Positions 1 to 64,000 of a stretch of DNA of 64,000 nt are shown here, piece by piece (positions within the stretch are counted from its first letter, which is position 1; each line of letters begins with the position of its first letter). Location of the stretch: the NCBI GenBank assembly GCA_964621395.1, contig CAZULS010000001.1, positions 135,920-199,919 of the forward strand. The letters are read 5' to 3'. The notes below the pieces were generated by a model. It was not told the DNA's origin. It saw only the letters and a program-made list of their open reading frames with translations, and searched no databases. The position numbers were made by a program, and so were the translations under genes. This DNA comes from an uncultured Candidatus Saccharibacteria bacterium (GTDB lineage: Bacteria; Patescibacteriota; Minisyncoccia; Phycocordibacterales; JACNGX01).

Positions 1-178
1 CTGTTTTCTCTCTTTTGTTGTCAGTCCGTTTCTCCTCGAGAGAGAAAAAGAGGGGAGAGCGACCGAACTTCTTCCGGAAGAGCTCCAAACGAACATCGCC
101 CTAAGCTTTATTGTGTCATTTGTAGGATGGTGGAGCGCTGTGGTACTTTTGGTTATGTACATCTTTGGTTTTTAACCT

Positions 179-227
179 TGCGCGCACGAAAAAAGCAGCC
201 TTTTGGCTGCTTTTTTCGTGCGCGCAA
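179..227. terminator. 21-bp-stem perfect palindrome GCGCGCACGAAAAAAGCAGCC-TTTT-GGCTGCTTTTTTCGTGCGCGC; bidirectional rho-independent terminator
   Basis: Read directly: long GC-rich inverted repeat flanked by T/A runs immediately downstream of the minus-strand DUF378 ORF. Confidence 0.6.
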
Positions 228-232
228 CGCAA

Positions 233-454
233 TTACATCTGCATGGACGAACCAGCACCGTCTTTCTTGGAGAGCGCTACAACAATCATGTAAATTGCCG
301 CAAGCCCCACGATGATGTAGATAATGTCCGCAGCGACACCGCTTCCGAAGATTGCTGCCACGAGATCAAGATCAAACGCGCCGACAAGTCCCCAGTTAAT
401 GCCACCGATGACGGTAAGCACAAGAGCGATCCACTCCATGGCATTGCATTTCAT
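233..454 (-). CDS. Small membrane protein, DUF378-like (MKCNAMEWIALVLTVIGGINWGLVGAFDLDLVAAIFG...)
   Basis: C-terminal 73 aa of the 233..637 minus ORF match the conserved DUF378 pattern (IGGxNWGLVGxFxxDLVAAIFG, two TM helices). Start chosen at MKCNAM; the upstream part of the track ORF looks like read-through. Confidence 0.45.
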   Translation of the reverse strand: MKCNAMEWIALVLTVIGGINWGLVGAFDLDLVAAIFGSGVAADIIYIIVGLAAIYMIVVALSKKDGAGSSMQM

Positions 455-623
455 CATAGTGATATAAAACATGAAAACGAATAATGTTCGACCAACGTAC
501 AATCCCATTATACCAATATAAGACTCATATGACACGTAGGTGTGCATAACGAATATCTCCATACTCGTTTTTTTAACTGTTCTGGTGTAGAATACACCCA
601 TATGTATTATCTTTATTACCACT

Positions 624-1700
624 ATGATTGATATCACTTCTCTTACTCAATACTTTAGCCAGGGTTTTTGGCAATATGCTTGGGCGGGGAATACGCTTGG
701 CGAATATGTCATTGCCTGTATTGTCCTTGTCCTTGGGCTTATTGTGCTCAAATATGTGCAATGGTTTGTCTTGCGTATACTGAAGAAAGGAGCAAAGCAC
801 ACAAAGACAGACATCGATGACACGCTTGTCGATATTGTCGGCAGTATCAGACCACCCTTTTACTCTTTTCTTGCCTTGTATGTGGCCGTGCGTACACTCG
901 CGCTTTCAGATATCGTTGCACGTATCTTTACTGTCATTTTGATTGCGTGGATTGCCTATCAGGTGGTGCTTGCGCTTCAGATTCTGATTGATTATGTGAT
1001 TAAGAAAAAATTCGTTTCCGAAAGTGATGCGGGTGCGCAGGGCGCGGTATCGTTTATGAGCGGACTTTTCAAGGGGGTGCTCTGGGGCATTGCGCTGATT
1101 ATGGTGTTGGGGAATCTTGGTGTGGATGTGACCTCGCTCATCGCGGGCCTCGGTATTGGCGGTATTGCCATTGCATTTGCACTCCAGAATATTCTTTCCG
1201 ATCTCTTTAGCTCGTTCGTGATTCACTTTGACAAACCGTTTGTTATCGGTGATTTTATTATTGTCGGCGAACACATGGGCACGGTGGAGAAAATTGGCAT
1301 CAAAACAACACGCATCCGCGCGCTTCAGGGAGAAGAGATTGTGATTTCCAATCAGGAGCTCACATCCGCGCGCGTGCAGAATTTCAAAAAGATGGAGGAA
1401 CGACGCATTGTTTTTCATCTCGGTGTTACCTATGATACGGATCTGAAGGCGATGCAAGAGATCCCGGATATGGTGAAGAGTGTGATTGACCCTATTGAAG
1501 GCGCACGTTTTGATCGCTGTCATTTCCAAACATTTGCCGATTCAGCGCTTGTCTTTGAGACGGTGTATTATGTACATTCGGGAGATTATGCTCAATACAT
1601 GGACATTCAGCAGACTATGAACATGGCGATTTTGAAAAACTTTAATGATAAGGGAATTGATTTCGCCTTTCCGACACAGACGATTCATATTGAGAAGTAA
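624..1700 (+). CDS. mscS: Small-conductance mechanosensitive channel, MscS family
   Basis: 358 aa; N-terminal TM helices followed by the MscS beta-domain signature (GDFIIVGEHMGTVEKIGIKTTRIRALQGEEIVISNQEL); bidirectional terminator 1725-1775. Confidence 0.8.
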   Translation: MIDITSLTQYFSQGFWQYAWAGNTLGEYVIACIVLVLGLIVLKYVQWFVLRILKKGAKHTKTDIDDTLVDIVGSIRPPFYSFLALYVAVRTLALSDIVARIFTVILIAWIAYQVVLALQILIDYVIKKKFVSESDAGAQGAVSFMSGLFKGVLWGIALIMVLGNLGVDVTSLIAGLGIGGIAIAFALQNILSDLFSSFVIHFDKPFVIGDFIIVGEHMGTVEKIGIKTTRIRALQGEEIVISNQELTSARVQNFKKMEERRIVFHLGVTYDTDLKAMQEIPDMVKSVIDPIEGARFDRCHFQTFADSALVFETVYYVHSGDYAQYMDIQQTMNMAILKNFNDKGIDFAFPTQTIHIEK

Positions 1701-1778
1701 CGAGTTTCGAGACGGCGCGCTCACGCGCGCCGAGAAGAAAAAGCGGGGCGGCCTTTGGTCGCCCCGCTTTTTCCATAC

Positions 1779-2954
1779 CTACCCCTCAATCACATCAAGA
1801 AGCATGTCACGCAGTTCGGGAGCTAGATTTTCCATAAAGAAATCGGCACGTTCTTTGAGATTGCCGGAGAGATAGGTGGAAAGTGCCATGCCGGTATCGG
1901 TAAAGAGTGTGTGATTGATATGCAAAGGTGTGATGGCATTGAGCTCGCGTTCGGAAGTCGTGTCGCCTTCGGAGCTGGTGACCACAATGCCGGCAAGTGT
2001 GCCGGTTGTGATGTCTACAATACCGCCACCGGAAGATCCTTGCTGTGCGGCGATATTGCCCGACACGGCAAAGAGATCAGCCGTGTGTTCGCCGAATGTA
2101 TAGACATCCAACACATGAGTGACAGCGGTGACAGGCCAAAGCTCGCGACTCACGGCGGATCCGCTCAGAAATTCTGCCGGATAGCCGGCAACGAGCATGG
2201 GAAGCCCTTCGGGAATGTCGTCGTTTTTTGCTCGGAGGGAAAGAGCGGGGAAGGAAGAAGGCAGGGGATCATCGGTAATCGATTCGTTGATAAGAAGCAG
2301 GGCAACGTCATATTCACCCGTTCCCAGCGGTCTGTCTTGGACAATCGCCTCGGCGTTTCCGGCAATCCACGAAGAAGAAATAAAGAGCGGTACGGCATCG
2401 TAGGCACGCTCGGCAGGCGCTCCGGTGCGGACGATGCAATCCGTGTATCCGGTGCCGCCCTGTTCTTCTTCAAGGAGGAAATATTGAGCCACATGGGAAT
2501 TGGTAAGGACGATACCGCGAGAATCAATAATCATACCGCTTCCCGACGATGCGCTGATGCTGCTTCCGGTGTGGGTTGTGCAAAAGACGTTTACCAGAGC
2601 GGAACGCGCGGCGACATTGAGTACATCAGTGGGCTGGACATCCGGCGGTGGCGGAGTGCTTTCTTCCGGCTGTAATTGCTCATCTGTTGGGTCGGTGCTT
2701 GTGGCAGGCTCGGCGGCATGGGGAGTATCGTTTGCCGTATGCGGATGTTGTTGGGAGGGGGACTGCTGATATCGTTCGGAAGGAGACGGCGGTGTGTTGA
2801 GGGTGTGTTCGGAGCGTGGTGTTTCGGCTATGGGTCCTTTGGGAGGCGAGAAAGAATTGGTATCGGCAATACCGATAGATGCCAGAAGTTGCATTGTTGC
2901 GGCAATGACGATAACAAGAATTTCTTTTGCAATGTGGATAAGCTCTTCAAGCAT
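1779..2954 (-). CDS. Trypsin-like (S1 family) serine protease with N-terminal TM anchor and Pro/Ser/Thr-rich linker
   Basis: Catalytic triad context TNSHV ... YDVALL ... GSSGGGIV (GxSGG serine motif); N-terminal hydrophobic segment then low-complexity P/S/T-rich region. Confidence 0.7.
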   Translation of the reverse strand: MLEELIHIAKEILVIVIAATMQLLASIGIADTNSFSPPKGPIAETPRSEHTLNTPPSPSERYQQSPSQQHPHTANDTPHAAEPATSTDPTDEQLQPEESTPPPPDVQPTDVLNVAARSALVNVFCTTHTGSSISASSGSGMIIDSRGIVLTNSHVAQYFLLEEEQGGTGYTDCIVRTGAPAERAYDAVPLFISSSWIAGNAEAIVQDRPLGTGEYDVALLLINESITDDPLPSSFPALSLRAKNDDIPEGLPMLVAGYPAEFLSGSAVSRELWPVTAVTHVLDVYTFGEHTADLFAVSGNIAAQQGSSGGGIVDITTGTLAGIVVTSSEGDTTSERELNAITPLHINHTLFTDTGMALSTYLSGNLKERADFFMENLAPELRDMLLDVIEG

Positions 2955-3261
2955 GGCGCTATTATACGTTTTTTGCGTGAAATACGCGAATATTTGACAT
3001 ATTTATACATGCGTGATGTAGTCTTGACTTTTATTGAGGAGCGGTATAGAATGGGGGAGTAAATGTACAGCTTTCGGGCTGTCATTTTCATCAAAGGTCC
3101 CTTGGGCTTTTGCCCTCATATTTTTTGGCAGTAAGTATTTTAGGCTTACTTTATGGAAGATAATGTAATGAATCCGGTAGATGATCAGCAGAATGATGCT
3201 GCTCAGCCGGCAGAAGGAGAAACTCCTGAAGCTACTGAAGAGTCAGCTGAATAGTCTCCTC

Positions 3262-3298
3262 ACACAACCCGCCTCTGGCGGGTTGTGTGTTTTTTTGG
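3262..3298 (+). terminator. Rho-independent terminator CACACAACCCGCC-TCTG-GCGGGTTGTGTG + T7
   Basis: Perfect 13-bp stem followed by a T-run, immediately after a 33-aa acidic mini-ORF (3153..3254). Confidence 0.6.
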
Positions 3299-3451
3299 TA
3301 GGATAGTGCAACAAACGATAAACCCTAGAGCACGCAAGTGTGCTCGGGCGAAGCGATAAACGCGGCGGATGTCGCAAAGCGACATCCTCCGCGATGATAA
3401 ACTTTCTCTTCGTTGTCATTCCCGGCTTGAATGGGAATCCAAAGCCCTAAT

Positions 3452-3550
3452 CCAGCCCCACACTGATGTGTTTCAGGATAAAATAAACTGATCAGTAGAG
3501 ATACTACCGGATACAGAATTATGTCTCTGGACACATAAGTGTGGGGCTGG
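3452..3550. repeat. Family-E MITE-like element (TIR CCAGCCCCACAC ... GTGTGGGGCTGG), with a family-A GTCATTCC hairpin at 3414-3445
   Basis: Inverted termini read directly; related TIR-bounded copies at 16063-16168, 34975-35095, 49845-49965. Confidence 0.55.
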
Positions 3551-3591
3551 ACGGGCATGTCCTAAACCAGGCGTAGCCTGGTCGGACAAGA

Positions 3592-3662
3592 GCGGGTATA
3601 GTTTAGTGGTAGAATATCTGCCTTCCAAGCAGAGGACGGGAGTTCGATTCTCCCTACCCGCA
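3592..3662 (+). tRNA. tRNA-Gly (anticodon UCC)
   Basis: GCGGGTA acceptor stem pairs with TACCCGC; D-loop AGTTTAGTGGTAGAA; anticodon stem TCTGC/GCAGA with loop CTTCCAA giving anticodon TCC; T-arm GGGAGTTCGATTCTCCC; discriminator A; no encoded CCA. Confidence 0.9.
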
Positions 3663-4308
3663 CAGCCAAAGCGAACCGCCATGAAGGGGCGGTTTTCGCT
3701 TTGAGCTGTGCGGGTAGAATGCCACACCTCATACGCATATGGAGTTTTTGGAAGTATGGAATAATGCAAGAAAGTAAAGATGTGTGGGGACAATATCTCT
3801 TGTGAGGTGTGGCATGTGGAGAATCGAACCAAACACAACTTTCACTGATTATTTTGATTGGTTAATTAAATGTTAGAGATTTTTCTTAACGAGAAGTAGC
3901 TATTTTCGGTTATAAGTGAAAGTGGTGTTCGGCGCCCAAGAGTACTTAGCGGATTGCGAATACTTGGAGCAATACGCTTAGTAACTCTGGGACGATTCTC
4001 CCTACCCGCACCACTTCGCCGAGCACCACTTCCGAAAGGAAGTGGTGCTCGGCTTCGCGGCGTCCGTCCTGCATAGCTTTAGCGACGTAGGGCAAGCACC
4101 ACCAACAGCGTGTATATCATATAATCGCGAAGTGGCCCTGCAGAGCCTCGGCGACGTGGGGCATGTAAGACTGTGAGCCGCGCCTGCCTGCCGGCAGGCA
4201 GGTCCAGCAGCACTTTATAAAATACGAGCTCTCAGGCGAAGTATTTTACTTAGTAACTCTGGGACGATTCTCCCAAAATAAAAGCCGGCTTCTGCCGGCT
4301 TCTGCCCT

Positions 4309-4686
4309 CTATTTTCTGGGAGCAGGTATAGGGTACAAGGCTGCTAATTCGGGAGAAAATTGTGCTGACGAGACTGCCACCCAACCCCCCTCTTCAATAA
4401 TGAATCCAAGGATAGGTTTCGTATCGCCTTCTTTTCTGAATATTCCCACAGCCAAGTCACCGTCTCTCACATCTCCGCCTTGCCAGGCTCGTGTGAAGAA
4501 ACCCTCGAATTCTTTTTCGTAACCAAGCTCACATACTTTTTCCCATATAGACACGGCATGCCATCCGTGTATGTGGTAAGCTTCTGAGGGATTATTCAAA
4601 TCTCGGATAAATTTAACCCCTAAATGTGCGATGGCTAACATTTTTACTATCCTCCTAGATTGATTTTGTGTTTTATTATCCATCAT
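4309..4686 (-). CDS. Hypothetical protein (accessory islet next to tRNA-Gly)
   Basis: 125-aa ORF with no recognisable motif; start may be internal (MLAIAHLG). Confidence 0.3.
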   Translation of the reverse strand: MMDNKTQNQSRRIVKMLAIAHLGVKFIRDLNNPSEAYHIHGWHAVSIWEKVCELGYEKEFEGFFTRAWQGGDVRDGDLAVGIFRKEGDTKPILGFIIEEGGWVAVSSAQFSPELAALYPIPAPRK

Positions 4687-4698
4687 TTTTCCCCTTCC

Positions 4699-5070
4699 TT
4701 AATTTTTTACATATTTCCGTTCGTTCAGAAAATGGTTGGCCGCTGCCCCAATAAGCCAAATTGAGGGAAGTAATATTGCTGCAATGGTGGCAGTGAGAAT
4801 AGATACATAGGATTTCTCTGTAGTGGTTACAGTTATAAATATTATTCCAGACGCAACTATGCCCACATAGCTGGCATTCCTGAGTTGTTTTAAAGTTCCC
4901 GTTTTCATTTTGGGCATGAATACGAGCGAAAAGAGCATTGTGATGATATAGAGTATGATGATTTCCATTTTCCCTCCGTTTTTGTTCAAGTACAAGTTAC
5001 ATAAAGAAATATTTCCTGCCCGCATAATTGCACAAGTTTGACATCTGTTCAAAGAAGTGCTGCAAAACAT
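4699..5070 (-). CDS. Hypothetical small membrane protein
   Basis: 123-aa ORF; several hydrophobic helices (IIILYIITMLFSLVF, IVASGIIFITV, ILTATIAAILLPSIWLIGAAA); 13-bp gap to the upstream ORF. Confidence 0.3.
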   Translation of the reverse strand: MFCSTSLNRCQTCAIMRAGNISLCNLYLNKNGGKMEIIILYIITMLFSLVFMPKMKTGTLKQLRNASYVGIVASGIIFITVTTTEKSYVSILTATIAAILLPSIWLIGAAANHFLNERKYVKN

Positions 5071-5124
5071 TCATTTTATAAACAAATAGTTGAAAAATAG
5101 CACAAAGAGATGTATGGTTGAAAT

Positions 5125-5967
5125 ATGCTTTCATTCTATAAGGGAATTGAAAATGATATCATTGCTCATCTCACAGAAGGGCCGCTTCCGGCAAAAACAC
5201 TGGTGAAAACGATTGTCGCTGAGCGAGGAGTGACCGACCAGGGCGTGTATAAGGCGCTGAAATATCTTATCGACGGAGAGGTGGTGACGAAAGAAAAGCG
5301 GTCTGTTGGTTTATCGCATGCATGGGTGGAGCGCCTTGTTGCTTTTGCTGACGATGTGGCTCGAAAATATGAAATGAGTGACATGAACGATTTTCTCCGC
5401 CTCAACGACAAAGAGAAAGTATCATATACGTTTACTGAATATTTTAAATCCGATATCCATTGGGCACATATCTTTTTTCTCCTTGCCAAGCGGACTGATG
5501 CGCCGATTTTTCTCCTTTCTCCACACAATTGGTTTATTATTGCGCGTCCGGATACCGAGTCGGTTTTGTATGATTGGGCTAATCGTTCAAAACGGCATAT
5601 GTACACGCTCACAAAAGGTAATACCGCACTTGATCGTGCTGCACAAGCTACAATTGAAAGTGATTTTGTGCACTTTTATCACGATGAAGAGATGAGCACG
5701 CCGCTCAATCGCTTTGTAACAGTTATCGGTGATTTTATTTTTGAATTCATCATTCCGGAACGCATTGCCGACACAATGGAAGAATATTATGCAACATACA
5801 CCGAGTTTAATGAGGAAAGTATCGGTGCATTCCGCGCGCTCAGCGATACAAAGTGGCCGGCAAAATTTACCGTTGAAAAAAATGCGAAAAAAGCACTTAA
5901 ACTCCGCCGGCGCATAGCCAAAGATTTTTTCATTCCGGCAGACGTAAAGGAGAAGTGGCTGACCTGA
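5125..5967 (+). CDS. Hypothetical protein, possible N-terminal winged-helix domain
   Basis: 280-aa ORF; the N-terminal approx 70 aa have a wHTH-like pattern; no catalytic motif recognised. Confidence 0.3.
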   Translation: MLSFYKGIENDIIAHLTEGPLPAKTLVKTIVAERGVTDQGVYKALKYLIDGEVVTKEKRSVGLSHAWVERLVAFADDVARKYEMSDMNDFLRLNDKEKVSYTFTEYFKSDIHWAHIFFLLAKRTDAPIFLLSPHNWFIIARPDTESVLYDWANRSKRHMYTLTKGNTALDRAAQATIESDFVHFYHDEEMSTPLNRFVTVIGDFIFEFIIPERIADTMEEYYATYTEFNEESIGAFRALSDTKWPAKFTVEKNAKKALKLRRRIAKDFFIPADVKEKWLT

Positions 5968-6034
5968 GTATATATGTCAAGAAGTTATACACAGTGTGCT
6001 TGACTTTTTTACATAGTTCGCATAAAATGTCATT

Positions 6035-6742
6035 ATGACCAAGAACACACATAAAGAATTGATGTCCACTATCAAATCGTTGCGGACCGAGAAAGGATTC
6101 TCGCAGGAGCAGACAGCTTCTGCTATCGGCGTTTCGCGCCCGACCTATACAGCCATTGAAGCAGGTAAGCAAAAACTTGATGTTGAAGAGGCGAAAAAGC
6201 TCGCGGTGTTTTTAGGTATTGATGTTGAAGATATCGTGTATGAAGATGTGTCGAATTTGGAAAAGTATAAACACATGATTCTTGCATATCTTCGCGCAAA
6301 GGTGTCGGACGATGGAAAGGTGACAAAGACGAAACTTGCCAAACTCTTGTATCTGGCTGATTTTGCGTGGTATTACGATCACATGAAAAGTATGAGTGGT
6401 ATGCGATATCGTCGTTTACAGTATGGTCCGGTACCAGACATGTTTTTTCGCGCACTCGCGGAGCTTGAAGACAGTGGGAAGATTGTTGTGGAACGGAAAG
6501 ATATGGAGGAAAGAGAAATGTTTCTTATTAGCGAATCTGAGAGCAACAAGAACGATCCTCTTGAGAAGGTGGGAACTGATGAGGTTTCCCTTATTAAGAG
6601 CATCGCAAAAAAGTGGAAAGATAAAAAAACGCAAGATATTGTGACTTTCACACATAATCAATTGCCATATCGGATTTGTCGTGATAATGAGATTATCCCT
6701 TATGAGCTCATCACACAGGAGGATTCCGACCTGGTGTATTAG
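6035..6742 (+). CDS. Antitoxin candidate: N-terminal XRE-family HTH + C-terminal Panacea (DUF4065/SocA-like) domain
   Basis: HTH: LRTEKGFSQEQTASAIGVSRPTYTAIEAGKQKL. Panacea-like core: TKLAKLLYLADFAWYYDHMKSMSGMRYRRLQYGPVPDMFFRAL (KLLYLAD ... Y.YGPV pattern). Downstream ORF starts 4 nt after its stop. Confidence 0.55.
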   Translation: MTKNTHKELMSTIKSLRTEKGFSQEQTASAIGVSRPTYTAIEAGKQKLDVEEAKKLAVFLGIDVEDIVYEDVSNLEKYKHMILAYLRAKVSDDGKVTKTKLAKLLYLADFAWYYDHMKSMSGMRYRRLQYGPVPDMFFRALAELEDSGKIVVERKDMEEREMFLISESESNKNDPLEKVGTDEVSLIKSIAKKWKDKKTQDIVTFTHNQLPYRICRDNEIIPYELITQEDSDLVY

Positions 6743-6745
6743 GGT

Positions 6746-7150
6746 ATGCCAGGGACATGTTCTGTTACAATTGAATCTTTTGCGGAAAGTCATTATGTGA
6801 AGACGTTTGAAAAGAGGCACAAGTGGCACTGGGATGTAACTCGTCGCGCCATTATCGCCGAGCTTGAACGTATTGAAGCACTTCTTCTCACCGACAAGGC
6901 GGATTGTATTTGTGAGCAGGATGGTGTTGCCATTGTAAAAGTGGATTTCAAGGTGGCGGGAACAAAAGGGTCAGCAAAAAAGTCCGGTAACAGATGTATT
7001 GTTGCGTGGCATAAAGATAATGAAAAAGTCTCTATACTTTTGTTATACGGAAAGACAAATTTGCCAGGTAGAGGGAAAAATGAGACCGCGGTATGGAAAA
7101 AGATGGTGAGAGAGCAGTATCCCGAATATAGATATTTGCTAAAGAGCTAG
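6746..7150 (+). CDS. Toxin candidate partnered with the Panacea-domain antitoxin; weak RelE/ParE-superfamily-like C-terminus
   Basis: 134 aa; operonic with 6035..6742 (4-nt gap); C-terminal KSGNRCIVAWHKDNEKVSILLLYGK resembles the RelE/ParE beta-strand core (g.yR.iy.v ... v.il.i.h); otherwise unassigned. Confidence 0.35.
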   Translation: MPGTCSVTIESFAESHYVKTFEKRHKWHWDVTRRAIIAELERIEALLLTDKADCICEQDGVAIVKVDFKVAGTKGSAKKSGNRCIVAWHKDNEKVSILLLYGKTNLPGRGKNETAVWKKMVREQYPEYRYLLKS

Positions 7151-7282
7151 CACGCTTATTTTGCTTGCACCCGACCCGCAAATATGCTTAAATAGTGGGC
7201 ACAACGAAAGAAAGGGGATTTTGGCGTCTGGCTGGACTCTTTTTATTTTCTTTTTTATTTCTGACTTTTGATTTTCAGTCCT

Positions 7283-7372
7283 ATGGGAACTTCGTTAAAG
7301 AACAAACGCAAAAGTGTGAAGCGTCGTCGTCGCAAGAAAATGCGTCGTCAGAATCGCTTTAAGAACAAATAA
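7283..7372 (+). CDS. 29-aa highly basic peptide, possible bS22-like ribosomal protein (MGTSLKNKRKSVKRRRRKKMRRQNRFKNK)
   Basis: Not in ORF track (<60 aa). ATG 7283, TAA 7370-7372, immediately followed by terminator AAACCGCC-CTCGAG-GGCGGTTT + T-run (7375-7410). Composition and length resemble the ~30-aa actinobacterial/bacteroidete bS22. Confidence 0.35.
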   Translation: MGTSLKNKRKSVKRRRRKKMRRQNRFKNK

Positions 7373-7374
7373 CG

Positions 7375-7410
7375 CAAAACCGCCCTCGAGGCGGTTTTGC
7401 GTTATTTGTT
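7375..7410 (+). terminator. Rho-independent terminator after the basic mini-ORF
   Basis: AAACCGCCCTCGAGGCGGTTT hairpin + TTGCGTTATTTGTT. Confidence 0.6.
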
Positions 7411-7551
7411 CAGGAATATGAAAAACGAAATATGGAATATGGTGTACGGCGTAGCTTCGCTCTGTCGCACGCTCGAAACTCGAAACTTGACTCTCGAAAC
7501 TCAACGAAAAAACTCCGCGGTGCGGAGTTTTTTCGTAAGTGGGTGATGCGT

Positions 7552-7824
7552 TTATTTCACCGCATCCTTGAGGGCTTTCGCCGCACGGAACTTCGGTACG
7601 CGCTGCGCGGGAACCTGAACGGCTTCACCGGTGCGCGGATTGCGTGCCGTGCGTGCCGCACGCATCTTTGCCGAGAAGATGCCGAGACCCGCGATGGACA
7701 CTTCGTCGCCCGCCTTCAGCGTGTCAACGATTGCATCAAGCATTGCGTCTACGGCGCGTTCAGCGTCCGCTTTGGTGCTGCCGGTTTTTTCCGCAACAAC
7801 ATCAACGATAGCTGCTTTATTCAT
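7552..7824 (-). CDS. hup: HU family DNA-binding protein
   Basis: 90 aa from MNKAAIVDVVAEKTGSTKADAERAVDAMLDAIV ... GLGIFSAKMRAARTARNPRTGEAVQVPAQRVPKFRAAKALKDAV; canonical HU/IHF arm motif RNPRTGE. The track ORF 7552..7896 has a 24-aa N-terminal over-extension. Confidence 0.85.
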   Translation of the reverse strand: MNKAAIVDVVAEKTGSTKADAERAVDAMLDAIVDTLKAGDEVSIAGLGIFSAKMRAARTARNPRTGEAVQVPAQRVPKFRAAKALKDAVK

Positions 7825-8380
7825 GGGATGTATTTCAAGAGAATATCTCTTGTACGTTAGTCGGGTAAAATCGACCTCGTCGAGTATATTTTCCAATCAT
7901 CCTTGCGGACGTTATTGAGAAATAGACTCCTTTCAATCCCGGAAACGGGTTCGCTTCCTATAAAACATTATAAAACAATGCTTTTTACGGGGACAATCTT
8001 GACATGTGAATAAGATGTTGCATGAGTTTTGGGGACAGTGTTGAAAATAAAGGATAAATTGCAAATAATTCGTTTTTTGTGTTTACGCAACGTATATTTT
8101 AGGCAGAAATTGTCCACCACACACCACTTTTTATGAGCGAGCGTCTTGCGGTAGTGTATTTCACGAAACGAGCATCTTTTGTATCGTTGGTTTGCGCATT
8201 GTGAAAAGATGGTGTGCGGTACGCGCTAAAACAAAAACGCCCTGACGGGTCTTTGAAAAGGAGGCATACCACACACCACTTTATATTGGACAACGTGAGA
8301 AGGTTTTTCGTGTATATGTAACATAAGTATTTTTATGGTTATTTGAGTGTATTAAAAGATGGTGTGCGGTACGCGCGATA

Positions 8381-8412
8381 AAGAAAAGCCCTTTCGGGCT
8401 TTTCTTTATCGC
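8381..8412. terminator. 19-bp-stem perfect palindrome GCGCGATAAAGAAAAGCCC-TTTC-GGGCTTTTCTTTATCGCGC, bidirectional terminator downstream of rny
   Basis: Read directly; the stop of rny (8406) is embedded in the stem flank. Confidence 0.6.
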
Positions 8413-9968
8413 GCGTACTCTATAACCTTCGTCTCTCGTATCACATGAACCTTAATTTCTCCCGGATATTTGAGCTCTGTCTCTATCTGACGAGCGATTT
8501 TTTGTGCCAAATCTTTTGCCTGCATATCAGTAATTTTCTCCGGCGACACGAAAATGCGGATTTCCCGCCCCGCTTGGAGGGCAAAACATTTCTCCACGCC
8601 TTCAAACGACAAGGTAATCTTCTCCAAATCTTCCAAACGCTTCAAATATTGCTCAATGGAATCGCGCCGTGCGCCCGGACGTCCGCCTGAAATCGCGTCA
8701 GCCGTTTGCACAATAATAGACTCAAGTGTTTCATACGGATATTCTTCATGATGCGACTGCATTGCCTTCACGATTGCCTCATCAGCACCAAATTTCTGCA
8801 AAATACGGCGACCGATTTCCACGTGGGTGCCCTGCACCTCATGATCCACCGCCTTTCCGATATCGTGGAGAAGTGCGCCTGCTTTGGCAATAGGCACGCT
8901 TGCCCCGAGTTCCTCAGCAATCATGCCGGCAATATGCGCCATTTCCACGGAATGCTGAAGCACATTCTGCCCGTAGCTGGTGCGGAAGTGTAAACGCCCC
9001 AAAATGGCAATAATGCGCGGATCAAGATTGAGAATACCGCATTCATATGCCGCCTGCTCACCCTTATCTTTAATGATTTTACTGATTTCGTCTTTTGCCT
9101 TGACGATATAATCTTCAATCTTCGCCGGCTGGATGCGTCCGTCTAGAATGAGATTTTCAAGCGCAACGCGAGCAATCTGACGGCGAACCGGATCAAAGGA
9201 AGAAATGGTAATAGCGCCGGGCGTGTCATCAACGATCACATCCACGCCGGCGGCGCGCTCGAATGCTTTGATGTTGCGTCCTTCTTTTCCGATAATCTTT
9301 CCCTTTATTTCATCCGAGGGAAGGGTAATCGTTGTGGAGGTGATATCGGCATTGGTTGCATTGGCATAGCGCTGCACCGCCGTTGTGAGGATCTCTTGTG
9401 CGCGGCGGTCGAGTTTTTCGGTATTGGCGTTTTCAAGCTTCTGAATACGCACAAGCAAATCTTCTTCATATTGCGCCTCAGCACGCTTATACAATTCCTC
9501 GCGAGCTTCCTCGGAGGAAAGATTGCCAACACGCTCCAATTCTTTTTGCTGCTCTTCTACTGATTTCTCCACTGACTCGCGAATTCCCTTCACTTCCTCG
9601 ATGCGATGTTTCACTTCTTCAATCTGCTTGTCGATATCAAGCTGACGCTTATCCAGGAAGTCTTCTTTTTTCACCAAACGCTGTTCAAGTTCTTTGGCGT
9701 CTGCCTTCTTCTCCTTCGCCTCCTTCTCAGCGTCTCTTAACACGTGCTCCGCTTTTTTCTCCGCTTCGTGTGTGATTTTTGTTGCCGCTTCTTCCGCCGA
9801 AAGACGCATGCGTTTGATCTCAAGCTCCATGCTGCCCTTTTTCCCGAGGGAGATGATGAAACGCAGGAAATACCCGAGGGCGACTCCGACGAGCACGGCG
9901 CCTCCGGCTATCAAAAACATAAAAAGAGTAAAGCTCATACCTGCATGTTCCTCCGAACACGACAACAC
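8406..9968 (-). CDS. rny: Ribonuclease Y
   Basis: 520 aa; N-terminal TM, coiled-coil, KH domain (IIGKEGRNIKAFE) and HD domain (LLHDIGKAVDHE). Confidence 0.9.
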   Translation of the reverse strand: MLSCSEEHAGMSFTLFMFLIAGGAVLVGVALGYFLRFIISLGKKGSMELEIKRMRLSAEEAATKITHEAEKKAEHVLRDAEKEAKEKKADAKELEQRLVKKEDFLDKRQLDIDKQIEEVKHRIEEVKGIRESVEKSVEEQQKELERVGNLSSEEAREELYKRAEAQYEEDLLVRIQKLENANTEKLDRRAQEILTTAVQRYANATNADITSTTITLPSDEIKGKIIGKEGRNIKAFERAAGVDVIVDDTPGAITISSFDPVRRQIARVALENLILDGRIQPAKIEDYIVKAKDEISKIIKDKGEQAAYECGILNLDPRIIAILGRLHFRTSYGQNVLQHSVEMAHIAGMIAEELGASVPIAKAGALLHDIGKAVDHEVQGTHVEIGRRILQKFGADEAIVKAMQSHHEEYPYETLESIIVQTADAISGGRPGARRDSIEQYLKRLEDLEKITLSFEGVEKCFALQAGREIRIFVSPEKITDMQAKDLAQKIARQIETELKYPGEIKVHVIRETKVIEYAR

Positions 9969-10096
9969 AGGGCTTTCATTCAGGCGTACGACAAACTATG
10001 CGCGCATGGGTGTTATGCGACGCGAAAAGAAAAGACGAAAAGCGTTGAAACGAAAATCCAAAATCATACGTGTTCGTAATGGAAAGATAATTTCGA

Positions 10097-10285
10097 GAGC
10101 CTGTTCACGGTTCTCATGTCGTGCGTTAATGCATCATATACCGAGCGAAAATCGTGAAAAACGGTGATAGAGTACTATCGTACTTTGAGACGTTTTGAGC
10201 GATTTGCAGCCGGTATATGGTGCATTAAGCCGACAAGGATATATTGTTCTTCGTTTAATTCCGTTGAGAACTGTGAACAGGCTCT
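10097..10285. mobile_element. Family-C MITE (189 bp) with 19-bp TIRs GAGCCTGTTCACGGTTCTC / GAGAACTGTGAACAGGCTC
   Basis: Inverted termini read directly; near-identical internal sequence to the copy at 17903-18090 (opposite orientation) and the partial copy at 52690-52812. Confidence 0.7.
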
Positions 10286-10525
10286 AGGCCACACTGCCTA
10301 TCATGTATGCCGTGTAAGACAGTGTGGAGGACTAATAACCTATACCCTGAGTGTACTATGGAATGGCTAAAATGGCAAATATCTTGGGAGCTTATAGCTG
10401 GTAGCTTGTAGCTTATAGAAAAAAGGCGCGCTGACGCGCGCCTCTCTGGGGATATCCAAGACAATTGACCGTAAGCGCTTGTCGTGCTATGAATAATGCA
10501 GTTGTACTTGCATAACTAAAATTCA

Positions 10526-11329
10526 GTGAAAATGAAAAAAGATGATCGGTTACCGGGAAGGTTTACATTGTGCCGCTTCAGAGTTCTTGTATTTCTCGAG
10601 AATCATGGAGCAGGTTGGATACCTCTCCTTTTTGAGAAACCACAAGGGGCCATTGTATTTGGATATATTCCAGGCGCCTGTATTCTTGGTATTATAGGCG
10701 CTTGGAGTCTGTGGGCTCTTTTGGGTACGTTGGTTGCTGCAGGGGCAGGTATGTTTTGGAGTATCCATTTTCTGTACCAAAGACATCTTCTTTGGTATAA
10801 AAAATATCAGGAAGAATGGGCGCGTCGCTATGATATGATTCTCAGGGCGATTTCTCCGGAAGTTTATGATTCTTTTCAGGAAGATGGGGAGATACCCAAG
10901 GATTCGTTTTGTGCAATGAACATTCTTGCCAACTTGAAACCGAGACTATCAGCGGAGCTTTTGGGAGACTATGATGATTCAACAAAAATCAGGCTCTTGG
11001 AATCGTTTCAGAATGAAATAGGACGCACATATTTCAGACTCCCTCTTTTATTTATCGGATACGATGAAATAGTCAAAGTTATTGATTCGTTTACGAGTAG
11101 GAAGGTTTTTCTTAAACCAGAGGACTATGTCGGTGGAGATACCTCTCTTATTGATGCGATTTTAAAATGCCAAGATTACATGTTGGAGAAGAATGATGAG
11201 ACAATCAGTCAGATAAGAGAAACTTTTTCAAAGCATAAGGAAAACGATATCGATCAAATAGGTGTCATTAAAGCGTACTTTTCTGAAAGGGAGACAGCTC
11301 GTAGAAGACATGTGGAACAAGCCGGGTAA
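10526..11329 (+). CDS. Hypothetical membrane protein
   Basis: 267-aa ORF; two N-terminal hydrophobic helices (GAIVFGYIPGACILGIIGAWSLWALLGTLVAAGAGMFW); no recognised domain. Confidence 0.35.
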   Translation: MKMKKDDRLPGRFTLCRFRVLVFLENHGAGWIPLLFEKPQGAIVFGYIPGACILGIIGAWSLWALLGTLVAAGAGMFWSIHFLYQRHLLWYKKYQEEWARRYDMILRAISPEVYDSFQEDGEIPKDSFCAMNILANLKPRLSAELLGDYDDSTKIRLLESFQNEIGRTYFRLPLLFIGYDEIVKVIDSFTSRKVFLKPEDYVGGDTSLIDAILKCQDYMLEKNDETISQIRETFSKHKENDIDQIGVIKAYFSERETARRRHVEQAG

Positions 11330-11390
11330 TTCCGGCTTTTTTTGTGTCCTTTCTTTTCAAAGTCTTTTCATATATACTGTCCGTATCGGT

Positions 11391-11594
11391 ATGTATGAGA
11401 AGCTGAAGAATTATGCGACGAGGATTGATGCCGAGGCGGACGGCGCAGTGCTGAAAGTGCACGGTGTTCCCTACATATTGTCATCCGACGATGCCGGTGG
11501 CATGCGCCCCGATGTTGGGATGTCAACGGGAGGCGTGTGGCTGTCTGTTGATGAAAAAGACATCGACACGGCACGAACCATTCTCAATGTATAA
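11391..11594 (+). CDS. Small DUF2007-like protein
   Basis: 67 aa from MYEKLKNYATRIDAEADGAVLKVHGVPYILSSDDAGGMRPDVGMSTGGVWLSVDEKDIDTARTIL; resembles the DUF2007 fold pattern; a -10-like TATATACT lies 10 nt upstream. Confidence 0.35.
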   Translation: MYEKLKNYATRIDAEADGAVLKVHGVPYILSSDDAGGMRPDVGMSTGGVWLSVDEKDIDTARTILNV

Positions 11595-11636
11595 TTTTTT
11601 GTCTATTAATTTCCTAATTTTTTAATCTCCTAACCT

Positions 11637-12233
11637 ATGCTTATTCCCACAGTTATCGAAAAATCACAATTTGGTGAGCGCGCGTATGATATTTATTCGC
11701 GTTTGCTTAAGGAGCGTATTATCTTTTTGGCAGGACCGATTGATGATGCTGTTGCCAATACGGTGATTGCCCAGCTCCTGTTTCTTGAGTCTGAAGATCC
11801 AAAGAAAGACATCAGCTTGTATATCAATTCGCCGGGCGGGTATGTGCATGGAGGGTTGGCGATTTATGATACGATGCAGCACATTAAGCCGGCTGTCTCT
11901 ACGATTTGTGTCGGTATGGCCGCTTCTATGGCATCGGTGATTCTCTCAGGGGGCGAGAAAGGGAAGCGATTTGTATTGCCGCGCGCGGAAGTGATGATTC
12001 ATCAGCCGCTTGGTGGCGTGGAAGGACAGGCGAGTGATATTGAAATCTCCGCAAAGCATATTTTGAAACAGCGCGCGCTTCTGAATAAAGAGCTTGCGAA
12101 AAATACCGGCCAGACATTGGCGAAAATCGAAAAAGACGTAGAACGCGATTTCTTCATGGATGCCGAAGAAGCGAAGAAGTACGGCATTGTGGACGCGATT
12201 TTGAAAGAGAAGAATGGGAAGAAAGAACGATAA
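11637..12233 (+). CDS. clpP: ATP-dependent Clp protease proteolytic subunit
   Basis: 198 aa; [17 protein letters not shown], catalytic Ser context GMAASMAS, His in MIHQP; tandem TAATCTCCTAA motif immediately upstream of the ATG. Confidence 0.95.
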
Positions 12234-12272
12234 TGATAAACAGAAAACGATAAACGATAAACTAAACTAACA

Positions 12273-12304
12273 AGCGGCGCCTAATGGCGCCGCTTGTGTG
12301 TTGT
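12273..12304 (+). terminator. Terminator after clpP (GCGGCGCC-TAAT-GGCGCCGC + TGTGTGTT), preceded by ACGATAAAC tandem motif
   Basis: Read directly. Confidence 0.55.
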
Positions 12305-12335
12305 GTAAAAAAGGCACCGCGTAGCGGTGCTGAAC

Positions 12336-12644
12336 TTAGTCACTTCCATACGGAAAGTGCCCGAAAAATGCTTTGCTTTCCAGCCAAGACACAAGGAAGC
12401 GACAAAGTCTCTTGAGGATTCGGAAGACAATGAATCCTACTGAAAACCATATCCCTGAAATTTTTAATGTCTCCAAATGGTCACTACTTGTGCCGATAGT
12501 GAATACCACAAAAAATAGAGCAACAAGGAACGGTGCCCACGCGTAGGCGACATGTCTTTTCGGAACTATGTCGAAAAAGCAGTGATTCCATATTGGGATT
12601 GTGAAGAATCCCATCACGAAAGAGACGCACATAAGGATTGTCAT
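12336..12644 (-). CDS. Hypothetical small membrane protein
   Basis: 102-aa ORF with three hydrophobic segments; terminator hairpin GGCACCGC-GTAG-CGGTGC just downstream (12307-12334). Confidence 0.25.
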   Translation of the reverse strand: MTILMCVSFVMGFFTIPIWNHCFFDIVPKRHVAYAWAPFLVALFFVVFTIGTSSDHLETLKISGIWFSVGFIVFRILKRLCRFLVSWLESKAFFGHFPYGSD

Positions 12645-12779
12645 AGCATCCTCCTTTACAGGAAAAAGTTAAGAAATTTTTTCTATAGGCGAATATACTA
12701 CAAGGTACGTTATTTCGCAAGGGAAAGCGGCGCGGTCTTTGAGGACCGCGCCGCTTATTCTTTTTCAGGAATCAAACGA

Positions 12780-13928
12780 TTATTTCATCCCTTCCAAAAA
12801 GATAAAGACTGCATCGTTGGTGAGAATGGTTTCCACGTATACGCGCACGTTATCTTCTCCTGCATCTTTGTATTGTTCAAGAAGCGCTTTTGTTTCTTCC
12901 TCCAGGCGTTTTGCATCAGGTTGGATGTTTTCCGTGACGGCAATTTTGTTCAATACAAGCTGTGTCTTTGCGCGCTTTTCAGCGTCGGGGCGCCATTCTT
13001 TTCGCAAATCTTCACGCTCTTTTTTGATGTGCTTGAGGTATTCATCAAATTTGAGCCCCATGCGCGCGATATCGCTCTCAAATTGTGCCATCATGCGATC
13101 GAGTTCACCCTCAATCATCACTCCGGGAACCGACACCTTCGTTCCTTCGAGGATTGCATCCATAATAAGGCCACGATGTTTCTGTGCTTCACGGTGTGTT
13201 TTCTCGTGAAGCATATTGTCTTTGAGTTGTTTTTTGAAATCGTTCACATCTTTGAAATTACCCAAACCTTTGGCAATCTCATCAGTGAGCTCGATAGGGG
13301 TATTATCTTTCTTGGCCGACCGAGCGCCACTTTTATCTTCTTTTGAAAGAGGTGCTCGGTTTAGGCTCTTTTCTTCCTCATTCTTTTCACTTTCCTCGGA
13401 AGGAGATGTCTCAGCATCAGCCATGTCGGCCTCGGCAGCTCGTTGCTTCAAAATTTGCTGAATCGTCTCTTCTACTTCCGCATCGGAAACGCTTACCTTC
13501 TCTTTCTTTTCATTTGCTTCTTTGGCAGCTTTTTTATAATCAGGAAGAACAACCTCAGGCATCACCGCTACAGTAACAGAAAAACCGAGAGGGGAGCCGG
13601 CACCGATTTTGGTAATGGAAATTTCCGGACGGCCAATAATCTGAATGTCTTTGGCAAGAATAAGCTGCGGATAATGCGCCGCGATGGTGTCGCGAGCCAT
13701 CTCTTCCAAGATGCCCATATCGCCAATATGCTTTTTGAGCACATCTTCCGGCACATGACCCTTGCGAAAGCCATCAATGGATACGTGTTCGGAAAGCTTT
13801 TTCACGACACGTGCACGATGTTTTTCCATTTCATCAAAGGGAAGCTCGCCGAGAATGGTAACGGTGGAATCATCATTTTTGGTGACGGTAAATCCGTCGT
13901 AGAGTGTGTTTGTGTTTGTTTCTGACAT
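12780..13928 (-). CDS. tig: Trigger factor lacking the PPIase domain; carries an in-frame 57-bp palindromic insertion
   Basis: N-terminal ribosome-binding domain with GFRKGHVP signature and a C-terminal chaperone arm. The FKBP/PPIase module is replaced by an approx 44-aa acidic low-complexity linker that contains the palindromic element (13311-13367, encodes SLNRAPLSKEDKSGARSAK). Confidence 0.85.
   Translation of the reverse strand: MSETNTNTLYDGFTVTKNDDSTVTILGELPFDEMEKHRARVVKKLSEHVSIDGFRKGHVPEDVLKKHIGDMGILEEMARDTIAAHYPQLILAKDIQIIGRPEISITKIGAGSPLGFSVTVAVMPEVVLPDYKKAAKEANEKKEKVSVSDAEVEETIQQILKQRAAEADMADAETSPSEESEKNEEEKSLNRAPLSKEDKSGARSAKKDNTPIELTDEIAKGLGNFKDVNDFKKQLKDNMLHEKTHREAQKHRGLIMDAILEGTKVSVPGVMIEGELDRMMAQFESDIARMGLKFDEYLKHIKKEREDLRKEWRPDAEKRAKTQLVLNKIAVTENIQPDAKRLEEETKALLEQYKDAGEDNVRVYVETILTNDAVFIFLEGMK
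13311..13367 (-). repeat. 57-bp palindromic element in-frame inside tig (sense: AGCCTAAACCGAGCACC...GGCGCTCGGTCGGCCAAG)
   Basis: Same conserved termini (AGCCTAAAYCGAGC ... GCTCGRTCGGCCRAG) and identical length (57 bp = 19 codons) as the copy inside nusA; related shorter copies sit at recJ and rplE 3' ends. Confidence 0.7.
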
Positions 13929-14197
13929 AATATAGGAACCTGCCTCGCATTAAAACATGTTAATAAATATTCCACGTTTTCACGTGTCCATTCGACAGCT
14001 CTCGTAACAAAAATCCGGCTGCAACTTGTCGTTCAATTTAGTCGTGTGATAGCACGGCTAAATCTCCACGACGGTGTTTCGCTCGAATTTTTTTCACGAG
14101 AGCAAGTCGTTTAATACGAGGCAGATTCCCCCGAGTGTACCTCAAAAGAACAGAAAAGGCAAAAAACAATTACGTCACCCCTGATTGCGTCTTAGTC

Positions 14198-15028
14198 TTA
14201 CGAAGAATTTATTAACTCACTTATTCTCAAAGCAAAAAATTCTTTCGTAATGACTTTTATTCCCGCTTCATTAGTATGCCAATTGTCTTTTGAAAATTCT
14301 TTCGAAACCCTGTCGGTGTTTATTCTCACAAGTTCTGTTCCGGGAAAAGACATTTTTTGAAAATGTGCCCACCCGCGTCGTTGAGAGAACGGCGAGTTAA
14401 CCAGAATGATTTTTTGATGAGGGACGTCTGATTGCTCTAAAAGATTAAGAGACCGTTTTACATTATCAGGGACGGTGATTGACTGATCTTCGCTAATAAT
14501 ATCGTCTTCAGGAACTCCGTTCTGGACGGCAAATGTTTTCAACATATTCGCCTCAGCCTCTTGCACAATATCTTTCTCATAAAAGGGCGATTTGCCGCTT
14601 ACGAGTATGTAGGGTGCCAGACCTTGTTTGTATAACTCAATTGCTTTCTCCATGCGAAACGTTTTCTTTCCGCCAAAGACAAAAATAATATCAGCGTGCT
14701 CAAGAGAATCTTCCTCGGAAAGATAATCATATAGTGCGTTAAACAACACTTTGTTCTCCGGATTGGTATCTGAGAGAATCGCCTTGCTTAAGTTTTGAAA
14801 TAATTCAACAGTCTCATTAAAAAGACGTTCGTCAGCAAAATCTTCGAAAGTGAATTTATTTGTGAAAAAGTTATTTGGTAAATGATACGCTTGGAGAAGG
14901 TCGAGGACTGAGGAAAAGTCCGCATAGTGGGATAACTCTTTTTCTTTGGGGATGACTCGCTTGTCTTCGTACGCGAGAATATGACAGAGTTCATTATATG
15001 TTGGGAGTTGCGCGGGATTTGTTCGCAT
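14198..15028 (-). CDS. DUF218/YdcF-like (ElyC/SanA family) protein
   Basis: 276 aa; core IIFVFGG ... ILVSGK ... pattern of DUF218. Confidence 0.4.
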   Translation of the reverse strand: MRTNPAQLPTYNELCHILAYEDKRVIPKEKELSHYADFSSVLDLLQAYHLPNNFFTNKFTFEDFADERLFNETVELFQNLSKAILSDTNPENKVLFNALYDYLSEEDSLEHADIIFVFGGKKTFRMEKAIELYKQGLAPYILVSGKSPFYEKDIVQEAEANMLKTFAVQNGVPEDDIISEDQSITVPDNVKRSLNLLEQSDVPHQKIILVNSPFSQRRGWAHFQKMSFPGTELVRINTDRVSKEFSKDNWHTNEAGIKVITKEFFALRISELINSS

Positions 15029-15146
15029 AAATTATAGTATATGTGATTCTTGTTTCTTGTCCACATTTCTATTTTAAAAGGAAGGGTTGCATCCAAAAGA
15101 ATGGGGGAGTATAATGAGTGAGTACTCACTTTAATCACTCAGGCAT

Positions 15147-16034
15147 ATGCTCACAAAATTTTTCTCAGACCTTCTCATAAAATCGGGTAAGGCGCCGGTA
15201 TTCGACAACCCCGCCGACTATGGTCTTGAGTATGAAGATGTTACATTCACTACCGACGATGGTGTAGAACTTTCAGGATGGCTTATCAAAGGAGGGACCG
15301 ACAAGGTCATTATCCAGACGCACTTTGGTATTCAGTCTTCTCGCAGCGGTTTTACCCTCAAGGGCAAAAACCCCATGACCAGACTGCTCTGGAATGATGA
15401 TATTCATTTTCTCAAGCAAGCAAAATATCTGCAAGAAGCCGGATACTCGGTGCTCATGTATGATATGCGTAATCACGGCAAGAGCGACAGAGGGGTAAGT
15501 GAATGGATTCAATATGGCCTCGATGAACGCAAGGATGTACTTGCGGCGGTGGAATATATTTCCGGCAGGGAGGAATATCAAAATGCTGCCATAGGGCTTC
15601 TGAGCATCTGTATGGGTGCGGCAGCGACAACATTTGCCTACGGTATGGAAGAAAAAATGAGGCAGCATGCGAATGTAAAAGTCGTAGTCGCTATTCAACC
15701 ACTGACGTATGATCATTTTGTGCGGGTGCTTGGTCTCCCTGAGAACATGATTGCGCGGATCAATGCCTTCAATAAAGAAGAGCGAGGGGTTGATCTCACA
15801 GGGGATTCATTTTTGTCAAGCGCAAAGCATGTCACCGTCCCCACGCTTCTGGTGCAGAATCAAAATGATCCGATGACCAATATGGATATGGTGAAGCAAT
15901 ATTTCGAAGATCTTCCCGAAGAGAAAGAAATGCTCTGGCTTGACCTCAAGAAAAAACGCGGTGCGGCGTATGACTGGCTTACCAAAACACCGGAGCCGAT
16001 TCTCCGTTGGTTTGATGCTTATGTCCGTCCGTAG
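15147..16034 (+). CDS. Alpha/beta hydrolase-fold protein (possible Cys/Ser nucleophile LSICMGAA)
   Basis: 295 aa; HG oxyanion-like HFGIQSS, nucleophile elbow region GLLSICMGAAAT, C-terminal His; paralogous arrangement with the next ORF. Confidence 0.55.
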   Translation: MLTKFFSDLLIKSGKAPVFDNPADYGLEYEDVTFTTDDGVELSGWLIKGGTDKVIIQTHFGIQSSRSGFTLKGKNPMTRLLWNDDIHFLKQAKYLQEAGYSVLMYDMRNHGKSDRGVSEWIQYGLDERKDVLAAVEYISGREEYQNAAIGLLSICMGAAATTFAYGMEEKMRQHANVKVVVAIQPLTYDHFVRVLGLPENMIARINAFNKEERGVDLTGDSFLSSAKHVTVPTLLVQNQNDPMTNMDMVKQYFEDLPEEKEMLWLDLKKKRGAAYDWLTKTPEPILRWFDAYVRP

Positions 16035-16062
16035 CTAGAAACCATCTCATAGTACATGGTTT

Positions 16063-16168
16063 ATCCAGCCCCACTTTCACTGATTACCTCAACGTGTCCT
16101 TTCTCGTTAGAAATGAACATTAACGAAACATGGTAACAATACACAAATGAGTGAAAGTGGGGCTGGAT
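16063..16168. mobile_element. Family-E MITE (106 bp), TIR ATCCAGCCCCACTTTCACTGA / TGAGTGAAAGTGGGGCTGGAT
   Basis: Perfect 21-bp inverted termini read directly, in the spacer between the two hydrolase genes. Confidence 0.7.
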
Positions 16169-16262
16169 TGCCAAGCATCTACACGAAGTGTAAAGTATTA
16201 TTTTGAGCGGTTTAATATGAGATGGGTTCTAGTATCATTATCAGTATTATTTTTTAACGCGT

Positions 16263-17318
16263 ATGAATACACACAACAAAGTGCTGAAGATTGTGGGATA
16301 TGTCGCTGCCATTTGTATCATTCTTCTCGTCGCCTTTAATATCTACGGTCGAACACAGTACAATCCGTCGGGGTTACTCTCTGAAGCGGCTCCCAATCAA
16401 GAATTGCAGGTAGGGAAAAATACGGTTGAATATCTGAGTAATGGAGACAGCATTTCCGCATTCCTCTTTATCCCCGAGGATTATGTGCAGGGGGAGAAGC
16501 GTCCGGCAATTGTGGTGACACCTCCGCACACGGGTGTGAAAGAGCAGACAGCCGGCATGTATGCTGAAGAATTAAGCAAGAAAGGATATATCACGCTGGC
16601 ATTTGACCCGCGAGGATTTGGAGCAAGTGGAGGACACAGGGGATATTTGAGTTCTCCAAGGCAAATTGAAGACTTGGAGCGTTCCTTTGATTATCTCCTC
16701 ACACTTGAGCACATAGATGCCGAGCAGATGTTTAGCTTGGGTATGTGTGCGGGTTCGGGTGTGGCGGCCTATGAAGCGATGAACGATTCACGCATTCAGG
16801 CACTTGCCATTGTGAGCCCGTATCTGACAGGAGCAAGAGATAATGGAGGGGAATCACCATTCATAAAGAATGCAGTCTACGCGCTCCATGGTTTCCTCAA
16901 GACATATCATGCACTTACCGGAGGCGATGTCGTGCGATCGCTCGTTCCCACAACGGATGAAGAAGCGAAAGGGGCAAATGCGATAACCAAGGGCATGATG
17001 GAGTATTATTTACCGGGGACGCCCGGGGGTGTTCCGAACTGGAGCAATGATTTGAGCGCACTCTCAGTATTGCCGGTTATTGAATTCTCCATTTTTGATT
17101 ACCCTCGCGGATTCGACACAATCCCCACGCTTACGGTATACGGCTCGGAAGCGGTGAGCAAAGATGGGGCGATGATGTTCTATGACATGGTGGGAGGTCC
17201 GAAGGAGGAGCTTGTCCTTGAGGGTGCGGGACATTTTGAGCTGTATTGGATGCCGGAGTATGTTGGTCCGGCAGTTGAGAAGATCGATGAGTTCTTCAAG
17301 AAGTATGGTGCTCGATAA
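16263..17318 (+). CDS. Dienelactone-hydrolase-like alpha/beta hydrolase with N-terminal TM anchor
   Basis: 351 aa; GMCAGSG (GxCxG Cys nucleophile typical of the DLH family); TPPHTG; DPRGFGASGG. Confidence 0.6.
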   Translation: MNTHNKVLKIVGYVAAICIILLVAFNIYGRTQYNPSGLLSEAAPNQELQVGKNTVEYLSNGDSISAFLFIPEDYVQGEKRPAIVVTPPHTGVKEQTAGMYAEELSKKGYITLAFDPRGFGASGGHRGYLSSPRQIEDLERSFDYLLTLEHIDAEQMFSLGMCAGSGVAAYEAMNDSRIQALAIVSPYLTGARDNGGESPFIKNAVYALHGFLKTYHALTGGDVVRSLVPTTDEEAKGANAITKGMMEYYLPGTPGGVPNWSNDLSALSVLPVIEFSIFDYPRGFDTIPTLTVYGSEAVSKDGAMMFYDMVGGPKEELVLEGAGHFELYWMPEYVGPAVEKIDEFFKKYGAR

Positions 17319-17353
17319 AAGATACTGTAATAATAAATGTTTGCACAATATCT

Positions 17354-17902
17354 ATGACCAAAAAAGAGAAATTATTACAAACAGCACTGGAGCTATTTGC
17401 CACACAAGGCGTGGGCAATACCTCTACGGCTCAGATTACACAGGAAGCTGGTGTGGCTGAAGGGACACTCTTTGTGCATTTCAAAAACAAACAAGCACTT
17501 GTCGATGCTGTGTATACACACATTAAAGCGCATGAGGCGGAAGTGTTTGGAGAGGCAATTCATCAAGAAAAAAGCGCGGAGGCTAATGTTAAAGAACTGT
17601 CAAAGAGCATGGTCCGACATTTTGTGGAACACTACAATGAATTGTTGTTTATTGAGAACGTGAAGCACTTGGATTTGGTGTCGGAGAAAGCTGTGAAGGA
17701 AGCGCATACATCACTTACCGTACTTTTTGAAGTGTTTGCAACGTGGCAAAAGAGAGGAGAGATAAAGGCGGTTGATTTGAATGTACTTGGTGCCATGGTG
17801 TGGGCAATGATAGTATCGCTCACAGAATATTGTAAGAAGAATAACAAAAAAGTCACCGATATGTTGGTGGAGCCGATTTGGGATGCGGTCAAGTCTCACT
17901 AA
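17354..17902 (+). CDS. TetR/AcrR family transcriptional regulator
   Basis: 182 aa; N-terminal HTH LLQTALELFATQGVGNTSTAQITQEAGVAEGTLFVHFKNKQALVDAVY. Confidence 0.8.
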   Translation: MTKKEKLLQTALELFATQGVGNTSTAQITQEAGVAEGTLFVHFKNKQALVDAVYTHIKAHEAEVFGEAIHQEKSAEANVKELSKSMVRHFVEHYNELLFIENVKHLDLVSEKAVKEAHTSLTVLFEVFATWQKRGEIKAVDLNVLGAMVWAMIVSLTEYCKKNNKKVTDMLVEPIWDAVKSH

Positions 17903-18090
17903 GAGCCTGTTCATGGTTCTCAACGGAATTGAAAGAAAAAGAATAAATCCTTGTCGGCTTAATACACTGTTATACCGGCTGCAAATCGCTTAAAATGTCT
18001 TGAAGTACGAGAGTACTCCCGCGCCATTTTTCACGATTTTCGCTCGGTATAACAGTGCATTACGCACGACAAAGAACCATGAACAGGATC
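17903..18090. mobile_element. Family-C MITE (188 bp), TIR GAGCCTGTTCATGGTTCTC / AGAACCATGAACAGGATC; begins 1 nt after the TetR stop codon
   Basis: Near-identical to 10097-10285 in inverse orientation. Confidence 0.7.
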
Positions 18091-18104
18091 TAACATCGCC
18101 AAAT

Positions 18105-18140
18105 AAAAAACAACACCCGCATGCAGGTGTTGTTTTTTGG
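18105..18140. repeat. 36-bp hairpin AAAAAACAACACC-CGCATGCA-GGTGTTGTTTTTTGG (copy 1), flanks TA cassette
   Basis: Identical copy at 18765-18800; the two copies bracket the antitoxin-toxin pair. Confidence 0.7.
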
Positions 18141-18180
18141 TTTTGTTTCCTGTTAGTGCATTTCATGGTAAGATGATTAT

Positions 18181-18426
18181 ATGAGCAAAACAGAAAAACA
18201 GAAAAAAGAAGCGATGGTTCGTGTGCCTCTGTCGGCGTTCAGATCGCTTTCGCGGTATCCGCGGGAAAAGAAAATCGTCGTGGAAATTTCCACGGACGAT
18301 ATTGCGCGTGTCAACAAAGCGGAAACACTTGATGAAATTATCAACGAAGCACGTCTTGAATACGCGACCGGAGATTACACGACACACAGAACGGCGAAAA
18401 GTGTTATTGCCACGCTTGAAGCATAA
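18181..18426 (+). CDS. Type II antitoxin candidate (partner of downstream RelE/ParE toxin)
   Basis: 81-aa ORF ending 2 nt before the toxin ORF; typical upstream-antitoxin arrangement; family not assigned. Confidence 0.45.
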   Translation: MSKTEKQKKEAMVRVPLSAFRSLSRYPREKKIVVEISTDDIARVNKAETLDEIINEARLEYATGDYTTHRTAKSVIATLEA

Positions 18427-18428
18427 GT

Positions 18429-18698
18429 ATGATACACGTCAATGTTTCTCCGCGTTTCAAGCGGGCATATAAAAAGTTGCCGCGCCATATTAAAAACAGT
18501 TTTCAGAAACGTGTAGAAGTGTTTGCGGAAGATCCGTGGCATCCATCGCTCAAAACACACAGACTCAAGGGTGCGTATCAGGAGTGTCTGTCTTTCAGAC
18601 TTGATGACGGCTACCGAGTGCTTTTTGAATTCTCTTCCGCGCATGCCGTGGATCTCTTAGATGTCGGACCGCACGACTTATATCGTAAGCGACGGTAG
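18429..18698 (+). CDS. RelE/ParE-family type II toxin
   Basis: 89 aa; C-terminal LKGAYQECLSFRLDDGYRVLFEFSSAHAVDLLDVGPHDLY matches the RelE/ParE core. Confidence 0.65.
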   Translation: MIHVNVSPRFKRAYKKLPRHIKNSFQKRVEVFAEDPWHPSLKTHRLKGAYQECLSFRLDDGYRVLFEFSSAHAVDLLDVGPHDLYRKRR

Positions 18699-18764
18699 AA
18701 ATGTATCTGTGTTCCTATGGCTTGTTCCAAAGATAAGGTGTGTCCAGAACCAAACAGAAGGTAT

Positions 18765-18800
18765 AAAAAACAACACCCGCATGCAGGTGTTGTTTTTTGG
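18765..18800. repeat. 36-bp hairpin AAAAAACAACACCCGCATGCAGGTGTTGTTTTTTGG (copy 2)
   Basis: Identical to 18105-18140; also a plausible bidirectional terminator between the toxin (+) and the 18818 ORF (-). Confidence 0.7.
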
Positions 18801-18817
18801 TGAACTTGTTTTAATGT

Positions 18818-19180
18818 TTACGCTCCGAGTTCCGCTTCAATGGCATCGAGCTCCGCGTCGAGATTATCGAGGTCGGTTGTGTTGAGGTCTTCCTCAATGT
18901 CGGTGATGTCGGTTGACGTGCTCTGCTCTTCGGAAAGCGCCTCAAGTTGCGAGTCGGGAGCATTCAAGATATCTTCGACGGTAACGTCACCGGCTTCATA
19001 TTCACTCATACGTTCATCGATTTTTTGACCCCAGAAATAGAGTCCGCCGATGATAATCACAGCAACAATGAGAATGATACCGATTGCCGATCCCCATGAG
19101 CTCTTTTCTTCTGGAGCTGGTGTCGGAGGAGTGGTATTCTCTTGATTGAATTCTTGATTCATATTGGGTGTTGTCTCCAT
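18818..19180 (-). CDS. Hypothetical membrane-anchored acidic protein
   Basis: 120 aa; one TM helix (IGIILIVAVIIIGGLYFW) followed by an acidic, D/E/T-rich tail. Confidence 0.3.
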   Translation of the reverse strand: METTPNMNQEFNQENTTPPTPAPEEKSSWGSAIGIILIVAVIIIGGLYFWGQKIDERMSEYEAGDVTVEDILNAPDSQLEALSEEQSTSTDITDIEEDLNTTDLDNLDAELDAIEAELGA

Positions 19181-19358
19181 AGATGATTTGGTTATGAGAA
19201 TAATTATACCATCCCCGATTCACCACTGCAAAGCACTTTTTCATCATTTCGAGCGAAAAACGAGTTGGAGCCCGAAACGTATCGAGATACGTTAAGGGCG
19301 AAACCGGTTTTCTCGCCGAAATGCTGGAACAGTGCGCAGAAGTGAATTGGGGCTGGTA

Positions 19359-20414
19359 TTATTCCGTATCACCGGATGTATTGCCTTTAAGGTGTCGAAT
19401 GGCTTCTTTCAAATCGGCGCGAGCCTCTCGTACTTCCTCGGCCGCTGCGCGAATTGCTTCTTTCACGATTGTGATGGATTCACGCGGAGTCTCTGTGGCA
19501 AGTGCATCTGCGGAGAGTGTTGCAACATCAGCAAGATATTCAGCTGCCGCCTCAAGGTGGTCGCGAGCGGCGTCAACCGATGTCTGCGCATCTGATGTAT
19601 CAATACCTTCGGACTCAAGGATGGCAATGCGCTCTAGAGTGCGGTCGGCAAGCTTCGAGAGGCGGTCGATGGCTGCATTGATACGGTCAATCAAACGAGC
19701 GATATAGGCATCGATCCGGTCTTTGGCGTTCTCTTTCAATTCCTCTTTCTTTTCTTCCCAATTCTCTTTAATTTCACCGCGTTTTTCTTCCACTTTTGCG
19801 CGTACTTCATCCAAACGATTCTTCACGTCTTCCTTCTTCTCGGCGATATGCGTGCATCGTTCTTCAACGTCTGTGCAGGTTACTTCGTCGATTTTCACAC
19901 ATTCATTTGTGTGTGCGGCATCTGTTGTGGTTGTGGTGTCTTCGGAAAGCTCTTCACATTTTGCTTTGAGCTTCTCTTTTACTTCTTCACAAGTGGTGGT
20001 ATCGGAACACGCGGCAATAATCCAACGAGGGATTTCTGAGAGATGGTCATGAGCTTTTGTCTTGATGGCCTCAATACGGTCGGCATGTGATTCTTTTACG
20101 TCTTGCATGCGTTCTTTTGCCGCCTCAACGGCATTGTGCATGTGTTCGCGGTGGTTCTTTACTGCTTCTATCGGACGTACTTTTTGTACAGATGGAGTTC
20201 CATCGGGCTTTCCCGCATTTCCCGGAGTGTGTCCTCTCCCTGTCGACGGAACAGAGCCGTCTTCGGTAGAGATTGGCATGACCTGAGCCTGATCGGCATG
20301 TGTTTTTACAGCTCTGTTGGGTGCTCCGGCGGCATCGGTGGGTGGATATACCGCATGCGCGGTTGGCGCCACAAGAAGCGCGGCGAGTGTAAGTGTGATG
20401 AATGTATGTTTCAT
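19359..20414 (-). CDS. Secreted coiled-coil protein with Cys-containing segment (hypothetical)
   Basis: 351 aa; signal peptide MKHTFITLTLAALLVAPTAHA; long E/K-rich heptad-like region. Confidence 0.4.
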   Translation of the reverse strand: MKHTFITLTLAALLVAPTAHAVYPPTDAAGAPNRAVKTHADQAQVMPISTEDGSVPSTGRGHTPGNAGKPDGTPSVQKVRPIEAVKNHREHMHNAVEAAKERMQDVKESHADRIEAIKTKAHDHLSEIPRWIIAACSDTTTCEEVKEKLKAKCEELSEDTTTTTDAAHTNECVKIDEVTCTDVEERCTHIAEKKEDVKNRLDEVRAKVEEKRGEIKENWEEKKEELKENAKDRIDAYIARLIDRINAAIDRLSKLADRTLERIAILESEGIDTSDAQTSVDAARDHLEAAAEYLADVATLSADALATETPRESITIVKEAIRAAAEEVREARADLKEAIRHLKGNTSGDTE

Positions 20415-20451
20415 AGTATTGAATATATGTGTCTTCTGACAATTATGACAT

Positions 20452-20519
20452 TAGAACCAGTCCCATTGAAAACGTGAAAAAAGAAGATTACATTCACGTT
20501 TTCAATGGGACTGGTTCTA
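20452..20519. mobile_element. Family-D mini-MITE (68 bp): 27-bp perfect TIR TAGAACCAGTCCCATTGAAAACGTGAA / TTCACGTTTTCAATGGGACTGGTTCTA
   Basis: Read directly; the termini match the approx 200-bp family-D copies at 23871-24069 and 59423-59620. Confidence 0.7.
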
Positions 20520-20603
20520 GTATATCAGAAATCGGGAATCGTCCATAATCGGTGTGTATAGCCACGAAACATCCCCCTTCAGGGGGATTTTTCGTGGCAA
20601 GTA

Positions 20604-21134
20604 TTACTCACCGTATTTCTCGCGATACAAATCAAAGGAATGCTGTACTGCTTCCACGGCCGCTTCACGACCCTTCCATTCGTCCACTTCCACCTTCTTC
20701 TTCTCAAGATCTTTGTATACGGAGTAGAAATGTTTTGTCTCTGAGAGCAGGTGCGGTTCAAGGTCGGAGATGTCTTTAGTGTTCGCGAAGCGCGGATCCG
20801 TTACCGGTACCGCCAACACTTTCGCATCACCGTCACCATCGTCTTTCATGTCGAGTACTCCGATGACACGCGCTTCCACAAGTGCTCCCGGCACAATCTC
20901 TTCGTGCGCAAGCACAAGCACATCAAGCGGGTCGCCGTCTTCCCAGAGGCTGCGGGGCACAAAACCATAATTGGTCGGATAGTGCATGGGGGAGTAAAGC
21001 ACACGGTCAAATTGAATGAGCCCGGTGTCTTTGTCGAGTTCGTATTTTACGCGCGAGCGTTTTGGGATTTCAATGATTACATTGACTTCGTCGGGAGTGT
21101 TTTTCCCGGCGGAAACATCATGCCAGAGATTCAT
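20604..21134 (-). CDS. ppa: Inorganic pyrophosphatase
   Basis: 177 aa from MNLWHDVSAGKNTPDEVNVIIEIPKRSRVKYELDKDTG ... DPLDVLVL ... VIGVLDMKDDGDGDAKVL. The track ORF is extended 54 aa upstream into repeat sequence. Confidence 0.9.
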   Translation of the reverse strand: MNLWHDVSAGKNTPDEVNVIIEIPKRSRVKYELDKDTGLIQFDRVLYSPMHYPTNYGFVPRSLWEDGDPLDVLVLAHEEIVPGALVEARVIGVLDMKDDGDGDAKVLAVPVTDPRFANTKDISDLEPHLLSETKHFYSVYKDLEKKKVEVDEWKGREAAVEAVQHSFDLYREKYGE

Positions 21135-21284
21135 ATTTAATGAGAATGACGAATTAAGAATAATGAATGAAGAATATATGAAGCATAGCGCGAGAAAAGG
21201 TAGGGTGCAAGGGGTATGGACTCCAAATGTACGAATAGATACAAATCTACAAATGGTACGAATGGGCACAAATACTTCCTTTGT

Positions 21285-21369
21285 TGTCATTCCCAACTTG
21301 ATTGGGAATCTTCGTTGTTTTGTTTCTGAGAATTATTTGAGAAGATTCTGAATCAAGTTCAGAATGACA
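21285..21369. mobile_element. Family-A hairpin-ended MITE (GTCATTCCCAACTTGATTGGGAATC ... GATTCTGAATCAAGTTCAGAATGAC), with a solo half copy at 21395-21440
   Basis: Two terminal stem-loops with termini TGTCATTC / GAATGACA; the family recurs at least 12 times in the window. Confidence 0.65.
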
Positions 21370-22080
21370 AGTAACAACCCCTATAAGCCACATATCTGTC
21401 ATTCCCGACTCGATTGGGAATCTTCGTTGTTTTGTTTTCGAAAAAACAGAACCCCCGAACAAAATTGTCAGGGGTTCGAGGCTGCGCCAGCTTTTGAGCT
21501 TGCAGCCTTGCCTTATGGTAACCGAGTTATTCGCGCTGGTCAGCGAATATGGTGTGGTCGGCACCGGCGGCAGCTGAGGCAATAGTGGTATTTTTTTCTC
21601 CAAAAGGTTCAGCGGCATGGCCGAACGGAGGTGAGTGGGTACAAAGCTTTTTCATAAGCTTATCTCCTCATCTTTTTGAGTTAATCCGCAATCCTACAAT
21701 GGAACATGCGGAAAAAATGCTTACAGAAACACACTACCAAAGAACACATTGTCCCCTATATCCTGGTAAGATAAGACAAAGTTGGAACCAATCAATTGAC
21801 CCCTATTATATACCACTCAAAATATTTGTCAAGCGCATTTTGGGATTTTTTGTACAAAAAGCCAATTTCAACCTTATTTTCCAACATATTTCATGAAAAT
21901 AAAAAACACGGCGGAGCGCGAGCCCCGCCGTGTTTTCCTGGTAAACTGCTCGAAAGCTCGCCCTGTTTTCTTAATATGGCATGTCGTGAAATGTGGCTTA
22001 AACCATATTACCTTATCTTGCTAAAAAACAGCGGGGCTTTGAGCCCCGCCGTTTTCTTTTTGTGTGGTCTTTGTTATTTT

Positions 22081-23583
22081 TTACTGCTCTTTCTTCTCGT
22101 TGTCTTCGTCAGATTTTTCCTCATTAAGTTCTTCTTCCTCCGCGACAGCGTCTTCCACGTCTTCCGGTGATGTGCCTTCGGTGTCGTCGATGCTTTGTTC
22201 GCTTTCTTCGTCGTGCGCACCTTCCTCCTCTTCAGAGCCCATTTCTTCCACCGCTTCCTCAGAAACTGTTTCTTCGTTATCATTCATTGCGCTTTCGAGC
22301 GCGTCTTCAAGATTATGCTCTACCACCTCATCCTTGACCGATTGCGCTTCGGCGGAGTCTAGGTCGGCTTGCATTTCGTCGAGTACCTCATCTTCCGTGG
22401 TGCCGTCTTCGCCTTCGATATCGATATTCCATCCGGTGAGTTTCACTGCGAGACGCGCATTTTGTCCTCCCTTCCCGATAGCGAGTGAAAGCTGATCGGA
22501 CGGGACAATCACCTTTGCGTATTTACTCTCTTCATCCACTTCCGTATCAATCACCTTTGCGGGAGAGAGTGCGGCAGCAACAAATTCTGCAGGATTCTCG
22601 CTCCAAAGAATGATGTCGATTTTTTCTCCGGCGAGTTCGTTCATAATGGTGGACACACGCACACCGCGCTGACCGACACATGCGCCAATCGGATCGACCG
22701 AATCGTCTACCGAGTGCACGGCAATCTTCGAGCGATTGCCCGGTTCGCGCGCAATGGATTTAATTTCCACGGTTTCATTTGCCACTTCCGGTGCTTCCAC
22801 GGCAAAGAGTTCGCGAAGGAGTTCCGGATGGGTGCGCGACAGGCGAATGGAAACACCGCGCGGTGTTTCCATCACATCGTAGATATATGCCTTGATACGT
22901 GCACCCTGACGATAATGCTCGCCCGGGATTTGTTCTTCATACGGCATGATACCGGTTGCACGTGCAAGATCCACAAAGACATTGCCGCGCTCCACACGCT
23001 GCACGATACCGGAGACAACCTCGCCTTTGCGATCTGCGTATTCGTCTAAGACAGACTCTTTCTCCGCCTCGCGGATTTTCTGAATAATCACTTGCTTTGC
23101 TGTTTGGGCGGCGATGCGTCCATAGTCTTCTTTCGCTTCAAGCGGGAAGATCATCTCATCATCAAGAGACACGCCTTTCTTAATGCGTTGCGCGTCTTCA
23201 ATCATGATGTGGCGTTCCGGATTAAAGAGAGGGAGCACTTCTTCTTCGTCCTCGGCCGATCGAGCATCGCTTTCGCCCGCAGGCGAAAGCGATGCTCGAT
23301 TTAGGCTTCGCTTATCATTTTCCGGTACGGGAATTTCATCCTCATCCTCTTCAGACGGCATGCGCACGGTGGATTCGTCCACAACGATTTTCACCTGCTC
23401 AAAAGACACGCTGCCCGTTTCCGGATCAAACGCGGCGCGCACGATTTGGTCTTTTTTGCCGTAGTCTTTTTTGTATGCAGCGGCAACAGCCTGTTCAATG
23501 GCTTCCATGATTTTCTCGCGCGAAATCCCGCGCTCTTCTTCGAGCTGCGACAACGCGGAGTTGAATACTTTGATGTCAAACAT
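22081..23583 (-). CDS. nusA: Transcription termination/antitermination factor NusA with acidic C-terminal tail and an in-frame 57-bp palindromic insertion in the N-terminal domain
   Basis: 500 aa from MFDIKVFNSALSQLEEERGIS; S1 domain and two KH domains (GACVGQRGVRV, IGKGGQNARLA); approx 48 extra residues in the NTD relative to E. coli, containing the palindromic element (23251-23307, encodes SLNRASLSPAGESDARSAE). The track ORF start is over-extended. Confidence 0.9.
   Translation of the reverse strand: MFDIKVFNSALSQLEEERGISREKIMEAIEQAVAAAYKKDYGKKDQIVRAAFDPETGSVSFEQVKIVVDESTVRMPSEEDEDEIPVPENDKRSLNRASLSPAGESDARSAEDEEEVLPLFNPERHIMIEDAQRIKKGVSLDDEMIFPLEAKEDYGRIAAQTAKQVIIQKIREAEKESVLDEYADRKGEVVSGIVQRVERGNVFVDLARATGIMPYEEQIPGEHYRQGARIKAYIYDVMETPRGVSIRLSRTHPELLRELFAVEAPEVANETVEIKSIAREPGNRSKIAVHSVDDSVDPIGACVGQRGVRVSTIMNELAGEKIDIILWSENPAEFVAAALSPAKVIDTEVDEESKYAKVIVPSDQLSLAIGKGGQNARLAVKLTGWNIDIEGEDGTTEDEVLDEMQADLDSAEAQSVKDEVVEHNLEDALESAMNDNEETVSEEAVEEMGSEEEEGAHDEESEQSIDDTEGTSPEDVEDAVAEEEELNEEKSDEDNEKKEQ
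23251..23307 (-). repeat. 57-bp palindromic element in-frame inside nusA (sense: AGCCTAAATCGAGCATCGCTTTCGCCTGCGGGCGAAAGCGATGCTCGATCGGCCGAG)
   Basis: 17-bp perfect internal stem; conserved termini shared with the tig copy. Confidence 0.7.
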
Positions 23584-23870
23584 AATAGTAAGTGTTAGGA
23601 GATTAATGATTAGGAGACTAAAAGAATGCAATCTCTTATTTTTAATATTTAATTTCCTAATGGCTAATCTCCTTTTATTAAAAATACCGGTGCACAAAGC
23701 ATCGGTCATCGTGAATACAGTATATCGCATGCAAGAGAAAAGTCAAGCGAGATGTTCCCTCGCCTTCATTTGTCTATAACGAAATACGTATCATGCCGAG
23801 GTTATATGTTTTTATACACACGCATAACCGATATTTCAGGTGTGTGTCTGATATACTATATATGAATACA

Positions 23871-24069
23871 TAGAACCAGTCTCACTGAAAACGTGAAAAA
23901 AATAAGAAGATCGTATTCAAGAGCTTCGCTTGACAGTTCTCGCACCCACACCGCGGCTGCACCTTGTCGCTCAACCGCACCGCACGAGAAGTGCGGCACG
24001 GTCTCCGCGACATCGGTTCGCTCGCGGTGTGGGTGCGAGAACAAGCCATTTTCAGTGAGACTGGTTCTA
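23871..24069. mobile_element. Family-D MITE (approx 200 bp), TIR TAGAACCAGTCTCACTGAAAACG / CATTTTCAGTGAGACTGGTTCTA
   Basis: Internal sequence homologous to 59423-59620; lies between nusA and pilB. Confidence 0.7.
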
Positions 24070-24088
24070 GATAAAAATTTTATATTCC

Positions 24089-25843
24089 ATGCATGCCGAT
24101 GAAACACAATTGAAAACATTTATTGTTGATTCCGGACTTATTGCCGCAGACGATCTCCTTGCGGCGGAGAAGAAGGCCAAAAAAGGGAAAAAGGCGCTCA
24201 AGGAGGTAATTCTCTCTGAAGGGCTGCTTTCGGAAGACGATCTGAGACGAGTGGAGGCGCATGTCTTTGGTATTCCCTTTGTGAATCTGAAAAATCATAA
24301 GATTGATTTTGAACTCCTTTCACTTATTCCGGAACCGATTGCGCGACGTCACAATATTATCGCCTTCAAAAAAGGAGAGGGTTCTTTGGAGGTTGCCATG
24401 CTTGATACCGATGATCTGGCAGCTATTGATTTCATCAAAAAGAAGGTGGGACTGAAAATATTGCCGCGTATTACCGATACGGCATCAATTAAGTCGGCAC
24501 TGTTGCAGTATCAAAAAAACCTCAAGGCTGAATTTGGCGACATGATTAAGGAAGAAGCAGAGGTTCTGAAGGCGGTACCGGAAAGTAAAGAAGGAGAACA
24601 GCTTTCAGAGGGTGATTTGAAAAAACTCGCTGAAGATTTACCGGTGGTGAAAATTGTCGATTCGCTCTTGAAACATGCCATTGTGCAAAATGCCTCCGAT
24701 ATTCATATTGAGCCGCAGGAAAAGGAACTTCTCATTCGCTATCGTATCGATGGTATTCTCCACGATGCCATGGTGTTGCCGAAGGCTGCGGGTCCCGGTA
24801 TTGCCGCTCGCGTAAAAGTGCTTTCAGATCTCAAACTTGATGAAAAGCGCTTGCCGCAGGATGGCCGTTTTAAAATCATCCAGAATGAAGAGAAGGTGTC
24901 GTTTCGTGTGTCCACCATCCCGACCGCTTTTGGCGAAAAAACAGTGATGCGACTTCTCCGTGAGCGCTCAAGTGGCTTCACGCTCGAGACACTCGGTTTT
25001 CACGGGGTGGGTGAAGAGCGTATTCAAGAAGCAACACGGCAAAAGACCGGTATGATTCTTGTGACCGGACCGACAGGATCGGGAAAGACGACAACGCTCT
25101 ACACCATTCTTGATATTTTGAATACTCCGGAAGTAAATATTTCCACGGTAGAAGACCCGATTGAGTATCAGGTGCCGCGCATCAATCAGACACAAGTGCG
25201 GCCGGATATTGGTTTTACCTTTTCAAAAGGATTGCGTGCGCTCGTGCGTCAGGACCCGGACATCATTCTTGTGGGCGAGATTCGTGACACCGAAACGGCA
25301 AGTCTTGGTGTGAACGCTGCCCTTACCGGTCATTTGGTGCTTTCCACGCTCCACACCAATTCCGCCGGTGGCACCATTCCGCGTATGCTTGAGATGGACG
25401 TGGAATCTTTTCTCCTTGTCTCCACAGTGAATGTTATTATCGGGCAGCGACTCGTGAGAAAACTCTGCGACACGAAAGAAAAATATTTCTTGACCAAGAG
25501 TGAAATTACGCAGCTTGGCGAAGAAGCGAATCTTGATTTGGTGATGACATACCTCAAGGAGGAGAAGGTGGTCGATGCGAAGGCAACATGGGAAAAGATT
25601 CCGTTTTATAAGCCAAAGAAGAGTGCACAGAGTGAAAGTGGATATTCCGGACGTATCGGTATTCATGAAATCTTACGCATGTCTGATGGTATCCGCACTC
25701 TTGTCATGGCAGACGCGACAGCTCATGAGATTCAAGAGCAGGCGCGGAAAGAAGGTATGATGACAATGCTTGAAGACGGTATCTTTAAGGCGGCGGCAGG
25801 AACAACGAGTATTGAGGAAGTGCTTCGCGTTGTGTCGGAATAA
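24089..25843 (+). CDS. pilB: Type IV pilus assembly ATPase PilB (GspE family)
   Basis: 584 aa; N-terminal GSPII domain, Walker A GPTGSGKTT, Asp/His boxes. Confidence 0.9.
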   Translation: MHADETQLKTFIVDSGLIAADDLLAAEKKAKKGKKALKEVILSEGLLSEDDLRRVEAHVFGIPFVNLKNHKIDFELLSLIPEPIARRHNIIAFKKGEGSLEVAMLDTDDLAAIDFIKKKVGLKILPRITDTASIKSALLQYQKNLKAEFGDMIKEEAEVLKAVPESKEGEQLSEGDLKKLAEDLPVVKIVDSLLKHAIVQNASDIHIEPQEKELLIRYRIDGILHDAMVLPKAAGPGIAARVKVLSDLKLDEKRLPQDGRFKIIQNEEKVSFRVSTIPTAFGEKTVMRLLRERSSGFTLETLGFHGVGEERIQEATRQKTGMILVTGPTGSGKTTTLYTILDILNTPEVNISTVEDPIEYQVPRINQTQVRPDIGFTFSKGLRALVRQDPDIILVGEIRDTETASLGVNAALTGHLVLSTLHTNSAGGTIPRMLEMDVESFLLVSTVNVIIGQRLVRKLCDTKEKYFLTKSEITQLGEEANLDLVMTYLKEEKVVDAKATWEKIPFYKPKKSAQSESGYSGRIGIHEILRMSDGIRTLVMADATAHEIQEQARKEGMMTMLEDGIFKAAAGTTSIEEVLRVVSE

Positions 25844-25845
25844 AA

Positions 25846-26046
25846 CATTACGAATAACGAATAACGCGAATATACGAATACACAATCATACCATTCTTGA
25901 CTCACGTATATGTCTGTCGCTATACGCTGTACCGAAACACCACAAAGAAACAATATTGACGCTACATGTTAATCGTAAGTCCGAAGCAGAGAAGCGACCC
26001 ATTCGTATATTCGCATCATATTCGTAATTCGTAATTGTTCGTAACT
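25846..26046. mobile_element. Family-B ACGAAT-rich MITE (approx 200 bp), copy 1; TIR ATTACGAATAACGAATAACGCGAATATACGAATACACAAT ... ATTCGTATATTCGCATCATATTCGTAATTCGTAAT
   Basis: Four near-identical copies occupy every spacer of the pilus cluster; diverged or composite copies at 45279-45446, 53449-53645, 54254-54420, 56216-56322, 61812-61858. Confidence 0.75.
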
Positions 26047-26158
26047 AAAAACACACGAAGATCCTGAATCAAGTTCAGGATGACATCGAAAGTGGTTTAT
26101 ATGTCAAAAATCAGATTCGTATGTTCGTACCGATTCGTAATTCGTAATTTGTTTATCC

Positions 26159-27376
26159 ATGCAGTTTACCTATACCACCATTAATAAGGAAGGGGAGCGG
26201 GAAGAAGGGCGTGCCTATGCGTCTGACAAATTTGCGCTTTCAGCACTTCTGAAAAAAGAAGGGAAAACACTTGTCTCCGCCGAAGAGGTGAAGAAGGGAG
26301 TGTTTTCTTCGATGAAGAATATCGCTCTCTTTAAGCGTATCTCAATGGATGAAAAGATTATGTTTGCGCACAACCTCGCAGCCATGACGCGCGCAGGACT
26401 TTCTCTCTCGCGGACACTTTCCATTCTTGAGCGGCAAAGTACGAATACACGTTTTAAGGAAGTAATGAATGCTCTTGCCGAGACGATTAAAAAGGGAGGA
26501 ACATTGGCCGATGCACTGCGGGAATTTCCCACAGAGTTTTCGCCGCTCTTTGTCTCTATGGTGCATGCCGGTGAAGAATCGGGCGGCTTGGCTGATGCGC
26601 TCGAAGTGGTGGGAACACAAATGAAAAAGAATCATGAGCTTGTAAAGAAGGTAAAGGGTGCCATGATTTATCCGTCGATCGTGATTGGGGTGATGGTACT
26701 TGTCGGGATAGTGATGATTGTGAAGGTGGTGCCAACACTCACGGCGACATTTGTTGAACTCGATGTTGAGTTGCCTGCTGCGACAAAGATTTTGATCGCT
26801 GTCTCTGACGCACTGCGAGACCATTTCCTTCTTGTGCTCTCCGGGGGAGTACTTCTCATTCTTCTTTTTGTATACGCAATGAAAACACAACGCGGTCGGG
26901 AGATTAAAGATGCGCTGTTGCTCCGCATGCCTCTTATCGGTGGTTTTGTCCGAGAATTCAATGCCGCACGCACAGCACGCACACTCTCTTCTCTTCTCTC
27001 TTCAGGGGTTGATATCGTTCAGTCGCTTGTCATCACGCGTGATGTGATTCAAAACACGCAATTTAAGAACACAGTGAGCAGCGCTTCGGAACGTATCCAA
27101 AAAGGCATACTGCTTTCCGTGCTCTTTTCCGAGGAAAAGGCAGGTGCACTCTATCCGATTTTGTTTTCCGAAATGATTGCCGTGGGAGAGGAGACGGGAA
27201 AAGTATCTGATATGCTTGAAGAAGTGGCGCTGTATTATGAAGGTGAGGTGGAAGCGGCAACGAAAAATATGTCGACGATTGTTGAGCCGATTCTCATGCT
27301 CATTGTGGGTGTTGTGGTGGGATTTTTCGCTCTTGCCATGATTACACCGATGTATAGCGTCATGAGCGGAATATAA
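26159..27376 (+). CDS. pilC: Type IV pilus inner-membrane platform protein PilC (GspF family)
   Basis: 405 aa; two GspF repeats and three TM segments. Confidence 0.85.
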   Translation: MQFTYTTINKEGEREEGRAYASDKFALSALLKKEGKTLVSAEEVKKGVFSSMKNIALFKRISMDEKIMFAHNLAAMTRAGLSLSRTLSILERQSTNTRFKEVMNALAETIKKGGTLADALREFPTEFSPLFVSMVHAGEESGGLADALEVVGTQMKKNHELVKKVKGAMIYPSIVIGVMVLVGIVMIVKVVPTLTATFVELDVELPAATKILIAVSDALRDHFLLVLSGGVLLILLFVYAMKTQRGREIKDALLLRMPLIGGFVREFNAARTARTLSSLLSSGVDIVQSLVITRDVIQNTQFKNTVSSASERIQKGILLSVLFSEEKAGALYPILFSEMIAVGEETGKVSDMLEEVALYYEGEVEAATKNMSTIVEPILMLIVGVVVGFFALAMITPMYSVMSGI

Positions 27377-27566
27377 ATTACGAATGACGAATAACGCGAA
27401 TATACGAATACACAATCGTACCATTCTTGGCTTACGTATATGTCTGTTACTATACGTTGTACCGAAACACCATAAAGAAATATTATTAGTGCTAAATGCT
27501 AATCGTAAGCCCGAAGCAGAAAGAATACCCTTTCGTAGATTCGTATCATATTCGTAATTCGTAATA
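27377..27566. mobile_element. Family-B MITE, copy 2
   Basis: Starts 1 nt after the pilC stop; the right TIR ends 16 nt before the next ORF. Confidence 0.75.
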
Positions 27567-27632
27567 TAAAGAGAAGTATTTATGTCAGAAAACTTCCTCA
27601 AACCATATATAGCAAGACGAAAGGACAAAGGG

Positions 27633-29363
27633 ATGAATCTTTCCCGTGGGTTTACCTTCATCGATATTCTCATTGGCATGGCGCTGATGTTGATTGTGTT
27701 TGTTTCTCTCGTCGGCGTGTTTCGTATGAGTATCGGCGTCATCGTACAGAGCAAGGCGCGAGTGGGTGCCCTTGCGCTGGTCCAGGAACGAGTGGAATTT
27801 CTCCGAAGTCTTTCATACGACGAGGTGGCAACGGAGAATGGTATCCCCGAAGGATCTCTTAAGCAAGAAGAAGCAATTACGCTTAACGGTATTCTCTACG
27901 AAAGACGTACGTTTGTGCAATATGTGGACGCACCCCAAGACGGTACGGGAAATGATGATGAGAATAATGTCCCCACCGATTATAAGGTTGCCAAAGTGGA
28001 AGTTTCTTGGACGGTGAGCGGCGTTGAAAAGAGCGTGGCGGCTGTCACCAATGTGATGCCACCCGGTATTGAAACCAATGAAGGGGGTGGGACGCTCATC
28101 ATCGAAGTGTTTGACGCTCTTTCCTCGCCCGTACAAGGAGCGACGGTGCATATCGTAAACACAAACATTGCTCCGGCGGTAGACGTGGAGGTTTCTACCA
28201 ATGAGAATGGACGGGTGATGTTTCCGGGAAGTCCGTCGGCAAACGACTATGAAATGACTGTGACAAAAAACGGATATAATTCAGCACAAACACGCGATGT
28301 AACCGCCGAGTTGCCTGTGCCGCTTCCCGGGCATGTGTCTGTTTTGGAAGGAGAAACAACAGAGGTAAGCTTTGCCATCGACCTTTTGGGGAGTTTGCGC
28401 ATTGATACGTGGCTGCCCATATTGCCGTATGTGTGGGAAGATACAATGGATACAACAGCACAGATGCAGTTCTTCAACCAAATCGCGCTTTCCTTCGGCA
28501 GTGTGGCCCTGGGAGACAGTGGTCATGGATATTATACAAACGGATCAATCATGTCTGAGGACATAACGCATACGTATCTTGATTCTTGGGATGCGTTTTC
28601 CTGGAGCGACACAACGCCTCCCGGTACCACTATTCTGTACCATGTGTACGATGCCGATACGGATACGCGTATTCCCGATGTGGTGCTTCCGGGAAATGCG
28701 GCAGGATTTTCTTCTTCTCCGGTGTCGCTATCTCTCCTTGCGCCTGAAACATACACAACGCTTTCTGTGGAAGCTCTTTTTGAAACATCTGCAACGAGCA
28801 CAACACCCGCGCTTCATGAATGGAGTGTATCATATGAAGCCGGACCAATTCCCGTGGGAGACGTACCATTTTCTCTTTCAGGAACAAAGTCTATCGGTTT
28901 TGACGGCGAGGGAGAACCGGTACTTGCCTACGATACCAATCAGGTAACAGATGCAAACGGTAACATCGTCATCGATCTTCTGACGTGGGATACGTATACG
29001 GTTATCGTTGATGATGATGCGTCGGGATACGATGTACGGGCATTGTGTCCGGAGGCACCGTTTGGAGTTGATCCCGGTGAGAATGAAGAAGTGGATATCT
29101 ATCTTGCGCCCGATACACAGCACTCTCTTCGAGTGATTGTCTATACGACTGAGCCGGCACCGGCAGCAGGTGTGGATGTGGAGCTTTCACGGAGTGGATT
29201 TTCCGCGGAAGAAACAACCGACTCATGTGGACAGGCCTTTTTTGCAGATCTTGTCTCTTCAAGTAATTATGTTCTCAGTGTGGACGATTCTCCCTTTGGT
29301 ACTGGAACGGTGAGCGATGTGTCGGTGGATGGTGTGTCGTTTGAAGAGGTGTGGTTGGAGTAG
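27633..29363 (+). CDS. Large pilin-like protein with prepilin-type N-terminal cleavage/methylation domain
   Basis: Leader MNLSRG then FTFIDILIGMALMLIVFVSLVG (class III signal; Asp at +5 instead of Glu); 577 aa; C-terminal region with repeated beta-rich segments. The track ORF starts 17 codons earlier (27582). Confidence 0.6.
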   Translation: MNLSRGFTFIDILIGMALMLIVFVSLVGVFRMSIGVIVQSKARVGALALVQERVEFLRSLSYDEVATENGIPEGSLKQEEAITLNGILYERRTFVQYVDAPQDGTGNDDENNVPTDYKVAKVEVSWTVSGVEKSVAAVTNVMPPGIETNEGGGTLIIEVFDALSSPVQGATVHIVNTNIAPAVDVEVSTNENGRVMFPGSPSANDYEMTVTKNGYNSAQTRDVTAELPVPLPGHVSVLEGETTEVSFAIDLLGSLRIDTWLPILPYVWEDTMDTTAQMQFFNQIALSFGSVALGDSGHGYYTNGSIMSEDITHTYLDSWDAFSWSDTTPPGTTILYHVYDADTDTRIPDVVLPGNAAGFSSSPVSLSLLAPETYTTLSVEALFETSATSTTPALHEWSVSYEAGPIPVGDVPFSLSGTKSIGFDGEGEPVLAYDTNQVTDANGNIVIDLLTWDTYTVIVDDDASGYDVRALCPEAPFGVDPGENEEVDIYLAPDTQHSLRVIVYTTEPAPAAGVDVELSRSGFSAEETTDSCGQAFFADLVSSSNYVLSVDDSPFGTGTVSDVSVDGVSFEEVWLE

Positions 29364-29366
29364 CAA

Positions 29367-29557
29367 AATTACGAATGACAAATAACGCGAATATACGAAT
29401 ACACAATCGTACCGATAGAAGTTCTTATATTCGTATTATCACAATCTATTGTAATGGGAGATCACAAAGAATATATACGTGTCATATGATAAACGTAAGC
29501 CCGAAGCAGAAAGAACACCCATTCGTAGATTCGTATTATATTCGTAATTCGTAATAT
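29367..29557. mobile_element. Family-B MITE, copy 3
   Basis: As above. Confidence 0.75.
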
Positions 29558-29611
29558 TAAGAAGAATACATGTTTCATCATTCCAAACAATTGAAAAAAG
29601 AAAGACGACGG

Positions 29612-30217
29612 ATGAATGTATCGCGTGTTTCCGGTATCTCCATCGTAGAAATGGTTGTATCAATTGCAATGGCAACATTTGCCATTGTTGCTATCGGCTC
29701 GTTTACCATATCGTTTTATCGCACTAATGCCTACGGTATCGAACAATCGTTTGCCATCCATTCTGCCCGTAAAGGTATCGACCTTATGGTGCGTGACATC
29801 CGTGAAGCAACCTATTCTGACGAGGGGAGTTTCCCTGTGGTATCAATCGCACCGTATGCAATGGTTGTGTACAGTGATGTTGATCGTGATGATTCAGTAG
29901 AGCGCATCAGTTTTTCGCTTGAGGGTACAAACCTTATCCGAGGAAAAGCTGAGAGTGCAGGCGATCCGCCGGTATATCCGGGAGAGAACGATGAAGAGTA
30001 TAGCGTTTCCGATTCCGTCCGCAACGAAACGTATGGAACACCGATATTTCAATATTATGATGAATCAGGAAATGAAATTACCGACTACGACGCTGTGACC
30101 GATGTGGTGTTTGTGACCGTGAATGTGTTGGTGAATATTAATCCGAGTCGTTTGCCGCGTGATTTTTCTTTGCGTTCCAGTGCGTCATTGCGAAATACGC
30201 GTGTCGGTACGGAGTAG
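29612..30217 (+). CDS. Pilin-like protein (prepilin-type N-terminal domain)
   Basis: Leader MNVSRVSG then ISIVEMVVSIAMATFAIVAIG (G | hydrophobic helix with Glu at +5); approx 201 aa mature. The track ORF begins 14 codons earlier. Confidence 0.6.
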   Translation: MNVSRVSGISIVEMVVSIAMATFAIVAIGSFTISFYRTNAYGIEQSFAIHSARKGIDLMVRDIREATYSDEGSFPVVSIAPYAMVVYSDVDRDDSVERISFSLEGTNLIRGKAESAGDPPVYPGENDEEYSVSDSVRNETYGTPIFQYYDESGNEITDYDAVTDVVFVTVNVLVNINPSRLPRDFSLRSSASLRNTRVGTE

Positions 30218-30220
30218 CAG

Positions 30221-30408
30221 AATTACGAATGACGAATAACGCGAATATACGAATACACAATCTACCATTCTTGGCTCACGTATATGTCTGTCGCTATACG
30301 CTGTACCGAAACACCACAAAGAAATATCTTGGCATAAGACGACAGCCACAAGCCCGAAGCAGAAAGAATACCCATTCGTAGATTCGTATCATATTCGTAA
30401 TTCGTAAC
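30221..30408. mobile_element. Family-B MITE, copy 4; right end carries TATAAT 9 nt upstream of the next ATG
   Basis: As above; sequence ...TTCGTAACTGTAGTATAATAGAAACAATATG. Confidence 0.75.
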
Positions 30409-30428
30409 TGTAGTATAATAGAAACAAT

Positions 30429-31832
30429 ATGAACGATGTACATTCCTCTCGCGGATATATGATGATTATGGTGCTGGTGTTTGGCGCCGTGTTTATTACA
30501 CTCATGGGTGGTTTGTCGGGGTTTGTGTTGATGCAAAAGAACGTTACTGAGAAAAAAGAGTATGCCGAACAGGCGCTTCAAATTGCCGAAGCGGGACTCG
30601 AATATTACCGATGGTTTCTTTCCCACAACCCGGGTGATACAACAGACGGGACCGGAGAACCCGGTCCCTATGAGCACATCTATGCCGATCCGGAAGGAGG
30701 AGATATTGGAACGTTTTCTCTCAATATCGCAGGGACTGTCTCATGCAGTGAAATTACCTCCATTGATATTTATTCAACGGGATGGGTTGATGCTGATCCT
30801 GATGTGACGCGAACGGTATACGGCAAATATACTCGTCCGTCTGTCGCCGAATATGCGTATGTCTTAAATGATAATGTATGGGCGGGAAGCGACCGACAGA
30901 TTTATGGTCCGTATCATTCCAATCTTGGTATTCGCATGGACGGAACCAATCACTCTATTGTGACATCAGGCGTGGAAGAGTGGCGATGTACGAGCAGCTT
31001 TGGCTGCTCTCCTTCGCGGGATGAGAGCGGAGTATTTGGTGACGGACCCAATACCGAACTATGGGACTTTCCCGCGGAGACGGTTGATTTTGTGGGCATC
31101 TCCGTTGACCTGGTGCATATGAAAGATCGCGCGCAAAACGGAGGCGGTTTGTATTTTCCCAAAGTATCAAATTGGCGAAACCGTGAGGGATACCGCGTGA
31201 TTTTTCGGGAGAGCGGCACCATTGATGTCTATGAGGTGACGAGCACGCGGAGGGTATGGAGTGAGCCGGTCGGACGCGCCACGGAAGATAATTACGAAAG
31301 AATTCATTCGCAGCACTATGTGGGGAATTATGACATACCGGAGGAGTGCAGTTTACTGTTTTTCGAAGATAATCTGTGGGTGGAAGGAGAGGTGGAAGGA
31401 AGAGTAACGCTTGTATCCGCCAACGTGACTGATCCGGGAACCGATACCAACGTGTACCTCATTGATGATATTACCTATGCAGATACCCAGAGCGGGTTGA
31501 CGCTTCTCGGTGAGCACTCGGTCTTGATTGCGTACGATGTGCCGTATAATCTTGAACTTCGCGGTATTTTCATCGCACAAATGGGATCGTTCGGGCGGAA
31601 TTATTACAATCCATGGTGGTTGTCGCTCTCTAAGCGAGGAGTGCTTGAAATGACCGGCAGCATCGTATCCAACGGACGCGTGGGAACAAAGTGGACGTCT
31701 TGGGGATCCCATGTATCGGGCTTTGCACAGCGATATAACTCCTATGATCGACAGCTTGCGGGGGATCCGCCACCGTTTACGCCGTATATGGACGATGAGT
31801 ATCGTTTTGTCGAGTGGCGACAGGAGGAATAA
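30429..31832 (+). CDS. PilX-like pilus assembly / minor pilin protein
   Basis: 467 aa; N-terminal TM helix then QALQIAEAGLEYYRWFL, matching the PilX N-terminal domain pattern (A..AEAG). Confidence 0.5.
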   Translation: MNDVHSSRGYMMIMVLVFGAVFITLMGGLSGFVLMQKNVTEKKEYAEQALQIAEAGLEYYRWFLSHNPGDTTDGTGEPGPYEHIYADPEGGDIGTFSLNIAGTVSCSEITSIDIYSTGWVDADPDVTRTVYGKYTRPSVAEYAYVLNDNVWAGSDRQIYGPYHSNLGIRMDGTNHSIVTSGVEEWRCTSSFGCSPSRDESGVFGDGPNTELWDFPAETVDFVGISVDLVHMKDRAQNGGGLYFPKVSNWRNREGYRVIFRESGTIDVYEVTSTRRVWSEPVGRATEDNYERIHSQHYVGNYDIPEECSLLFFEDNLWVEGEVEGRVTLVSANVTDPGTDTNVYLIDDITYADTQSGLTLLGEHSVLIAYDVPYNLELRGIFIAQMGSFGRNYYNPWWLSLSKRGVLEMTGSIVSNGRVGTKWTSWGSHVSGFAQRYNSYDRQLAGDPPPFTPYMDDEYRFVEWRQEE

Positions 31833-31920
31833 TGGTTGCTGGTCCTAGTTGGCGCGGCTTTCGCCGCGCCTTTTCCAATGTCCCCTGGTATTCCGCTTAT
31901 GTATGGGGGATAATATATGT

Positions 31921-32997
31921 ATGATGTCTACCCCACACATGGTGCGTCGCATTATATACGGTGCTTTTGTACTAATCATCGGATGTGTATTCTTGGTTCC
32001 GATTGCATACGCAAACCCTCATCAAAATATAGATGATGGAGGAACAGGTTCAGGTACCAACGGCTACGTCCTCCTCGAACCCAGTATTCTCGTTCAAGGA
32101 GGAGGCAAATCCGCAAGTCCCGCCGACTATCTCGAAAACATCTTCTACTTTATGATCGGCACAGCCGGTGTCTTGGCAGTCCTTGTATTTGCCATTGGCG
32201 GTATTCAGTTTATGGTCTCAGGTGCCACTCCTTCTGCAAAGAAGGAAGGACAAGAAAAAATGACTGCCGCCATCTTCGGACTCATCCTCGCTCTCGGCAC
32301 CTGGCTTATTTTAAACACTATCAATCCGGATTTGGTGAAGAAGTTTGACTTGAAGCTTGATACGGTGACGGTGACGGGGAGTGGGGGAACGGGAAGCGGA
32401 ACGAGCACTCCGGGGAACCTTCCCTCAAATCTTCCCATAGGATGTTCGAATTATAAGAATGCTTTTATCAATGCGGCAAACACTGCAAAAATTGACGCGT
32501 GTCTTCTCTATGCGGTTGCATCACAGGAGTCGGGCTGTAATCCCGGTTTGGTAAGTAAGGCGGGTGCATGTGGCATTATGCAAATGCTTCCCTCAACAGC
32601 AAATGCCTCATGCAACTGGCTCAAGACAAATCCCGAAGCAAGTATTCTCAGGGCGGCTTTTTATCTGAAAAGCAATGCAAACGGATTGCATGCATATGAC
32701 AGTATGTTTGATATCGGTAATGCATATGGTCAATCAGGAAAAACAGTGCAAGTTGGTGGCTTTATATATGATACGGGGAACGATGATCTCATTGCATCGT
32801 ACAATGCCGGAAATGGTACGGTATCAACAAATGGTCGAGGACCATTTTCCCTCTCCCAAGATTGTCCAAAATCAACATATGGGACGAACATCCCCGCATG
32901 GCAATGTCATATCAATCCGGGAGGATTTGATGAAACACAAAATTATGTTCGTCGCGTGCAGTCATATCAGGATATGTGTAATCTGAAAGGGTTGTAA
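31921..32997 (+). CDS. Fusion protein: signal peptide + VirB2/TrbC-like two-helix hairpin + lytic transglycosylase (SLT) domain
   Basis: Hairpin IFYFMIGTAGVLAVLVFAIGGIQFMVSG-ATPSAKKEGQEKM-TAAIFGLILALGTWLILNTI; SLT motif AVASQESGCNPGLVSKAGACGIMQMLPSTA (ES ... GLMQ ... TA). Start placed at MMSTPHMVRR because the track start (31849) overlaps a terminator hairpin. Confidence 0.55.
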   Translation: MMSTPHMVRRIIYGAFVLIIGCVFLVPIAYANPHQNIDDGGTGSGTNGYVLLEPSILVQGGGKSASPADYLENIFYFMIGTAGVLAVLVFAIGGIQFMVSGATPSAKKEGQEKMTAAIFGLILALGTWLILNTINPDLVKKFDLKLDTVTVTGSGGTGSGTSTPGNLPSNLPIGCSNYKNAFINAANTAKIDACLLYAVASQESGCNPGLVSKAGACGIMQMLPSTANASCNWLKTNPEASILRAAFYLKSNANGLHAYDSMFDIGNAYGQSGKTVQVGGFIYDTGNDDLIASYNAGNGTVSTNGRGPFSLSQDCPKSTYGTNIPAWQCHINPGGFDETQNYVRRVQSYQDMCNLKGL

Positions 32998-33018
32998 GTG
33001 TGATATAATTGAGAGAAG

Positions 33019-34053
33019 ATGATTCAGAGAATGCAACGTAATATGTGGGACGTGGGTATTCTTTTGGCAATCGTGTCGTGCGCGGTTGTTGTTTTTGGGG
33101 AGCCCACACTCGCGTATAGTCCTGAAGGAACCGGCTACGCCCTCCTCGAACCCAGTATTCTCGTTCAAGGAGGAGGCAAATCCGCAAGTCCCGCCGACTA
33201 TCTCGAAAACATCTTCTACTTTATGATCGGCACAGCCGGTGTCTTGGCAGTCCTTGTATTTGCCATTGGCGGTATTCAGTTTATGGTCTCAGGTGCCACT
33301 CCTTCTGCAAAGAAGGAAGGACAAGAAAAAATGACTGCCGCCATCTTCGGACTCATCCTCGCTCTCGGCACCTGGCTTATTTTAAACACTATCAATCCGG
33401 ATTTGGTGAAGAAGTTTGACTTGAAGCTTGATACGGTGACGGTGACGGGGAGTGGGGGAACGGGAAGTACATATGATGGGAAGTTGAATGAAATTACCAT
33501 AACAAGAGAAGATGGAACAACCTACACGTTTAGGGGAATACAAGACGCATATCAAAGCTCACCTGGATTGCAGCTCGTGGGGGAGGATGGAAAGTATCTT
33601 CCCGAGAAAATAACAAAGGAAGAGGCAATGCGATATACGCTTATGAAAGATAGTGATATTGTGATTACGAGTACAACAGGAAGTTCAAAGCCATGTACCT
33701 ATCCCGGACAAACGGGATGTACGGATCTCTATGGCATGAAAGCCGCGACAATAGAAGAAATAAAATATATTGATGAAAAAACAAAGGGTCAAGTTTTGGT
33801 GACGGGCGGCACGGAACATGGGCCACATGCTATCGGAGCGTATAGTCATGGAAGTGGACATAAGGTGGACATTGATGATACATCGAATGTGACTGATTAT
33901 GTGGAGAATAATTTTATTCGAAGAAAAGATTTAGATAGAGAAGGAACACATGCTTCTCGCGCATACGAAAATCCTGACACGGAAGCCATCTGGCATCATG
34001 AGTATAAGAAGAAAACGCATTTTGATGTAGTGGTGTATCCCGAGAGACCTTAA
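33019..34053 (+). CDS. Paralog: same VirB2/TrbC-like hairpin N-terminus (approx 330 bp identical DNA) + LAS/M15-like peptidase C-terminal domain
   Basis: Residues approx 40-150 are identical to the preceding gene; C-terminal GTEHGPHAIGAYSHGSGHKVDIDD resembles the VanY/M15 motif SxHxxGxAxDI. Confidence 0.5.
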   Translation: MIQRMQRNMWDVGILLAIVSCAVVVFGEPTLAYSPEGTGYALLEPSILVQGGGKSASPADYLENIFYFMIGTAGVLAVLVFAIGGIQFMVSGATPSAKKEGQEKMTAAIFGLILALGTWLILNTINPDLVKKFDLKLDTVTVTGSGGTGSTYDGKLNEITITREDGTTYTFRGIQDAYQSSPGLQLVGEDGKYLPEKITKEEAMRYTLMKDSDIVITSTTGSSKPCTYPGQTGCTDLYGMKAATIEEIKYIDEKTKGQVLVTGGTEHGPHAIGAYSHGSGHKVDIDDTSNVTDYVENNFIRRKDLDREGTHASRAYENPDTEAIWHHEYKKKTHFDVVVYPERP

Positions 34054-34055
34054 AA

Positions 34056-34100
34056 AGCACATAAACACGCGGCGCCGAAGGCGCCGCGTGTTTATGTGCT
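34056..34100 (+). terminator. 21-bp-stem terminator AGCACATAAACACGCGGCGCC-GAA-GGCGCCGCGTGTTTATGTGCT
   Basis: Read directly; starts 3 nt after the stop of 33019..34053. Confidence 0.6.
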
Positions 34101-34118
34101 TCATGCTATAATACCCCT

Positions 34119-34901
34119 ATGAAAAAGAAAGCAGAAAAAAACCGTACGCTCATTGTTGCCAATTGGAAAATGAATCCGGCAACGCTTGCCGATGCGAAAA
34201 AGCTCGCCATGAAGTCACAGTCTCTTGGAAAAGGCCTCAAAAAGACCGTACTCATCGTGTGTCCGCCGTTTCCTTTCTTGGGTGACGTTGCAGCACCGAG
34301 CGCAAAAGGATATGCGTATGGCTCACAGGATATTTCGAGTGAGTCACTCGGATCACATACGGGAGATGTTGCCGCAATCCAAGTGGCATCACTCAAAGCT
34401 TTATATACAATCGTGGGTCATTCCGAGCGTCGCGAAATGGGAGAAAGCGATGAGGATGTAGCGGCAAAGGTGCGCGCGGCCCTTTCGGCAAAACTCACTC
34501 CGATTGTATGTGTTGGTGAAAAAGAGCGCGATGATGAAGCGAAATATCTTCTCACATTACGCGAGCAGATTCACAATTCCCTTGAAGGAGTATCGTCGCG
34601 TGATTTCGGTAACATTATCATTGCCTACGAACCAATATGGGCCGTCGGTGGATCAATTGCCGATACTCCCGATGATACAGCCGAGACAATTCTCTTTATA
34701 AAGAGAACACTCATGGAGCTTACGAGTGAGAAGACAGCTCTGTCTATTCCGATTTTGTACGGCGGTTCGGTTGATGATAAAAACGCAGCAGGATTTCTTG
34801 CCAAAGAAGAGATTGACGGACTGCTTGTCGGACGCGCAAGCAGGGATCCTAAAAAGCTCGCTGCGATTATCGACGCTTCAGAAAGAAGGGATGTTGCGTA
34901 A
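34119..34901 (+). CDS. tpiA: Triosephosphate isomerase
   Basis: IVANWKMN, VGHSERRE, AYEPIWAVGGS, YGGSV signatures. Confidence 0.9.
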   Translation: MKKKAEKNRTLIVANWKMNPATLADAKKLAMKSQSLGKGLKKTVLIVCPPFPFLGDVAAPSAKGYAYGSQDISSESLGSHTGDVAAIQVASLKALYTIVGHSERREMGESDEDVAAKVRAALSAKLTPIVCVGEKERDDEAKYLLTLREQIHNSLEGVSSRDFGNIIIAYEPIWAVGGSIADTPDDTAETILFIKRTLMELTSEKTALSIPILYGGSVDDKNAAGFLAKEEIDGLLVGRASRDPKKLAAIIDASERRDVA

Positions 34902-34902
34902 T

Positions 34903-35099
34903 CTATTTTGTTGTCATCCCGCACTTGATGCGGGATCTTCCCGAATTACCTTTAGAAACAAGACAGCGAAGATTCCGGGTCACCAGAGCCCCACTTTCAC
35001 CAATGCTGTATATGATAAAACATCTTCCACCCTTTCTTCTATCGTCTACGACCTCTTCATGTACTCAGTGAAAGTGAAGCTCGGCAGGAGCCCGGAATG
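34903..35099. mobile_element. Composite family-A/family-E repeat filling the tpiA-pgk spacer
   Basis: GTCATCCCGCACTTGATGCGGGATC hairpin, then CCAGAGCCCCACTTTCACC ... CAGTGAAAGTGAAGCTCGGCAGGAGCCCGGAATGACA; near-duplicate of 49620-49968. Confidence 0.65.
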
Positions 35100-36257
35100 A
35101 CATATACATTTATGAAATCATCACTCCCACAACTGAGTACTTTGAATGCAAATATGCTTCGCGGGAAGTATGTGCTTGTTCGTGCTGGGGTGAATGTGCC
35201 GCTTGTGAATGGAAAAGTGGCGGATGGTTTTCGTATTAAAAAAGCACTCCAAACGATTCACTTTCTCAAAAAGGCGGGGGCTCGTGTCATTGTGATTGCT
35301 CATATCGGACGTGACCCTAAGGAATCGCTTCTTCCTGTTGTACGCTACATGAACACCAAGACACGCATCGGATTTGCTTCGGATGTCTTTGGCCCGGCCA
35401 CTGAAAAGATGATTGCCAATATGAAAAACGGCACTGCCCTTCTTCTGGAAAACCTTCGTCAGCATGAGGAAGAAAAAGGGAATAACGTTGCCTTTGCAAA
35501 GCGTTTGGCGTCGTATGCGGATCTATATGTGAATGATGCCTTCTCTGTCTCTCACCGCGGACATGCTTCTATTGTCTCCATACCGAAATATCTTCCTTCG
35601 TATATCGGATTGTCATTCGAGGAGGAACACGGAGAACTTATGCGTATGCGTGAGCCAAAAGAGCCATTCGTGCTTGTGTTGGGCGGGGCGAAAATAAAAA
35701 CAAAGATGCCACTCTTGTCTCTCTATGCGAAAAAAGGAGACACGGTGTGTGTCGGCGGTGCAATTGCTAACACCTTGCTCAAAGCGCGAGGATATGAAAT
35801 CGGAAAGTCTGTTGCCGATGATACGAAAGAGCTTTCAGCTTTGGCGAAGAAAAAGAATATTCTCTTGCCGGTTGATGTTGTGGTGGAAACGGCAAAAAAA
35901 GAGCGCATCGTGCGGGATGTGGGTGATATACGGAAAACGGATACCATTTTTGATATTGGTCCGGAGACGGTACGCACGTGGGAAGAAGTGTTGTCACATG
36001 CGAAATCAATTGTGGCAAATGGTCCTTTGGGGTGGTATGAAAAAGGGTATACGAAGGGAACGAAAGATATATTGAAGGTTATTGCACAAGGCAGTGCGCG
36101 GAGTGTGGTTGGTGGTGGCGATACGGTGGCGCTCGTACGAAGTGCAAAGATGGCTCAAGACATCACATTTCTCTCAACCGCCGGCGGCGCCATGCTTGAT
36201 TTCCTTGCTGATGGGAGTCTGCCCGGGATTAAGGCGATAATAGAAGTTAGGAATTAG
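35097..36257 (+). CDS. pgk: Phosphoglycerate kinase
   Basis: 386 aa; N-terminal RAGVNVPL ... hinge and C-terminal nucleotide-binding motifs; SD AGGAG 7 nt upstream. Confidence 0.9.
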   Translation: MTYTFMKSSLPQLSTLNANMLRGKYVLVRAGVNVPLVNGKVADGFRIKKALQTIHFLKKAGARVIVIAHIGRDPKESLLPVVRYMNTKTRIGFASDVFGPATEKMIANMKNGTALLLENLRQHEEEKGNNVAFAKRLASYADLYVNDAFSVSHRGHASIVSIPKYLPSYIGLSFEEEHGELMRMREPKEPFVLVLGGAKIKTKMPLLSLYAKKGDTVCVGGAIANTLLKARGYEIGKSVADDTKELSALAKKKNILLPVDVVVETAKKERIVRDVGDIRKTDTIFDIGPETVRTWEEVLSHAKSIVANGPLGWYEKGYTKGTKDILKVIAQGSARSVVGGGDTVALVRSAKMAQDITFLSTAGGAMLDFLADGSLPGIKAIIEVRN

Positions 36258-36706
36258 AAAATAGGATACAAAGTCGGCGCTCCGCGCCGACTTTGTGTAT
36301 AAAAAAGGCCCCGCGTAACGGGGCTATTGAAGAAAGTATCCTACACTAATAGCGAGTATCGTTAATGCACTCATGACGAGCGTGAATACTTTTGTTGTCA
36401 TCCGCTTACGTTCCTGGGAAGAAAAGTGTGGCAAGAAATCCCAGAGTTCTTTCCGGTAATTATGATAATGAGACATCGGAAAAATATTTTAGGTGTTGAG
36501 AAAAGGACGAGTATTGTTTTTAATCATATCCTTATGAAAAGAAAAGTCAAAATGGGGATAAATAGAAACGATAAACTTTGAACGACCATAAAGCACAACA
36601 AGTTGTGTTCGGGCACAGTAAACGATAAATAAAAATACAAAAGCGCGGCTTCGCCGCGCTTTTGCTATGAAAAATTAATTATATAATTAATTACATAATT
36701 AACCTT

Positions 36707-37108
36707 TTACACAATCGCCCGCAACTTCTCTCCCATCTCTTTGAGATCTTCGGGAGTCGCTTTCTTGCCATGCCACAGCCTATGTCCGTCGTCTGAAAAG
36801 CGCGGAATGATGTGAACGTGCAAGTGAAACACCACTTGCCCGGCTGCTTCTTCATTATTGATGGCAATATTGACACCATCGGCACCGGTCACTTTCTGTA
36901 TCTTCGGTGCAAGAGTATGTACCGTTTTCATGACATGTGAGAATGTATCGGCATCGATATCGAAGATATTGGTTGCATGTATTTTCGGAATCACCAATGT
37001 GTGCCCAGAATTAACGGGAGCAATATCCAAAAATGCGAGCGTATGCTCGTCTTCATATATTTTTTCCGCCGGAATATCCCCGGCGACGATGGAGCAGAAA
37101 AGACACAT
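36707..37108 (-). CDS. HIT family (histidine triad) hydrolase
   Basis: 133 aa; HLHVHIIPR histidine triad. Confidence 0.85.
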   Translation of the reverse strand: MCLFCSIVAGDIPAEKIYEDEHTLAFLDIAPVNSGHTLVIPKIHATNIFDIDADTFSHVMKTVHTLAPKIQKVTGADGVNIAINNEEAAGQVVFHLHVHIIPRFSDDGHRLWHGKKATPEDLKEMGEKLRAIV

Positions 37109-37298
37109 GGGAATAGAATTAAGAATGAAGAGTTACGAATTAAGAATATATACAGTGTAGGGGAAAAACGGGGGTGGTGCAATATATCAGGAGATTAAAA
37201 GTTAGGAAATTAAAAGTTAAACAAAATTATTTTCCACTTTCTGTATCCTAAAAGCTCAAAGCTATAAGCTATAAGCTCGGCATGCTATACTTCTCCCT

Positions 37299-39035
37299 AT
37301 GCCTCAAAAGACTTATCGTATGGCTGATGTGCCCGGTAATGATGCGCGGGAAGCGCTCAGCGCATATTCGCCTCTTGTGCAGACACTTCTTGTGCGTCGC
37401 GGTATTTTCACCGCTGAAGATGCTGAGCACTTTCTTTTTCCCGATTGGGAACGCGACACATCCGACCCATTCCTCCTCACTGATATGGAAAAAGCGGTTG
37501 CGCGTACTTTCGCTGCAATGGATGCTGGTGAGCACATTGTGATTTACGGCGACTATGATGCCGATGGCATTCCGGCAAGTGTTATCCTTCACGATCTCTT
37601 CGTGAAAATACAGTATCCGCATTTCTCCAATTACATGCCTCATCGACACAATGAAGGGTTTGGACTTAATACCGAGGCGATTGAAGAGTTTGGAAGTCGC
37701 CAAGTGAAACTCATCATCACCGTTGATTGCGGTATTACCGACAATGCACACATCGCCCGCGCCAAAGAGCTCGGCATGGATGTGATTGTTACCGATCATC
37801 ACCTTCCTGGAGAAACACTTCCCGATGCGTGTGCTGTGATTGACCCCAAGAGAGAAGACGACATGTATCCCGATGACATGCTGTGCGGTGCCGGTCTTGC
37901 TTTCAAGCTTGCCCACGCACTTCTCATGCGCGGACGAGAGAGTGGTCGCTTTGATGTCCCGGAGGAATGGGAAAAGTGGCTTCTTGATATGGCGGGTGTG
38001 GCAACGATTGCCGATATGGTACCGCTTGTGAAAGAAAATCGCGCCCTTGCACACTTTGGATTGAAGGTGATTCGGAAGGGTGTGCGCCCGGGTATTCGTG
38101 CGCTGTGTAAGGTCGCGAAGTGTGCGTATGAAACGATAGATGAGGGAGATGTGGGTTTTACCATCGGTCCGCGTATTAATGCCGCAAGCAGAATGGATCA
38201 TCCCGATGTGGCATTTCGGCTTCTTTCCGCTATCAATCGCAGCGACGCGGAAGAAGCAGCTGCGTATCTGGAGAGTTTAAATAATGAACGAAAGACACTT
38301 GTCGCCGTAATGATGCGACAGGCACATAAAAAAATTGATGCCGAGGCACTTCCTAATGTGATTGTGCTCGGGGATCCTTCGTGGCGTGTGGGTGTGCTCG
38401 GCATTGCTGCCAATAAACTCATGGAAGAATATGGCCGACCGGTTTTTCTTTGGGGGCGTGAAGGCGCGGAAAAGATTCGCGGCTCGGCGCGCTCCGACGG
38501 CAGCGTGGATGTCACGGAGCTCATGCGCGCACTTCCCGAAGGAGTATTACCGGAAGCAGGCGGACATGCCGAGGCGGGCGGATTTGAAGTGTCATTTGAT
38601 GCGGTGCACACCTTGGGTGAAGAGCTCAATAAAGCATACGGAGAGGTGCGCCGCGATATCCTCGAAGAGGAAGCGGTGATTGATGCCGTGCTTTCCTTAG
38701 ACGACGTCAATGAGCGAACGTTTCATGATATGAATCAGCTCGCACCCTTTGGCATGGGAAATCCCAAGCCCCTCTTTTGGTTTCGTGACGTGACGATTTC
38801 TGACGTGTCCGTCTTTGGCAAAGGCAAAGAGCATCTCAAGCTGACGTTTCACAATGCGCGCGGTGGTGCAATAGAGGCGATTGCCTTTTTCACGCTCCCC
38901 GATGCGTATGGAGAAGAGCTTACTGCCGGCATGACCATCAACATGATTGCCACAATGGAACAATCATTCTTCCGCAGTCGTCCCGAACTCCGCTTGCGGA
39001 TAGAGGATGTAAAAATACAAGAGACAAATGCCTAA
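37299..39035 (+). CDS. recJ: Single-stranded-DNA-specific exonuclease RecJ; C-terminal Ala-stop supplied by palindromic element
   Basis: 578 aa; DHH motifs (IYGDYDADG, TVDCGITD, VTDHH) and DHHA1 domain. The last codons ...AAT GCC TAA are the start of the element GCCTAAAGCACGACGAATCGTGCTCGGCCACGG (39030-39062). Confidence 0.9.
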   Translation: MPQKTYRMADVPGNDAREALSAYSPLVQTLLVRRGIFTAEDAEHFLFPDWERDTSDPFLLTDMEKAVARTFAAMDAGEHIVIYGDYDADGIPASVILHDLFVKIQYPHFSNYMPHRHNEGFGLNTEAIEEFGSRQVKLIITVDCGITDNAHIARAKELGMDVIVTDHHLPGETLPDACAVIDPKREDDMYPDDMLCGAGLAFKLAHALLMRGRESGRFDVPEEWEKWLLDMAGVATIADMVPLVKENRALAHFGLKVIRKGVRPGIRALCKVAKCAYETIDEGDVGFTIGPRINAASRMDHPDVAFRLLSAINRSDAEEAAAYLESLNNERKTLVAVMMRQAHKKIDAEALPNVIVLGDPSWRVGVLGIAANKLMEEYGRPVFLWGREGAEKIRGSARSDGSVDVTELMRALPEGVLPEAGGHAEAGGFEVSFDAVHTLGEELNKAYGEVRRDILEEEAVIDAVLSLDDVNERTFHDMNQLAPFGMGNPKPLFWFRDVTISDVSVFGKGKEHLKLTFHNARGGAIEAIAFFTLPDAYGEELTAGMTINMIATMEQSFFRSRPELRLRIEDVKIQETNA

Positions 39036-39062
39036 AGCACGACGAATCGTGCTCGGCCACGG
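39030..39062 (+). repeat. 33-bp palindromic element GCCTAAAGCAC-GACGAAT-CGTGCTCGGCCACGG overlapping the recJ stop codon
   Basis: Same termini as the in-frame copies in tig and nusA; twin copy at the rplE stop (63451-63483). Confidence 0.7.
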
Positions 39063-39369
39063 AAAAATAACAAACAAAAGATGAAAAGAGATTACTTTCC
39101 ACTGTCACCAAGCACCAAACTTATGACTGAGTTGTGGCGGAGAATGTTGAGAAATAAAATTACTGAGAATGACATAATGATTTCCTAAACACACAGGTTT
39201 GGTGCTCGGTCTCGCTGGAGTTGGCGGAGAAGTATGCAGAGATTGAGACATTAAAAGACGATAAAAACAACAAAACCGCTCCCTTACGGGAGCGGTTTTG
39301 TTTGACATTGATGCGGTGGTGGGGTAGATTTGGGGGAGTTATGTTCTCGATAATCAAAAGGATAGTCCC

Positions 39370-39849
39370 ATGAAGAATGAACAAAAAGATCTCAGAGGTC
39401 AATTTCAAGAGCTTTGTGAGAGCGCGTGTCGCGGAAGAGTATATCCACCTCATTTAGCGGGGTGGTATGCGTTGCGATGGGCCGCACAGTACCGTCTCGG
39501 ATATGGATATCGTGATGAAGCACGCGAAATCCTTTCTCTGCTTATTCGTATATTTAAAAAGGGTCGGGAAAAGATTGATCCTGAATTCCGAGATTCGTTC
39601 ACGAAGGAATCGCCTTTTGAAGTAATAACAGCAGAGATAAATTGCATGGAAAGAATTGAAGGGGCAATTAAATCAGGGTGCTGTGATGCTTGGATACTTT
39701 CTATTTTTCACGAATGGTATCTTGCACGGATAAGACCGTATCTTTCCTTTGAATTTAAGGAAGAACTCACTGCTCCAATCGTGAAACAGTGGAGATTGGG
39801 ACAGGAAGGAAACGCCCTTTTGCCATTTTTGGCATATGCATCGTCGTAA
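39370..39849 (+). CDS. Hypothetical protein
   Basis: 159-aa ORF; Cys/His-containing; no family recognised. Confidence 0.3.
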   Translation: MKNEQKDLRGQFQELCESACRGRVYPPHLAGWYALRWAAQYRLGYGYRDEAREILSLLIRIFKKGREKIDPEFRDSFTKESPFEVITAEINCMERIEGAIKSGCCDAWILSIFHEWYLARIRPYLSFEFKEELTAPIVKQWRLGQEGNALLPFLAYASS

Positions 39850-39939
39850 GGCGGTGCTTTTTATACTTATTTCATATTTCGTTTTTTCTTTGGCCGAGCA
39901 TGATGTATCATGCTGTAGGCATAATTCGTATCATGCGGT

Positions 39940-40392
39940 ATGATAAAAGCCATGACTACAGAAAAAACGGATGCCGATATTGTGATGTCGACGGATGGTG
40001 GCGCGCGGGGGAATCCGGGAATTGCCGGTGCCGGTGTGCATATCGTTGATGGCGCAGGGAATGAGGTGACGAGTGTGTCGGCATATCTTGGTGAGCGGAC
40101 CAATAATTGGGCGGAATACCAAGCAATCATTCTCGGCTTGGAGAAACTTCATGCGCTGTATGGTGAGGCACTTACCAACATGAAGGTTGTGGTGCGCATG
40201 GATAGCGAACTCATTGTGCGACAATTAAACGGTGTTTATAAAGTGAAGAATGCGGATCTCAAAGAACAGTATGCAAAGGCGCGTGAACTCTTGAGCGGAC
40301 TGAAGCATATCGATATTGTGCATGTGCGTCGCGAATATAATAAAGAAGCAGATGCTTTGGCGAATGAGGCGATGGACAAAGGGAGTGTGTAA
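39940..40392 (+). CDS. rnhA: Ribonuclease H (RNase HI-like)
   Basis: STDGGARGNPG, EYQAIILGL, and the C-terminal ADALAN segment of the RNase H fold. Confidence 0.8.
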   Translation: MIKAMTTEKTDADIVMSTDGGARGNPGIAGAGVHIVDGAGNEVTSVSAYLGERTNNWAEYQAIILGLEKLHALYGEALTNMKVVVRMDSELIVRQLNGVYKVKNADLKEQYAKARELLSGLKHIDIVHVRREYNKEADALANEAMDKGSV

Positions 40393-40402
40393 CACTCCCT
40401 TT

Positions 40403-40513
40403 GTCATTCCGTACTTGATGCGGAATCTCCGTTATATTGTTTCTTGGGATTGTTTGCGAAGATCCCGCATTGCATCCGATCGTTTGCGATATAGGATCAA
40501 GTGCGGGATGACA
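40403..40513. mobile_element. Family-A hairpin-ended MITE (GTCATTCCGTACTTGATGCGGAATC ... GATCAAGTGCGGGATGACA)
   Basis: Starts 11 nt after the RNase H stop. Confidence 0.65.
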
Positions 40514-40562
40514 GGATATTACTTTTCTCTCAACTCTCCTCTCTCTACTCTTAACTCGTGTT

Positions 40563-42059
40563 ATGCACCCATCCCATATCTTAAACGCAATCATGATTGG
40601 TCTTATTGCCGGTGTGGGATTGCGTTCGTTTTTTGTATGGGGGAATGAGGTCGCGATATTTCTCGCTGTGCTTTCTTTGGCTGTGGCGGCTGTAGCCTAT
40701 CTCTATGGGGAGAAAGAGCGGCTGGTTGGAGCCACACTTGCCATTGTGTTGGCAAGCGCCGCCCTCGGTATATGGCGATACAATGTGCTCGATACGTGCG
40801 AGGCGCGTTTTGCCGAATCCGAAAAAGAAATATCCGCGCGAGTGTATGTGGCGGATGAGCCGGATATACGCGAATCTTCCACTCGTCTCACGCTTGAGAT
40901 TTTGGGCGGCACATCAGCGTGTCCGAAGCGCGAGCGAATCTTGGCGTATGTTGATCACTATCCTTCGTACACATACGGTGATGAACTTTTGATTTCGGGA
41001 CGGATCACTTTTCCCGAACGTTTTGAAGCTGATGATACCGGTCGTATTTTCGACTACCCCGCATTTTTAAAAAAGAGTGGCATTGCATATCAGATGTTTC
41101 GGCCCGAGATTGAAAAGGTGGGCGAAAGGAAGGGGAATGTGATCGTCGGTACGCTTTTTTCAATCAAGCACACGCTTCTTAAAAGTATGGGTCGGATATT
41201 GCCCGAGCCCGAAGCGTCGTTTGCCGGAGGCCTCATCGTGGGCGCGAAAGAATCACTTGGCGAAGAGCTTCTGGAGAAATTTCGAATGACGGGTGTGATG
41301 CATATTGTTGTCCTCTCCGGATACAATATCACCATTGTTGCCGAAGCGATTCTCGCGCTCTTCTCCTCACTCTCGCCGGCACTTGCATCACTCTTTGGCG
41401 CGCTCGGCATTATTCTTTTTGCACTTCTTACCGGCGCGGGAGCAACGGTCGTACGCGCATCGCTTATGGCGCTGTTGGTCATTCTCGCACGGCGTGTTGG
41501 CAGAGGATACGACATCACCCGAGCGCTGTATGTGGCGGCGTTTTTCATGATTCTGCACAATCCTTTCATTTTGGCATTTGATCCTTCCTTCCAGCTTTCA
41601 TTCCTTGCCACATTCGGACTCATTGTGGTGGCGCCTTTGGTGGAACCCTACCTTTTCCGTATACCCACATTCTTGGGGCTACGTGAAATTGCCGCGGCAA
41701 CAATTGCTACGCAGATCTTTGTCCTCCCGCTTATTCTGTATCTCATGGGTGACTTGTCACTTGTGGCGGTGCCGGCAAATCTTCTCGTCCTCATCGCTGT
41801 GCCCGGGGCAATGTTCTTTGGCTTCTTGGCTGCTCTTGGCGGACTTATCCACCCGCTCCTCGGCACTCTCATGGCAGTGCCGGCATTTGGCCTCCTTGCC
41901 TACATGCTCGGTGTGGTAAACATCTTTGGCGACCTTCCATTTGCATCTCTTCACATCCCGGCATTCCCATTTTGGATTGTGATTTGTGTGTATGCCGTGT
42001 ATGGAATGGTCATTACGAAACTCCGCACGTATCGAGAGGCAACGATTGACCGTGAGTAG
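40563..42059 (+). CDS. comEC: ComEC/Rec2 DNA internalization channel, N-terminal (DUF4131) + competence membrane domain
   Basis: 498 aa polytopic membrane protein; the MBL domain is encoded separately at 42543..43415. Confidence 0.75.
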   Translation: MHPSHILNAIMIGLIAGVGLRSFFVWGNEVAIFLAVLSLAVAAVAYLYGEKERLVGATLAIVLASAALGIWRYNVLDTCEARFAESEKEISARVYVADEPDIRESSTRLTLEILGGTSACPKRERILAYVDHYPSYTYGDELLISGRITFPERFEADDTGRIFDYPAFLKKSGIAYQMFRPEIEKVGERKGNVIVGTLFSIKHTLLKSMGRILPEPEASFAGGLIVGAKESLGEELLEKFRMTGVMHIVVLSGYNITIVAEAILALFSSLSPALASLFGALGIILFALLTGAGATVVRASLMALLVILARRVGRGYDITRALYVAAFFMILHNPFILAFDPSFQLSFLATFGLIVVAPLVEPYLFRIPTFLGLREIAAATIATQIFVLPLILYLMGDLSLVAVPANLLVLIAVPGAMFFGFLAALGGLIHPLLGTLMAVPAFGLLAYMLGVVNIFGDLPFASLHIPAFPFWIVICVYAVYGMVITKLRTYREATIDRE

Positions 42060-42112
42060 GGAATGGTGTAAGTTTGAGGAAGAAGTGCTCCAATAATATA
42101 AATTGAAGTCTC

Positions 42113-42481
42113 ATGGATAAAAAACTTTATATGTACCTGCCTCTTTTAGGAGAGAAAAGTGTACAAGCGATGGTTAGAATGTCGGACTATGTCTTTCATA
42201 GTACATGGCATCAAGGGAACATATACATTTATTCTCCAGAGGATGGACAAACACACTTCTTTTGTCCTGCGCCACGGTTGTATCCCTCAAAAGATGAAAT
42301 TGGGTGTAGTGGCACCGAACAGCTGCCCCTTTGGCGCGTATATGTTGGCGGAGGAGAAGGTTGTGTGGGAAGTATCTGCACAACGTGTGGTGCGGTTATT
42401 CTGACCCCGGGCGCAAAGAAAGCGAAAGTGTATGTACCAAAAGAAAAGAAAATGTTTCGCCTTCCCGATTTGAGGGATTGA
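42113..42481 (+). CDS. Hypothetical Cys-rich small protein between the two ComEC parts
   Basis: 122-aa ORF with CPAP...C...C..C pattern; unassigned. Confidence 0.25.
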   Translation: MDKKLYMYLPLLGEKSVQAMVRMSDYVFHSTWHQGNIYIYSPEDGQTHFFCPAPRLYPSKDEIGCSGTEQLPLWRVYVGGGEGCVGSICTTCGAVILTPGAKKAKVYVPKEKKMFRLPDLRD

Positions 42482-42542
42482 GAAACATGTGGCAAAGAAA
42501 GAGCGGACCCCGAGCCCGCTTTTTTAGTGTACAATTATACGC

Positions 42543-43415
42543 ATGAAAGCTCTTGTATGGATACGCAAACACGGCGAGATTGTGCTTATCGGTCTTTTGC
42601 TTGTGTTGGTACTTTCTCTCATGTGGATGATTATTGCTCGGGAGGGCGATGTGCTGCGCGTGTCATTCTTGGATGTAGGGCAGGGCGATGCAATTTTTAT
42701 TGAATACGAAGATACGCAAATACTCATTGATGGCGGACGCGGTGGAAAGGTGCTCTCTGCGCTTGGGGATGTGATGCCTTTCTGGGACCGCTCAATCGAT
42801 ATGCTCATTGCCACTCACTCCGATGCCGATCACATTGGCGGATTGCCGGAAGTGCTTGAGCGATTTGCCGTGGGTGCCGTGATTGAATCCGGAAGCGTGT
42901 CGGATACCGGTGTGTACGATGCATTTGTTGGAAGTGTGGAGAAAGAAGGATGCGCACATGACGTGTTTCGCTCCGGGCATATACTCACTCTTTCGGATGA
43001 GACATATCTCGAATTCTTATTTCCTGATAGAGCAAGGAGCGAGGTCGCGAAATGGGAAGCCAATACCGCGTCACTCGTGGTGCGCTTGGTTCACGGAGAA
43101 ACATCGTTTCTTCTCACGGGGGATGTGCCGTCGTCCGTGGAAATGTATCTCACCGGTATCTATGGCAATGGACTCAAGAGTGATATTTTAAAAGCCGGGC
43201 ATCATGGCTCGGACACCTCATCTGCCGCGGCATTTCTTGCGGCGGCAGACCCGGAAGCAGTGGTGATTTCTGCCGGATGTGATAATTCGTATGGTCATCC
43301 CGATAAGGAGGTGATGAATCGGATCGAGGCGCTAGGAGCTGAGCCACTGGAAACGTGCGAAGAGGGGACGATTATATTTGAGAGCGATGGAGAACATATT
43401 AAGAGGGTAAGGTGA
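42543..43415 (+). CDS. ComEC C-terminal metallo-beta-lactamase domain protein (separate ORF, N-terminal TM)
   Basis: HSDADHIGG (HxHxDH), TGD, AGHHGS, GHPD motifs of the ComEC/ComA MBL domain. Confidence 0.75.
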   Translation: MKALVWIRKHGEIVLIGLLLVLVLSLMWMIIAREGDVLRVSFLDVGQGDAIFIEYEDTQILIDGGRGGKVLSALGDVMPFWDRSIDMLIATHSDADHIGGLPEVLERFAVGAVIESGSVSDTGVYDAFVGSVEKEGCAHDVFRSGHILTLSDETYLEFLFPDRARSEVAKWEANTASLVVRLVHGETSFLLTGDVPSSVEMYLTGIYGNGLKSDILKAGHHGSDTSSAAAFLAAADPEAVVISAGCDNSYGHPDKEVMNRIEALGAEPLETCEEGTIIFESDGEHIKRVR

Positions 43416-43603
43416 TATGCTCATCTCACGGCATATTTTATTCCCCAAACTCTTTTTTGTAGTCGAGCACCACTTTCACTTATTACTTACATTGGTCGAT
43501 ATGAAAAAATAGGTGGACATCATCTAAATTATCAAAGAAGGTATTAGTGGAAGTGGTGCTTGGCGATGGGAAAGATGTGCGAAGAGTGCGATAGTCGCGC
43601 CAC

Positions 43604-43736
43604 TGTCATTCCGTGCTTGACACGGAATCTAAAAACCAAGGTTGAGCTTTGGTATGTATACCAAAGCTCAACCTTGGTTTTCGAATAACACTCAGAAACA
43701 ATATAGCGGAGATCCCGCATCAAGTGCGGGATGACA
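43604..43736. mobile_element. Family-A MITE containing a 23-bp perfect palindrome (AAACCAAGGTTGAGCTTTGGTAT-GT-ATACCAAAGCTCAACCTTGGTTT, 43631-43678)
   Basis: Read directly. Confidence 0.65.
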
Positions 43737-43797
43737 AATAACAAAAAACCGCGGCGCCTACTGCGCCGCGGTTTTTATGTTCTCTATAATGCGGAGT

Positions 43798-44001
43798 TTA
43801 GACTTTTGCCTCCAAATGCTTATTTGCTTTGAGACAACGAGTACAGATCTTTACGCGAGATCCGTCTGCCTTTCTCGCCCACTGCAAATTCGGCTGACGG
43901 CGCTTTTTGCCTGTCGGATTAAATTTGGTTGCACGCGTCTTGTTGGAATATCCCTGAGCGACGAGCGATCCCTTTCCACATATTTCACATGTTGTAGCCA
44001 T
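43798..44001 (-). CDS. rpmB: 50S ribosomal protein bL28
   Basis: 67 aa MATTCEICGKGSLVAQGYS...; terminator 43744-43776 downstream. Confidence 0.9.
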   Translation of the reverse strand: MATTCEICGKGSLVAQGYSNKTRATKFNPTGKKRRQPNLQWARKADGSRVKICTRCLKANKHLEAKV

Positions 44002-44141
44002 AGTGCCCAGAATAGTAGCAAAAGAGGGTTATGTTGTCAATTATGCTTGGATGAATTGACATCTCTATGTATTTGTGTATATTTAAATACATAGAAATGT
44101 GTTCTTTTACCCCTTAATTTTGAAAGAAATAATTTAAAATC

Positions 44142-44570
44142 ATGCAAGAAAGAACATCAAACGTACCTGAAGTAGATCTAACAGCGATTATGACAGCCCT
44201 CAGAAGATACGGATGGGAGCGAGTCGACTATCTCTATAACTCCGACTATTCGGAATGCGAAATCTCTGGTTTCTTGTGGACAACGAGAGAGAAAAAGAAA
44301 AAAAGGTTGTATGGTATAACGATAAACGTTGTGGATGAAGGAGACACGTTAACCTTGTCGCTCATTACGACAGACAGAAAGGGAGATACTGTGCGGACAG
44401 GGAAGAAATGCACTTCCTGGGGGACTTTTTTAAAGATGATCAAGGTTCCCAGTGCCTGTTTCAAAGACGTGCTTCTAAATGTTCCTGGAGTTGACAACAA
44501 GGGAAGGAATTACAGAAACGTAACAAAAAATTCGAAGGCATGGAAGGAGGGGTATCGTATTTCATGTTGA
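44142..44570 (+). CDS. Hypothetical protein
   Basis: 142-aa ORF, lysine-rich; no recognised domain. Confidence 0.3.
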   Translation: MQERTSNVPEVDLTAIMTALRRYGWERVDYLYNSDYSECEISGFLWTTREKKKKRLYGITINVVDEGDTLTLSLITTDRKGDTVRTGKKCTSWGTFLKMIKVPSACFKDVLLNVPGVDNKGRNYRNVTKNSKAWKEGYRISC

Positions 44571-44657
44571 ATGACAGGGTGTCTTTATTGCACGGCAGAG
44601 ATGTCGTGCTTTTTCTTTTTCTCCATTCCTTCTCAACCCATGGTATACTATCTCTAA

Positions 44658-45278
44658 ATGATATCAGGAATTGAAATTATATTTGGTATTGCTGTTTTGA
44701 TTATGTCGGTGATTGCTCATGAGGTGTCGCACGGATATGCCGCCGCGCTTTTGGGAGATCCGACGGCACGTTTGGCAGGGCGATTGTCGCTCAATCCGGT
44801 GAAGCACATTGATCCGGTGGGTTCTATTGTCGTGCCCCTCCTTTCTTACATGCTCGGTGGATTTATTTTCGGATGGGCAAAGCCGGTGCCGTATAATCCG
44901 TATAATCTGAAAAATCAGCGTTTTGGTCCGGCGATTGTTGCTGCGGCAGGGCCGGCTATGAATATTGCCATTGCCATTATCTTTGGTATGTTGGTGCGTT
45001 TTGCCGCTCCGCTCGGTATCGCCAATGAGGCATTTTATTCACTGGCAATTATGATTGTCTTTATTAATGTGCTTTTGGCGCTTTTCAATCTTATCCCTAT
45101 CCCGCCGCTTGATGGCTCCAAAATACTCTCCGCATTTCTCCCCGGCAGATATCTCTCTTTCATGGCATCGCTTGAGCAATACTCCTTCTTTGCTGTTATT
45201 ATCTTCATCCTTCTCTTCTGGCAATCTATTGTGCCGGTGGTATACGGCATTACGTGGTTTTTGGTGGGAGGCGCTTAG
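44658..45278 (+). CDS. Site-2 protease family (peptidase M50) membrane metalloprotease
   Basis: HEVSHGYAA (HExxH) in the first TM helix; LNPVKHIDPVGS downstream motif. Confidence 0.75.
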   Translation: MISGIEIIFGIAVLIMSVIAHEVSHGYAAALLGDPTARLAGRLSLNPVKHIDPVGSIVVPLLSYMLGGFIFGWAKPVPYNPYNLKNQRFGPAIVAAAGPAMNIAIAIIFGMLVRFAAPLGIANEAFYSLAIMIVFINVLLALFNLIPIPPLDGSKILSAFLPGRYLSFMASLEQYSFFAVIIFILLFWQSIVPVVYGITWFLVGGA

Positions 45279-45446
45279 GGGTACGAAGTACGAATGAGTA
45301 CGAACATACGAAGACAGCTCGCAGTGAGCTACTTGTTGTCATCCAAAAAACACACGAAGATTCCGCATCAAGTGCGGAATGACAGCAAAAAAGAGTTATA
45401 TGCTGAAAGTCAGACTCGTATGTTCGTATATGTTTGTAGTTCGTAC
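45279..45446. mobile_element. Composite family-B variant (GTACGAA TIRs) enclosing a family-A hairpin
   Basis: GGGTACGAAGTACGAATGAGTACGAACATACGAAG ... CGTATGTTCGTATATGTTTGTAGTTCGTACCC with internal GATTCCGCATCAAGTGCGGAATGACA; sister copy at 53449-53645. Confidence 0.6.
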
Positions 45447-45503
45447 CCGGCGTAGGCGCGCTTGCGTTTTTTTCCCGCATAGTGTATAGTGCTGTGCACA
45501 TAT

Positions 45504-45911
45504 ATGCCGACAATCAATCAACTCGTGAAGAAGGGTCGCAAGAAAGTGGAGCGGAAGAATAAAACCGTGGCGCTTTCGCGTGGATTCAACTCCATTGAAA
45601 ACAAGCCGACCTCATTTCCGTCACCGTTTAAGCGCGGTGTGTGTACCAAGGTAACAACCGCAACGCCGAAGAAGCCAAACTCCGCTCTTCGAAAGATTGC
45701 CCGTGTACGTCTTACCAATGGTAATGAGGTGACCGCCTACATCCCCGGCGAAGGACACAATCTTCAAGAACACTCCGTGGTGCTCCTTCGTGGTGGTCGT
45801 GTGAAGGACCTTACCGGTGTGCGGTATACGGTTGTTCGTGGTGTGCTTGATGCCGGTGGTGTTGATAAGCGTAAGAAGACCCGCAGCCGCTACGGTGTGA
45901 AGAAGTCGTAA
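45504..45911 (+). CDS. rpsL: 30S ribosomal protein uS12
   Basis: [14 protein letters not shown] ... [10 protein letters not shown] ... conserved uS12. Confidence 0.95.
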
Positions 45912-45935
45912 TCATTTTTGTTTTCATTTACTTGT

Positions 45936-46406
45936 ATGCGTCATCCGATCAAAAAACGTCCAGAACCGCAGCCTGATTACCGCTACAATTCGGTAAAGGT
46001 AACGAAGTTCATCAATATGCTTATGCGGGGCGGAAAGAAGAGCGTGGCTGAGCGCGTGGTATACGATGCCTTTGATTCCATCAAAAAGCGCGATGAGAAT
46101 GCAAATCCGCTTGAAGTCTTTGAAGCAGCGATTAAGAATGTCGGCCCTTCCATGGAAGTGCGCTCACGTCGTGTGGGTGGTGCCAATTATCAGGTGCCGC
46201 GTCCGGTACAGCCGAATCGTCGCTTGGCTCTGACATTCCGTTGGATTCTCGAAATTGCCCGTAAGAAAAGTGGTAAAGCGATGTCTGAGCGTTTGGCAGA
46301 CGAACTCCTTGCGGCAGCGAAAGGCGAAGGCGATGCAATCGCAAAACGCGACAACATGCACAAGATGGCAGAAGCTAATAAGGCATTTGCTCACTTTGCA
46401 AACTAA
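45936..46406 (+). CDS. rpsG: 30S ribosomal protein uS7
   Basis: [39 protein letters not shown] ...; start moved to MRHP. Confidence 0.95.
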
Positions 46407-46433
46407 CGATAAACGATAAACTCATAAACGATA

Positions 46434-46466
46434 AAAAAGCGCGGGCTAACGCCCGCGCTTTTTTGT
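46434..46466 (+). terminator. Terminator after rpsG (AAAAAAGCGCGGGC-TAAC-GCCCGCGCTTTTTT), preceded by three ACGATAAAC motifs
   Basis: Read directly; it implies rpsG and fusA are transcriptionally uncoupled here. Confidence 0.6.
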
Positions 46467-46487
46467 ATGCCAAAAGCCTTCATTTCG

Positions 46488-46555
46488 TGTCATTCCCAAA
46501 AATATTAAGGTTAAACCTTAATATTGTGATGTCATTCCGAGCTTGACCCGAAATC
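46488..46555. mobile_element. Family-A hairpin repeat pair
   Basis: GTGTCATTCCC ... GTCATTCCGAGCTTGACCCGAAATC. Confidence 0.55.
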
Positions 46556-46647
46556 TAGTTTATAGCTAGGACGGACCTAGCTACGGCCAGCGCTTTTCGC
46601 ACCTTGCATACTACACAAAAAAAGCGGGTCGCTATGGACCCTGCTTA

Positions 46648-47070
46648 TTACGATGGGACAAGTATGCCATTACGTTCAATCTCATCCATTTCCTCCATGA
46701 CTTTTTCAAGCTGAATTTCTTTGTCCTGTCCGAATTCTTTGGTGCTTATACCTTTCCATAGCCATTCCGTTGCGTTTTGGATTTTTTGAAGTCCTTCGAT
46801 TCTTATTTCACGAGATTGTTCAACTCGTTTAAGCTCTATGCGAGTGACCCTTGTAAAGGAGTGGTATGAATTATGCAAAGAATCGTGATTGGCATCTTTG
46901 AAATCAATCATGATATACAGATAGTAGTCAAAACGCCCTTCTGCGAAGACAGGATCGACTTTTTCTGCCCTAATCTCGATTTCATTTTCGGCTGGGTGGA
47001 AGATTTCTTTTTTCGAAACCAAGCACCACTCGTGCTTTTTCAGCAATCTGTAGAGTTCACGAGTATTCAT
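46648..47070 (-). CDS. Hypothetical protein inserted on the opposite strand between rpsG and fusA (weak HicA-like N-terminus)
   Basis: 140-aa ORF; N-terminus MNTRELYRLLKKHEWCLVSKK resembles HicA/YcfA-type toxins but lacks the GSH motif; flanked by family-A hairpins at 46488-46555 and 47296-47323. Confidence 0.35.
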   Translation of the reverse strand: MNTRELYRLLKKHEWCLVSKKEIFHPAENEIEIRAEKVDPVFAEGRFDYYLYIMIDFKDANHDSLHNSYHSFTRVTRIELKRVEQSREIRIEGLQKIQNATEWLWKGISTKEFGQDKEIQLEKVMEEMDEIERNGILVPS

Positions 47071-47367
47071 GAGTTTTTGATTGTTTTGTTTTTGAGAATA
47101 TAACTTTTAGAGCGTTTACTGGTATTACTATACATTCGTCAGAAATTTTAGCAAGCCCCGCATGTACCTTTAGGTACATGCGGGGCAGTGGAATTGTCGC
47201 TTTTTGCTTGCAAAAAGCCCATCACTCCAGTATAGTATGCCCACTAGCCAGCACGGCTTTTTGTTTTTGAGAGTTGTCGTTAGGGTGTACTCCTTAAGAT
47301 TCCCGATCAAGTCGGGAATGACAACATATCTTTTATCGTTATTATTTAATCGTTTATCATTCATTAT

Positions 47368-49518
47368 ATGCAGCGAGATTATCCATTGGAGAAAGTGCGC
47401 AATTTCGGTATTATCGCCCACATCGACGCGGGGAAGACCACCGTTTCAGAGCGTATTCTCTTTTATACCGGCGTCTCACACAAAATCGGTGAGGTGCACG
47501 AAGGTGAGGCGGTCATGGACTGGATGGAACAGGAACGCGAGCGCGGTATCACCATTACGTCCGCGGCGACAACCTGTTTCTGGGTGCCGACACACGACGA
47601 TGCCTCTGATGCTTCCAAGAAATATCGATTCAATATTATCGACACTCCGGGGCACGTCGACTTTACCGTGGAGGTGGAGCGATCCCTTAAGGTGCTCGAC
47701 GGTGGTGTTGTCGTCTTCGACGGCGTTGCCGGCGTAGAGCCTCAGTCTGAGACCGTGTGGCGCCAGGCAGATAAATACAAAGTGCCGCGCATGTGTTTCA
47801 TCAACAAGCTCGATCGTACCGGCGCTTCTTTTGAGCGTTCATACAAGTCGATTTTGGATCGTCTGACCAAAAAGGCGGTTCGTTTCCAGATTCCGATGGG
47901 TGAAGAGGAGTACCACCAAGGCGTGGTAGACCTTCTCAAGATGAAAGCATACTTCTTCGAGGGTGAGATGGGTAATACCGTGCGCGAAGATGAGATTCCG
48001 GCAGAATATAAAGACGACGCCGAAACATATCACAATGAGCTCATCGAAGCGGTGGTACAGCACGATGAAGAAGCAATGAATCGTTTCCTCGAAGGGGAGA
48101 CAATTTCCGTGGAAGAGCTTCAAAAAATCGCGCGTAAGGCGGTGATTGCAAACGAACTCGTACCGGTCTTCACAGGTACGGCACTCAAAAACAAAGGCGT
48201 GCAGCTTCTCCTAAACGCGGTGGTAGATTATCTGCCGTCTCCGCTTGATGTTCCGGCAATTTCCGGAGAAAATCCCAAGACGGGTGGAAAGGAAGAGCGT
48301 CATTCTTCCGACGACGAGCCGTTTGCAGCGCTTGCCTTCAAGCTCGCTGTGGATCCGTTTGTTGGTCAGCTCACATTCTTCCGCGTGTATTCCGGAACAC
48401 TCGAAGCCGGATCATATGTGTACAATGCCCGCACGGGAAATAAAGAGCGCGTGGGCCGTATTTTGCGCATGCACTCCAATGATCGCGAAGAGGTGAAGAA
48501 GGTGTATGCCGGTGAAATCGCGGCGGCTGTTGGTTTGAAAGACGTGCGCACGGGAGACACCTTGTGTGATGAAGGGCATCCGGTGCTTCTGGAAGGAATT
48601 GAATTCCCTGAGCCGGTAGTGTCGCTCAAGATTGAGCCGAAGACCAAAGCCGATCAGGAGAAGATGGGCATTGCGCTTTCTCGTTTGGCGCAGGAAGACC
48701 CGACATTTAAGGTTTCCACCGATCAGGAAACGCTTGAGACAATCGTTTCAGGTATGGGTGAGCTTCACCTCGACATTATCGTGGATCGTATGAAGCGCGA
48801 ATTTAAGGTGGAGGCAAATGTGGGTCAGCCGCAGGTGGCATATCGCGAAACAATCACCGCACCGTCGGAATCTGAAGTGAAATACATCAAGCAGACGGGT
48901 GGTCGCGGTCAGTATGGTCATGTGAAGATTCGCATGAAGCCCATTGAGAAACTCTCCGAAGAAGAGATTGCGGATTTGCCCAAGACAGTGAAGCGTTCGG
49001 AAGGATTCGAATTCGTAAATTCAATCAAGGGAGGGGTTATTCCGCAGGAATATATTCCGGCTTGTGAGAAAGGATTTAAGGAAGCGATGGAGAAGGGTAT
49101 TGTTGCCGGCTTCCCCTTGGCGGATGTGTCGGTAGAGCTGTATGATGGTTCGTACCATGAAGTGGACTCCTCTGAAGTTGCCTTCAAGATCGCGTCCTCA
49201 CAGGCATTTCAGGAAGCTGCGCAGAAAGCAAAGCCGGTGGTCCTTGAGCCGATGATGAAGGTGGAAGTGGTGACTCCCGATCAATTCATGGGAGACATTA
49301 CCGGAAACCTCTCTTCCAAGCGCGGACAAGTGGAAGGCACCGAAGACCGCGGTATGAACAAGGTGGTGCGTGCCGCCGTGCCTCTTTCGGAGATGTTTGG
49401 GTACATGACCCAGCTTCGAAGCATGACCGAAGGTCGCGCAAGCTTCACGATGGAATTTGCGGAATACGCAATCGTACCGCAGAATATCGCGGATGAGATT
49501 GTGGCGAAAAGGAAGTAA
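47368..49518 (+). CDS. fusA: Elongation factor G
   Basis: 716 aa; [22 protein letters not shown]-domain motifs. Confidence 0.95.
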
Positions 49519-49619
49519 AAAGAGGAGATTAGGAGATTAAAGATTAAAAAATTAAAAAAACTATAAACGGTAAACGATACACTAAAAGTCGCCCTGACGG
49601 GCGACTTTTAGTTTGCTTA

Positions 49620-49968
49620 CATGTACTGCTTGTCATCCTGTTTAATTTTCCCTCTGCCATCTCGCACCACCACTGTCATCCCGTCCAACCCCACATTGGT
49701 GAGCACGGAAATGTATATATTCAACCCAGCAACAATGCCACTGGCGAGTGCCATGTACTTTTCAGAATCATACATGTGGGGCTGGAATGCGGGATCTCCC
49801 CGAATAACCTCTGGGAAAAATATGTCGAAGATTCCCAATCACCAGAGCCCCACTTTCACCAACATAGTCTGTAATAAAACATTTTTCGTTTCTTCTTCTA
49901 TCGTTCACGGCTTCTTAATGTATTCAGTGAAAGTCGAGCTCGGCAGGAGTTGGGAATGACAAAAAATA
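49620..49968. mobile_element. Composite family-A/family-E repeat block downstream of fusA
   Basis: Contains TGTCATCC hairpin halves, GTGGGGCTGG, and CCAGAGCCCCACTTTCACC ... CAGTGAAAGTCGAGCTCGGCAGGAGTTGGGAATGACA (near-duplicate of 34903-35099). Confidence 0.6.
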
Positions 49969-50074
49969 GGGTAAAGAAAAGGCGGCGCGGTCCTAAAGGA
50001 CCGCGCCGCTTTGCGTGGTGGGGTAATAAAAAAGCCCCGAAAATCTCGGGGCCTTTAGAGTAGCTTCGTGTAAC

Positions 50075-51100
50075 TTAATACGAACTACCTGCGTGTTTCA
50101 TCTCTCCCGCCTTTGCAAACTCAAGAGTTGCCGACAAATCATCGGGTTCAAGTATGTTTGCAAGAAGGTCCTGCATAACACAGTAACCCTTCCATACATC
50201 CTCGATGGTGTCGAATTGGTGCTGTGTCCAGTCATACCGGAGGAGTGTTTCCATGACTTTGACCCATGTTGCCAGCACTTCATTGGCATCGGCATTTTCT
50301 ACCACTCCGGAGTGTTTGACCGCAGTAAGGCCATGCATGAGTTCCATTACACCGGCGAGATTTCTCTCGTTTCCGACGCTGTGCATTGAGATGTTGAGAC
50401 CACAACCGCCGATAAATCCACCGGCATTCCTGACTTCAAAATTACGCCCGTAAAATCCGCCCTCACAGGCGAAATTCGGTGTGAGACCGAATTTGTAACG
50501 GACAAAGAGATTACAGAACGCATGAAGCATGGGAAGAACAGGCAGTTCTGCTCCTCGTCCCATAATGCCGCCAGAAATCGAACGATTGCCAACCTTTATG
50601 CTCCTTACGTTTCCGTTGCCATCATCCGTTACTTCCACAGACAGAACAGGTTTCTCCAGGAGTGGTGCCTTCGACGGCACATGCGGTTCAAAGTCGAGAG
50701 GAGGAGGCTCCATTTCTCCCCCGGTTTTTTCGTAGATATCTTTCAGCAGCCAGTAATCAAGCGTGCTGATTGAATCTCCCCACTCTCGTCCACCAGGGAA
50801 TTTTACATGACAGCTTCCAAGACAGGTGTCTTGGACAACGCCAACTTTTCCATTTATCATGACACGTGTACCGCGCCAATCAAAATGGTATTCGTACTTA
50901 TCAAACAGAGGCATAAAGACCACTGTTTTTTGTACGGAAAGTTCGACATTGTCCGGACCGAACAATTCATCTTTCCGGTAGAAACAATTTTCACACACAG
51001 TACCGATGGTCGGATTTTCACCGGCCCATTTTTTGCTAATGGAACTGCCGCAAACAGGGCACTTCCCCTGTACAAGAGTTACGTTTTTCATGATGTACAC
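50075..51100 (-). CDS. Hypothetical protein with N-terminal zinc-ribbon (CPVCGSS ... CENC), inserted antisense between fusA and tuf
   Basis: 341-aa ORF; two CxxC pairs at the N-terminus; Gly-rich central region (NAGGFIGGCGLN); unassigned. Two terminator hairpins (49978-50014, 50030-50056) downstream on its strand. Confidence 0.4.
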   Translation of the reverse strand: MYIMKNVTLVQGKCPVCGSSISKKWAGENPTIGTVCENCFYRKDELFGPDNVELSVQKTVVFMPLFDKYEYHFDWRGTRVMINGKVGVVQDTCLGSCHVKFPGGREWGDSISTLDYWLLKDIYEKTGGEMEPPPLDFEPHVPSKAPLLEKPVLSVEVTDDGNGNVRSIKVGNRSISGGIMGRGAELPVLPMLHAFCNLFVRYKFGLTPNFACEGGFYGRNFEVRNAGGFIGGCGLNISMHSVGNERNLAGVMELMHGLTAVKHSGVVENADANEVLATWVKVMETLLRYDWTQHQFDTIEDVWKGYCVMQDLLANILEPDDLSATLEFAKAGEMKHAGSSY

Positions 51101-51453
51101 GTTTTCTTTTTGGTGAGAAAAAATATGGTTTCAAATAAAATAACTGCTCGTTTCAGTCTATCATACCATATGTAATATGTCAATACCAGCACCCGCTCCT
51201 TTTTCCTATCCTATAAGCCATAAGCTAAAAGCTATAAGCTCAATTGCGCTTGCGCAAATTCGGCGGCTCTGGTAGGATAGTGGCACCGCATGGCGGGCTT
51301 GTTTTTTCTTGTATGTATTTTTTTGTTTCTAAAAAGCAGAAAAGTATATCATCCAAGTCCATCACGCATTTTATTTATTATCAGGTATAGCTGTTTCTTT
51401 TCGGGCAATGCTCTCGCTTCGAGAAGGAACAGGTATCCAATTCATTCAAACGT

Positions 51454-52647
51454 ATGGCTGATACATTTGATCGCAGCAAGCCGCATGTGAATGTGGGTAC
51501 CCTCGGTCACGTTGACCACGGGAAGACCACATTGACTGCCGGCATCTTGAATGCCCTCGACCTCGCAGGACAGAAGGTCCGCAAAGAGGATGTGAGCGCA
51601 ATCGACAACGCGCCGGAAGAGCGCGAACGTGGTATTACCATTTCGCTCCACCACAGCGAATACGAAACAGAAGCACGTCACTACGCGCACATCGATGCGC
51701 CGGGACACGCCGACTACATTAAAAACATGATCACCGGTGCCGCACAGATGGACGGTGCAATCCTTGTGGTTGCAGCAACCGATGGTGTGATGCCGCAAAC
51801 TCGTGAGCACGTACTCCTTGCAAAGCAGGTGGGCCTTACTCACATGATCGTCTTCATCAACAAGGTAGACATGGTTGATGATGCTGATTTGGTTGAGCTC
51901 GTGGAAGAAGAAATCCGCGAAGTGCTTACCCAGCAGGGCTTTGATGGTGCAAACGCGCCGGTTATCAAGGGCTCCGGCCTTAAAGCAGCGGAAGCAACAT
52001 CTGTTGACGATGAATACGTACAGAAGATTCTTGAGCTCATGAATGCTCTTGATACGTACATTCCGCTTCCGGAACGTCAGACTGACAAGCCGTTCCTTAT
52101 GCCGATTGAGGACATCTTCTCAATTGAAGGACGTGGTACTGTCTGCACCGGTCGTATTGAACGCGGACAGATCAAGGTCGGAGAAGAGGTTGAAATCGTG
52201 GGTATTAAAGATACCGTAAAGACAACCGTGACCGGTATTGAGATGTTTAACAAATCGCTTGAGCAGGGCGAAGCCGGCGACAACGCGGGAATTCTCCTTC
52301 GCGGTACCAAAAAAGAAGATATTCACCGCGGTCAGGTGCTTGCTGCACCGGCAAGTGTTACCCCGCACACCGAATTCGAAGCGGAGGTATACATTCTTAA
52401 GAAAGAGGAAGGTGGTCGTCACACTCCGTTCTTCTCCGGATACAAGCCGCAGTTCTATGTCGGTACAACGGATGTGACCGGCGACGTGACTCTGGCAGAA
52501 GGCGTTGAAATGGTGATGCCGGGCGATACCGTTACCTTCAAAGTGAAGCTTGTAGCACCTGTTGCTCTTGAAGATCAGCAGCGCTTCGCAATCCGCGAAG
52601 GCGGTAAGACCGTTGGTGCCGGTGTGGTAACCAAGGTTATTGCCTAG
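51454..52647 (+). CDS. tuf: Elongation factor Tu
   Basis: 397 aa; [22 protein letters not shown] motifs. Confidence 0.95.
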
Positions 52648-52689
52648 AGCTTGATTACGATTCCCACCGCAAGGTAGGAAGAGTAGAAG

Positions 52690-52812
52690 CTTGTCGGCTG
52701 ACACGTTCGTATGCCGGCTGCAAATCGCTCAAAGCGTCTTGAAGTACGACAGTACTCCCGCGACACTTTTCACGATTTTCGCTCGACATACGGACGTGTC
52801 ACGCACGACATG
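52690..52812. repeat. Partial family-C MITE copy (internal region, no TIRs) downstream of tuf
   Basis: CTTGTCGGCTGACACGTTCGTATGCCGGCTGCAAATCGCTCAAAGCGTCTTGAAGTACGACAGTACTCCCGCG ... aligns with the interior of 17903-18090. Confidence 0.55.
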
Positions 52813-52926
52813 TTAATCGTAACCAAGCTCACAATTCATGTTTGCGTCGCGGTGGAAATCGTGACCAAACTTATTCTCCGGACACCCCTTCTCGAAAGGT
52901 AGGGGCACGTCCGCCCGCTCTGTTCT

Positions 52927-53277
52927 ATGACAGCAACCGAAACACAAAAGAAGAAACGTTCTGAAACGAGCGCGCCGAAACTTCGTATCAAAGTGCGTGC
53001 GTATGAGAACAAAGTGCTTGATGCATCGGTAAAGCAGATTATCGACACGGCGATTCGCTATGATGCGGATATTGCCGGACCGACACCCTTGCCGACATCG
53101 ACAAAGAAGTACACCGTCAATCGCTCCACGTTCGTTCACAAAGACGCGCGAGAGCAGTTCGAAATGCGAGTGCATAAGCGTTTGATCGATATCCTCAATC
53201 CGACCCCTAAGGTCGTTGAGGCATTGACCAATCTCTCACTCCCTTCGGGCGTCAGCGTGGATGTACGCATGATGTAA
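52927..53277 (+). CDS. rpsJ: 30S ribosomal protein uS10 (with short N-terminal extension)
   Basis: LRIKVRAYENKVLDASVKQIIDTA ... GPTPLPT ... conserved uS10. Confidence 0.9.
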   Translation: MTATETQKKKRSETSAPKLRIKVRAYENKVLDASVKQIIDTAIRYDADIAGPTPLPTSTKKYTVNRSTFVHKDAREQFEMRVHKRLIDILNPTPKVVEALTNLSLPSGVSVDVRMM

Positions 53278-53448
53278 TTGAGCAGTATTGCTCGGGTTCG
53301 CGCATTCAATTTGCCCAGCGAAGTGAATGCGCTCTACCCGATCAATGCAAGAAGCGGCGACGGCGGCGCGCAAAGCGCCCCGCCGCAACAACGCGAATCA
53401 TGACATGAATAGATATGTCACGAGCCGCATGTTTTTTGTATTGCATAA

Positions 53449-53645
53449 GGGTACGAACTACGAACATATACGAACATACGGAGACAGTGTCTCGCGACAT
53501 AATATAATTATATCGTCATTCCGCACTTGATGCGGAATCTAGGAGACTCTGTATCTGGATTCCTGGTCAAGCCAGGAATGACAGCAAAAGAGAGTTTCCT
53601 GCTGAAAGTCAGATTCGTATGTTCGTACAAATTCGTAGTTCGTAA
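53449..53645. mobile_element. Composite family-B variant enclosing family-A hairpins, between rpsJ and the inserted minus-strand ORF
   Basis: GGGTACGAACTACGAACATATACGAACATACGGAG ... GTCATTCCGCACTTGATGCGGAATC ... CCAGGAATGACA ... GATTCGTATGTTCGTACAAATTCGTAGTTCGTAAC. Confidence 0.6.
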
Positions 53646-53710
53646 CAGTTCATAACACAAAAAAACCGCACAGCGGCATATGACGAATCATATACATGTG
53701 CGGTCGGGTT

Positions 53711-54037
53711 TCAGAGACCTGTCTCCCTTTTTGCTTTTTTGCCCCACGGCCAAAGAAAGCCGTGAAATCCATAAAAGCCAAAGTCCACAAGCGCCGCAAT
53801 GAGTCCAATGGGACCCGAGAAGAGACGAATAAATTCAGATGCTTCCCACCATAAATTATTCTCTTTCTTGACTGTTTCCACGGCTTTTTTCAAACGATTG
53901 TCATTTGGAAAAGAAGAAGTTAAGTCATCAAGAAAAGTTTTTCTTCTTACAGAACTTGCAAAAGAGAATCCTGCTCCCAATACACCACAGGCCAGCCATA
54001 GTAAGAGGAGAAGTATCGAAAACAATGTTATATTCAT
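53711..54037 (-). CDS. Hypothetical small membrane protein inserted antisense between rpsJ and rplC
   Basis: 108-aa ORF; N-terminal TM/signal (ITLFSILLLLLWLACGVLGAGF) and C-terminal hydrophobic segment. Confidence 0.35.
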   Translation of the reverse strand: MNITLFSILLLLLWLACGVLGAGFSFASSVRRKTFLDDLTSSFPNDNRLKKAVETVKKENNLWWEASEFIRLFSGPIGLIAALVDFGFYGFHGFLWPWGKKAKRETGL

Positions 54038-54253
54038 CGGAGTAAATTTTTTGTGTTCAAAAGTTCAAAAAACGCCAAGCTAATTCTAACAGTAATATAT
54101 TTCCTATTTAGAGTCAAACATATTTTTTGTCTCTCATCCCAAATTACCCAATTCCTATTTTCTACCGTGACCGAGCATGACTTGTCATGCTGTAGGCACT
54201 CCTAGTTTCCAATCCACCCAGTTGACTTTTCAAATCAAAAAAGGTAGTATCTG

Positions 54254-54420
54254 GAAACGTATAATTCCGAATTACGAATGCACGCGAATATACGAATGAG
54301 TGAAATAGCGGATGTGCCTTCGAAGTATCCTCGGAACATATATAACAATAAGAAGAGAAATATAAAAATGCACGATATATTGAGTATTCGTATATTCGTA
54401 ATAAATTCGTAATTCGTAAC
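54254..54420. mobile_element. Family-B MITE variant directly upstream of rplC (right TIR ends 3 nt before the ATG)
   Basis: ATTACGAATGCACGCGAATATACGAATGAG ... GTATTCGTATATTCGTAATAAATTCGTAATTCGTAAC. Confidence 0.65.
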
Positions 54421-54423
54421 TTT

Positions 54424-55035
54424 ATGAAATTCATCCTCGGCACAAAAGAAGAGATGACACAGATTTTCCAGGAAGATGGACGTGTCGTACCGGTAACAGC
54501 AATCGCTGCCGGTCCTGTTGTGGTGACACAAGTGAAGAATGCTGATACCGATGGATACAGTGCTGTGCAGGTTGGCTTTGGTACACAGAAAGAATCTCGC
54601 TTGGGCAAGTCTGTTCTTGGGCACACCAAAGATCTTGGTGCATTTAAAACACTTCGCGAATTCCGCCTGGAGGATACGGCAGACATGGAAAAAGGGAAGA
54701 CTATCGACGTGTCTATCTTTGAGCCGGGTGAGGAAATCGAAGTGAGCGGAATTTCGAAAGGAAAAGGTTTCCAAGGTGTGGTGAAGCGTCATGGCTTCAA
54801 AGGCGGTCCTCGTTCACACGGTCAGAAGCACTCTGAGCGTAAGCCGGGTTCTATCGGATCAACCGGTCCGCAGCGCGTGCTCAAAGGCTTGCGCATGGCA
54901 GGACGCATGGGTTCGGATCGCGTAACGGTGAAGAATCTTTCAGTGGTTGCCGTCGACGCGGAAAAAGGGCTCCTCTTTGTGAAAGGTGCCGTTCCCGGAC
55001 GTCGCGGCACATTGCTCGAAGTCCGCACCGCCTAA
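54424..55035 (+). CDS. rplC: 50S ribosomal protein uL3
   Basis: Conserved uL3 N-terminus and KGKGFQGVVKRHGF motif. Confidence 0.95.
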   Translation: MKFILGTKEEMTQIFQEDGRVVPVTAIAAGPVVVTQVKNADTDGYSAVQVGFGTQKESRLGKSVLGHTKDLGAFKTLREFRLEDTADMEKGKTIDVSIFEPGEEIEVSGISKGKGFQGVVKRHGFKGGPRSHGQKHSERKPGSIGSTGPQRVLKGLRMAGRMGSDRVTVKNLSVVAVDAEKGLLFVKGAVPGRRGTLLEVRTA

Positions 55036-55089
55036 GAGCGCACGGAGTGCGCGTTAATCTCCTAACCTTTAACTTCCTAATCTCCTAAT

Positions 55090-55758
55090 ATGGAATCACC
55101 CATCTACAACGAACAAGGAAAAGAAACAGGCAAGCTCACACTTCCTAAGGAAATCTTTGGTTTGCCGAAAAATGACGACCTCGTGCACCAGGTGGTTGTA
55201 TCGATGCAGTCAAATGCACGCACCAATGTGGCGCATGCAAAAGACAGAAGCGAAGTACGAGGCGGTGGTCGCAAGCCCTGGAAGCAGAAGGGTACCGGTC
55301 GTGCGCGTCATGGTTCGCGCCGTTCACCGATTTGGATTGGTGGTGGCGTTACCCACGGACCTTCCAATGAAAAGAATTTCGATAAGAAAATCAATCGCAA
55401 GATGGCACGCAAGGCGCTCCATACGGTGCTTTCCGGTAAGATGAAAGACGGTGAGGTGATGTTTGTTGACATCTTCTCCACTGAAGAGCCGAAAGCTTCA
55501 TGGGCAAAGGGTGTTCTTCAAGCACTCGGAAGCGTGAAAGGATATGAGGCGATTGCGGAGCGCAAGAACAATGCCGTGCTCATTGCCGTGGGCGAGAAAA
55601 ACGATGCAGTATTCAAGAGCTTTGGAAACTTCGGCAACGTTGCCATCATGGAAGCACGCAATGTAAATCCTGTGGAAGCTCTTTCATACAAGCACATCGT
55701 ATTTGTGGGCCCCGAGGTATGTGTTGCACACCTTACTCGTGAAAAAGGAAATGAATAA
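55090..55758 (+). CDS. rplD: 50S ribosomal protein uL4
   Basis: RGGGRKPWKQKGTGRARHGS signature; TAATCTCCTAA tandem motif directly upstream. Confidence 0.9.
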   Translation: MESPIYNEQGKETGKLTLPKEIFGLPKNDDLVHQVVVSMQSNARTNVAHAKDRSEVRGGGRKPWKQKGTGRARHGSRRSPIWIGGGVTHGPSNEKNFDKKINRKMARKALHTVLSGKMKDGEVMFVDIFSTEEPKASWAKGVLQALGSVKGYEAIAERKNNAVLIAVGEKNDAVFKSFGNFGNVAIMEARNVNPVEALSYKHIVFVGPEVCVAHLTREKGNE

Positions 55759-55776
55759 TTCAGATTCTCGTTAACT

Positions 55777-56211
55777 ATGAGCATTCTCTCTTCCAAAACA
55801 AAAGAGTCTCAGTCGAAAAAGACGACCGACCAAGGGTCTAAGGCAAAAGCTCCGGCAAAGCCGAAAGCAAAAGCTGCATCAAAGAGTGCGCAGCCCAAGC
55901 CTAAGTCACAGAAAGCTGCGACCGCTCCCAAGAAAGGTGCATATGCACACGTGCTTCTTGCACCGCGTATTACAGAGAAGGCAGCTCTTTCAAGCGAACG
56001 TGGCGCGTATGTCTTTACGGTTGCACCAGAGGCGACAAAGGTTGATGTGAAGAAGGCGTTTTTCCAGGTATACGGTATTCTGCCGAGAAAAATCACCATG
56101 ACCCGCATCCCGAAGAAGAACACGTTCATTCGCGGAAGAAAGGGTACGAAAGGTGGTGGTAAGAAAGCGGTTGTATATCTTCCCGAAGGACAGAAGATTG
56201 AAATTGTGTAA
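55777..56211 (+). CDS. rplW: 50S ribosomal protein uL23 with approx 50-aa K/A-rich N-terminal extension
   Basis: The C-terminal 90 aa match uL23 (LLAPRITEKA ... VDVKKAFFQVYGI ...). Confidence 0.85.
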   Translation: MSILSSKTKESQSKKTTDQGSKAKAPAKPKAKAASKSAQPKPKSQKAATAPKKGAYAHVLLAPRITEKAALSSERGAYVFTVAPEATKVDVKKAFFQVYGILPRKITMTRIPKKNTFIRGRKGTKGGGKKAVVYLPEGQKIEIV

Positions 56212-56215
56212 ATCA

Positions 56216-56322
56216 TCGAATTACAAATGAAATACGAATATACGAATTACAAATATATGTGTTAATGATAATAAAGAGCATGATTTGTAATTTGTATATT
56301 TGTATCAATTCGTAATTTGTTT
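56216..56322. mobile_element. Miniature family-B derivative (ACGAAT/ACAAAT-rich, approx 107 bp) between rplW and rplB
   Basis: CGAATTACAAATGAAATACGAATATACGAATTACAAATA ... TATTTGTATCAATTCGTAATTTG. Confidence 0.5.
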
Positions 56323-56328
56323 ATAGCC

Positions 56329-57168
56329 ATGAAAAAATATAAGCCGACAACAGCATCTCGCAGACACATGAGCACGGTGACCTACCGAGGCGTGCTTTCC
56401 GGCGACAAGCCACACAAACCGCTTGTGAAAGGAAAGAAGCGTTCTGTTGGTCGTAACAATGCCGGACGTATCACCACTCGTCATAAGGGAGGCGGTCACA
56501 AGCGTTTGCAGCGTGATATCGATTTTACATACGATAAGAAAAACATTATCGCGCGCGTGGAGACGATTGAATACGATCCAAACCGCTCAGGTTTCATTGC
56601 TCTCGTGTGTTATCGTGATGGTGAACGTCGCTATATCCTTGCTCCGCAGAGTGTTGTGGTGGGAGATGAATTCGTGGTATCCGAAGAGGCGGAAGTGAAG
56701 GTGGGAAATCGCATGCCCCTTGGTAAGATTCCTGCCGGTACGTTTGTATATAATGTTGAATTAAAGCCGGGTGCCGGCGCACGCTTGGCACGCTCCGCCG
56801 GATCATTCCTTGAAGTGGTTGCAAACGACGAAGGCTACACCCAGGTGAAGATGCCGTCGGGAGAAATTCGCAAGATTATCGCCACCGCATGGGCGTCAAT
56901 CGGTGAAGTATCCAATCAAGAGCACAAGCTTGTGACTATTGGAAAAGCGGGTCGTAGCCGCTGGATGGGTAAGCGCCCGACGGTGCGTGGTACGGCCATG
57001 AACCCTGTTGATCACCCCCATGGTGGTGGTGAAGGACGCCAAGGACGCGGACGCCGTCGCGCAACCTCTAAATGGGGTAAGGAGACCGGAAAGGGACACA
57101 AGACACGTCGTGCAAAGAAATATTCAAACAATCTCATCGTTTCTCGCAGAAAGAGCAAAAAGAAGTAA
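56329..57168 (+). CDS. rplB: 50S ribosomal protein uL2
   Basis: MKKYKPTTASRRHMS ... GGGEGRQGRGRRRA conserved uL2; start moved 4 codons into the track ORF. Confidence 0.95.
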   Translation: MKKYKPTTASRRHMSTVTYRGVLSGDKPHKPLVKGKKRSVGRNNAGRITTRHKGGGHKRLQRDIDFTYDKKNIIARVETIEYDPNRSGFIALVCYRDGERRYILAPQSVVVGDEFVVSEEAEVKVGNRMPLGKIPAGTFVYNVELKPGAGARLARSAGSFLEVVANDEGYTQVKMPSGEIRKIIATAWASIGEVSNQEHKLVTIGKAGRSRWMGKRPTVRGTAMNPVDHPHGGGEGRQGRGRRRATSKWGKETGKGHKTRRAKKYSNNLIVSRRKSKKK

Positions 57169-57204
57169 AAAAACGATAAACGATAAACTTTTCAACGATA
57201 AAAC

Positions 57205-57243
57205 AAAAAGCCGCGCAGCTCTCAAAGGATGCGCGGCTTTTGC
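57205..57243 (+). terminator. Terminator after rplB (AAAAAGCCGCGCAGC-TCTCAAAGGA-TGCGCGGCTTTTGCC), preceded by ACGATAAAC motifs
   Basis: Read directly. Confidence 0.55.
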
Positions 57244-57332
57244 CCCCCCTCACACTTTTTCCTCAAAATATGTTATATTGGGAAACACTCATTTTTAATT
57301 TCCTAATATTTAACTTCTAATCTCCTACCACA

Positions 57333-58436
57333 ATGACCGACGACCCTTCCCCTAGTGCACGCTTCATGTTCGCCCTCTATGGCGGGCTTATTGTTCTTTT
57401 TGGCATTCTCTTCTCTGTTGATACCAACATCGCCCTTGTTGCACTTCTCGTGCTGTTTTCGGGACTTTTTTCCGGTCTTACCATTGGTATTCTCGGGCTT
57501 TCTCCCGAAGATCTCAAAATTGAAGCCGATTTGGGCTCGCGCTTGGCAAAGAAGATTCTTCCGGTGCGGCAGAAGGGGAATCTCATTCTCTCCACATTGC
57601 TCGTCTCCAATGTTATCGTCAACTCCGTTCTCTCTATTTTTCTTTCCGACGTCGCTTCAGGTGTTATCGGCGGTATTATCGCCATTGCGCTCATTACCGT
57701 CTTCGGTGAAATTTTGCCGCAATCAATCGCAATCAAGCATGGTCTTAAAATGGGATATATGTCGCTGCCGCTTTTGTATGTGGTGATGACCGTGCTGTAT
57801 CCGATTACTCGCCCTGTGGCATGGGCGCTCGACAAAGCAATCGGTAAGGAATTGCCGGCAATCTATTCCAAGCGCAAACTCTCAAAGATTCTTGAGCACG
57901 TGGAGGACCAGGGAATTATCGATGAAGATGAAGAACAGATTCTTCTCGGCGGCGTGTCGTTTTCGGAGAAATATGTTGGCGATGTAATGACACCAATCGA
58001 CAAGGTCTTTCTCTTGCCCGACACCACACTTCTTTCGGGAGAAAAACTTCGGGAAATATATGAAAGCGGACACTCACGTATCCCTATCTACGATGAAAAT
58101 ATTCACGATATTGTCGGTATGTTGTATGTGAAGAAGCTTATTGCCATTAATCCCGACGACAATACACCGGTTGTAGATGTGATGAGTGACGATGTGCCCA
58201 AGGTGATGGCGAGCGAGCATCTCGATGCGGTTTTGAATAAGTTTAAGCTCAAAAAGAAGCACCTGTTTGCGGTGTATGCCACCGATTCCGACGCCGCCGG
58301 CATCATCACGCTCGAAGACATTATGGAAGAAATCCTCCAAGACGAGATTGTAGACGAGACGGATTTTAAGGAACGAGTTGAGAGTAAAAGAGGGAAGAGT
58401 CGAGAGCGTGGTTATTCGAGTACAGTGAAGAAATAG
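57333..58436 (+). CDS. CNNM/CorC-family transporter (DUF21 transmembrane domain + CBS pair), inserted between rplB and rpsS
   Basis: 367 aa; four N-terminal TM helices (DUF21), then CBS pair (DVMTPIDKVFLL ... IVGMLYVKKL ... AGIITLEDIMEEIL); TAATCTCCTAC motif upstream. Confidence 0.8.
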   Translation: MTDDPSPSARFMFALYGGLIVLFGILFSVDTNIALVALLVLFSGLFSGLTIGILGLSPEDLKIEADLGSRLAKKILPVRQKGNLILSTLLVSNVIVNSVLSIFLSDVASGVIGGIIAIALITVFGEILPQSIAIKHGLKMGYMSLPLLYVVMTVLYPITRPVAWALDKAIGKELPAIYSKRKLSKILEHVEDQGIIDEDEEQILLGGVSFSEKYVGDVMTPIDKVFLLPDTTLLSGEKLREIYESGHSRIPIYDENIHDIVGMLYVKKLIAINPDDNTPVVDVMSDDVPKVMASEHLDAVLNKFKLKKKHLFAVYATDSDAAGIITLEDIMEEILQDEIVDETDFKERVESKRGKSRERGYSSTVKK

Positions 58437-58547
58437 ACAAGTTTCGAGTATCGAGTATCGAGTTGCGAGAGTCGCGCGCTACCGCGCGCGACGATACAAA
58501 CTAAAAAACTCAAAAGCGCGACTTACGCCGCGCTTTTGGAATTGTAC

Positions 58548-58576
58548 TTGACACAAAATCCATATCGTGATAGCAT
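58548..58576 (+). promoter_or_regulatory. Near-consensus sigma70-type promoter TTGACA-N17-TAGCAT
   Basis: TTGACAcaaaatccatatcgtgaTAGCAT read directly, downstream of two terminator hairpins and approx 70 nt upstream of the 58647 mini-ORF and rpsS. Confidence 0.5.
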
Positions 58577-58646
58577 ACTATGCGTAGTGGTTATTTTGTA
58601 AAAGACGATCAAAATCGTTTATTCTATAAAAAGAAAACGAAAGAAA

Positions 58647-58856
58647 ATGAAAAACAGCGCTTTTGTGATCTGGATGATAGGGTACCCCATGTATCATATC
58701 CTCGCTGACTATCTCCATTTTCTTATGGAGAAGCCCATCGAAGATCCGACGAATTGGGGACTTGTCATTATTTTTGCATTTTGGGTTTTTGTCGGCTGGT
58801 TGGTTTATGAGCCGAAAGAAAGCAAGAAAGTCGAAAATAAAGAAAATGAGGACTGA
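58647..58856 (+). CDS. Hypothetical small membrane protein
   Basis: 69-aa ORF with two hydrophobic helices. Confidence 0.3.
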   Translation: MKNSAFVIWMIGYPMYHILADYLHFLMEKPIEDPTNWGLVIIFAFWVFVGWLVYEPKESKKVENKENED

Positions 58857-59086
58857 CCTGTTCTGTTTATCTTTATCCCAAAAAGCTGCCTTCCGGGGCA
58901 GCTTTTTATGTGGAATTGGTTTTTGTGTTTCGCGCGGCGTGATTCTTCATTCATAATTCTTAATTCTCAGCCGCGAATGGTTCTCTGCCGTGCTCGCACG
59001 GCAGAGAACCATTCGCGGCTGTTGACTTCTCCCCGGCTATCTGCTAGGATACTGCAACGAGTGTGTGCTCGACTTTTGTTTTATAT

Positions 59087-59425
59087 ATGACACGATCGCT
59101 GAAGAAAGGTCCGTATGTGGACGAAAAATTGCTCAAGAAAATCGCCGGAAAGAAGCCGGCGGATGTTGGCGTGATTACAACATGGGCACGCGCAAGCCAA
59201 ATTTCTCCGGAAATGGTAGGTTTCAAGTTTGGTGTGCACAATGGCCGTAAACACATTGAGGTGTTGATATCCGAAGACATGGTAGGACATCGTTTGGGTG
59301 AATTCTCCCCGACAAAGACCTTCCATCGTCACGGTGGTAAGATGCAGAAAGAGCTTGAGCAGAAGAAGAAAGAAGCGGAAATCGCTGCAGCAAAAGCCGC
59401 TAAGGCCGCTGCCGACAGTAAGTAG
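59087..59425 (+). CDS. rpsS: 30S ribosomal protein uS19 with K/A-rich C-terminal extension; stop codon TAG is the first triplet of a family-D MITE
   Basis: [19 protein letters not shown] ... [17 protein letters not shown] conserved; the track ORF starts 8 codons upstream. Confidence 0.9.
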
Positions 59426-59620
59426 AACCTGTCTCACTGAAAAATATATGATAACCACAACTCTTCATTCATAAGCTGCGCTTGGCAGCTCTCGCACCCA
59501 CATTGCGGCTGTGCCTCGTCTCTCAACCTCACCGTACGACAGTACGCTTCGGTCTCCGAGACGTCGGCTCACTCGCAATGTGGGCACGAGAACAAGCCAT
59601 TTTCGGTGAGAAAGGTTCTA
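59423..59620. mobile_element. Family-D MITE between rpsS and rplV (TAGAACCTGTCTCACTGAAAAA ... CATTTTCGGTGAGAAAGGTTCTA)
   Basis: Internal sequence homologous to 23871-24069; the 5' TAG doubles as the rpsS stop. Confidence 0.7.
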
Positions 59621-59639
59621 ACACATTATCACGACTATT

Positions 59640-60110
59640 ATGGAAGCGTATCTCAAAAATTATCGTCAATCACCTCGAAAAGTGCGTTTGCTCGCTGATT
59701 TGGTGCGTGGAAAGAGCGTAGAACGTGCACTTTCTGAATTGTCGTTTATGCCGAAGCGCGCTGCTGGTCCTATGAAAAAGCTGATTGAGTCGGCTGTGGC
59801 TAATGCAGAGCACAATTTCAATGCGAAAAAGGAGGGTTTTGTCGTGAAGGAAATTACCGTTGATAGCGGTGTAACCTTGAAAAGATGGCGTCCGCGAGCA
59901 TTTGGTCGCGCATCGTCGATTCATAAGCATACAAGCAATGTCTTTGTTCGTCTTGCAGCTGCCGAGTCGGTAAAAGACGAGGATAAAAAGGCAGAGGCTC
60001 CCAAAAAAGCGAAGAAGCCTAAATCACAGCAAGCTGTGACCGGCCAAGAGAGCCTAAACCGTGCAAAAGGCACGGTCGGCCAAAAGGAGGCAGCTGCGGC
60101 AGCAGCGTAA
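59640..60110 (+). CDS. rplV: 50S ribosomal protein uL22 with C-terminal K/A-rich extension
   Basis: MEAYLKNYRQSPRKVRLLADLVRGKSVERAL ... conserved uL22. Confidence 0.9.
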   Translation: MEAYLKNYRQSPRKVRLLADLVRGKSVERALSELSFMPKRAAGPMKKLIESAVANAEHNFNAKKEGFVVKEITVDSGVTLKRWRPRAFGRASSIHKHTSNVFVRLAAAESVKDEDKKAEAPKKAKKPKSQQAVTGQESLNRAKGTVGQKEAAAAAA

Positions 60111-60170
60111 AGAGCCACGTAGCGGCGACCCTTAATCTCCTAATTTCCTAACTTACTAATCTCCTAACAT

Positions 60171-60872
60171 ATGTCTCATACCGTACATCCATATTCCCAT
60201 AGAGTTGGCGTTATCCGTGATTGGAAATCACGCTGGTTTGCGGGTGGCAAAGATTATGTTGATGCACTTCGTGGCGATGTACTCCTGCGCGAATACCTTG
60301 TGAAGCGTTTGCGTGGTATGTACGTATCGGGCATTGATATTGAACGTAATAAAAACGAAATGCGTGTGGTGATTCACACATCTCGCCCCGGTCTTATCAT
60401 CGGTCGTTCCGGTGAACACATGACCAAGCTTCGCGCTGAGGTTGATAAAGAAATGCGCCGTTTGCGCATCAAAAAGCCCGAATCTCTCAAGCTCGATGTG
60501 GAGGAAGTGCGCGTGCCGGAGGCTGATGCTGCTATTGTGGCGGCCATGATTGCCGAAGGTCTTGAGCGTCGCTTGCCGTTTCGTCGTGTGATGAAGCAGA
60601 CGATGGATAAAGTGATGGCAAATCGCGAAGTGAAAGGTGCACGTATTGTGCTCTCAGGGCGCTTAGGTGGTGCAGAAATGAGCCGTAAAGAAGAGCTTAA
60701 AAAGGGTGGTATTCCGCTTCAGACATTCCGCGCAGACATTGATTTTGCTCGCGAACGCGCGCACCTTCCCTACGGTGATCTCGGTATTAAGGTATGGATT
60801 TATCGCGGTGAAGTGTTTGCTGATGAAGCGAAAAAGAATGCGAAGAAGGATATTAAGGATTCTTCAAAATAA
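60171..60872 (+). CDS. rpsC: 30S ribosomal protein uS3
   Basis: KH and C-terminal domains conserved (GHTVHPYSHRVGV ... GRLGGAEMSR); two TAATCTCCTAA motifs upstream. Confidence 0.95.
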   Translation: MSHTVHPYSHRVGVIRDWKSRWFAGGKDYVDALRGDVLLREYLVKRLRGMYVSGIDIERNKNEMRVVIHTSRPGLIIGRSGEHMTKLRAEVDKEMRRLRIKKPESLKLDVEEVRVPEADAAIVAAMIAEGLERRLPFRRVMKQTMDKVMANREVKGARIVLSGRLGGAEMSRKEELKKGGIPLQTFRADIDFARERAHLPYGDLGIKVWIYRGEVFADEAKKNAKKDIKDSSK

Positions 60873-60884
60873 CCCCAAATCATT

Positions 60885-61310
60885 ATGTTGTTTCCGAAAA
60901 AAGTAAAATATCGCAAGTGGCAGACAAACCGCAAGCACCCTGAGAAACTCGCACGTCCTGATACGCGCGGTATTACCCTTGCCTTTGGTTCATTTGGTTT
61001 GAAGGCCGAGACTCAAGGTCGCATCACATCGAATCAGATTGAAGCGGCTCGTCGTGCACTCACTCGTTCTATCGGTAAAACAGGAAAGGTGTGGATTCGT
61101 ATTTTCCCTGATCGTCCGGTAACGGCAAAAGCAGCCGAAGTGGGAATGGGAAAGGGAAAAGGTGACCTCAAAGGATATGTGATGGAGGCACGTCCCGGAC
61201 GCATGCTCTTCGAGGTTGACGGAGTGACGGAAGAAGCAGCGCGCCTTGGCATGCACAAAGCGGGAGCGAAGCTTCCGGTGAAGACGAAGTTTATCATCCG
61301 CGAGCATTAA
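60885..61310 (+). CDS. rplP: 50S ribosomal protein uL16
   Basis: MLFPKKVKYRKWQ ... conserved uL16. Confidence 0.95.
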   Translation: MLFPKKVKYRKWQTNRKHPEKLARPDTRGITLAFGSFGLKAETQGRITSNQIEAARRALTRSIGKTGKVWIRIFPDRPVTAKAAEVGMGKGKGDLKGYVMEARPGRMLFEVDGVTEEAARLGMHKAGAKLPVKTKFIIREH

Positions 61311-61349
61311 ACTTGCAATTTCCTTATCGAAAGGTATACTTCCAAAATT

Positions 61350-61556
61350 ATGGCTCATTCCTTCGCACAAAAGAAAACAGCAGAGCTCAAAGCTCTTCTT
61401 CTGGAAAAGAAAGAGGCATTGCGTGCCAACCGTTTTGATATTGCCGGAAGTAAAGGTTCCAATGTGAAAGAGAATCGCAATCTCCGTAAGGATATTGCAC
61501 GCATTGAAACGGTTCTCGCTTCACAAAAAAGCGAAGAAGAGGTAACCACACAATAA
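61350..61556 (+). CDS. rpmC: 50S ribosomal protein uL29
   Basis: 68 aa; ELKALLLEKKEALRANRFDIA pattern. Confidence 0.85.
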   Translation: MAHSFAQKKTAELKALLLEKKEALRANRFDIAGSKGSNVKENRNLRKDIARIETVLASQKSEEEVTTQ

Positions 61557-61565
61557 TATTTTCAT

Positions 61566-61811
61566 ATGGCAGATACTACACAAAAAATAATCAAGCGCCT
61601 GGAGGGAACTGTTGTTTCAGATGCAATGGACAAGACAGTGACCGTTCTCGTGGACCGCTTTGTAAAGCACCCGAAATACGGCAAGTTTTACACGCGTTCG
61701 AAGAAGTACAAGGCACATGACCCGGAGAATGCTCATAAGAAAGGGGATCGTGTGACCATCGAATCGTGTCGCCCGATTTCAAAAGACAAAGCATTCCGCG
61801 TCGTTGAGTAA
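61566..61811 (+). CDS. rpsQ: 30S ribosomal protein uS17
   Basis: [44 protein letters not shown] ... [16 protein letters not shown]. Confidence 0.9.
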
Positions 61812-61966
61812 ATTACGAATTACGAATAACGCGAATATACGAATACACAATACAGTTTCTGAGAACAATTATCCTGTCATTCATACAAAAGCGGAGATCC
61901 CGCATCACCCACGCCCCAGTTTTCAAGAAAGAGGAAAACTGAGCGGGGCAAGAGTGCGGGATGACA
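61812..61966. mobile_element. Family-B left half (AATTACGAATTACGAATAACGCGAATATACGAATACACAAT) + family-A hairpin (TGTCATTC ... GTGCGGGATGACAG) inserted between rpsQ and rplN
   Basis: Read directly; followed by AAGCTCAAAGCTATAAGCTAT motif (61997-62025). Confidence 0.6.
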
Positions 61967-62034
61967 GAGGACAGAAGGAGAGCCGCGTAGCGGCGATTCC
62001 TAAAAGCTCAAAGCTATAAGCTATTACCCAAACC

Positions 62035-62406
62035 ATGATTCAGCCTGAAACACAAGTAAAGATTGCCGACAACTCCGGTGCAAAGATCGGAAAAGTCTTC
62101 AAGATTCTCGGCGGAACACGTCGAAGATATGCACGCATTGGTGATGTGGTGATTTTGTCGGTGAAATCGGCTGAGCCGCGCAAGGCGGTGAAGAAGAAAG
62201 ATGTGGTACAGGCCGTGGTGGTGCGTCAGCGTCAGCCGCTCCGACGCAAAGACGGTTCATACATTCGCTTCGACGAGAACGCGGTTGTGATTCTCGAAAA
62301 AGGAAAGCAAGAGCCGAAAGGAGGTCGTGTGTTTGGTCCGATTCCGCGTGAACTCGCAGAGCGTGGCTATCAGAAGATTATTTCTCTCGCACCCGAGGTG
62401 CTTTAA
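62035..62406 (+). CDS. rplN: 50S ribosomal protein uL14
   Basis: [27 protein letters not shown] conserved. Confidence 0.95.
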
Positions 62407-62408
62407 AT

Positions 62409-62714
62409 ATGAAAATCAAGAAAGGAGATACCATTGTAGTGATTGCCGGTGCCGATAAAGGAAAGGAAGGAAAGGTGGCCGAAGCACTCCCCGCGCAGAG
62501 TCGTGTGGTTGTTGATGGTGTGAATATGCGCAAGCGCCACAGCAAGGCGCGAAAGAGTGGCGAAAAGGGTCAGATTGTTGAATATGCTGCGCCGCTTCAT
62601 GTGTCCAATGTGGCGCTCAAGGATCCGAAGACTGGAAAGCCGACACGCACGGGTGTGAAGATGGAAGGGAAGAAGAAAGTGCGTATTGCGCGAAAGAGCG
62701 GTAGCACAGTTTAA
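62409..62714 (+). CDS. rplX: 50S ribosomal protein uL24
   Basis: MKIKKGDTIVVIAGADKGKEGKV KOW motif. Confidence 0.9.
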   Translation: MKIKKGDTIVVIAGADKGKEGKVAEALPAQSRVVVDGVNMRKRHSKARKSGEKGQIVEYAAPLHVSNVALKDPKTGKPTRTGVKMEGKKKVRIARKSGSTV

Positions 62715-62910
62715 TTCAAGAACCTCTCTCAGTAAAAATGGCTTACGTCCGTGCTCTCCGTTCGAGCGAGACGCCGGCGCGGAGTACGAAGCATACTGAG
62801 ATATGGTGAGGACGAGCGACAAGTCGCAGCCGAATGGAGAGTGCGGAAGTTGCCAAGTTATTGAATATCATTTTATTATTACGTTTTTTACTGAGATAGG
62901 TTCTGATACT

Positions 62911-63456
62911 ATGGAAACGATTGCAGACAAATTGAAGAGTACACGTGAAGCGCTCGGCGAGCGTTTTGGATACACAAATATGTTTCAGGCACCGCGCCTT
63001 GAGAAGATTGTTGTCTCAACCGGCGTTGGCTCCACTATCGATAAAGAGAAGCTCAAACTCGTACCTGAGCGTTTGGCACTCATTACCGGCCAGAAGCCGT
63101 CGGCACGCGCAGCAAAGAAGTCTATTGCGTCCTTTAAGGTGCGCGAAGGAAGTGTTGTTGGTCATAGTGTTACTCTTCGTGGCGCACGCATGCGCGGTTT
63201 CCTCGAGAAGCTCATTCACGTGGCGCTTCCGCGTACCCGCGACTTCGGTGGTATTTCGCCGAAAGCAATTGATGATATGGGCAACCTCACCATCGGCATC
63301 AAGGAACACACGATTTTCCCGGAAACATCCGATGAAGAATTGAAAAATGTCTTTGGCATGGCTATCACGCTCGTCTCCACGGCGAAAAACAAAGAAGAAG
63401 CACTCGCATTCTTCACCCACCTCGGTGTTCCGTTTAGAAAAGAGGAGAAAGCCTAA
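62911..63456 (+). CDS. rplE: 50S ribosomal protein uL5; terminal Ala-stop supplied by palindromic element
   Basis: 181 aa from METIADKLKSTREALGERFGYTNMFQAPRLEKIVVSTGVG; the track ORF is extended 36 codons upstream. The final codons GCC TAA begin the element GCCTAAAGCACAACAAGTCGTGCTCGGCCACGG. Confidence 0.9.
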   Translation: METIADKLKSTREALGERFGYTNMFQAPRLEKIVVSTGVGSTIDKEKLKLVPERLALITGQKPSARAAKKSIASFKVREGSVVGHSVTLRGARMRGFLEKLIHVALPRTRDFGGISPKAIDDMGNLTIGIKEHTIFPETSDEELKNVFGMAITLVSTAKNKEEALAFFTHLGVPFRKEEKA

Positions 63457-63483
63457 AGCACAACAAGTCGTGCTCGGCCACGG
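63451..63483 (+). repeat. 33-bp palindromic element overlapping the rplE stop; further copy at 63649-63680
   Basis: GCCTAAAGCAC-AACAAGT-CGTGCTCGGCCACGG; CCCAAAGCACAACAAGTCGCGCTCGGCCGCG. Confidence 0.7.
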
Positions 63484-63505
63484 TAAAGATTAGGAGATTA
63501 AACAT

Positions 63506-63538
63506 TAAAAAAGCGCGGGCATACGCCCGCGCTTTTTA
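63506..63538 (+). terminator. Terminator after rplE (AAAAAAGCGCGGGC-ATAC-GCCCGCGCTTTTT)
   Basis: Read directly; near-identical to the rpsG terminator stem. Confidence 0.6.
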
Positions 63539-63808
63539 CACTTTCACATACCGCGTCGCGCGACCGATTTCATAGGGGTAAAAATCGAATATATAACACT
63601 ATACTGTATATAACAGATTATGGTGGATTATAGCGGATAACGCAAGCAGCCCAAAGCACAACAAGTCGCGCTCGGCCGCGATAGAGATTAGGATAAAAAG
63701 AAATCCCGCCGAAGTTAAGCTTTGGCAATTCCGCCAAAGCTTAACTTCGGCGGGACACAACTTCTTCATGCTGTAAAGAATATGGAATATGGAAAAAACG
63801 CAAACCAC

Positions 63809-63886
63809 TGTCATTCCGCACTTGATGCGGAATCTTCATTGTTTTGTTTCTTTTTGTTAAGATTCTGAGTCGAGCTCAGAATGACA
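63809..63886. mobile_element. Family-A hairpin-ended MITE (TGTCATTCCGCACTTGATGCGGAATC ... GATTCTGAGTCGAGCTCAGAATGACA)
   Basis: Read directly. Confidence 0.65.
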
Positions 63887-64000
63887 GTTTTTTGGATCCA
63901 GGATGACGGAAATTTTTATGCTCGCGCTTTTGTATTGCAACAATGAACAATAAATAAACGACCGCTGGAATGCGGTCGTTTTTGGCGAAAAAAGAAAAGA

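Follow-up and report, generated by a model that had tools for sequence, protein, structure and literature searches.

Why does the intergenic DNA of a tiny bacterium carry so many structured repeats, and do they form one transposon system or several unrelated kinds of element? We addressed this question in a stretch of 64,000 nucleotides (the window). The EF-G encoded there was 85% identical to that of Ca. Yonathbacteria, and its best named matches came from Ca. Yonathbacteria, Patescibacteria and Paceibacteria; judged by such sequence matches, the host is a member of the CPR/Patescibacteria with a Paceibacteria-like chromosome.

Repeat load of the window

We counted about 45 repeat copies in at least six short structured families. 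The listed repeats amount to 4.4 kb, i.e., 27% of the non-coding DNA and 6.8% of the window, while self-BLAST of the window returned 64 repeat intervals (5.5 kb in all). When folded as single strands, most elements of A, B, C, D, E1 and E2 were far more stable than shuffled sequences (z −5 to −18). The repeats are real, and their density is unusually high for a tiny candidate-phyla-radiation bacterium. An earlier note on this DNA had described several dispersed, structured non-coding families in a compact genome, and this description held, with the five families that it named all lying at or near the places it gave. Its statement that they occupy nearly every intergenic junction overstated their reach, as only 26 of the 42 intergenic gaps of at least 100 bp contain a listed repeat. 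It had also called the system active or recently active; because copies inside the window are 53–87% identical, with no near-identical pair, recent activity is unsupported. Between relatives there is turnover, in that repeat occupancy of corresponding spacers differs between the window and relatives L204 and L206.

The best explanation of the whole, to which we assign a probability of about 0.8, is that family A is an Ssn-related motif (SRM), that D and possibly C are foldback MITEs, and that E and B are separate elements. The intergenic spacers of this CPR chromosome would have gathered several unrelated kinds of small structured repeats.

Family A is an oriented hairpin with a co-varying stem

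Family A, searched for as TGTCATYCY-N3-CTTGA-N3-RGRATC with up to four mismatches, has the layout [T]GTC-AT..8 bp stem..CTTGA..AT-C. The earlier count of at least 12 copies rose to 17 hairpins, arranged as five inverted pairs (70–133 bp) and seven solo copies:

3414..3439, +: solo hairpin (SRM-like) TGTCATTCCCGGCTTGAATGGGAATC, 11 nt upstream of E1
21285..21369: inverted pair, 85 bp; hairpins 21285-21310 (+) and 21344-21369 (-)
21397..21422, +: solo hairpin, then spacer type TTCGTTGTTTTGTTT, as in the pair at 21285
26047..26147: half B5-type element with A hairpin 26060-26085 (-), directly after B1
34912..35102: composite pair; left hairpin 34912-34937 (+); right hairpin (-) with arms 34971-34979 and 35091-35102 and an E-type element, 34983-35088, in its loop (CT^TGA)
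40402..40513: pair of 112 bp, starting 9 nt downstream of the RNase H stop; right hairpin degenerate
43604..43736: pair, 133 bp, enclosing a perfect palindrome with 24-bp arms (43632-43681) that recurs within an A pair of L204
45279..45448: B5-type element with ACGAA-array terminal repeats, between the M50 peptidase gene and rpsL, with A hairpin 45359-45384 (-) nested in it; missing from L206
46530..47323: two solo hairpins, 46530-46555 (+) and 47298-47323 (-), between rpsG and fusA
49631..49961: composite of a degenerate A half-site (from 49631) and two split A hairpins, the left (49674-49796) split by an E1-type element (49684-49786), the right (49830-49961) by an E3-type element (49842-49947); at the orthologous site, L204 has just an A pair of 84 bp
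53449..53646: B5-type element enclosing an entire A pair, 53514-53583
63809..63886: pair, 78 bp

Elements do nest in one another, as had been reported, at 45279-45448, 53449-53646, 34912-35102 and 49631-49961. The solo hairpins at 46530 and 47298 bracket a 140-aa ORF (46648-47070, -) in an 'NTS-gene-NTS' layout, and the 36%-identical syntenic homologue of this ORF in L206/L207 stands there without hairpins. The consensus first proposed needs amending at its end: a single hairpin ends ...GGAATC, and GGAATGAC(A) is how its inverted partner ends.

Perfect or near-perfect hairpins defined by structure (8-bp stem, 5-nt loop) numbered 14, compared to 0.8 in shuffles, and all 14 carry a C directly after the stem. 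The compensatory stem variants noticed earlier are real. In 81 anchor-selected sequences, 89% of stem cells were paired, versus 69% in shuffles and 23–44% when the partner was slid, and 150 double changes were found, versus 49 in shuffles. Wobble (G-U) pairs were no commoner in these stems than other mismatches, which fits a structure formed at the DNA level.

This last result bears on the idea that the hairpins do most of their work in RNA, serving as terminators, 3' stabilisers or processing sites that are selected after many genes. Many copies do lie 0–12 nt from stop codons, B copies occupy four consecutive pil operon spacers, and the folds are strongly stable. However, besides the lack of preference for G-U pairs, A hairpins point either way with respect to genes, Rfam scores all stay below the family thresholds, a consensus scan found zero terminator-like sites inside the B copies of the pil region, and the nuclease SsnA, introduced below, does not bind RNA (PMC11893778). 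We consider a mainly RNA-level role improbable; a secondary RNA effect may exist.

Family A hairpins flank GIY-YIG nuclease genes

The hairpin turned up in over 120 genome stretches, compared with about 17 estimated by chance; they come from Patescibacteria, Bacteroidota, Proteobacteria, Chloroflexota, Elusimicrobiota and others. At locus L080, the hairpin-flanked ORF encodes a GIY-YIG domain protein (PF01541, E 9e-16), whose nearest solved structures are UPF0213 proteins (function unknown). We analyzed 80 metagenome loci picked solely by similarity to this ~95-aa protein, and at 57 of them the GIY-YIG gene had at least one hairpin within 300 bp. Together, these loci contain 132 hairpins at most 300 bp from the gene and 27 in the remaining 219 kb, i.e., 2.9 versus 0.12 per kb, a 24-fold difference. 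Where both hairpins could be strictly assigned (15 loci), the '+' copy lay mostly 8–64 nt upstream and the '-' copy mostly 1–37 nt downstream of an ORF of 97–112 aa. At L128, ssnA is flanked by hairpins whose 26-mers also occur, letter for letter, in the window.

The NTS/SRM-SsnA system of Chenal et al. 2025 extends the Neisseria dRS3/NIME repeats (PMC11893778). The NTS is defined as CGTCATTCCCGCGMAVGCGGGAATCYRG, ssnA typically sits between two inverted copies (NTS-ssnA-NTS), and an SRM is present in 71% of ssnA regions (PMC11893778). Single-domain GIY-YIG Ssn nucleases bind the hairpin in single-stranded DNA only and cut a few nucleotides upstream; their activity depends on the 3 nt upstream of the palindrome and the C after it, and in Neisseria Ssn restricts recombination of incoming transforming DNA with the motif (PMC11893778). 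Because the family A hairpin flanks a GIY-YIG gene as in this system, family A is, on the sequence evidence, of a known kind, an SRM or NTS-like repeat. The earlier note had postulated an unseen transposase as its partner; since the hairpin instead flanks genes for small GIY-YIG ssDNA nucleases, the unseen partner would be a nuclease and not a known transposase.

No ssnA gene or recognisable remnant was found within the 64-kb window, and we infer that an ssnA homologue is encoded by the host genome outside it. The pairs and solos of the window, oriented hairpins whose stem is immediately preceded by a conserved GTC and immediately followed by a C, would be ORF-less copies of an NTS-ssnA-NTS unit. 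SRMs may multiply by a REP/RAYT-like, nuclease-dependent process, as has been proposed. The published degenerate SRM search string exactly fits only 2 of the 17 window hairpins, and only 6 of 161 hairpins at the ssnA-selected loci, too. Neisseria SsnA lost its activity when the stem was altered in sequence but not in structure (PMC11893778), so the many stem variants in one genome call for an explanation.

Alternatively, all five families, A included, might be classical MITEs, internal-deletion derivatives of ISs moved by DDE transposases encoded elsewhere. Family A is small, multi-copy and intergenic, its pairs have inverted ends TGTCAT...ATGACA (TG...CA termini), and family D does behave in this way. 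Yet none of the six paired A units has a target-site duplication, each A 'end' is itself a hairpin with a co-varying stem, solo hairpins are as common as pairs, the same hairpin recurs in many phyla, and A is specifically tied to a GIY-YIG nuclease gene and to no transposase (PMC11893778). We regard this explanation as quite unlikely overall, and the earlier reading as non-autonomous transposons stands for family D and falls for family A. Very unlikely indeed is that A hairpins are REP/REPIN elements served by a RAYT (IS200/IS605-type Y1 HUH transposase), for although oriented hairpins, inverted doublets, mosaic arrays and a lack of flanking duplications are shared, an analogy also drawn by the authors of PMC11893778, the gene between the inverted copies is GIY-YIG, not Y1, and the conserved 5' bases are GTC, not GT[AG]G. 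Our literature search found no link between GIY-YIG and extragenic palindromes under that name. A 2010 report by Nunvar is said to describe GT[AG]G as the mark of RAYT-associated REPs.

Family D, and possibly family C, resemble foldback MITEs

The remaining families look like ordinary, old miniature transposon-like elements. The three D copies listed earlier are real, and two D-like copies (D4, D5) had been missed; family C comprises two full copies and one without terminal repeats:

23871..24069: D1, 199 bp with both flanking TAs counted in, folding back over nearly its whole length; terminal repeat GAACCAGTCTCACTGAAAA
59423..59620: D2, with the TA in the stop codon of rpsS as its insertion point
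20452..20519: D3, internal-deletion derivative of 68 bp, flanked by TA, its 27-bp arms perfect
16036..16231: D4, D-like, TA-flanked, with E2 (16063-16168) nested inside
62718..62905: D5, diverged D-like, flanks AA / TG
10097..10284: C1, 188-bp foldback, terminal repeat GAGCCTGTTCAYGGTTCTCA, flanks CGA / TAG
17903..18090: C2, 188 bp, TAA on both sides, the left TAA being the TetR stop codon
52679..52830: C3, an internal portion of C that lacks the terminal repeats; the tuf-rpsJ spacer holding it measures 279 bp in the window versus 39 bp in L206

Family D has terminal inverted repeats of 21–27 bp and folds back along the whole element (z −7 to −18), with copies 56–78% identical. The suggested check for target-site duplications gave TA on both sides of 4 of 5 D copies and a duplication at 1 of 2 full C copies, with none for A, B or E. 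For D2 an empty site exists in L206, where a spacer of 21 nt comes after the TAA stop of rpsS; the window reads TA / G...D2... / TA, and D2 supplies the rpsS TAG with its first 3 nt, i.e., the duplicated TA plus the first element base. The stop codons said to abut or come from repeats (rpsS, TetR, pilC, RNase H) were all confirmed. Family D fits a TA-duplicating foldback MITE, or non-autonomous transposon. D, and possibly C, would have been moved in trans by a DDE transposase duplicating TA (D) and possibly TAA (C), as transposases of the IS630/Tc1-mariner and IS5/PIF groups do.

Families E, F and B

Terminal inverted repeats also mark families B, C and E, for which no partner could be demonstrated. 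The E sites reported earlier are real, and the total is six copies in the window; a sixth family, F, comprises five copies of the hairpin motif AGCCTAAAGCACAACAAGTCGTGCTCGGCC and is also present in relatives L204-L206. The first nine-or-more estimate for family B agrees with the nine copies or variants found. Beyond the E and B elements given above, these are:

3451..3551: E1, 101 bp, lying a short way upstream of tRNA-Gly (3592-3663), with terminal repeat TCCAGCCCCACAC
43451..43575: element resembling E, terminal repeat GAGCACCACTTTCAC
63450..63495, +: F motif, AGCACRAC-loop-GTCGTGCT, then CGGCC
36585, 39029, 60016, 63648: further F copies; the one at 39029, like that at 63450, starts at a stop codon
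25846..26042, +: B1, ~197 bp, ACGAAT-array inverted ends, 3 nt after the pilB stop
27376..27572, +: B2, directly abutting the pilC TAA; 10 nt separate its end from the next start codon
29367..29563, +: B3, 4 nt after the stop of a 593-aa gene
30221..30412, +: B4, 4 nt after the stop of a 215-aa gene
54257..54428: B7, diverged copy upstream of rplC, 60% identical to B2
61801..61852, +: B8, left-end fragment of B

Family E consists of ~105-bp terminal-repeat elements that landed in the centre of A hairpins at least twice. Family B is an element of ~200 bp with arrays of ACGAAT heptamers at both ends, and one subtype would have taken an A unit along as it spread. Stop codons (those of pilB, pilC and two others) lie 0–4 nt before B copies. 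Since relatives share ACGAA-type arrays at comparable spacers, what look like 'terminal repeats' of B may in part be common to spacers throughout the lineage.

No transposase was found among the 30 ORFs scanned in the window, nor any parent element for B, C, D or E. Viral-contig scans gave zero matches for B, C and D ends and, for the 14-base E-end pattern, only single, chance-like matches. Transposases are presumably encoded elsewhere in the genome, and any present-day activity is equally presumptive.

Comparison with known systems

IS630/Tc1-mariner-type (Stowaway-like) foldback MITEs duplicate TA. Family D resembles them: it is ~200 bp long, bears terminal inverted repeats of 21 bp or more, is flanked by TA at either end, folds back over its whole length, includes a 68-bp deletion derivative and has inserted into a stop-codon TA. 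It differs in the low identity of its copies and in that no parent with the same ends was found. With REP/REPIN/BIME-RAYT, family A shares hairpin doublets without flanking duplications, a small nuclease gene between inverted copies and a presumed need for a trans-acting enzyme in multiplication; the enzyme, however, belongs to the GIY-YIG family and not to HUH-Y1, and the conserved flank is not the same. Rejoining of DNA is not a known activity of GIY-YIG enzymes.

As in Neisseria dRS3/NIME, once thought Neisseria-specific (Parkhill 2000; Bentley 2007, PMC1797815), ATTCC(C)...(G)GGAAT hairpins bound variable 'RS' spacers that form sequence sub-families, and occupied sites vary in content between relatives; in contrast, family A spacing is N9-N11 rather than N8, and copies form pairs, not long arrays. 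Compared with NTS/SRM-SsnA (PMC11893778), the window hairpins have ATTCC/ATCCY/ATTCT-N3 stems and an invariant CTTGA loop in place of ATTCCCGCG-MAV-CGCGGGAAT, most copies fall outside the published search string, the host is a CPR bacterium, a group without mention in that paper, the window lacks ssnA, and some hairpins hold 105-bp elements in their loops. What family A shares with that system is the oriented hairpin with (H)GTC directly 5' and C directly 3' of the palindrome, the intergenic location, the inverted pairs, the gene-flanking layout, the wide phylogenetic spread and the identical 26-mers that flank ssnA homologues elsewhere.

Repeat load and genomic setting

Self-comparison of the window returned 64 repeated intervals totaling 5.5 kb, and a repeat search recovered the families of short structured repeats (A to E) described in the earlier note. 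Copies assignable to a family make up 4.4 kb, equal to 6.8% of the window; of the DNA lying outside ORFs of at least 100 aa, they account for 27%. The high density claimed there holds in spirit, but the statement that nearly every intergenic junction is occupied was too strong, with repeats lying in 26 of the 42 intergenic gaps of at least 100 bp. Single-strand folds of the A pairs, of families B, C and D, and of the family E copies E1 (3451-3551) and E2 were much more stable than those of shuffled sequence (z of about -5 to -18). The gene identities first proposed (TetR, PilB, PilC, RNase H and S19) were borne out, as were several contacts between repeats and stop codons. The stop codon TAG of rpsS consists of the first three bases of the family D copy at 59423-59620 (D2), i.e., one repeat supplies a stop codon; the family C copy at 17903-18090 (C2) abuts the TAA of the TetR gene; and in the pil cluster four consecutive stop codons lie 0-4 nt ahead of family B copies.

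The best named relatives of the elongation factor EF-G encoded at 47368-49518 are Ca. Yonathbacteria (85%), Patescibacteria and Paceibacteria, and by this sequence evidence the host with the "compact genome" is a CPR bacterium. When window positions 1-10125 were compared with two independent Logan short-read assemblies of the same organism (contigs L122 and L123), both contigs stopped at repeats, one within the family C copy at 10097 and the other ~100 bp past E1, just after tRNA-Gly. This fits the repeats being multicopy in the genome, and such repeats fragment short-read assemblies of genomes like this one.

Family A is an oriented hairpin with a conserved stem structure

Seventeen hairpins in the window match TGTCATYCY-N3-CTTGA-N3-RGRATC at no more than four mismatches, arranged as five inverted pairs, each 70-133 bp long, and seven solo copies. 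A detector requiring only GTC followed by a stem starting with AT found 14 hairpins (stem 8 bp, loop 5 nt), compared to 0.8 in shuffled sequence. The palindrome is preceded by GTC in 17/17 hairpins (TGTC in 16, CGTC in one) and ends in ATC in 17/17, and a C directly follows the stem in 14/14. Target-site duplications were absent from all six bounded A units, contrary to what the transposon reading of the earlier note would predict.

Stem sequences vary from copy to copy while complementarity is kept. In a covariation set of 81 sequences from the window and independent loci, picked only by the anchors NGTCAT-N17-ATC, 89% of stem cells were paired, compared to 69% after column shuffling and 23-44% after sliding of the partner; cells changed on both sides numbered 150, versus 49 in shuffles. 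G-U pairs were no commoner than other mismatches, which suggests a structure at the DNA level rather than the RNA level. An Rfam search of the window, at gathering thresholds and at E ≤ 1, returned tRNA-Gly only, plus sub-threshold chance matches.

Family A hairpins flank GIY-YIG genes at other loci

The exact family A pattern occurred in at least 120 stretches when one genome per species was searched, versus ~17 expected by chance on a rough estimate. Among the matches listed, CPR groups (Saccharibacteria, Parcubacteria and others) accounted for 17/120, alongside Bacteroidota, Alpha-, Beta-, Gamma- and Deltaproteobacteria, Chloroflexota, Elusimicrobiota, Melainabacteria and others, and the inverted-pair layout was seen at many of these loci. 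A single exact copy lies at 366-391 of a contig binned as Methanosarcinales (L077), which may reflect misbinning or genuine presence in an archaeon.

At one Flavobacteriales locus, a hairpin pair encloses a 129-aa ORF encoding a GIY-YIG domain protein (PF01541, E 9e-16). Clustering of the ORFs beside hairpins in the 120 genome loci gave no recurrent neighbor except two to three GIY-YIG genes. Because this was too weak on its own, loci were then selected by protein: 80 metagenome loci were chosen solely by similarity to the Flavobacteriales GIY-YIG protein. Within 300 bp of the gene ends, these loci held 132 hairpins (2.9 per kb), compared to 27 in the other 219 kb (0.12 per kb), a 24-fold local enrichment, and at least one flanking hairpin was present in 57/80 loci. 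Both hairpins were strictly assignable in 15 loci; there, the "+" hairpin lay mostly 8-64 nt upstream and the "-" hairpin mostly 1-37 nt downstream of a 97- to 112-aa ORF, with no flanking duplication. At one metagenome locus (L128), hairpin 26-mers identical to window copies stand on either side of the gene, ssnA, which encodes a small GIY-YIG single-stranded DNA nuclease.

The 64-kb window itself contained no ssnA gene or remnant. The best sub-threshold match to an Ssn profile (43761-43850, minus strand, beside an A pair; E 0.11) was rejected as a remnant, its translation being full of stops.

Family A and the Ssn-related motifs

No relevant literature was found under GIY-YIG combined with hairpin, RAYT or REP, and raw 8-mers matched unrelated primers only; the relevant study was reached via a Neisseria-type 11-mer. 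In Neisseria, the repeat dRS3 (ATTCCC-N8-GGGAAT) forms the boundary of NIME mosaics (PMC1797815). It has been extended to an oriented motif, NTS, CGTCATTCCCGCGMAVGCGGGAATCYRG (Chenal et al. 2025, PMC11893778), and NTS has in turn been generalized to Ssn-related motifs (SRMs), which are present in 71% of ssnA homologue regions and flank 42% on both sides, while ssnA is found in 81% of genomes with >200 SRMs (PMC11893778). A single-domain GIY-YIG protein of 94 aa (family cd10448), SsnA binds the hairpin as ssDNA only, with the cut falling a few nucleotides upstream. For cutting, the three bases ahead of the palindrome matter, and for binding the C behind it; artificial loop extensions do not abolish cutting (PMC11893778). 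The N. meningitidis enzyme lowers transformation by motif-bearing DNA, and the authors likened NTS-ssnA-NTS to an insertion sequence and drew an analogy with REP/RAYT; CPR bacteria are absent from that study (PMC11893778).

Family A has the hairpin-forming palindrome of 20-50 nt that characterizes an SRM, as the comparison with shuffles and the covariation indicate, together with the oriented flanks (GTC upstream, C downstream), and this motif type flanks cd10448-like GIY-YIG genes (57/80 loci, L128). The proportion of flanked loci, 71%, independently reproduces the published 71% (PMC11893778). Given the invariant GTC and C, this flanking frequency and the identical 26-mers at L128, we file family A as an SRM; judged by sequence, it is a known motif of an already published kind.

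The published SRM search string, HGTCWYN(0-2)YYVSBRHN(0-5)WNVSBRGN(0-2)RNCYNB, matched exactly only 2/17 window hairpins (0.15 in shuffles), and 7/17 with one mismatch. It fitted 6/161 structure-defined GTCAT hairpins in the ssnA-selected metagenome loci (L124-L203) and 53/272 in the genome loci with the hairpin pattern (L002-L121). Given the poor fit even at ssnA-selected loci, we take the string to be a narrow search aid and not the definition of an SRM. Ssn motifs are thus more diverse than the string covers; hairpins outside it include those with stems GCTGAA/TTCAGC and TGCGGG/CCCGCA and loops CTTGT and TTTAT, and string-based SRM censuses probably undercount.

Turnover of family A sites among relatives

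In L204, a relative whose EF-G is 96% identical, the site just after the fusA terminator is occupied by a simple 84-bp pair, compared to a 331-bp composite in the window; a perfect palindrome within the window pair at 43604-43736 recurs in an L204 pair located elsewhere. In L205, which is more distantly related, hairpin pairs at 925-1000 and 8860-8960 keep their stems while GTC is mutated (TGTTAT, TATCAT, AATAACA); this change could stem from decay once the nuclease was gone, or from escape from the nuclease. In a further relative (L206; EF-G 85%), 22 kb contain essentially no A hairpins. From these differing contents we conclude that A sites are mosaic and lineage specific.

A 140-aa ORF in the rpsG-fusA spacer lies between two solo A hairpins and has no match in Pfam or NCBIfam. 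A 36%-identical homologue occupies the same place, without hairpins, in L206/L207, which rules out mobile cargo and makes the ORF a resident gene. The spacer is a variable island in this lineage:

Window 46407-47367: 140-aa ORF
L204 1-1096: HicB-like/PemK toxin-antitoxin pair
L205 8747-10000: Tad4-family gene
L206 3499-10000: several ORFs and two extra partial S7 copies in 2.1-kb direct repeats

Families D, C, E and B

Ends of families D, C and E
Family D: GAACC[AT]GTCTCAC...; end sequence GAACCAGTCTCACTGAAAA
Family C: end sequence GAGCCTGTTCAYGGTTCTC
Family E: CCAG(A)GCCCCAC; end sequence CCAGCCCCAC; elements of ~105 bp

Family D consists of small, ORF-less, multicopy elements with terminal inverted repeats, as expected of TA-duplicating MITEs of the IS630/Tc1-mariner type: the five copies measure 68-199 bp, with 20-27 bp in each arm. 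The 68-bp copy is a deletion derivative whose 27-bp arms are perfect, and foldback in the full copies spans almost the entire element. TA stands on both sides of 4/5 copies, and the rpsS site gives further evidence of a target-site duplication. The window rpsS ends AAG-TA|G..D2..|TA-ACACATT..., and that of L206 ends AAA-TAA, with a spacer of 21 nt to rplV. Without D2 and one TA, the window gene would end in a TAA stop with a 17-nt spacer, resembling the 21 nt of L206. Family D bears the hallmark of a cut-and-paste element that duplicates TA, presumably moved by a DDE transposase.

Family C includes two full 188-bp foldbacks that are 85% identical. Examined for a 3-bp TNA duplication of the IS5/PIF type, they are flanked by TAA/TAA (C2) and CGA/TAG (C1). 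A third copy, without ends, makes up much of the tuf-rpsJ spacer, which is 279 bp in the window versus 39 bp in L206.

Family E elements interrupt A hairpins. At 34971-35102 and 49830-49961, an element sits exactly between CT and TGA of the hairpin loop; these composites are 69% identical overall, which marks them as copies of one event. At 49674-49796, a different E subtype lies in the center of the partner hairpin, a second event. Since SsnA tolerates artificial loop extensions, the split hairpins may still be functional.

Family B elements end in arrays of ACGAAT heptamers. Four consecutive spacers of the pilB-pilC cluster are each filled by a copy in the same orientation, these four being 72-87% identical, and a second subtype holds an A unit at a fixed internal position. 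No flanking duplication was visible at family B, and scans of the pil spacers for sigma-70 promoters and terminators gave no support for a promoter/terminator module. ACGAA-type arrays also occur in relatives' spacers, which may make part of this "family" a spacer feature common to the whole lineage.

The earlier note had proposed an active or recently active transposon system with a transposase elsewhere. Copies within the window are 53-87% identical, with no evidence of recent movement. No transposase was found among 30 window ORFs scanned against Pfam, and most of the remaining ORFs have syntenic counterparts annotated as housekeeping genes in relatives. Sequences of families B to E had no match in the ~200 fetched loci; in viral contigs, the end patterns of B, C and D had 0, 0 and 0 matches, and a 14-base E end pattern had 106 single matches, at chance level only. 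Together, these analyses confirm the structured repeat families as a whole, while the MITE interpretation is right for D (TA flanks, rpsS site), plausible for C and wrong in kind for A, which is an SRM.

Other repeats and paralogues

A sixth repeat, F, forms a 7-bp hairpin. Two copies begin at a stop codon (GCC-TAA); as relatives retain the repeat, it may serve a function at 3' ends instead of being mobile. Short tandem heptamer and octamer arrays also occur in the window, with similar ones in L204-L206; those before start codons read, on the mRNA, like anti-Shine-Dalgarno and not Shine-Dalgarno sequences.

F repeat and tandem arrays
F repeat, AGCCTAAAGCACAACAAGTCGTGCTCGGCCACGG: window 36585, 39029, 60016, 63450, 63648
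F repeat in relatives: L204 925-968; L206 3517-3571, 5654-5708
ACGATAA repeats, ≤40 nt after stop codons: 12244, 46403, 49557, 57170
TAAYYTCC / TAATCTCC repeats, just before start codons: 11607, 55070, 60133

The window further contains eight perfect palindromes with 19- to 26-bp arms and 2- to 6-nt loops, all different in sequence. Several read like bidirectional terminators with complementarity extending past the A/T tracts, and a related palindrome type, TAGGTTAAACCTA, occurs in L205 and at window position 46495.

Perfect palindromes in the window
178-227
7363-7411
8369-8418
23259-23300
34055-34101
43632-43681
58968-59021
63704-63755

The adjacent paralogues at 31849-32997 and 33019-34053 share a 336-bp segment (32061-32396 and 33132-33467; 335/336 identical) that encodes a hydrophobic N-terminal module, while their C-terminal parts differ. 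This identity looks like recent gene conversion between neighbors.

Comparison with known systems

REP/RAYT systems are recognized by GT[AG]G 5' of the palindrome and by a Y1 transposase gene flanked by copies. Family A has TGTC at that position, and the gene flanked elsewhere encodes a GIY-YIG protein, which speaks against a REP/RAYT assignment. With 17 hairpins per 64 kb, the Ssn/SRM system described in 2025 is extended to a CPR/Patescibacteria genome; if such a density held over ~1 Mb, this genome would rank among the motif-rich ones. The window also encodes DNA-uptake machinery (PilB, PilC and, by synteny, ComEC), and since the Neisseria nuclease acts on ssDNA taken up in transformation, this is a possible biological context for the window SRMs.

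A joint reading would go further. The Ssn/SRM system would have expanded in CPR bacteria, whose DNA uptake relies on type IV pili and ComEC, and would police recombination of incoming DNA, with a motif diversity far wider than the published string; the ~105-bp family E would specifically target the single-stranded center of Ssn-motif hairpins as a parasite of a parasite, through two independent insertions, one exactly at CT^TGA. We regard this reading, taken as a whole, as unlikely, at roughly one chance in five.

Family A is not Neisseria dRS3 in the strict sense, as its spacing differs from N8: window copies read ATTCCC-N9-GGGAAT (e.g., 21288-21308), ATTCC-N11-GGAAT or ATCCC-N11-GGGAT. Its mosaic, lineage-specific site content is like that of NIMEs. 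None of these findings amounts to a new kind of system. What they add is modest: SRMs at high density in a CPR genome, insertions that occur naturally in SRM loops, and evidence that the published string undercounts the family.

Follow-up and report, generated by a model that had tools for sequence, protein, structure and literature searches.

Genomic islands and prophages that integrate into tRNA genes with a tyrosine integrase, at sites of the T-loop class, use the segment that starts in the T-loop and ends one base past the discriminator. The T-loop-to-end segment is duplicated, the proximal copy keeps the tRNA intact, and both the islands and their integrase-less derivatives (cis-mobilisable elements, tandem accretion) form serial arrays in which older copies decay, at loci that are variable. 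A second kind of system comprises the attC sites of integrons and the attP(+) hairpin of CTX used by Xer, where structure is conserved over sequence, folding is strand-biased, the stem imitates a double-stranded target, a variable tip is tolerated, and the units occur in arrays and carry no recombinase gene. MITEs, REPINs and the Rickettsia palindromic elements are short, non-coding and multicopy, with inverted-repeat ends, long hairpins and a patchy distribution. Finally, the tRNA-like domain of tmRNA and YrlA (bacterial Y-RNA-like) mimic the acceptor and T-stem of a tRNA.

Very little is known about mobile DNA and non-coding RNA in the Patescibacteria, whose genomes are tiny. The window analysed here, a stretch of 64 kb in total, is core chromosome of such a bacterium, one of the Paceibacteria close to Candidatus Yonathbacteria, and identical Logan contigs confirm its assembly. 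Its repeats of a tRNA-Gly end bound a short non-coding element that forms one folded unit, the intact copy of which lies at 3664-4011.

Repeats of the tRNA-Gly end and the unit that they bound

The tRNA-Gly(TCC) gene does not encode CCA, just the first C after discriminator A3662. Its 19-nt end CGATTCTCCCTACCCGCAC (3645-3663) recurs identically at 3993-4011, both copies spanning the T-loop to the base after the discriminator, and a 26-nt exact repeat, CTTAGTAACTCTGGGACGATTCTCCC, is found at 3977-4002 and 4249-4274. Even with 3 mismatches allowed, neither sequence matches elsewhere in the 64 kb, shuffles and chance leading us to expect about 0, and no tRNA-end copy lies beyond 4274 in this stretch. 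A sequence-only reading of this DNA had already seen the tRNA end recur, as 18 nt at 3992-4009, and had described a longer direct repeat of 28 nt at 3975-4002 and 4245-4272; the recurrence was read correctly, and the longer repeat is real but somewhat shorter and displaced, coordinates in that reading being 1-4 nt off. The inverted repeat that it placed at the tRNA acceptor (3650-3718) is present as CTACCCGCACAGC / GCTGTGCGGGTAG at 3654-3666 / 3705-3717, and its strong hairpins (4019-4053 and 4183-4203) correspond to a perfect 16-bp stem in 4018-4053 and to the palindrome CCTGCCTGCCGGCAGGCAGG at 4183-4202. What it missed is GGAGAATCGAAC at 3818-3829, the complement of T-loop and T-stem. Joined together, GCTGTGCGGGTAG and GGAGAATCGAAC are the exact reverse complement of positions 3642-3666 of the tRNA, which means that an inverted copy of the tRNA end is split in two by a 100-nt hairpin (3718-3817) with a 13-bp closing stem.

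The intact unit (Table 1) consists, in this order, of a terminator-like hairpin, a hairpin-interrupted 5' arm, the internal domains P2 and P3, and a 3' arm. The 5' arm, which complements the 3' strand of the tRNA acceptor together with the T-stem and T-loop, pairs with the 3' arm, which copies the tRNA end. The minimum-energy fold of the element has -118.9 kcal/mol, with z = -8.2. Palindromes of the H1 type through the tRNA end are also present in L006, L022, L026, L073 and L197, and the CUUAG/CUUAG motif of P3 is common to related members, including L083, L086, L166, L175 and L183. Where the window has its 100-nt arm-interrupting hairpin, other members have a stem of about 9 bp, most often with a CTGC loop.

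Table 1. Features at and downstream of tRNA-Gly in the window (positions count from the first base of the window)
Feature	Positions	Strand	Basis
tRNA-Gly(TCC)	3592-3663	+	ARAGORN; Rfam tRNA 74.5 bits (tools place end at 3662/3)
S1, the tRNA-Gly gene's own 3' end, T-loop C56 to C74; reference copy of the repeat	3645-3663	+	
Long hairpin H1: acceptor 3' strand and CAGC trailer (3654-3666) paired with 3705-3717	3654-3717	+	inverted repeat; sequence
Terminator-like hairpin enclosed by H1	3667-3703	+	
5' arm, part a: complements acceptor 3' strand and S1's own trailer	3705-3717	+	
Arm-interrupting 100-nt hairpin; 13-bp stem 3719-3731 / 3803-3815	3718-3817	+	
5' arm, part b, GGAGAATCGAAC: complements T-loop and T-stem 3' strand, pairs with 3993-4001	3818-3829	+	inverted repeats; R1 alignment
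Internal domain P2: long hairpin, arms 3829-3849 / 3912-3932	3829-3932	+	inverted repeat; folds
Internal domain P3: CUUAG/CUUAG internal motif; 3' strand is left part of 26-nt repeat	3935-3991	+	
S2, the 3' arm: perfect second copy of tRNA 3' end, end of intact element	3993-4011	+	
Decayed second unit; holds hairpin 4018-4053 and palindrome 4183-4202	4012-4274	+	
Intrinsic-terminator-like hairpin GCCGGC-N4-GCCGGC and T run, for minus-strand ORF 4309-4686	4275-4299	-	read from sequence

Only the last 26 nt of the second unit (4249-4274) still match the first, and the sequence diverges afterwards. They comprise the 3' strand of P3 followed by 10 nt from the start of the tRNA-end copy (4265-4274). 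The 26-nt repeat is the P3 3' strand and 3'-arm start of two tandem units, the first intact and the second decayed. The minus-strand terminator-like hairpin at 4275-4299 directly adjoins this truncated third tRNA-end copy. The repeats enclose 329 and 253 nt, in which there are no credible ORFs, and covariance model R1 (see below) yields no second full match on the window.

Three further observations concern the vicinity of the tRNA. In SRR8146440, the Logan contigs (L002, L003) break exactly at the tRNA 3' end, one stopping at 3663 and the next beginning at 3635, while the assembly of a sister sample runs straight through it; the break could reflect a second context for the 29-mer 3635-3663, or a population variant. 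Upstream of the tRNA, the 300 nt at 3300-3591 are rich in structure as well: a hairpin occupies 3356-3398, an inverted repeat of 21 nt lies at 3451-3471 / 3531-3551, and Rfam has no match to this stretch. An inverted tRNA pseudogene on the minus strand was considered and rejected, as the homology ends at position 53.

The interval between tRNA-Gly and HU in related genomes

Upstream of tRNA-Gly the window encodes an MscS channel and a trypsin-like protease; downstream of it lie about 650 nt of non-coding DNA, and then come orf125, orf123, orf280, the HTH-Panacea antitoxin and the partner gene, a small basic ORF of 29 aa, HU, RNase Y and ClpP. About 45 species genomes conserve the order ClpP, RNase Y, HU, tRNA-Gly(TCC), protease, with a gap between HU and the tRNA that ranges from 59 nt to 5.8 kb (44 species). 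From the tRNA to the small ORF the distance is 138-150 nt in L018 and L006, 1.57 kb in L004, the closest relative (RNase Y match 79%), and 3.62 kb in the window. The short distance in L018 and L006 means that a near-uninterrupted junction exists and that the window carries extra DNA. Neither L018 nor L006 has the element and L004 retains just a fragment, the 5' half; when the window and L004 are aligned downstream of the tRNA, only tRNA-derived pieces can be aligned. The sequence-only reading had proposed to look in related genomes for indel polymorphism at this junction, and the comparison shows it: nearly empty in L018 and L006 against some 3.6 kb in the window, the locus is polymorphic for indels among relatives and is not a fixed, identical arrangement.

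Such a pattern could be expected from classical integrase scars, left by gene islands or prophages in tRNA-Gly, with the downstream 3.5 kb or so representing a decayed island. The direct repeats do begin in the T-loop and end after the discriminator, the insert is flanked by them (3645-3663 is identical to 3993-4011, with a partial copy at 4265-4274) and is absent from L018 and L006 and reduced to its 5' fragment in L004, and the interval is a hotspot of gene content in which L004 lacks orf125, orf123 and the toxin-antitoxin pair. Moreover, locus L090, described below, shows that a gene cassette can insert into such a copy. We nevertheless consider this explanation quite improbable, since no gene lies inside the repeats, no copy lies distal to the genes, and no integrase was found in the ORFs scanned and the families listed. 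The DNA between the repeats belongs to a conserved structured family and is not a remnant; orf280 is syntenic, with a 70%-identical homologue in the same place in L004; and the gap genes of relatives are mostly ordinary (TrmB-like regulators, dehydrogenases, alanine racemase). Neither Phage_integrase nor any other recombinase family was found in the 20 window ORFs of 215-405 aa scanned or in the genes at 4.3-7.2 kb, which agrees with the sequence-only reading that no integrase is visible, and at other loci the top families listed for 57 + 86 ORFs 3' of the tRNA include no integrase. Of the integration scars that this reading proposed, what stands is that they are true duplicates of the tRNA 3' end, reaching from the T-loop to past the discriminator, and that they are serial; what would have been inserted is a non-coding element and not islands. 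The decayed gene island that it envisaged is not supported, given 329 + 253 nt of enclosed non-coding DNA, no copy beyond 4274, and the synteny of orf280.

One candidate for a distal attachment site deserves mention. Near the position expected for it, CCCGACCCGCAA at 7168-7181 agrees with the tRNA tail CCCTACCCGCAC in 10/12 bases, with an estimated chance probability of about 0.1. The match is probably due to chance, because it sits in the spacer of a promoter that is conserved in L004, where these bases differ.

The HTH-Panacea antitoxin and its 134-aa partner (6035-7150) are missing in L004, where the homologue of orf280 abuts the promoter of the small ORF; the Panacea pair is therefore a separate indel, unbounded by tRNA-end copies. 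The small ORF itself, a Lys/Arg-rich frame of 29 aa (MGTSLKNKRKSVKRRRRKKMRRQNRFKNK, 7284-7373, plus strand), is conserved between tRNA-Gly and HU in L004, L006 and L018, and is preceded by a promoter-like CTTGCA-N17-TGCTTAAAT at about 7165-7200. Its product presumably resembles the tiny ribosomal protein bS22, and gene callers likely miss an ORF of this kind.

A family of folded units at tRNA 3' ends

The element follows tRNA genes in at least 15 related Paceibacteria species and at least 59 metagenome loci. The tRNAs concerned include those for Gly, Glu, Pro, Arg, Leu, Cys, Ala and Lys, and in every case it is the local tRNA that the arms copy. The layout seen in the window is found 3' of tRNA-Gly(TCC) in L031, L083, L028, L022, L041, L063, L048, L043, L068, L026 and others; in at least 10 species, an inverted T-loop/T-stem copy lies 50-80 nt downstream and a direct copy of the 3' end 120-330 nt downstream, both tracking each species' own tRNA sequence. 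At the same loci, units also follow Gly(GCC), Pro, Arg and Leu tRNAs, copying the end of each one.

A scan of metagenomes for arm pairs returned at least 59 distinct cases in which a tRNA on the same strand precedes the pair by 22-313 nt (for Gly, Glu, Leu, Cys, Ala, Lys and Arg among the matches listed), and pattern matches without a tRNA are either chance or cut off at contig ends. Among the matches listed, the 10-12 nt beyond the forced pattern match the local tRNA perfectly in 32 of the 56 scored; the part of the 5' arm that complements the acceptor is present in 21/56 members, with no preference for those with an intact distal tail; and an arm-interrupting hairpin at the junction of acceptor and T-stem occurs in 34/59, built from 29 different stem sequences and most often closed by a CTGC loop. 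A terminator-like hairpin often precedes the 5' arm, between tRNA and unit, so that tRNA end, trailer and arm join in a single long palindrome. A simple scan for terminators near the units is unreliable, because the conserved hairpin is itself called as a terminator. In viral contigs the 26-nt repeat has 0 matches, and the two matches to the arm pattern are both unrelated (one a tRNA pair, one chance).

Minimum-energy folds recover one architecture across members, and two interior types were aligned, type A with 16 sequences and type B with 33. The type A interior has P2, a GUACUG junction and a P3 with a UGUAA loop, and type B combines a P2 that has a GGAG/GAG internal loop with a GGG junction and a P3 of greater length. 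Standard pairs fill 95.7% of cells in type A (0/500 shuffles as high, partners slid along the alignment reaching at most 55%), where 12 of the 13 P2/P3 pairs have changed on both sides, and 90.6% in type B (again 0/500 shuffles as high, slid partners at most 45%), where one G-U pair is conserved. The tRNA-sense strand is the one that folds more stably in 48 of 50 elements. Model R1 (type B) has a single match in the 64 kb of the window, at 3818-4001, over the full model length (E of about 0.005), a weak match of 20 bits to which the arms contribute much of the score. Position and arms of the window element fit the type B family; its P2 is much longer than in the model and the GGAG/GAG motif is not evident, and the fit to type B is thus partial. 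Full-length R1/R2 matches in 1.19 Mb of relatives adjoin tRNA 3' ends, with L064:11931 as the sole exception.

These data bear on the view that there is no element at all, but only by-products of local mutation devoid of function and mobility, in which template switching extends a palindrome at the terminator and slippage does the rest. Long perfect palindromes through tRNA end and trailer do exist without the rest of the unit, as in L006, and the duplicated block in L035 includes the terminator. Local mutation can explain neither internal domains that covary across dozens of species and at least eight tRNA types nor near-identical interiors at different tRNAs in one genome, which makes it highly improbable as an account of the family.

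The folding data are more favourable to a resident gene for a putative small RNA, coupled to the tRNA and transcribed with it or just after it. Its arms would match the tRNA through selection or local sequence correction and not through insertion, and its internal domains would carry the function, for example protein binding, or a role as decoy or sensor for the tRNA 3' half. Since the closing helix imitates acceptor and T stems, the enzymes that process tRNA ends could release or stabilise such an RNA. Strong covariation in P2, P3 and the arm-interrupting hairpin speaks for it, as do the preference for the tRNA-sense strand, the conserved G-U pair, loops typical of RNA (UUCG and GNRA) and the placement of the interrupting hairpin at the point from which the D and anticodon arms of a tRNA emerge. 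The two Gly elements of L028 have a common derived mismatch in the arm, yet each fits its own tRNA, and the type A interior occurs elsewhere without tRNA arms, like an independent RNA domain. On the other hand, a resident gene sits uneasily with a patchy presence at the orthologous site, with different interior types by species, and with a distal tail that is decayed in about a quarter of members (among the matches listed) and drifts between close relatives while the tRNA stays fixed. The low frequency of the acceptor complement, and its lack of any link to an intact distal tail (again among the matches listed), and the terminator-like hairpin that often stands between tRNA and unit argue in the same direction, and we hold a resident small RNA gene to be unlikely.

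The type A interior without arms was seen at L064:11931-12009(+), L009:3566-3636(+), L058:2375-2445(-), L037:4510-4559(-) and L041:14245-14301(-). It consists of P2, a GUACAG junction and a P3 whose loop is CUGUAAG, and ahead of it stand GGGGTGAGA, a hairpin and GC|AAGAC. It has no Rfam match and may be an independent RNA motif.

The element family is absent from Rfam 15 and from the literature searched, in which we found no description of such an element. Searches of Rfam 15 returned nothing beyond tRNA at E values up to 1-5 (window 1-12000, L031, L028), and no match at gathering score in five further loci. Known ribozyme, riboswitch and tRNA-like families were discarded for want of an Rfam match, and the hammerhead ribozyme because its junction order, read by eye, does not fit. 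Group I introns do occur in tRNA genes of Patescibacteria, in the anticodon loop and at a much larger size (PMC13011429), and were rejected because of that position and size.

Possible insertion at tRNA ends and its relation to known systems

The reading that we prefer, and to which we would give about an even chance, is the serial insertion of a miniature structured non-coding element at the 3' end of tRNA-Gly, which left one intact and one decayed copy in the window. Several findings are consistent with it. Interior types differ between species at the orthologous site, and one interior type recurs at different tRNAs within a genome: in L031 the Gly and Pro tRNAs are followed by an identical P2, and recurrence within a genome is also seen in L028 and L063. 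Tandem or nested copies are found in L153, L022, L090 and the window. The distal copy drifts, by one base between L027 and L035 with the tRNA unchanged, and likewise differs between L116 and L099; among the matches listed, about 13/56 distal tails are decayed.

Elsewhere, tRNA-end copies act as recombination junctions (L090; L027 compared with L035; L099 compared with L116). The genomes of L027 and L035, which are 85% identical, align up to and including the final base of the distal copy, beyond which they have nothing in common as far as the HU terminator. In L090 (3178-4260), tRNA-Glu is followed by two elements and then by an ORF of 103 aa that has its own promoter. Complementary hybrid halves of a tRNA-end copy, TTCGATTCTCCGTGGG|CCTATT and AAATCGCTCTCCGTGGGATCAC, lie on either side of the ORF and resemble attL and attR, as if a small gene cassette had entered the copy. 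We did not recover any free or circular form, nor an empty/filled pair of near-identical strains, and the case for insertion is thus made by comparison at the species level only. No recombinase, transposase or reverse transcriptase was found in the ORFs scanned in the window or among the commonest families listed for genes near members.

Three further points weigh against this reading. One is the weak match of the window element to R1, given above. Replacement of a tRNA 3' end also needs a matching copy that is carried beforehand, yet the same interior adjoins Gly, Pro, Glu and Leu tRNAs with arms matched to each. Furthermore, an expressed RNA that serves the host would account no less well for the covariation, the strand bias and the GNRA- and UUCG-like loops.

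If insertion is nonetheless what happens, entry might proceed by recombination at the segment of the tRNA gene that runs from T-loop to acceptor. The element's own copy of this segment would complete the tRNA, and the original end, displaced downstream, would become the distal copy. In a single strand, of DNA or RNA, arm and complement may fold into a helix that imitates the double-stranded end of the tRNA gene, comparable to the attachment sites of integron cassettes (attC) and to CTX phage attP, on which a recombinase supplied in trans could act. Loops of the GCGAAGC kind form very stable DNA mini-hairpins, and a folded DNA strand is therefore conceivable. Repeated insertion with decay of older copies would give the series in the window, and arms that match new tRNAs could arise, by one possible route, through template-switch correction of two overlapping near-palindromes.

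Extended to the group as a whole, this leads to the suggestion, tentative and rather doubtful at present, that in Patescibacteria tRNA 3' ends provide a landing platform for integrase-less mini-elements defined by structure, and occasionally for small gene cassettes, by way of a folded single-strand site. If true, it would amount to an integron- or CTX-like system of single-strand recombination aimed at tRNA genes; the alternative, equally new, would be a family of small RNAs that mimic tRNA ends and are made from the units. In either case we are dealing with a widespread element that is found next to tRNA genes, reproduces the 3' ends of these genes and flags a hotspot where genes are gained and lost. 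This leads us to question which recombination or RNA machinery these reduced cells possess, and whether tRNA ends serve as a general platform without integrases encoded by the elements. With the two covariance models, complete genomes can be surveyed directly. Genome annotation is liable to be misled by the element, since its partial copies of tRNAs resemble integration scars or pseudo-tRNAs.

With the tRNA-like domain of tmRNA and with YrlA the element shares mimicry of acceptor and T-stem and a 3' end identical to that of a tRNA. Unlike in these RNAs, its T-loop is base-paired, the neighbouring tRNA is copied exactly and the acceptor complement is often absent; Rfam models of families of the tmRNA and YrlA type do not match it. 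The traits given above for MITEs, REPINs and Rickettsia palindromic elements all recur here, but the ends copy the target, insertion would be confined to the 3' ends of tRNAs, the duplication is 19-21 nt long and the internal stems covary. Where a MITE has terminal repeats of its own, a short duplication and dispersed sites, we find arms that are those of the local tRNA and full-length copies that, but for one, lie at tRNA 3' ends.

The likeness to integron attC and the CTX attP(+) hairpin extends to every property listed for them at the outset. The target in our case, however, is the end of a tRNA gene and not attI or dif, the attC R-box GTTRRRY is absent, and most arrays have no ORFs between units. 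Read directly, the arms GGAGAATCGAA / (TT)CGATTCTCC do not conform to the attC boxes (RYYYAAC / GTTRRRY), since GTTCGAT does not fit; of attC-like single-strand recombination, the strand bias of folding is what our data show. Closest in the duplication itself are the tRNA-integrating islands and prophages and their integrase-less derivatives, with which the element has in common the T-loop-to-end duplication, the intact tRNA formed by the proximal copy, the serial arrays, the decay of older copies and the variable locus. It differs from them in that the inserts are non-coding and 100-350 nt long, with no integrase found in the approximately 100 loci examined, in that the same interior stands beside many different tRNAs, and in that it carries an inverted copy of the attachment segment together with conserved folded domains.

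Follow-up and report, generated by a model that had tools for sequence, protein, structure and literature searches.

We identified in the window (the whole stretch of DNA analysed here, 64,000 nt) two adjacent genes, hereafter panA and panT, which with good confidence form a chromosomal type II toxin-antitoxin operon of the PanA/PanT kind with a RelE/HigB2-like toxin. This reading is based on the domain identities of PanA, the predicted fold of PanT and the conservation in it of residues important in HigB2, the strict pairing and co-divergence of the two genes across genomes, the layout of the promoter, and the inserted location of the pair. The two genes, both of which are present where the preliminary description of this DNA had placed them, are as follows.

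6035..6742, + strand: panA, a 235-aa antitoxin candidate with an XRE-type HTH (about residues 6-66), a Panacea core (about residues 75-208) and a C-terminal tail (residues 210-235)
6746..7150, + strand: panT, a 134-aa toxin candidate with a predicted RelE/ParE-superfamily fold, HigB2-like, with the putative active site K65/K69, R83, Y101, K103

Between the stop codon of panA (TAG, 6740-6742) and the ATG of panT at 6746 lie just the three nucleotides GGT, and the two genes share a reading frame.

PanA combines an HTH with a Panacea domain

In Pfam, PanA matched HTH_3 in residues 13-66 (E-value 4.6e-15, 55.8 bits against a cut-off of 23) and SocA_Panacea (PF13274, DUF4065) in residues 101-211 (E-value 3.4e-13, 50.9 bits against a cut-off of 25.7), the latter match covering positions 1-111 of the 113 in the profile. 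With both scores above the curated cut-offs, the XRE-type HTH and Panacea assignment made in the preliminary description is confirmed, and the two motifs quoted there, KLLYLADFAWY and YGPVPD, are present in the protein. PanA homologues form 2192 clusters at an E-value of 1e-10 or lower, and all of the best 120 of these clusters combine an HTH with a Panacea domain; among the same best 120, identity to PanA is 64-72%, so that the antitoxin candidate is conserved more strongly than the toxin candidate. Searching PADLOC with PanA returned only generic HTH matches and a weak DarG-like match.

In the AlphaFold model of PanA, the HTH (residues 6-60) and the Panacea core (residues 75-208) are predicted with confidence, while the tail (residues 210-235) has a pLDDT below 50. 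A Foldseek search of this model against the PDB matched HTH domains alone, and no solved Panacea structure was detectable for PanA in the PDB, either by sequence or by fold. The tail nonetheless carries the motif LPYxLCRDNExIPYELITQEDPxxVY, which is near-invariant in 74 orthologues and recognisable in distant pairs. Since the toxin-binding regions of type II antitoxins are typically conserved segments that lack order in isolation, the tail is a candidate neutralising element. On the other hand, the tail may simply be part of a Panacea domain that is wider than the Pfam model, as Panacea-like PHROG families align through residues 227-229. Two published studies (PMC8832971; PMC10440598) show that Panacea antitoxins neutralise their toxins through direct complex formation. 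The mutagenesis reported in the second (PMC10440598) shows that a stand-alone Panacea domain can neutralise a toxin directly, whereas in multi-domain PanAs other domains neutralise and HTH domains serve autoregulation.

PanT is predicted to adopt a RelE/ParE fold

The 134-aa PanT sequence had no match in Pfam, NCBIfam, PADLOC or PHROGs at an E-value of 0.01 or lower, and scanning each member of its family singly gave only scattered chance matches. The RelE profile PF06296 left the window protein unmatched, and within the family it gave E-values of about 0.01, too high for significance, in 2 of 42 members of one set and in 1 of 91 of the other; as these matches stay below the gathering threshold, we regard PanT as belonging to a family related to PF06296 rather than as a member of it. 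Homologues of PanT were found in 98 clusters among 5.8 billion proteins, with identities of 45-65% and nearly all with lengths of 128-134 aa, and when 1.84 billion cluster representatives were searched with a profile, 224 of them were recovered at an E-value of 0.001 or lower. No Pfam or NCBIfam model covers this sequence family.

The AlphaFold2 model of PanT, built from 42 homologues, has a pLDDT of 87.7 and a pTM of 0.83. Its topology runs from a beta-alpha-alpha unit through a four-stranded sheet to C-terminal helices, with two N-terminal helices packed on an antiparallel sheet as in the RelE alpha/beta fold, and a Foldseek search with the model agrees with a RelE/ParE fold. HigB-2 chains are the sole proteins in the PDB with an E-value below 1 to PanT. 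The single-sequence match to HigB-2 covers residues 69-113 and is weak, in keeping with the faint RelE/ParE-like C-terminus that had been pointed out earlier. When the single sequence is replaced by a 91-member profile, the E-value over about 40 residues improves from 0.44 to 0.018, a gain that is the behaviour expected of true remote homology. Sequence similarity being weak, the assignment draws mainly on the predicted structure. We read PanT as a divergent RelE/HigB2-type toxin and most probably as a ribosome-dependent mRNA endonuclease.

These results bear on the suggestion in the preliminary description that the partner of the Panacea antitoxin could be a new toxin family. In the narrower sense of a family that lacks a Pfam or NCBIfam model, the suggestion stands. 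As a claim for a new kind of toxin it is not borne out, given the predicted fold, the HigB2 relatives, the retention of three of the four HigB2 residues described below, and the presence in the published catalogue of Panacea antitoxins with HigB-2/RelE/ParE-like partners, among them group T14 with a like architecture.

The putative active site of PanT

In HigB2 of Vibrio cholerae, the replacement of Arg51, Arg64, Tyr82 or Lys84 by alanine lowers translation inhibition 170- to 3000-fold (Hadzi et al., PMC5416850). In the weak HMM alignment from which our residue mapping is taken, these four positions align with K69, R83, Y101 and K103 of PanT, respectively, and their conservation is as follows.

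PanT R83, aligned with HigB2 Arg64: kept in 90 of 91 diverse members
PanT Y101, aligned with HigB2 Tyr82: kept in 89 of 91 diverse members
PanT K103, aligned with HigB2 Lys84: kept in 90 of 91 diverse members
PanT K69, aligned with HigB2 Arg51: R or K in 39 of 42 close relatives and in 45 of 91 diverse members
PanT K65, on the same strand as K69, with no HigB2 counterpart assigned: kept in 90 of 91

By this mapping, PanT retains three of the four residues that HigB2 needs for activity. A basic loop between strands of PanT also resembles the disordered basic loop of HigB2. The pair Glu113-Thr114, at the start of the C-terminal helix, is invariant in the PanT family and has no counterpart in HigB2, so the chemistry or the substrate of PanT could differ from that of HigB2.

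The two genes are inherited as a pair, mainly in Patescibacteria

Using a PanT pattern scan with one genome per species, we found relatives in at least 175 species genomes. Of the best 80 of these 175, 78 have, directly ahead of panT and on the same strand, an ORF that encodes both an HTH and a Panacea domain, so that the downstream gene is a conserved partner, as its coupling to panA in the preliminary description implied; at the remaining two loci there is no room for an upstream gene, since the contig starts less than 110 nt before the toxin gene. The gap between panA and panT ranges from -14 to +13 nt across loci when ORFs started too early by the mechanical caller are set aside, and an 11-nt overlap of the two genes is common among these loci. 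The genes that flank the pair, by contrast, differ completely from locus to locus. Pairwise identities of PanA and PanT are correlated with r = 0.77 over 74 pairs, a value that none of 999 Mantel permutations reached. Thus, panA and panT are inherited and diverge as a unit. Distant members with 33-37% identity (L087, L170 and L172) are still paired, whereas the very divergent L174 (29% identity) has another upstream gene, without family assignment.

The best 80 of the 175 relatives carry Patescibacteria/CPR or unclassified labels, save for one contig binned as Methanosarcinales. The carrier groups that are named include Parcubacteria/Paceibacterota and Nomura-, Taylor-, Adler-, Zambryski-, Kaiser-, Magasanik-, Uhr- and Komeilibacteria. 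The family also reaches beyond the CPR, as one PanT clade occurs in metagenome-assembled genomes of Clostridiales/Oscillospiraceae (455 clusters). Two loci, L172 and L173, translate only when UGA is read as glycine (code 25), which we take to point to Gracilibacteria or Absconditabacteria. No relatives were found among INPHARED phages, PLSDB plasmids or IMG/VR.

Promoter and candidate operators of panAT

Three elements lie immediately upstream of panA or across its start codon.

6000..6028, + strand: promoter-like site TTGACT-17 nt-TAAAAT, found by a consensus scan (10 of 12 positions) and ending 6 nt before the panA ATG
5976-5981 and 5999-6004: inverted repeat GTCAAG / CTTGAC, read from the sequence and overlapping the -35 hexamer; candidate HTH operator
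6029-6039: short palindrome GTCAT-T-ATGAC, spanning the panA start codon

With the -10 box so close to the panA ATG, the mRNA would be leaderless or nearly leaderless, and inspection of the sequence revealed no Shine-Dalgarno sequence ahead of panA. The layout is conserved upstream of orthologous panA genes, where TTGACT is followed by TTTTTTACA and then by TATACT, and in 33 of the 50 loci that could be scored, panA starts 6-7 nt downstream of the -10 box. This conserved spacing between promoter and start codon argues for a leaderless panA mRNA.

The pattern GTCAR-N12-24-TTGAY, which includes the -35 hexamer, is present in 48 of 70 unique orthologous upstream regions, compared with 0.6% of shuffled sequences. 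At 31 of 70 related loci we found, in addition, a long palindrome with arms of 14-21 nt that is centred on the start codon and contains the -10 box; in shuffled upstream sequences the best palindrome arm has a mean length of about 7 nt. The panA gene of the window does not have the long palindrome and keeps only GTCAT-T-ATGAC, because the N-terminus of its PanA is rearranged. We considered whether the start-codon palindrome acts as an RNA hairpin and rejected this, as the left arm holds the -10 box and would go untranscribed, which makes a DNA operator for a dimeric HTH more likely. The symmetric elements upstream of panA are thus more likely to be operators for a dimeric HTH than RNA structures, and in the window any autoregulation of panAT would depend on the 6-bp inverted repeat.

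The pair lies in an islet at a variable tRNA-Gly locus

The features of the locus that carries the pair are as follows.

3592..3663, + strand: tRNA-Gly(tcc), found by ARAGORN and by Rfam (tRNA, 74.5 bits); anchor of the variable locus
3977..4011, + strand: tRNA-3'-end-like fragment, copy A, found by repeat search and alignment; 3993-4011 is identical to the last 19 nt of tRNA-Gly
4249..4274, + strand: tRNA-3'-end-like fragment, copy B, 26 nt, identical to 3977-4002 and ending in CGATTCTCCC; left junction of the islet
4275..7160: inserted islet of about 2.9 kb, with three unassigned ORFs and panAT
4309-4686 (- strand), 4699-5070 (- strand) and 5125-5967 (+ strand): the three islet ORFs, of 125, 123 and 280 aa

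The sequence CGATTCTCCC at the end of copy B is the same as that in the 3' part of tRNA-Gly. The edges of the islet were placed by comparison with the closest relatives, L090 and L091. On the right, homology to both ends at about 7160, just past the stop codon of panT; the window and these two loci have in common the HU gene and its terminator, as well as a small basic ORF and its promoter (the small basic ORF at 7283-7372 had no match in NCBIfam, Pfam or the PDB). On the left, homology to L090 resumes at 4274, with none beyond copy B into the islet, and L090 has about 340 nt where the window has the islet. The GC content is 0.38-0.43 within the islet against 0.45-0.55 in its flanks. The three unassigned islet ORFs gave no significant match in Pfam, NCBIfam, PHROGs, PADLOC or the PDB. 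The right end carries no repeat, and 3664-7160 contains no integrase; we therefore describe the islet as lying at a tRNA-associated hotspot, and not as an integrative element that could be shown to be intact. An inverted T-arm-like 12-mer hinted at a further tRNA on the minus strand, near 3760-3830, but this was rejected, as neither ARAGORN nor Rfam supports it.

The same locus is variable among relatives. Around homologues of RNase Y (62-78% identity) the gene order RNase Y, HU, tRNA-Gly(tcc), tRNA-Pro, tRNA-Gly(gcc), tRNA-Arg is conserved. Many relatives have only 56-160 nt between HU and tRNA-Gly(tcc), but the window has 3.9 kb there, and elsewhere the distance reaches 7.9 kb. The cargo found in this gap in relatives is unrelated and includes a PemK/MazF toxin (L131), a Fic/DOC protein (L154) and a TrwB/HerA-like ATPase (L102); in the related genome of L159, a panAT homologue lies at another position. 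The preliminary description had placed the pair in an islet by tRNA-Gly, and the insertion at a tRNA-Gly 3'-end fragment and the variability of the locus are in agreement with this. Two details need correction. The block 4309-7150 measures 2.8 kb, whereas 3.5 kb is what separates the tRNA end from the end of panT, and it is not immediately downstream of tRNA-Gly, as about 610 nt of tRNA-fragment repeats lie in between.

Comparison with known toxin-antitoxin systems

PanA and PanT were defined by Kurata et al. (2022), whose Dataset S1 lists dozens of partner groups (PMC8832971). In the systems so defined, as in the window, the antitoxin gene comes first, its product combines an HTH with a Panacea domain, and the gene of a small toxin follows directly. 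Several groups in Dataset S1, T14, T28 and T59 among them, have HHpred or CDD matches to HigB-2, RelE, YoeB or ParE (PMC8832971). Candidatus Saccharimonas aalborgensis and a TM7 genome are among the entries of T14, have an HTH-PanA, the order antitoxin then toxin and an 11-nt overlap, and are marked 'notest'; the listed members of this group include WP_015641600.1 and WP_129619247.1, and the HHpred match of the group, obtained on a Methanobrevibacter representative, is to HigB-2 at 99.7% (PMC8832971). The pair in the window resembles T14 in architecture, gene order, the 11-nt overlap seen at many of its related loci, taxonomy and the HigB-2 prediction. Judged from architecture, taxonomy and predicted fold, the PanT family of the window is very probably T14 or a sister family. 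The experimentally validated PanT toxins described in the literature consulted are of other kinds, namely, a membrane toxin, Doc, toxSAS (PhRel2) and MqsR.

The nearest solved relative of PanT is HigB2 of Vibrio cholerae (PF06296 'RelE'; PDB 5JA8, 5JA9, 5MJE and 8A0X), and the two differ in several respects. HigB2 operons are toxin-first, with a HigA2 antitoxin whose neutralising segment is N-terminal and disordered, whereas the operon in the window is antitoxin-first and has a Panacea antitoxin. In addition, PanT is about 20 residues longer than HigB2, and Glu113-Thr114 is specific to the PanT family. The antitoxins of RelBE, YefM-YoeB and DinJ-YafQ (RelB, Phd/YefM and DinJ folds) are unrelated to the XRE-type HTH plus Panacea protein of the window, and the toxins of these three systems have no detectable sequence similarity to PanT.

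Proposed mechanism and alternative explanations

From these observations we infer toxicity of PanT, its neutralisation, RNA cleavage at the ribosome, autoregulation and a trigger, as follows. The genes panA and panT would be co-transcribed from the sigma-70-like promoter into a leaderless or nearly leaderless mRNA, and the start of panT 3 nt after the stop of panA suggests that their translation is coupled. PanA would bind PanT directly and keep it inactive, through the Panacea domain, the conserved C-terminal tail or both, and a dimer of its XRE-type HTH would bind the inverted repeats at the promoter and thereby repress the operon. Loss or inactivation of PanA, by proteolysis or through a cue sensed by the Panacea domain, possibly phage infection, would free the toxin. 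Free PanT would most likely enter the ribosomal A site and cleave mRNA under translation, with R83, Y101 and K103 (together with K65/K69) as the putative catalytic residues, and protein synthesis would stop.

Four other explanations have to be weighed. The first joins several of the features above into one account, in which PanT represents a distinct clade of RelE-fold toxins, marked by the invariant Glu113-Thr114 and a partly different set of basic residues, dedicated to Panacea antitoxins and widespread in the reduced genomes of Patescibacteria. It would act as a phage-triggered abortive-infection switch, with the Panacea domain as the sensor and the PanA tail, disordered alone, as the plug of the toxin, and its target or chemistry would be unlike that of RelE/HigB2. 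We give this account a small but appreciable chance.

The second explanation, for which we see only a slim chance, is that the pair serves mainly in phage defence by abortive infection, the Panacea domain sensing a phage cue and releasing or activating a RelE-like effector, with classical addiction to a plasmid or islet secondary. A sensor role of Panacea is favoured by the authors of the NetFlax study (PMC10440598), and at several loci homologous pairs adjoin genes of restriction-modification or of the Abi type (L087, HsdR; L172, Abi_C, N6_Mtase and Mrr_cat; L006, OLD-TOPRIM, MutH and a DNA methylase). The copy in the window, moreover, lies at a hotspot whose cargo in relatives includes PemK and Fic genes. 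However, the toxin candidate matches no PADLOC defence model and the antitoxin candidate only the generic HTH and weak DarG-like ones, the phage and viral collections searched (INPHARED and IMG/VR) hold no relatives, and the neighbourhoods are heterogeneous, with many housekeeping genes. A defence role of this sort is compatible with the toxin-antitoxin operon that we prefer rather than exclusive of it.

The third explanation keeps the toxin-antitoxin module and replaces the activity, PanT being a ParE-like toxin that would poison DNA gyrase and leave mRNA uncleaved. We judge a gyrase poison to be quite improbable. Finally, a non-toxic PanT, be it a catalytically dead RelE-fold partner or a co-regulator of an HTH transcription factor, would fit its weak sequence similarity to known toxins, but it is very improbable, as the residues conserved in 91 diverse members match positions of HigB2 activity, which is unexpected in a dead scaffold, and a strict bicistronic order in which the genes abut or overlap is what toxin-antitoxin systems usually show.

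Implications

Read as a toxin-antitoxin operon with a RelE/HigB2-like toxin, panAT is a well-conserved member of an already described kind of system, and it leaves the current picture of how toxin-antitoxin systems work unchanged. What our analysis adds to the catalogue entry is the mapping to the residues of HigB2 activity, the wide occurrence of the family across Patescibacteria, and the conserved layout of a leaderless promoter with its candidate operators. As the family lacks a Pfam or NCBIfam model, its panT genes are currently annotated as 'hypothetical protein', and a family model would mend several hundred annotations. The conserved leaderless promoter and the long palindrome present in many orthologues would offer a clean system for the study of autoregulation. 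If the proposed function is confirmed, the pair would provide a tractable case of a Panacea antitoxin that controls a RelE/HigB2-type mRNase, a pairing catalogued in Kurata et al. 2022, and panAT would be a toxin-antitoxin module common in Patescibacteria, whose genomes are very small and in which few stress or defence systems have been characterised.

A cargo hotspot between HU and tRNA-Gly(tcc)

Among related genomes (loci L094-L168), the gap between the HU gene and tRNA-Gly(tcc) ranges from 56 nt to 7.9 kb and is a cargo hotspot, whose contents include GNAT and fatty-acid desaturase genes along with the following:

L131, 15371-15763: PemK/MazF toxin
L154, 12779-13843: Fic/DOC protein
L102, 12090-14855: TrwB/HerA-like ATPase

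In the window, two partial copies of an element resembling a tRNA 3' end (3977-4011 and 4249-4274) lie downstream of tRNA-Gly, one of them sharing 19 identical nt with the 3' end of this tRNA (3645-3663). A 26-nt stretch of the element recurs exactly, 272 nt further along, and the first copy is followed by a perfect 16-bp hairpin (4018-4053). These copies are probably marks of past integration or excision events.

Besides the antitoxin and toxin candidates panA and panT, the islet carries three ORFs, for which family and PDB searches returned no significant match:

4309-4686, minus strand: ORF
4699-5070, minus strand: ORF of 123 aa (89 aa in gene calls)
5125-5967, plus strand: ORF of 280 aa

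The 123-aa ORF contains long hydrophobic stretches; it may encode a small membrane protein. The 280-aa protein gives a weak N-terminal hint of a MarR-like winged helix (E 0.13), and in L165 a relative with 25% identity lies in the RNase Y-HU interval.

HU and its small basic neighbor

The flank on the HU side of the islet contains the following features:

7166-7195 (approximate): promoter-like sequence pattern of the 29-aa ORF, TTGCAC-18 nt-TAAATA
7283-7372, plus strand: extremely basic 29-aa ORF, MGTSLKNKRKSVKRRRRKKMRRQNRFKNK
7363-7411: terminator of this ORF, a perfect 22-bp stem
7552-7896, minus strand: HU ORF as mechanically called, 114 aa

The 29-aa ORF has no match in Pfam, NCBIfam or PDB, and is found beside HU with 86-100% amino-acid identity in L090, L091 and L121; it is reminiscent of bS22, a small ribosomal protein from actinobacteria. 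HU homologues, such as that in L090, begin where Met25 of the 114-aa ORF stands (MNKAAIVD...), and the true HU gene is probably 7552-7824 (90 aa).

Variation around panA and in the panT family

In L008, L016, L033, L048, L063 and about 26 other loci, the panA start codon is the center of a long palindrome with arms of 14-21 nt (for example, TTTGCATATACTTGTTC..GAACAAGTATATGCAAA), the left arm holding the -10 box and the right arm codons 2-7. The arm sequences change symmetrically from lineage to lineage. The panA copy in the window does not have this palindrome.

Distant members of the panT family occur in L172, L173 and L174, where the host genes translate only with UGA as a sense codon (code 25). 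The HTH-Panacea partner is kept in L172 and L173, whose neighbors include Abi_C, N6_Mtase/Eco57I and Mrr_cat genes. The L174 member (29% identity) is preceded by a 119-aa gene in which a Panacea domain is not detectable, and which is possibly a swapped antitoxin.

Follow-up and report, generated by a model that had tools for sequence, protein, structure and literature searches.

To our knowledge, the ribosomal protein bS22 has so far been described only from actinobacterial, Bacteroidota and Borrelia ribosomes. It has been published as a basic helix of roughly 30 residues (PMC7797042, PMC10618245, PMC13000457), and a 2026 paper reports it in Mycobacteria and Bacteroidia (PMC13000457). The protein of Flavobacterium johnsoniae has 30 residues and a pI of 12.7 (PMC7797042), and that of Borrelia burgdorferi, which was also unannotated, escaped standard mass spectrometry and was discovered only via a translated search, is 61% Lys/Arg (PMC10618245). 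In solved ribosomes the basic helix of bS22 is buried close by the decoding centre, between h44 and h45 of 16S rRNA (along with h2 and h27), and its C-terminus touches H68/H70 of 23S rRNA (PMC7797042, PMC10618245, PMC12123416). In Mycobacterium smegmatis, which does not require the gene, K16 of bS22 contacts h44 and shapes the aminoglycoside pocket (PMC10081302). The F. johnsoniae protein is lost from isolated 30S subunits and present in 70S complexes (PMC13000457). A literature search returned no paper linking bS22 with Patescibacteria, the sole co-occurrence being in an unrelated gut-microbiota paper.

Two types of bS22 serve as reference here: the Bacteroidota/Borrelia type, represented by F. 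johnsoniae Fjoh_1533 (7JIL), Porphyromonas gingivalis (9I5V) and B. burgdorferi bb0822 (8FMW), and the actinobacterial type, represented by M. smegmatis MSMEG_0945 and M. tuberculosis Rv0550B (NF047430; PF08213), together with mitochondrial mS38. Against these we set a 29-codon ORF (hereafter the mini-ORF, and its product the CPR peptide) that, judged by its sequence, is probably the monocistronic bS22 gene (orthologue) of a Paceibacteria (CPR/Patescibacteria) bacterium.

The mini-ORF and its conservation in relatives

The mini-ORF lies in a 64,000-nt stretch of DNA, the whole of which is referred to as the window. Start, stop and translation were confirmed in the sequence exactly where the original prediction had placed them:

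7283..7372, + strand: mini-ORF of 29 codons encoding the bS22-like basic peptide MGTSLKNKRKSVKRRRRKKMRRQNRFKNK; ATG at 7283, TAA at 7370-7372

By translation, 16/29 residues of the peptide are Lys or Arg (55%). In ~1.35 Mb of related DNA, 17 ORFs have a length of 24-42 aa and a K+R content of 50% or more, among them a second one inside the window (19736-19810). Considered alone, without conservation, the mini-ORF is not beyond chance; as K/R-rich ORFs are not rare, the case for it depends on conservation.

Six-frame scans of 80 RNase Y loci yielded three genomes with the mini-ORF (L001, L003 and L015), and a metagenome scan, in which 313 stretches matched and 4 were confirmed, added L081-L084. 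The spread of the family is probably underestimated by the metagenome scan, because the tblastn confirmation is harsh on low-complexity peptides. A syntenic ORF of the same length, 29 codons, is thus present in seven related contigs, making eight copies with the window. The peptides are 83-100% identical to that of the window, with only positions 5, 14, 20, 23 and 26 variable across copies, at a nucleotide identity of 72-92%. Codon differences from the window are predominantly synonymous:

L082: 7 codons differ, 7 synonymous
L081: 8 codons differ, 8 synonymous
L001: 6 codons differ, 5 synonymous
L003: 15 codons differ, 14 synonymous
L015: 20 codons differ, 15 synonymous

Codon position 3 holds 23 of the 37 variable sites, and synonymous sites are near saturation (pS 0.64-0.82) versus a pN of 0.03-0.16. 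The flanks, 90 nt on each side, are unalignable, with identity at random level; the conserved segment has its 5' edge precisely at the ATG and its 3' edge at the stop. The predominance of synonymous change, together with the unalignable flanks, indicates selection on the encoded peptide and therefore a protein-coding gene. On this pattern of substitution the mini-ORF is evidently under purifying selection at the protein level, being neither an sRNA nor a chance ORF, and we hold it to be almost certainly a real protein-coding gene. The relatives present the opposite of a frame that is lost while its nucleotides are kept, the outcome that had been named as counting against the prediction: frame and peptide are conserved and the nucleotides drift. 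Conservation of the ORF together with its terminator, proposed as a check, was found as well, with the ORF in eight contigs and the terminator in 7/8 copies. The earlier argument that a promoter-ORF-terminator unit is unlikely to be noise holds for the self-contained unit and its conserved coding gene.

Two other candidate frames were rejected. A TTG start at 7268 (34 aa) is missing in relatives, where conservation begins at ATG 7283. A short ORF 3' of the terminator (ATG 7418, MKNEI...) is interrupted in relatives, which have TGA versus TGG in the window, and in L081 it has no ATG.

Genomic neighbourhood

The following features surround the mini-ORF in the window:

3592-3663: tRNA-Gly(UCC), the conserved upstream neighbour of the mini-ORF
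5125-5967: gene for a 280-aa protein, function unassigned, upstream of the antitoxin-domain pair
6035-6742, + strand: HTH_3 plus SocA/Panacea antitoxin-domain gene (domain match)
6746-7150, + strand: 134-aa ORF with no family match, after a 3-nt gap from the preceding gene
7552-7824, - strand: HU gene, convergent with the mini-ORF and with its own terminator
8406-9968, - strand: RNase Y gene, beyond HU

The order tRNA-Gly(UCC), mini-ORF, then HU and RNase Y in the opposite orientation, is conserved at the locus and is the ancestral order; in L001, L003 and L015 the mini-ORF likewise lies 3' of HU and is convergent with it. The interval between the tRNA and the mini-ORF varies. In the window (3592-3663 to 7160) it measures ~3.6 kb and includes five ORFs, and in L001 (12400-13940) it contains one gene. 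In L003 (11200-11420) and L015 (3372-3580) the tRNA is the immediate upstream neighbour, at ~140-150 nt. The interval looks like a tRNA-adjacent insertion hotspot. The genes at 6035-6742 and 6746-7150 are probably a toxin-antitoxin pair. A homologue of the 280-aa gene lies directly 5' of the mini-ORF promoter in L001, which identifies the 6035-7150 pair as an insertion in the window's genome.

For the RNase Y of the window, identity is 79% with the protein of a Candidatus Yonathbacteria MAG and 63-72% with the proteins of many further Paceibacteria/Parcubacteria MAGs, which places the window in a Yonathbacteria-like genome of the Paceibacteria (CPR/Patescibacteria). HU follows RNase Y at 64 loci, of which 58 lack a comparable small basic ORF immediately past HU; the other six comprise three with the mini-ORF and three with unrelated K/R-rich ORFs. 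A looser search for diverged copies 3' of HU in the 64 Paceibacteria loci found none outside the close clade. At the HU/RNase Y locus the mini-ORF is confined to a narrow Yonathbacteria-like clade.

EF-Tu and the main ribosomal-protein cluster are located at 51454-63456, and the mini-ORF is outside this cluster; the 16S rRNA gene is absent from the window. The genes of the cluster are separated by unusually long spacers with repeat arrays, and a gene for a CNNM/CBS-domain membrane protein (57333-58436, + strand) lies within it, after uL2 (56317-57168) and before uL22 (59640-60110).

Promoter, leader and terminator

The putative signals around the mini-ORF are:

7165..7170, + strand: -35-like hexamer TTGCAC, overlapping a TTGCTT at 7161-7166; read from the sequence, with putative promoter function
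7185..7193, + strand: extended -10 element TGCTTAAAT, a conserved block with a 17-nt spacer from the -35
7200..7282, + strand: predicted 5' leader of ~83 nt, U-rich, with its start placed from the position of the -10
7363..7411, + strand: intrinsic terminator, a 22-bp inverted repeat with a 5-nt loop (folding)

The layout TTGCnn-17-TGCTT(A/T)AAT recurs 5' of the ORF in L001, L003, L081, L082 and L083, where the -35 reads TTGCAT, TTGCAA or TTGCG, 17 nt from the -10. Within otherwise unalignable upstream DNA, the window, L001, L081, L082 and L083 all carry the block ATATGCTTAAATA unchanged, and the L003 version is TGCTTTAAT; the promoter is thus conserved in 6/8 copies. A promoter had been proposed at 7170-7200; it is present and recurs in relatives, with its coordinates slightly shifted (7165-7193). 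Its weak -35 caused a consensus promoter scanner to overlook it. The leader is poorly conserved; that of the window and of L082 exceeds that of L001, L081 and L083 by ~45 nt. No SD-like motif was found in the leader before the ATG of the mini-ORF.

The arms of the terminator (7363-7384 and 7390-7411) form a perfect inverted repeat, of which the 3' arm ends TTATTTGTT, and the stem takes in the stop codon of the mini-ORF and the three codons before it. The core hairpin (7372-7402) has a folding energy of -22.5 kcal/mol (z = -6.3 versus dinucleotide shuffles), so that the rho-independent terminator of the original prediction is real and stronger than had been stated. It looks bidirectional, with a symmetric A-tract/U-tract design. 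A simple terminator scanner missed the hairpin because the T-run is partly within the stem. Equivalent hairpins with different stem sequences are present in L001, L081, L082 and L083, which points to compensatory changes; in L015 the hairpin is ~32 nt further on, and in L003 no hairpin was found close to the mini-ORF. Overall, the terminator is conserved in 7/8 copies. The region 7195-7545 folds better than shuffles (z = -5.8), mainly via two terminator hairpins. A search of 7100-7600 against Rfam at permissive thresholds found no family at gathering score, only sub-threshold terminator-like hairpins.

Downstream of the terminator lie period-7 arrays (7413-7442 and 7472-7502), to which the stretch AGGAATATGAAAAACGAAATATG(G/A)AATA belongs. 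In L001 and L081-L083 its conservation exceeds that of the terminator stem and that of the 5' leader; it contains no conserved ORF and has no Rfam match.

Translation signals and repeats elsewhere in the window

Only 4/38 long ORFs of the window have an SD-like motif upstream, and a TATAAT-like hexamer (at least 5/6 matches) ends 0-12 nt before the start in 16/38, with a peak at 5-9 nt; starts were taken as the first start codon of each ORF, and these counts are approximate. Examples of starts in the 38-ORF set are:

2954 and 15028, - strand
30429, 33019, 34119, 37299, 42543 and 44658

As TATAAT-like hexamers lie this close to start codons, many mRNAs in the window may be leaderless.

Arrays of the 8-mer TAATYTCC are found directly 5' of the start codons of ClpP (array 11607-11633, gene start 11637), uL4 (55055-55089, 55090), the CNNM/CBS gene (57296-57328, 57333) and uS3 (60133-60167, 60171), with further sites at 23595-23660, 37187-37212, 49529-49539 and 63490-63500. 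The pattern TAATCTCCTAA, allowing at most one mismatch, has 16 matches versus 0.87 expected. In sense, the CUCC core of TAATYTCC corresponds to the anti-Shine-Dalgarno sequence and not to SD, and the arrays may be an unusual translation-initiation or leader signal. In addition, ~30 intergenic period-7 tandem arrays occur beyond those 3' of the mini-ORF (e.g., 26020-26036, 27550-27565, 29521-29557, 46405-46435 and 51211-51240), with varying units such as GGAATAT, CTCGAAA, ATTCGTA, AACGATA, CTATAAG and CTAAAAG.

Similarity to bS22

The CPR peptide was compared with verified bS22 sequences, taken from the supplement of the Borrelia paper (PMC10618245) and from PDB chains 7JIL, 9I5V and 8FMW. The Borrelia sequence of that supplement (…THKKRKKRRKNRHKKKNK) differs slightly from 8FMW chain V (…THKRKKKRRKNRHKK), and both versions were used, with the same conclusions. 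The same supplement prints the M. smegmatis bS22 sequence as F. johnsoniae bL38.

The CPR peptide aligns without gaps from Met1 to all verified bS22, with scores 2.9-5.2 sd above shuffles that keep composition and Met1; for the F. johnsoniae, Borrelia and M. smegmatis proteins the range is 3.3-5.2 sd. Identities across the Bacteroidota/Borrelia type are 11-15/29: 13/29 with F. johnsoniae, 13/29 (PDB chain) or 11/29 (supplement sequence) with Borrelia, and 15/29 between the L015 variant and Borrelia. With the actinobacterial type only 7-10/29 residues are identical (8/29 for M. smegmatis), and the gapless score is 3.0-3.7 sd above shuffles. Five columns are invariant in the five structure-verified bS22 (M1, K6, K16, K19 and R25); at these columns the CPR peptide reads M, K, R, K and R (4/5 identical, with K replaced by R at 16). 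Column 12, the one consistently hydrophobic column of bS22 (V/M/I), is V in the CPR peptide, and M1, K6, K19, R25 and V12 are invariant in all eight CPR copies.

The CPR peptide shares with the Bacteroidota/Borrelia type K6, K8, hydrophobic 12, the basic block 16-19, R22 and the motif N24-R25-(H/F)26-K27, which matches the NRHK of that type; both have more than 50% Lys/Arg, at 29 aa for the CPR peptide versus 30-31 aa, and both are encoded by stand-alone tiny genes that are often missed by annotation. They differ at the N-terminus (MGTS in CPR versus MP(S/N/C)G), at position 20, which is hydrophobic (M/L) in CPR and basic in the Bacteroidota/Borrelia type, and in the T14-H15 pair, which is absent from the CPR peptide. 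The C-terminal KNK of the CPR peptide is shorter than the KKKK tail of F. johnsoniae, which is thought to contact the 50S subunit. The host phylum also differs. With the actinobacterial type the CPR peptide has in common the MG(S/T) start, K6, R9-K10, hydrophobic positions 12 and 20, K19, R22 and R25, and it is four residues shorter at the C-terminus. The peptide thus mixes the types, combining MG(S/T) and hydrophobic 20 of Actinobacteria with V12 and NR(H/F)K of Bacteroidota and Borrelia. It is closer to either type (z = 2.9-5.2 versus the Bacteroidota/Borrelia type, 3.0-3.7 versus the actinobacterial type) than the types are to one another (z = 1.0-3.1). It is conceivable, although we consider it doubtful, that the CPR peptide stands in sequence between two bS22 types for which structure has until now been the only link.

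Profile comparison gave a similar picture. In hhalign, the CPR family aligned with the verified-bS22 alignment over columns 1-28 at 92% probability (P = 8e-7), and 0/300 column shuffles reached the score of 27.8 (shuffled 11.6 +/- 2.2, maximum 23.8). An HMM built from four verified bS22 only, used without composition correction, was run on 41,341 small ORFs taken from 81 CPR sequences, and the four mini-ORFs had the highest domain scores. With the HMMER composition correction on, only the L015 variant is marginally significant (E = 0.025) and the window peptide falls to 7.4 bits; this drop is the main statistical weakness of the bS22 case. The resemblance to bS22 named in the original prediction is positional and extends beyond composition; the proposed likeness to the mycobacterial protein is borne out, and the Flavobacterium/Borrelia type is resembled more strongly.

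Searches with curated models gave no match. The window peptide, the L015 variant and the TTG-extended form had no match at E <= 10 to NCBIfam NF047430 (ribo_bS22, an equivalog with a cut-off of 34 bits), nor did the CPR peptide at E <= 10 to Pfam PF08213 (COX24_C; mS38 / AURKAIP1 / DUF1713, gathering threshold 23 bits), whereas the positive control, M. smegmatis bS22, scored 62.6 and 46.2 bits, respectively. Neither model matches the verified bS22 of F. johnsoniae and B. burgdorferi; the curated models thus cover the actinobacterial/mitochondrial type only, and the non-match of the CPR peptide says little. Against PDB sequences, phmmer and hmmsearch found no bS22 chain, only a chance 12-residue match to bS18. 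An exact look-up in a collection of 15 billion proteins found neither the peptide nor its variants, and three known bS22 (including that of M. smegmatis) were equally absent, so that the collection is uninformative for proteins this short. In ribosome structures bS22 is a single, slightly bent alpha-helix behind a short extended N-terminus. AlphaFold2 predicts for the 34-aa TTG-start form a single helix at residues 5-27 (mean pLDDT 86), which accords with bS22 but is non-discriminating, as any K/R-rich peptide may come out helical in prediction; Foldseek with this model found no match, as expected of a single helix.

Other tiny basic proteins, namely eL41 (eukaryotic/archaeal), bL37, bTHX, bL34 and bL36, share the size class, basicity and helical character of the CPR peptide, and show no positional similarity above composition (z -0.05 to 1.5); for eL41, bTHX, bL34 and bL36 this presupposes that the comparator sequences used are correct.

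Alternative explanations

Similarity between short K/R-rich helices can be convergent. The coding constraint on the mini-ORF is equally compatible with a conserved small basic protein outside the ribosome, which could bind nucleic acids in free form, as an RNA chaperone or as a nucleoid- or protamine-like factor beside HU, or could be a cationic peptide that is secreted or penetrates cells in the episymbiotic lifestyle; the lack of a match to curated bS22 models, the convergent position beside HU and the narrow distribution at the HU/RNase Y locus would also fit such a protein, and convergence of bS22 with its eukaryotic counterparts mS38/eL41 has been suggested (PMC12123416). We consider a non-ribosomal protein unlikely, however, given that the similarity to bS22 is positional, gapless, full-length and above composition, that it includes landmarks other than K/R (V12, N24 and H/F26), and that the other tiny basic proteins give no match above composition. 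In addition, the CPR peptide has no signal peptide or hydrophobic segment, and its convergent orientation implies that it is not co-transcribed with HU.

Explanations at the RNA level fare worse. An sRNA or cis-acting RNA element with an incidental ORF would accord with the short transcript and its strong terminator, with the missing Shine-Dalgarno sequence and with the folding of 7195-7545; it is very improbable in view of the concentration of variation at codon position 3, the higher identity of the peptide than of the nucleotides, the bounding of conservation by ATG and stop with an unconserved leader, and the lack of any Rfam family at threshold, and since SD motifs are rare genome-wide, their absence here is uninformative. 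More improbable still is a role in transcription attenuation, in which the mini-ORF would act as a leader peptide or upstream ORF controlling a gene further 3', as might be suggested by a short ORF with a terminator hairpin directly 3' and overlapping the stop: no + strand gene lies downstream, HU (7552-7824) being convergent and having its own terminator, no alternative anti-terminator pairing is evident, and leader peptides are not normally kept residue by residue at synonymous saturation.

Proposed role and implications

As a bS22 gene, the mini-ORF would be transcribed from its own extended -10 promoter into a short, monocistronic transcript that would end at the strong hairpin overlapping the stop codon. 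In the product, a short extended stretch at the N-terminus (MGTS) would lead into a single alpha-helix. Incorporation into the ribosome, binding site and function are extrapolated from solved bS22: by this analogy, the CPR peptide would lie near the decoding centre, in the h44/h45 pocket of 16S rRNA (with h2 and h27), and would extend its basic C-terminus towards H68/H70 of 23S rRNA as an extra intersubunit contact; its role would be rRNA stabilisation and bridge formation. This would add a new phylum to the range of bS22, and the peptide would be of modest further value as a candidate link between the two types.

Patescibacteria have small genomes and smaller ribosomes (PMC12641178); an extra small-subunit protein by the decoding centre would, if the assignment is true, alter the inventory of the CPR ribosome. 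bS22 is adjacent to the site that binds aminoglycosides, and in M. smegmatis it alters susceptibility to these drugs (PMC10081302). More generally, the case illustrates that ribosomal protein genes of 29 codons escape current family models and large protein collections. If the CPR peptide is bS22, the protein would have been retained in an organism with a reduced ribosome, apparently almost no SD use and many leaderless-looking mRNAs, and this retention would fit the still-speculative link of bS22/mS38 to SD-independent initiation (PMC12123416, PMC10081302). A bridging sequence would help to decide whether mycobacterial and Bacteroidota/Borrelia bS22 have a common ancestry; should the CPR peptide indeed be intermediate between them, bS22 would form a single family of ancient origin that spans at least four bacterial phyla and has systematically escaped annotation, which would count against convergent, lineage-specific additions.
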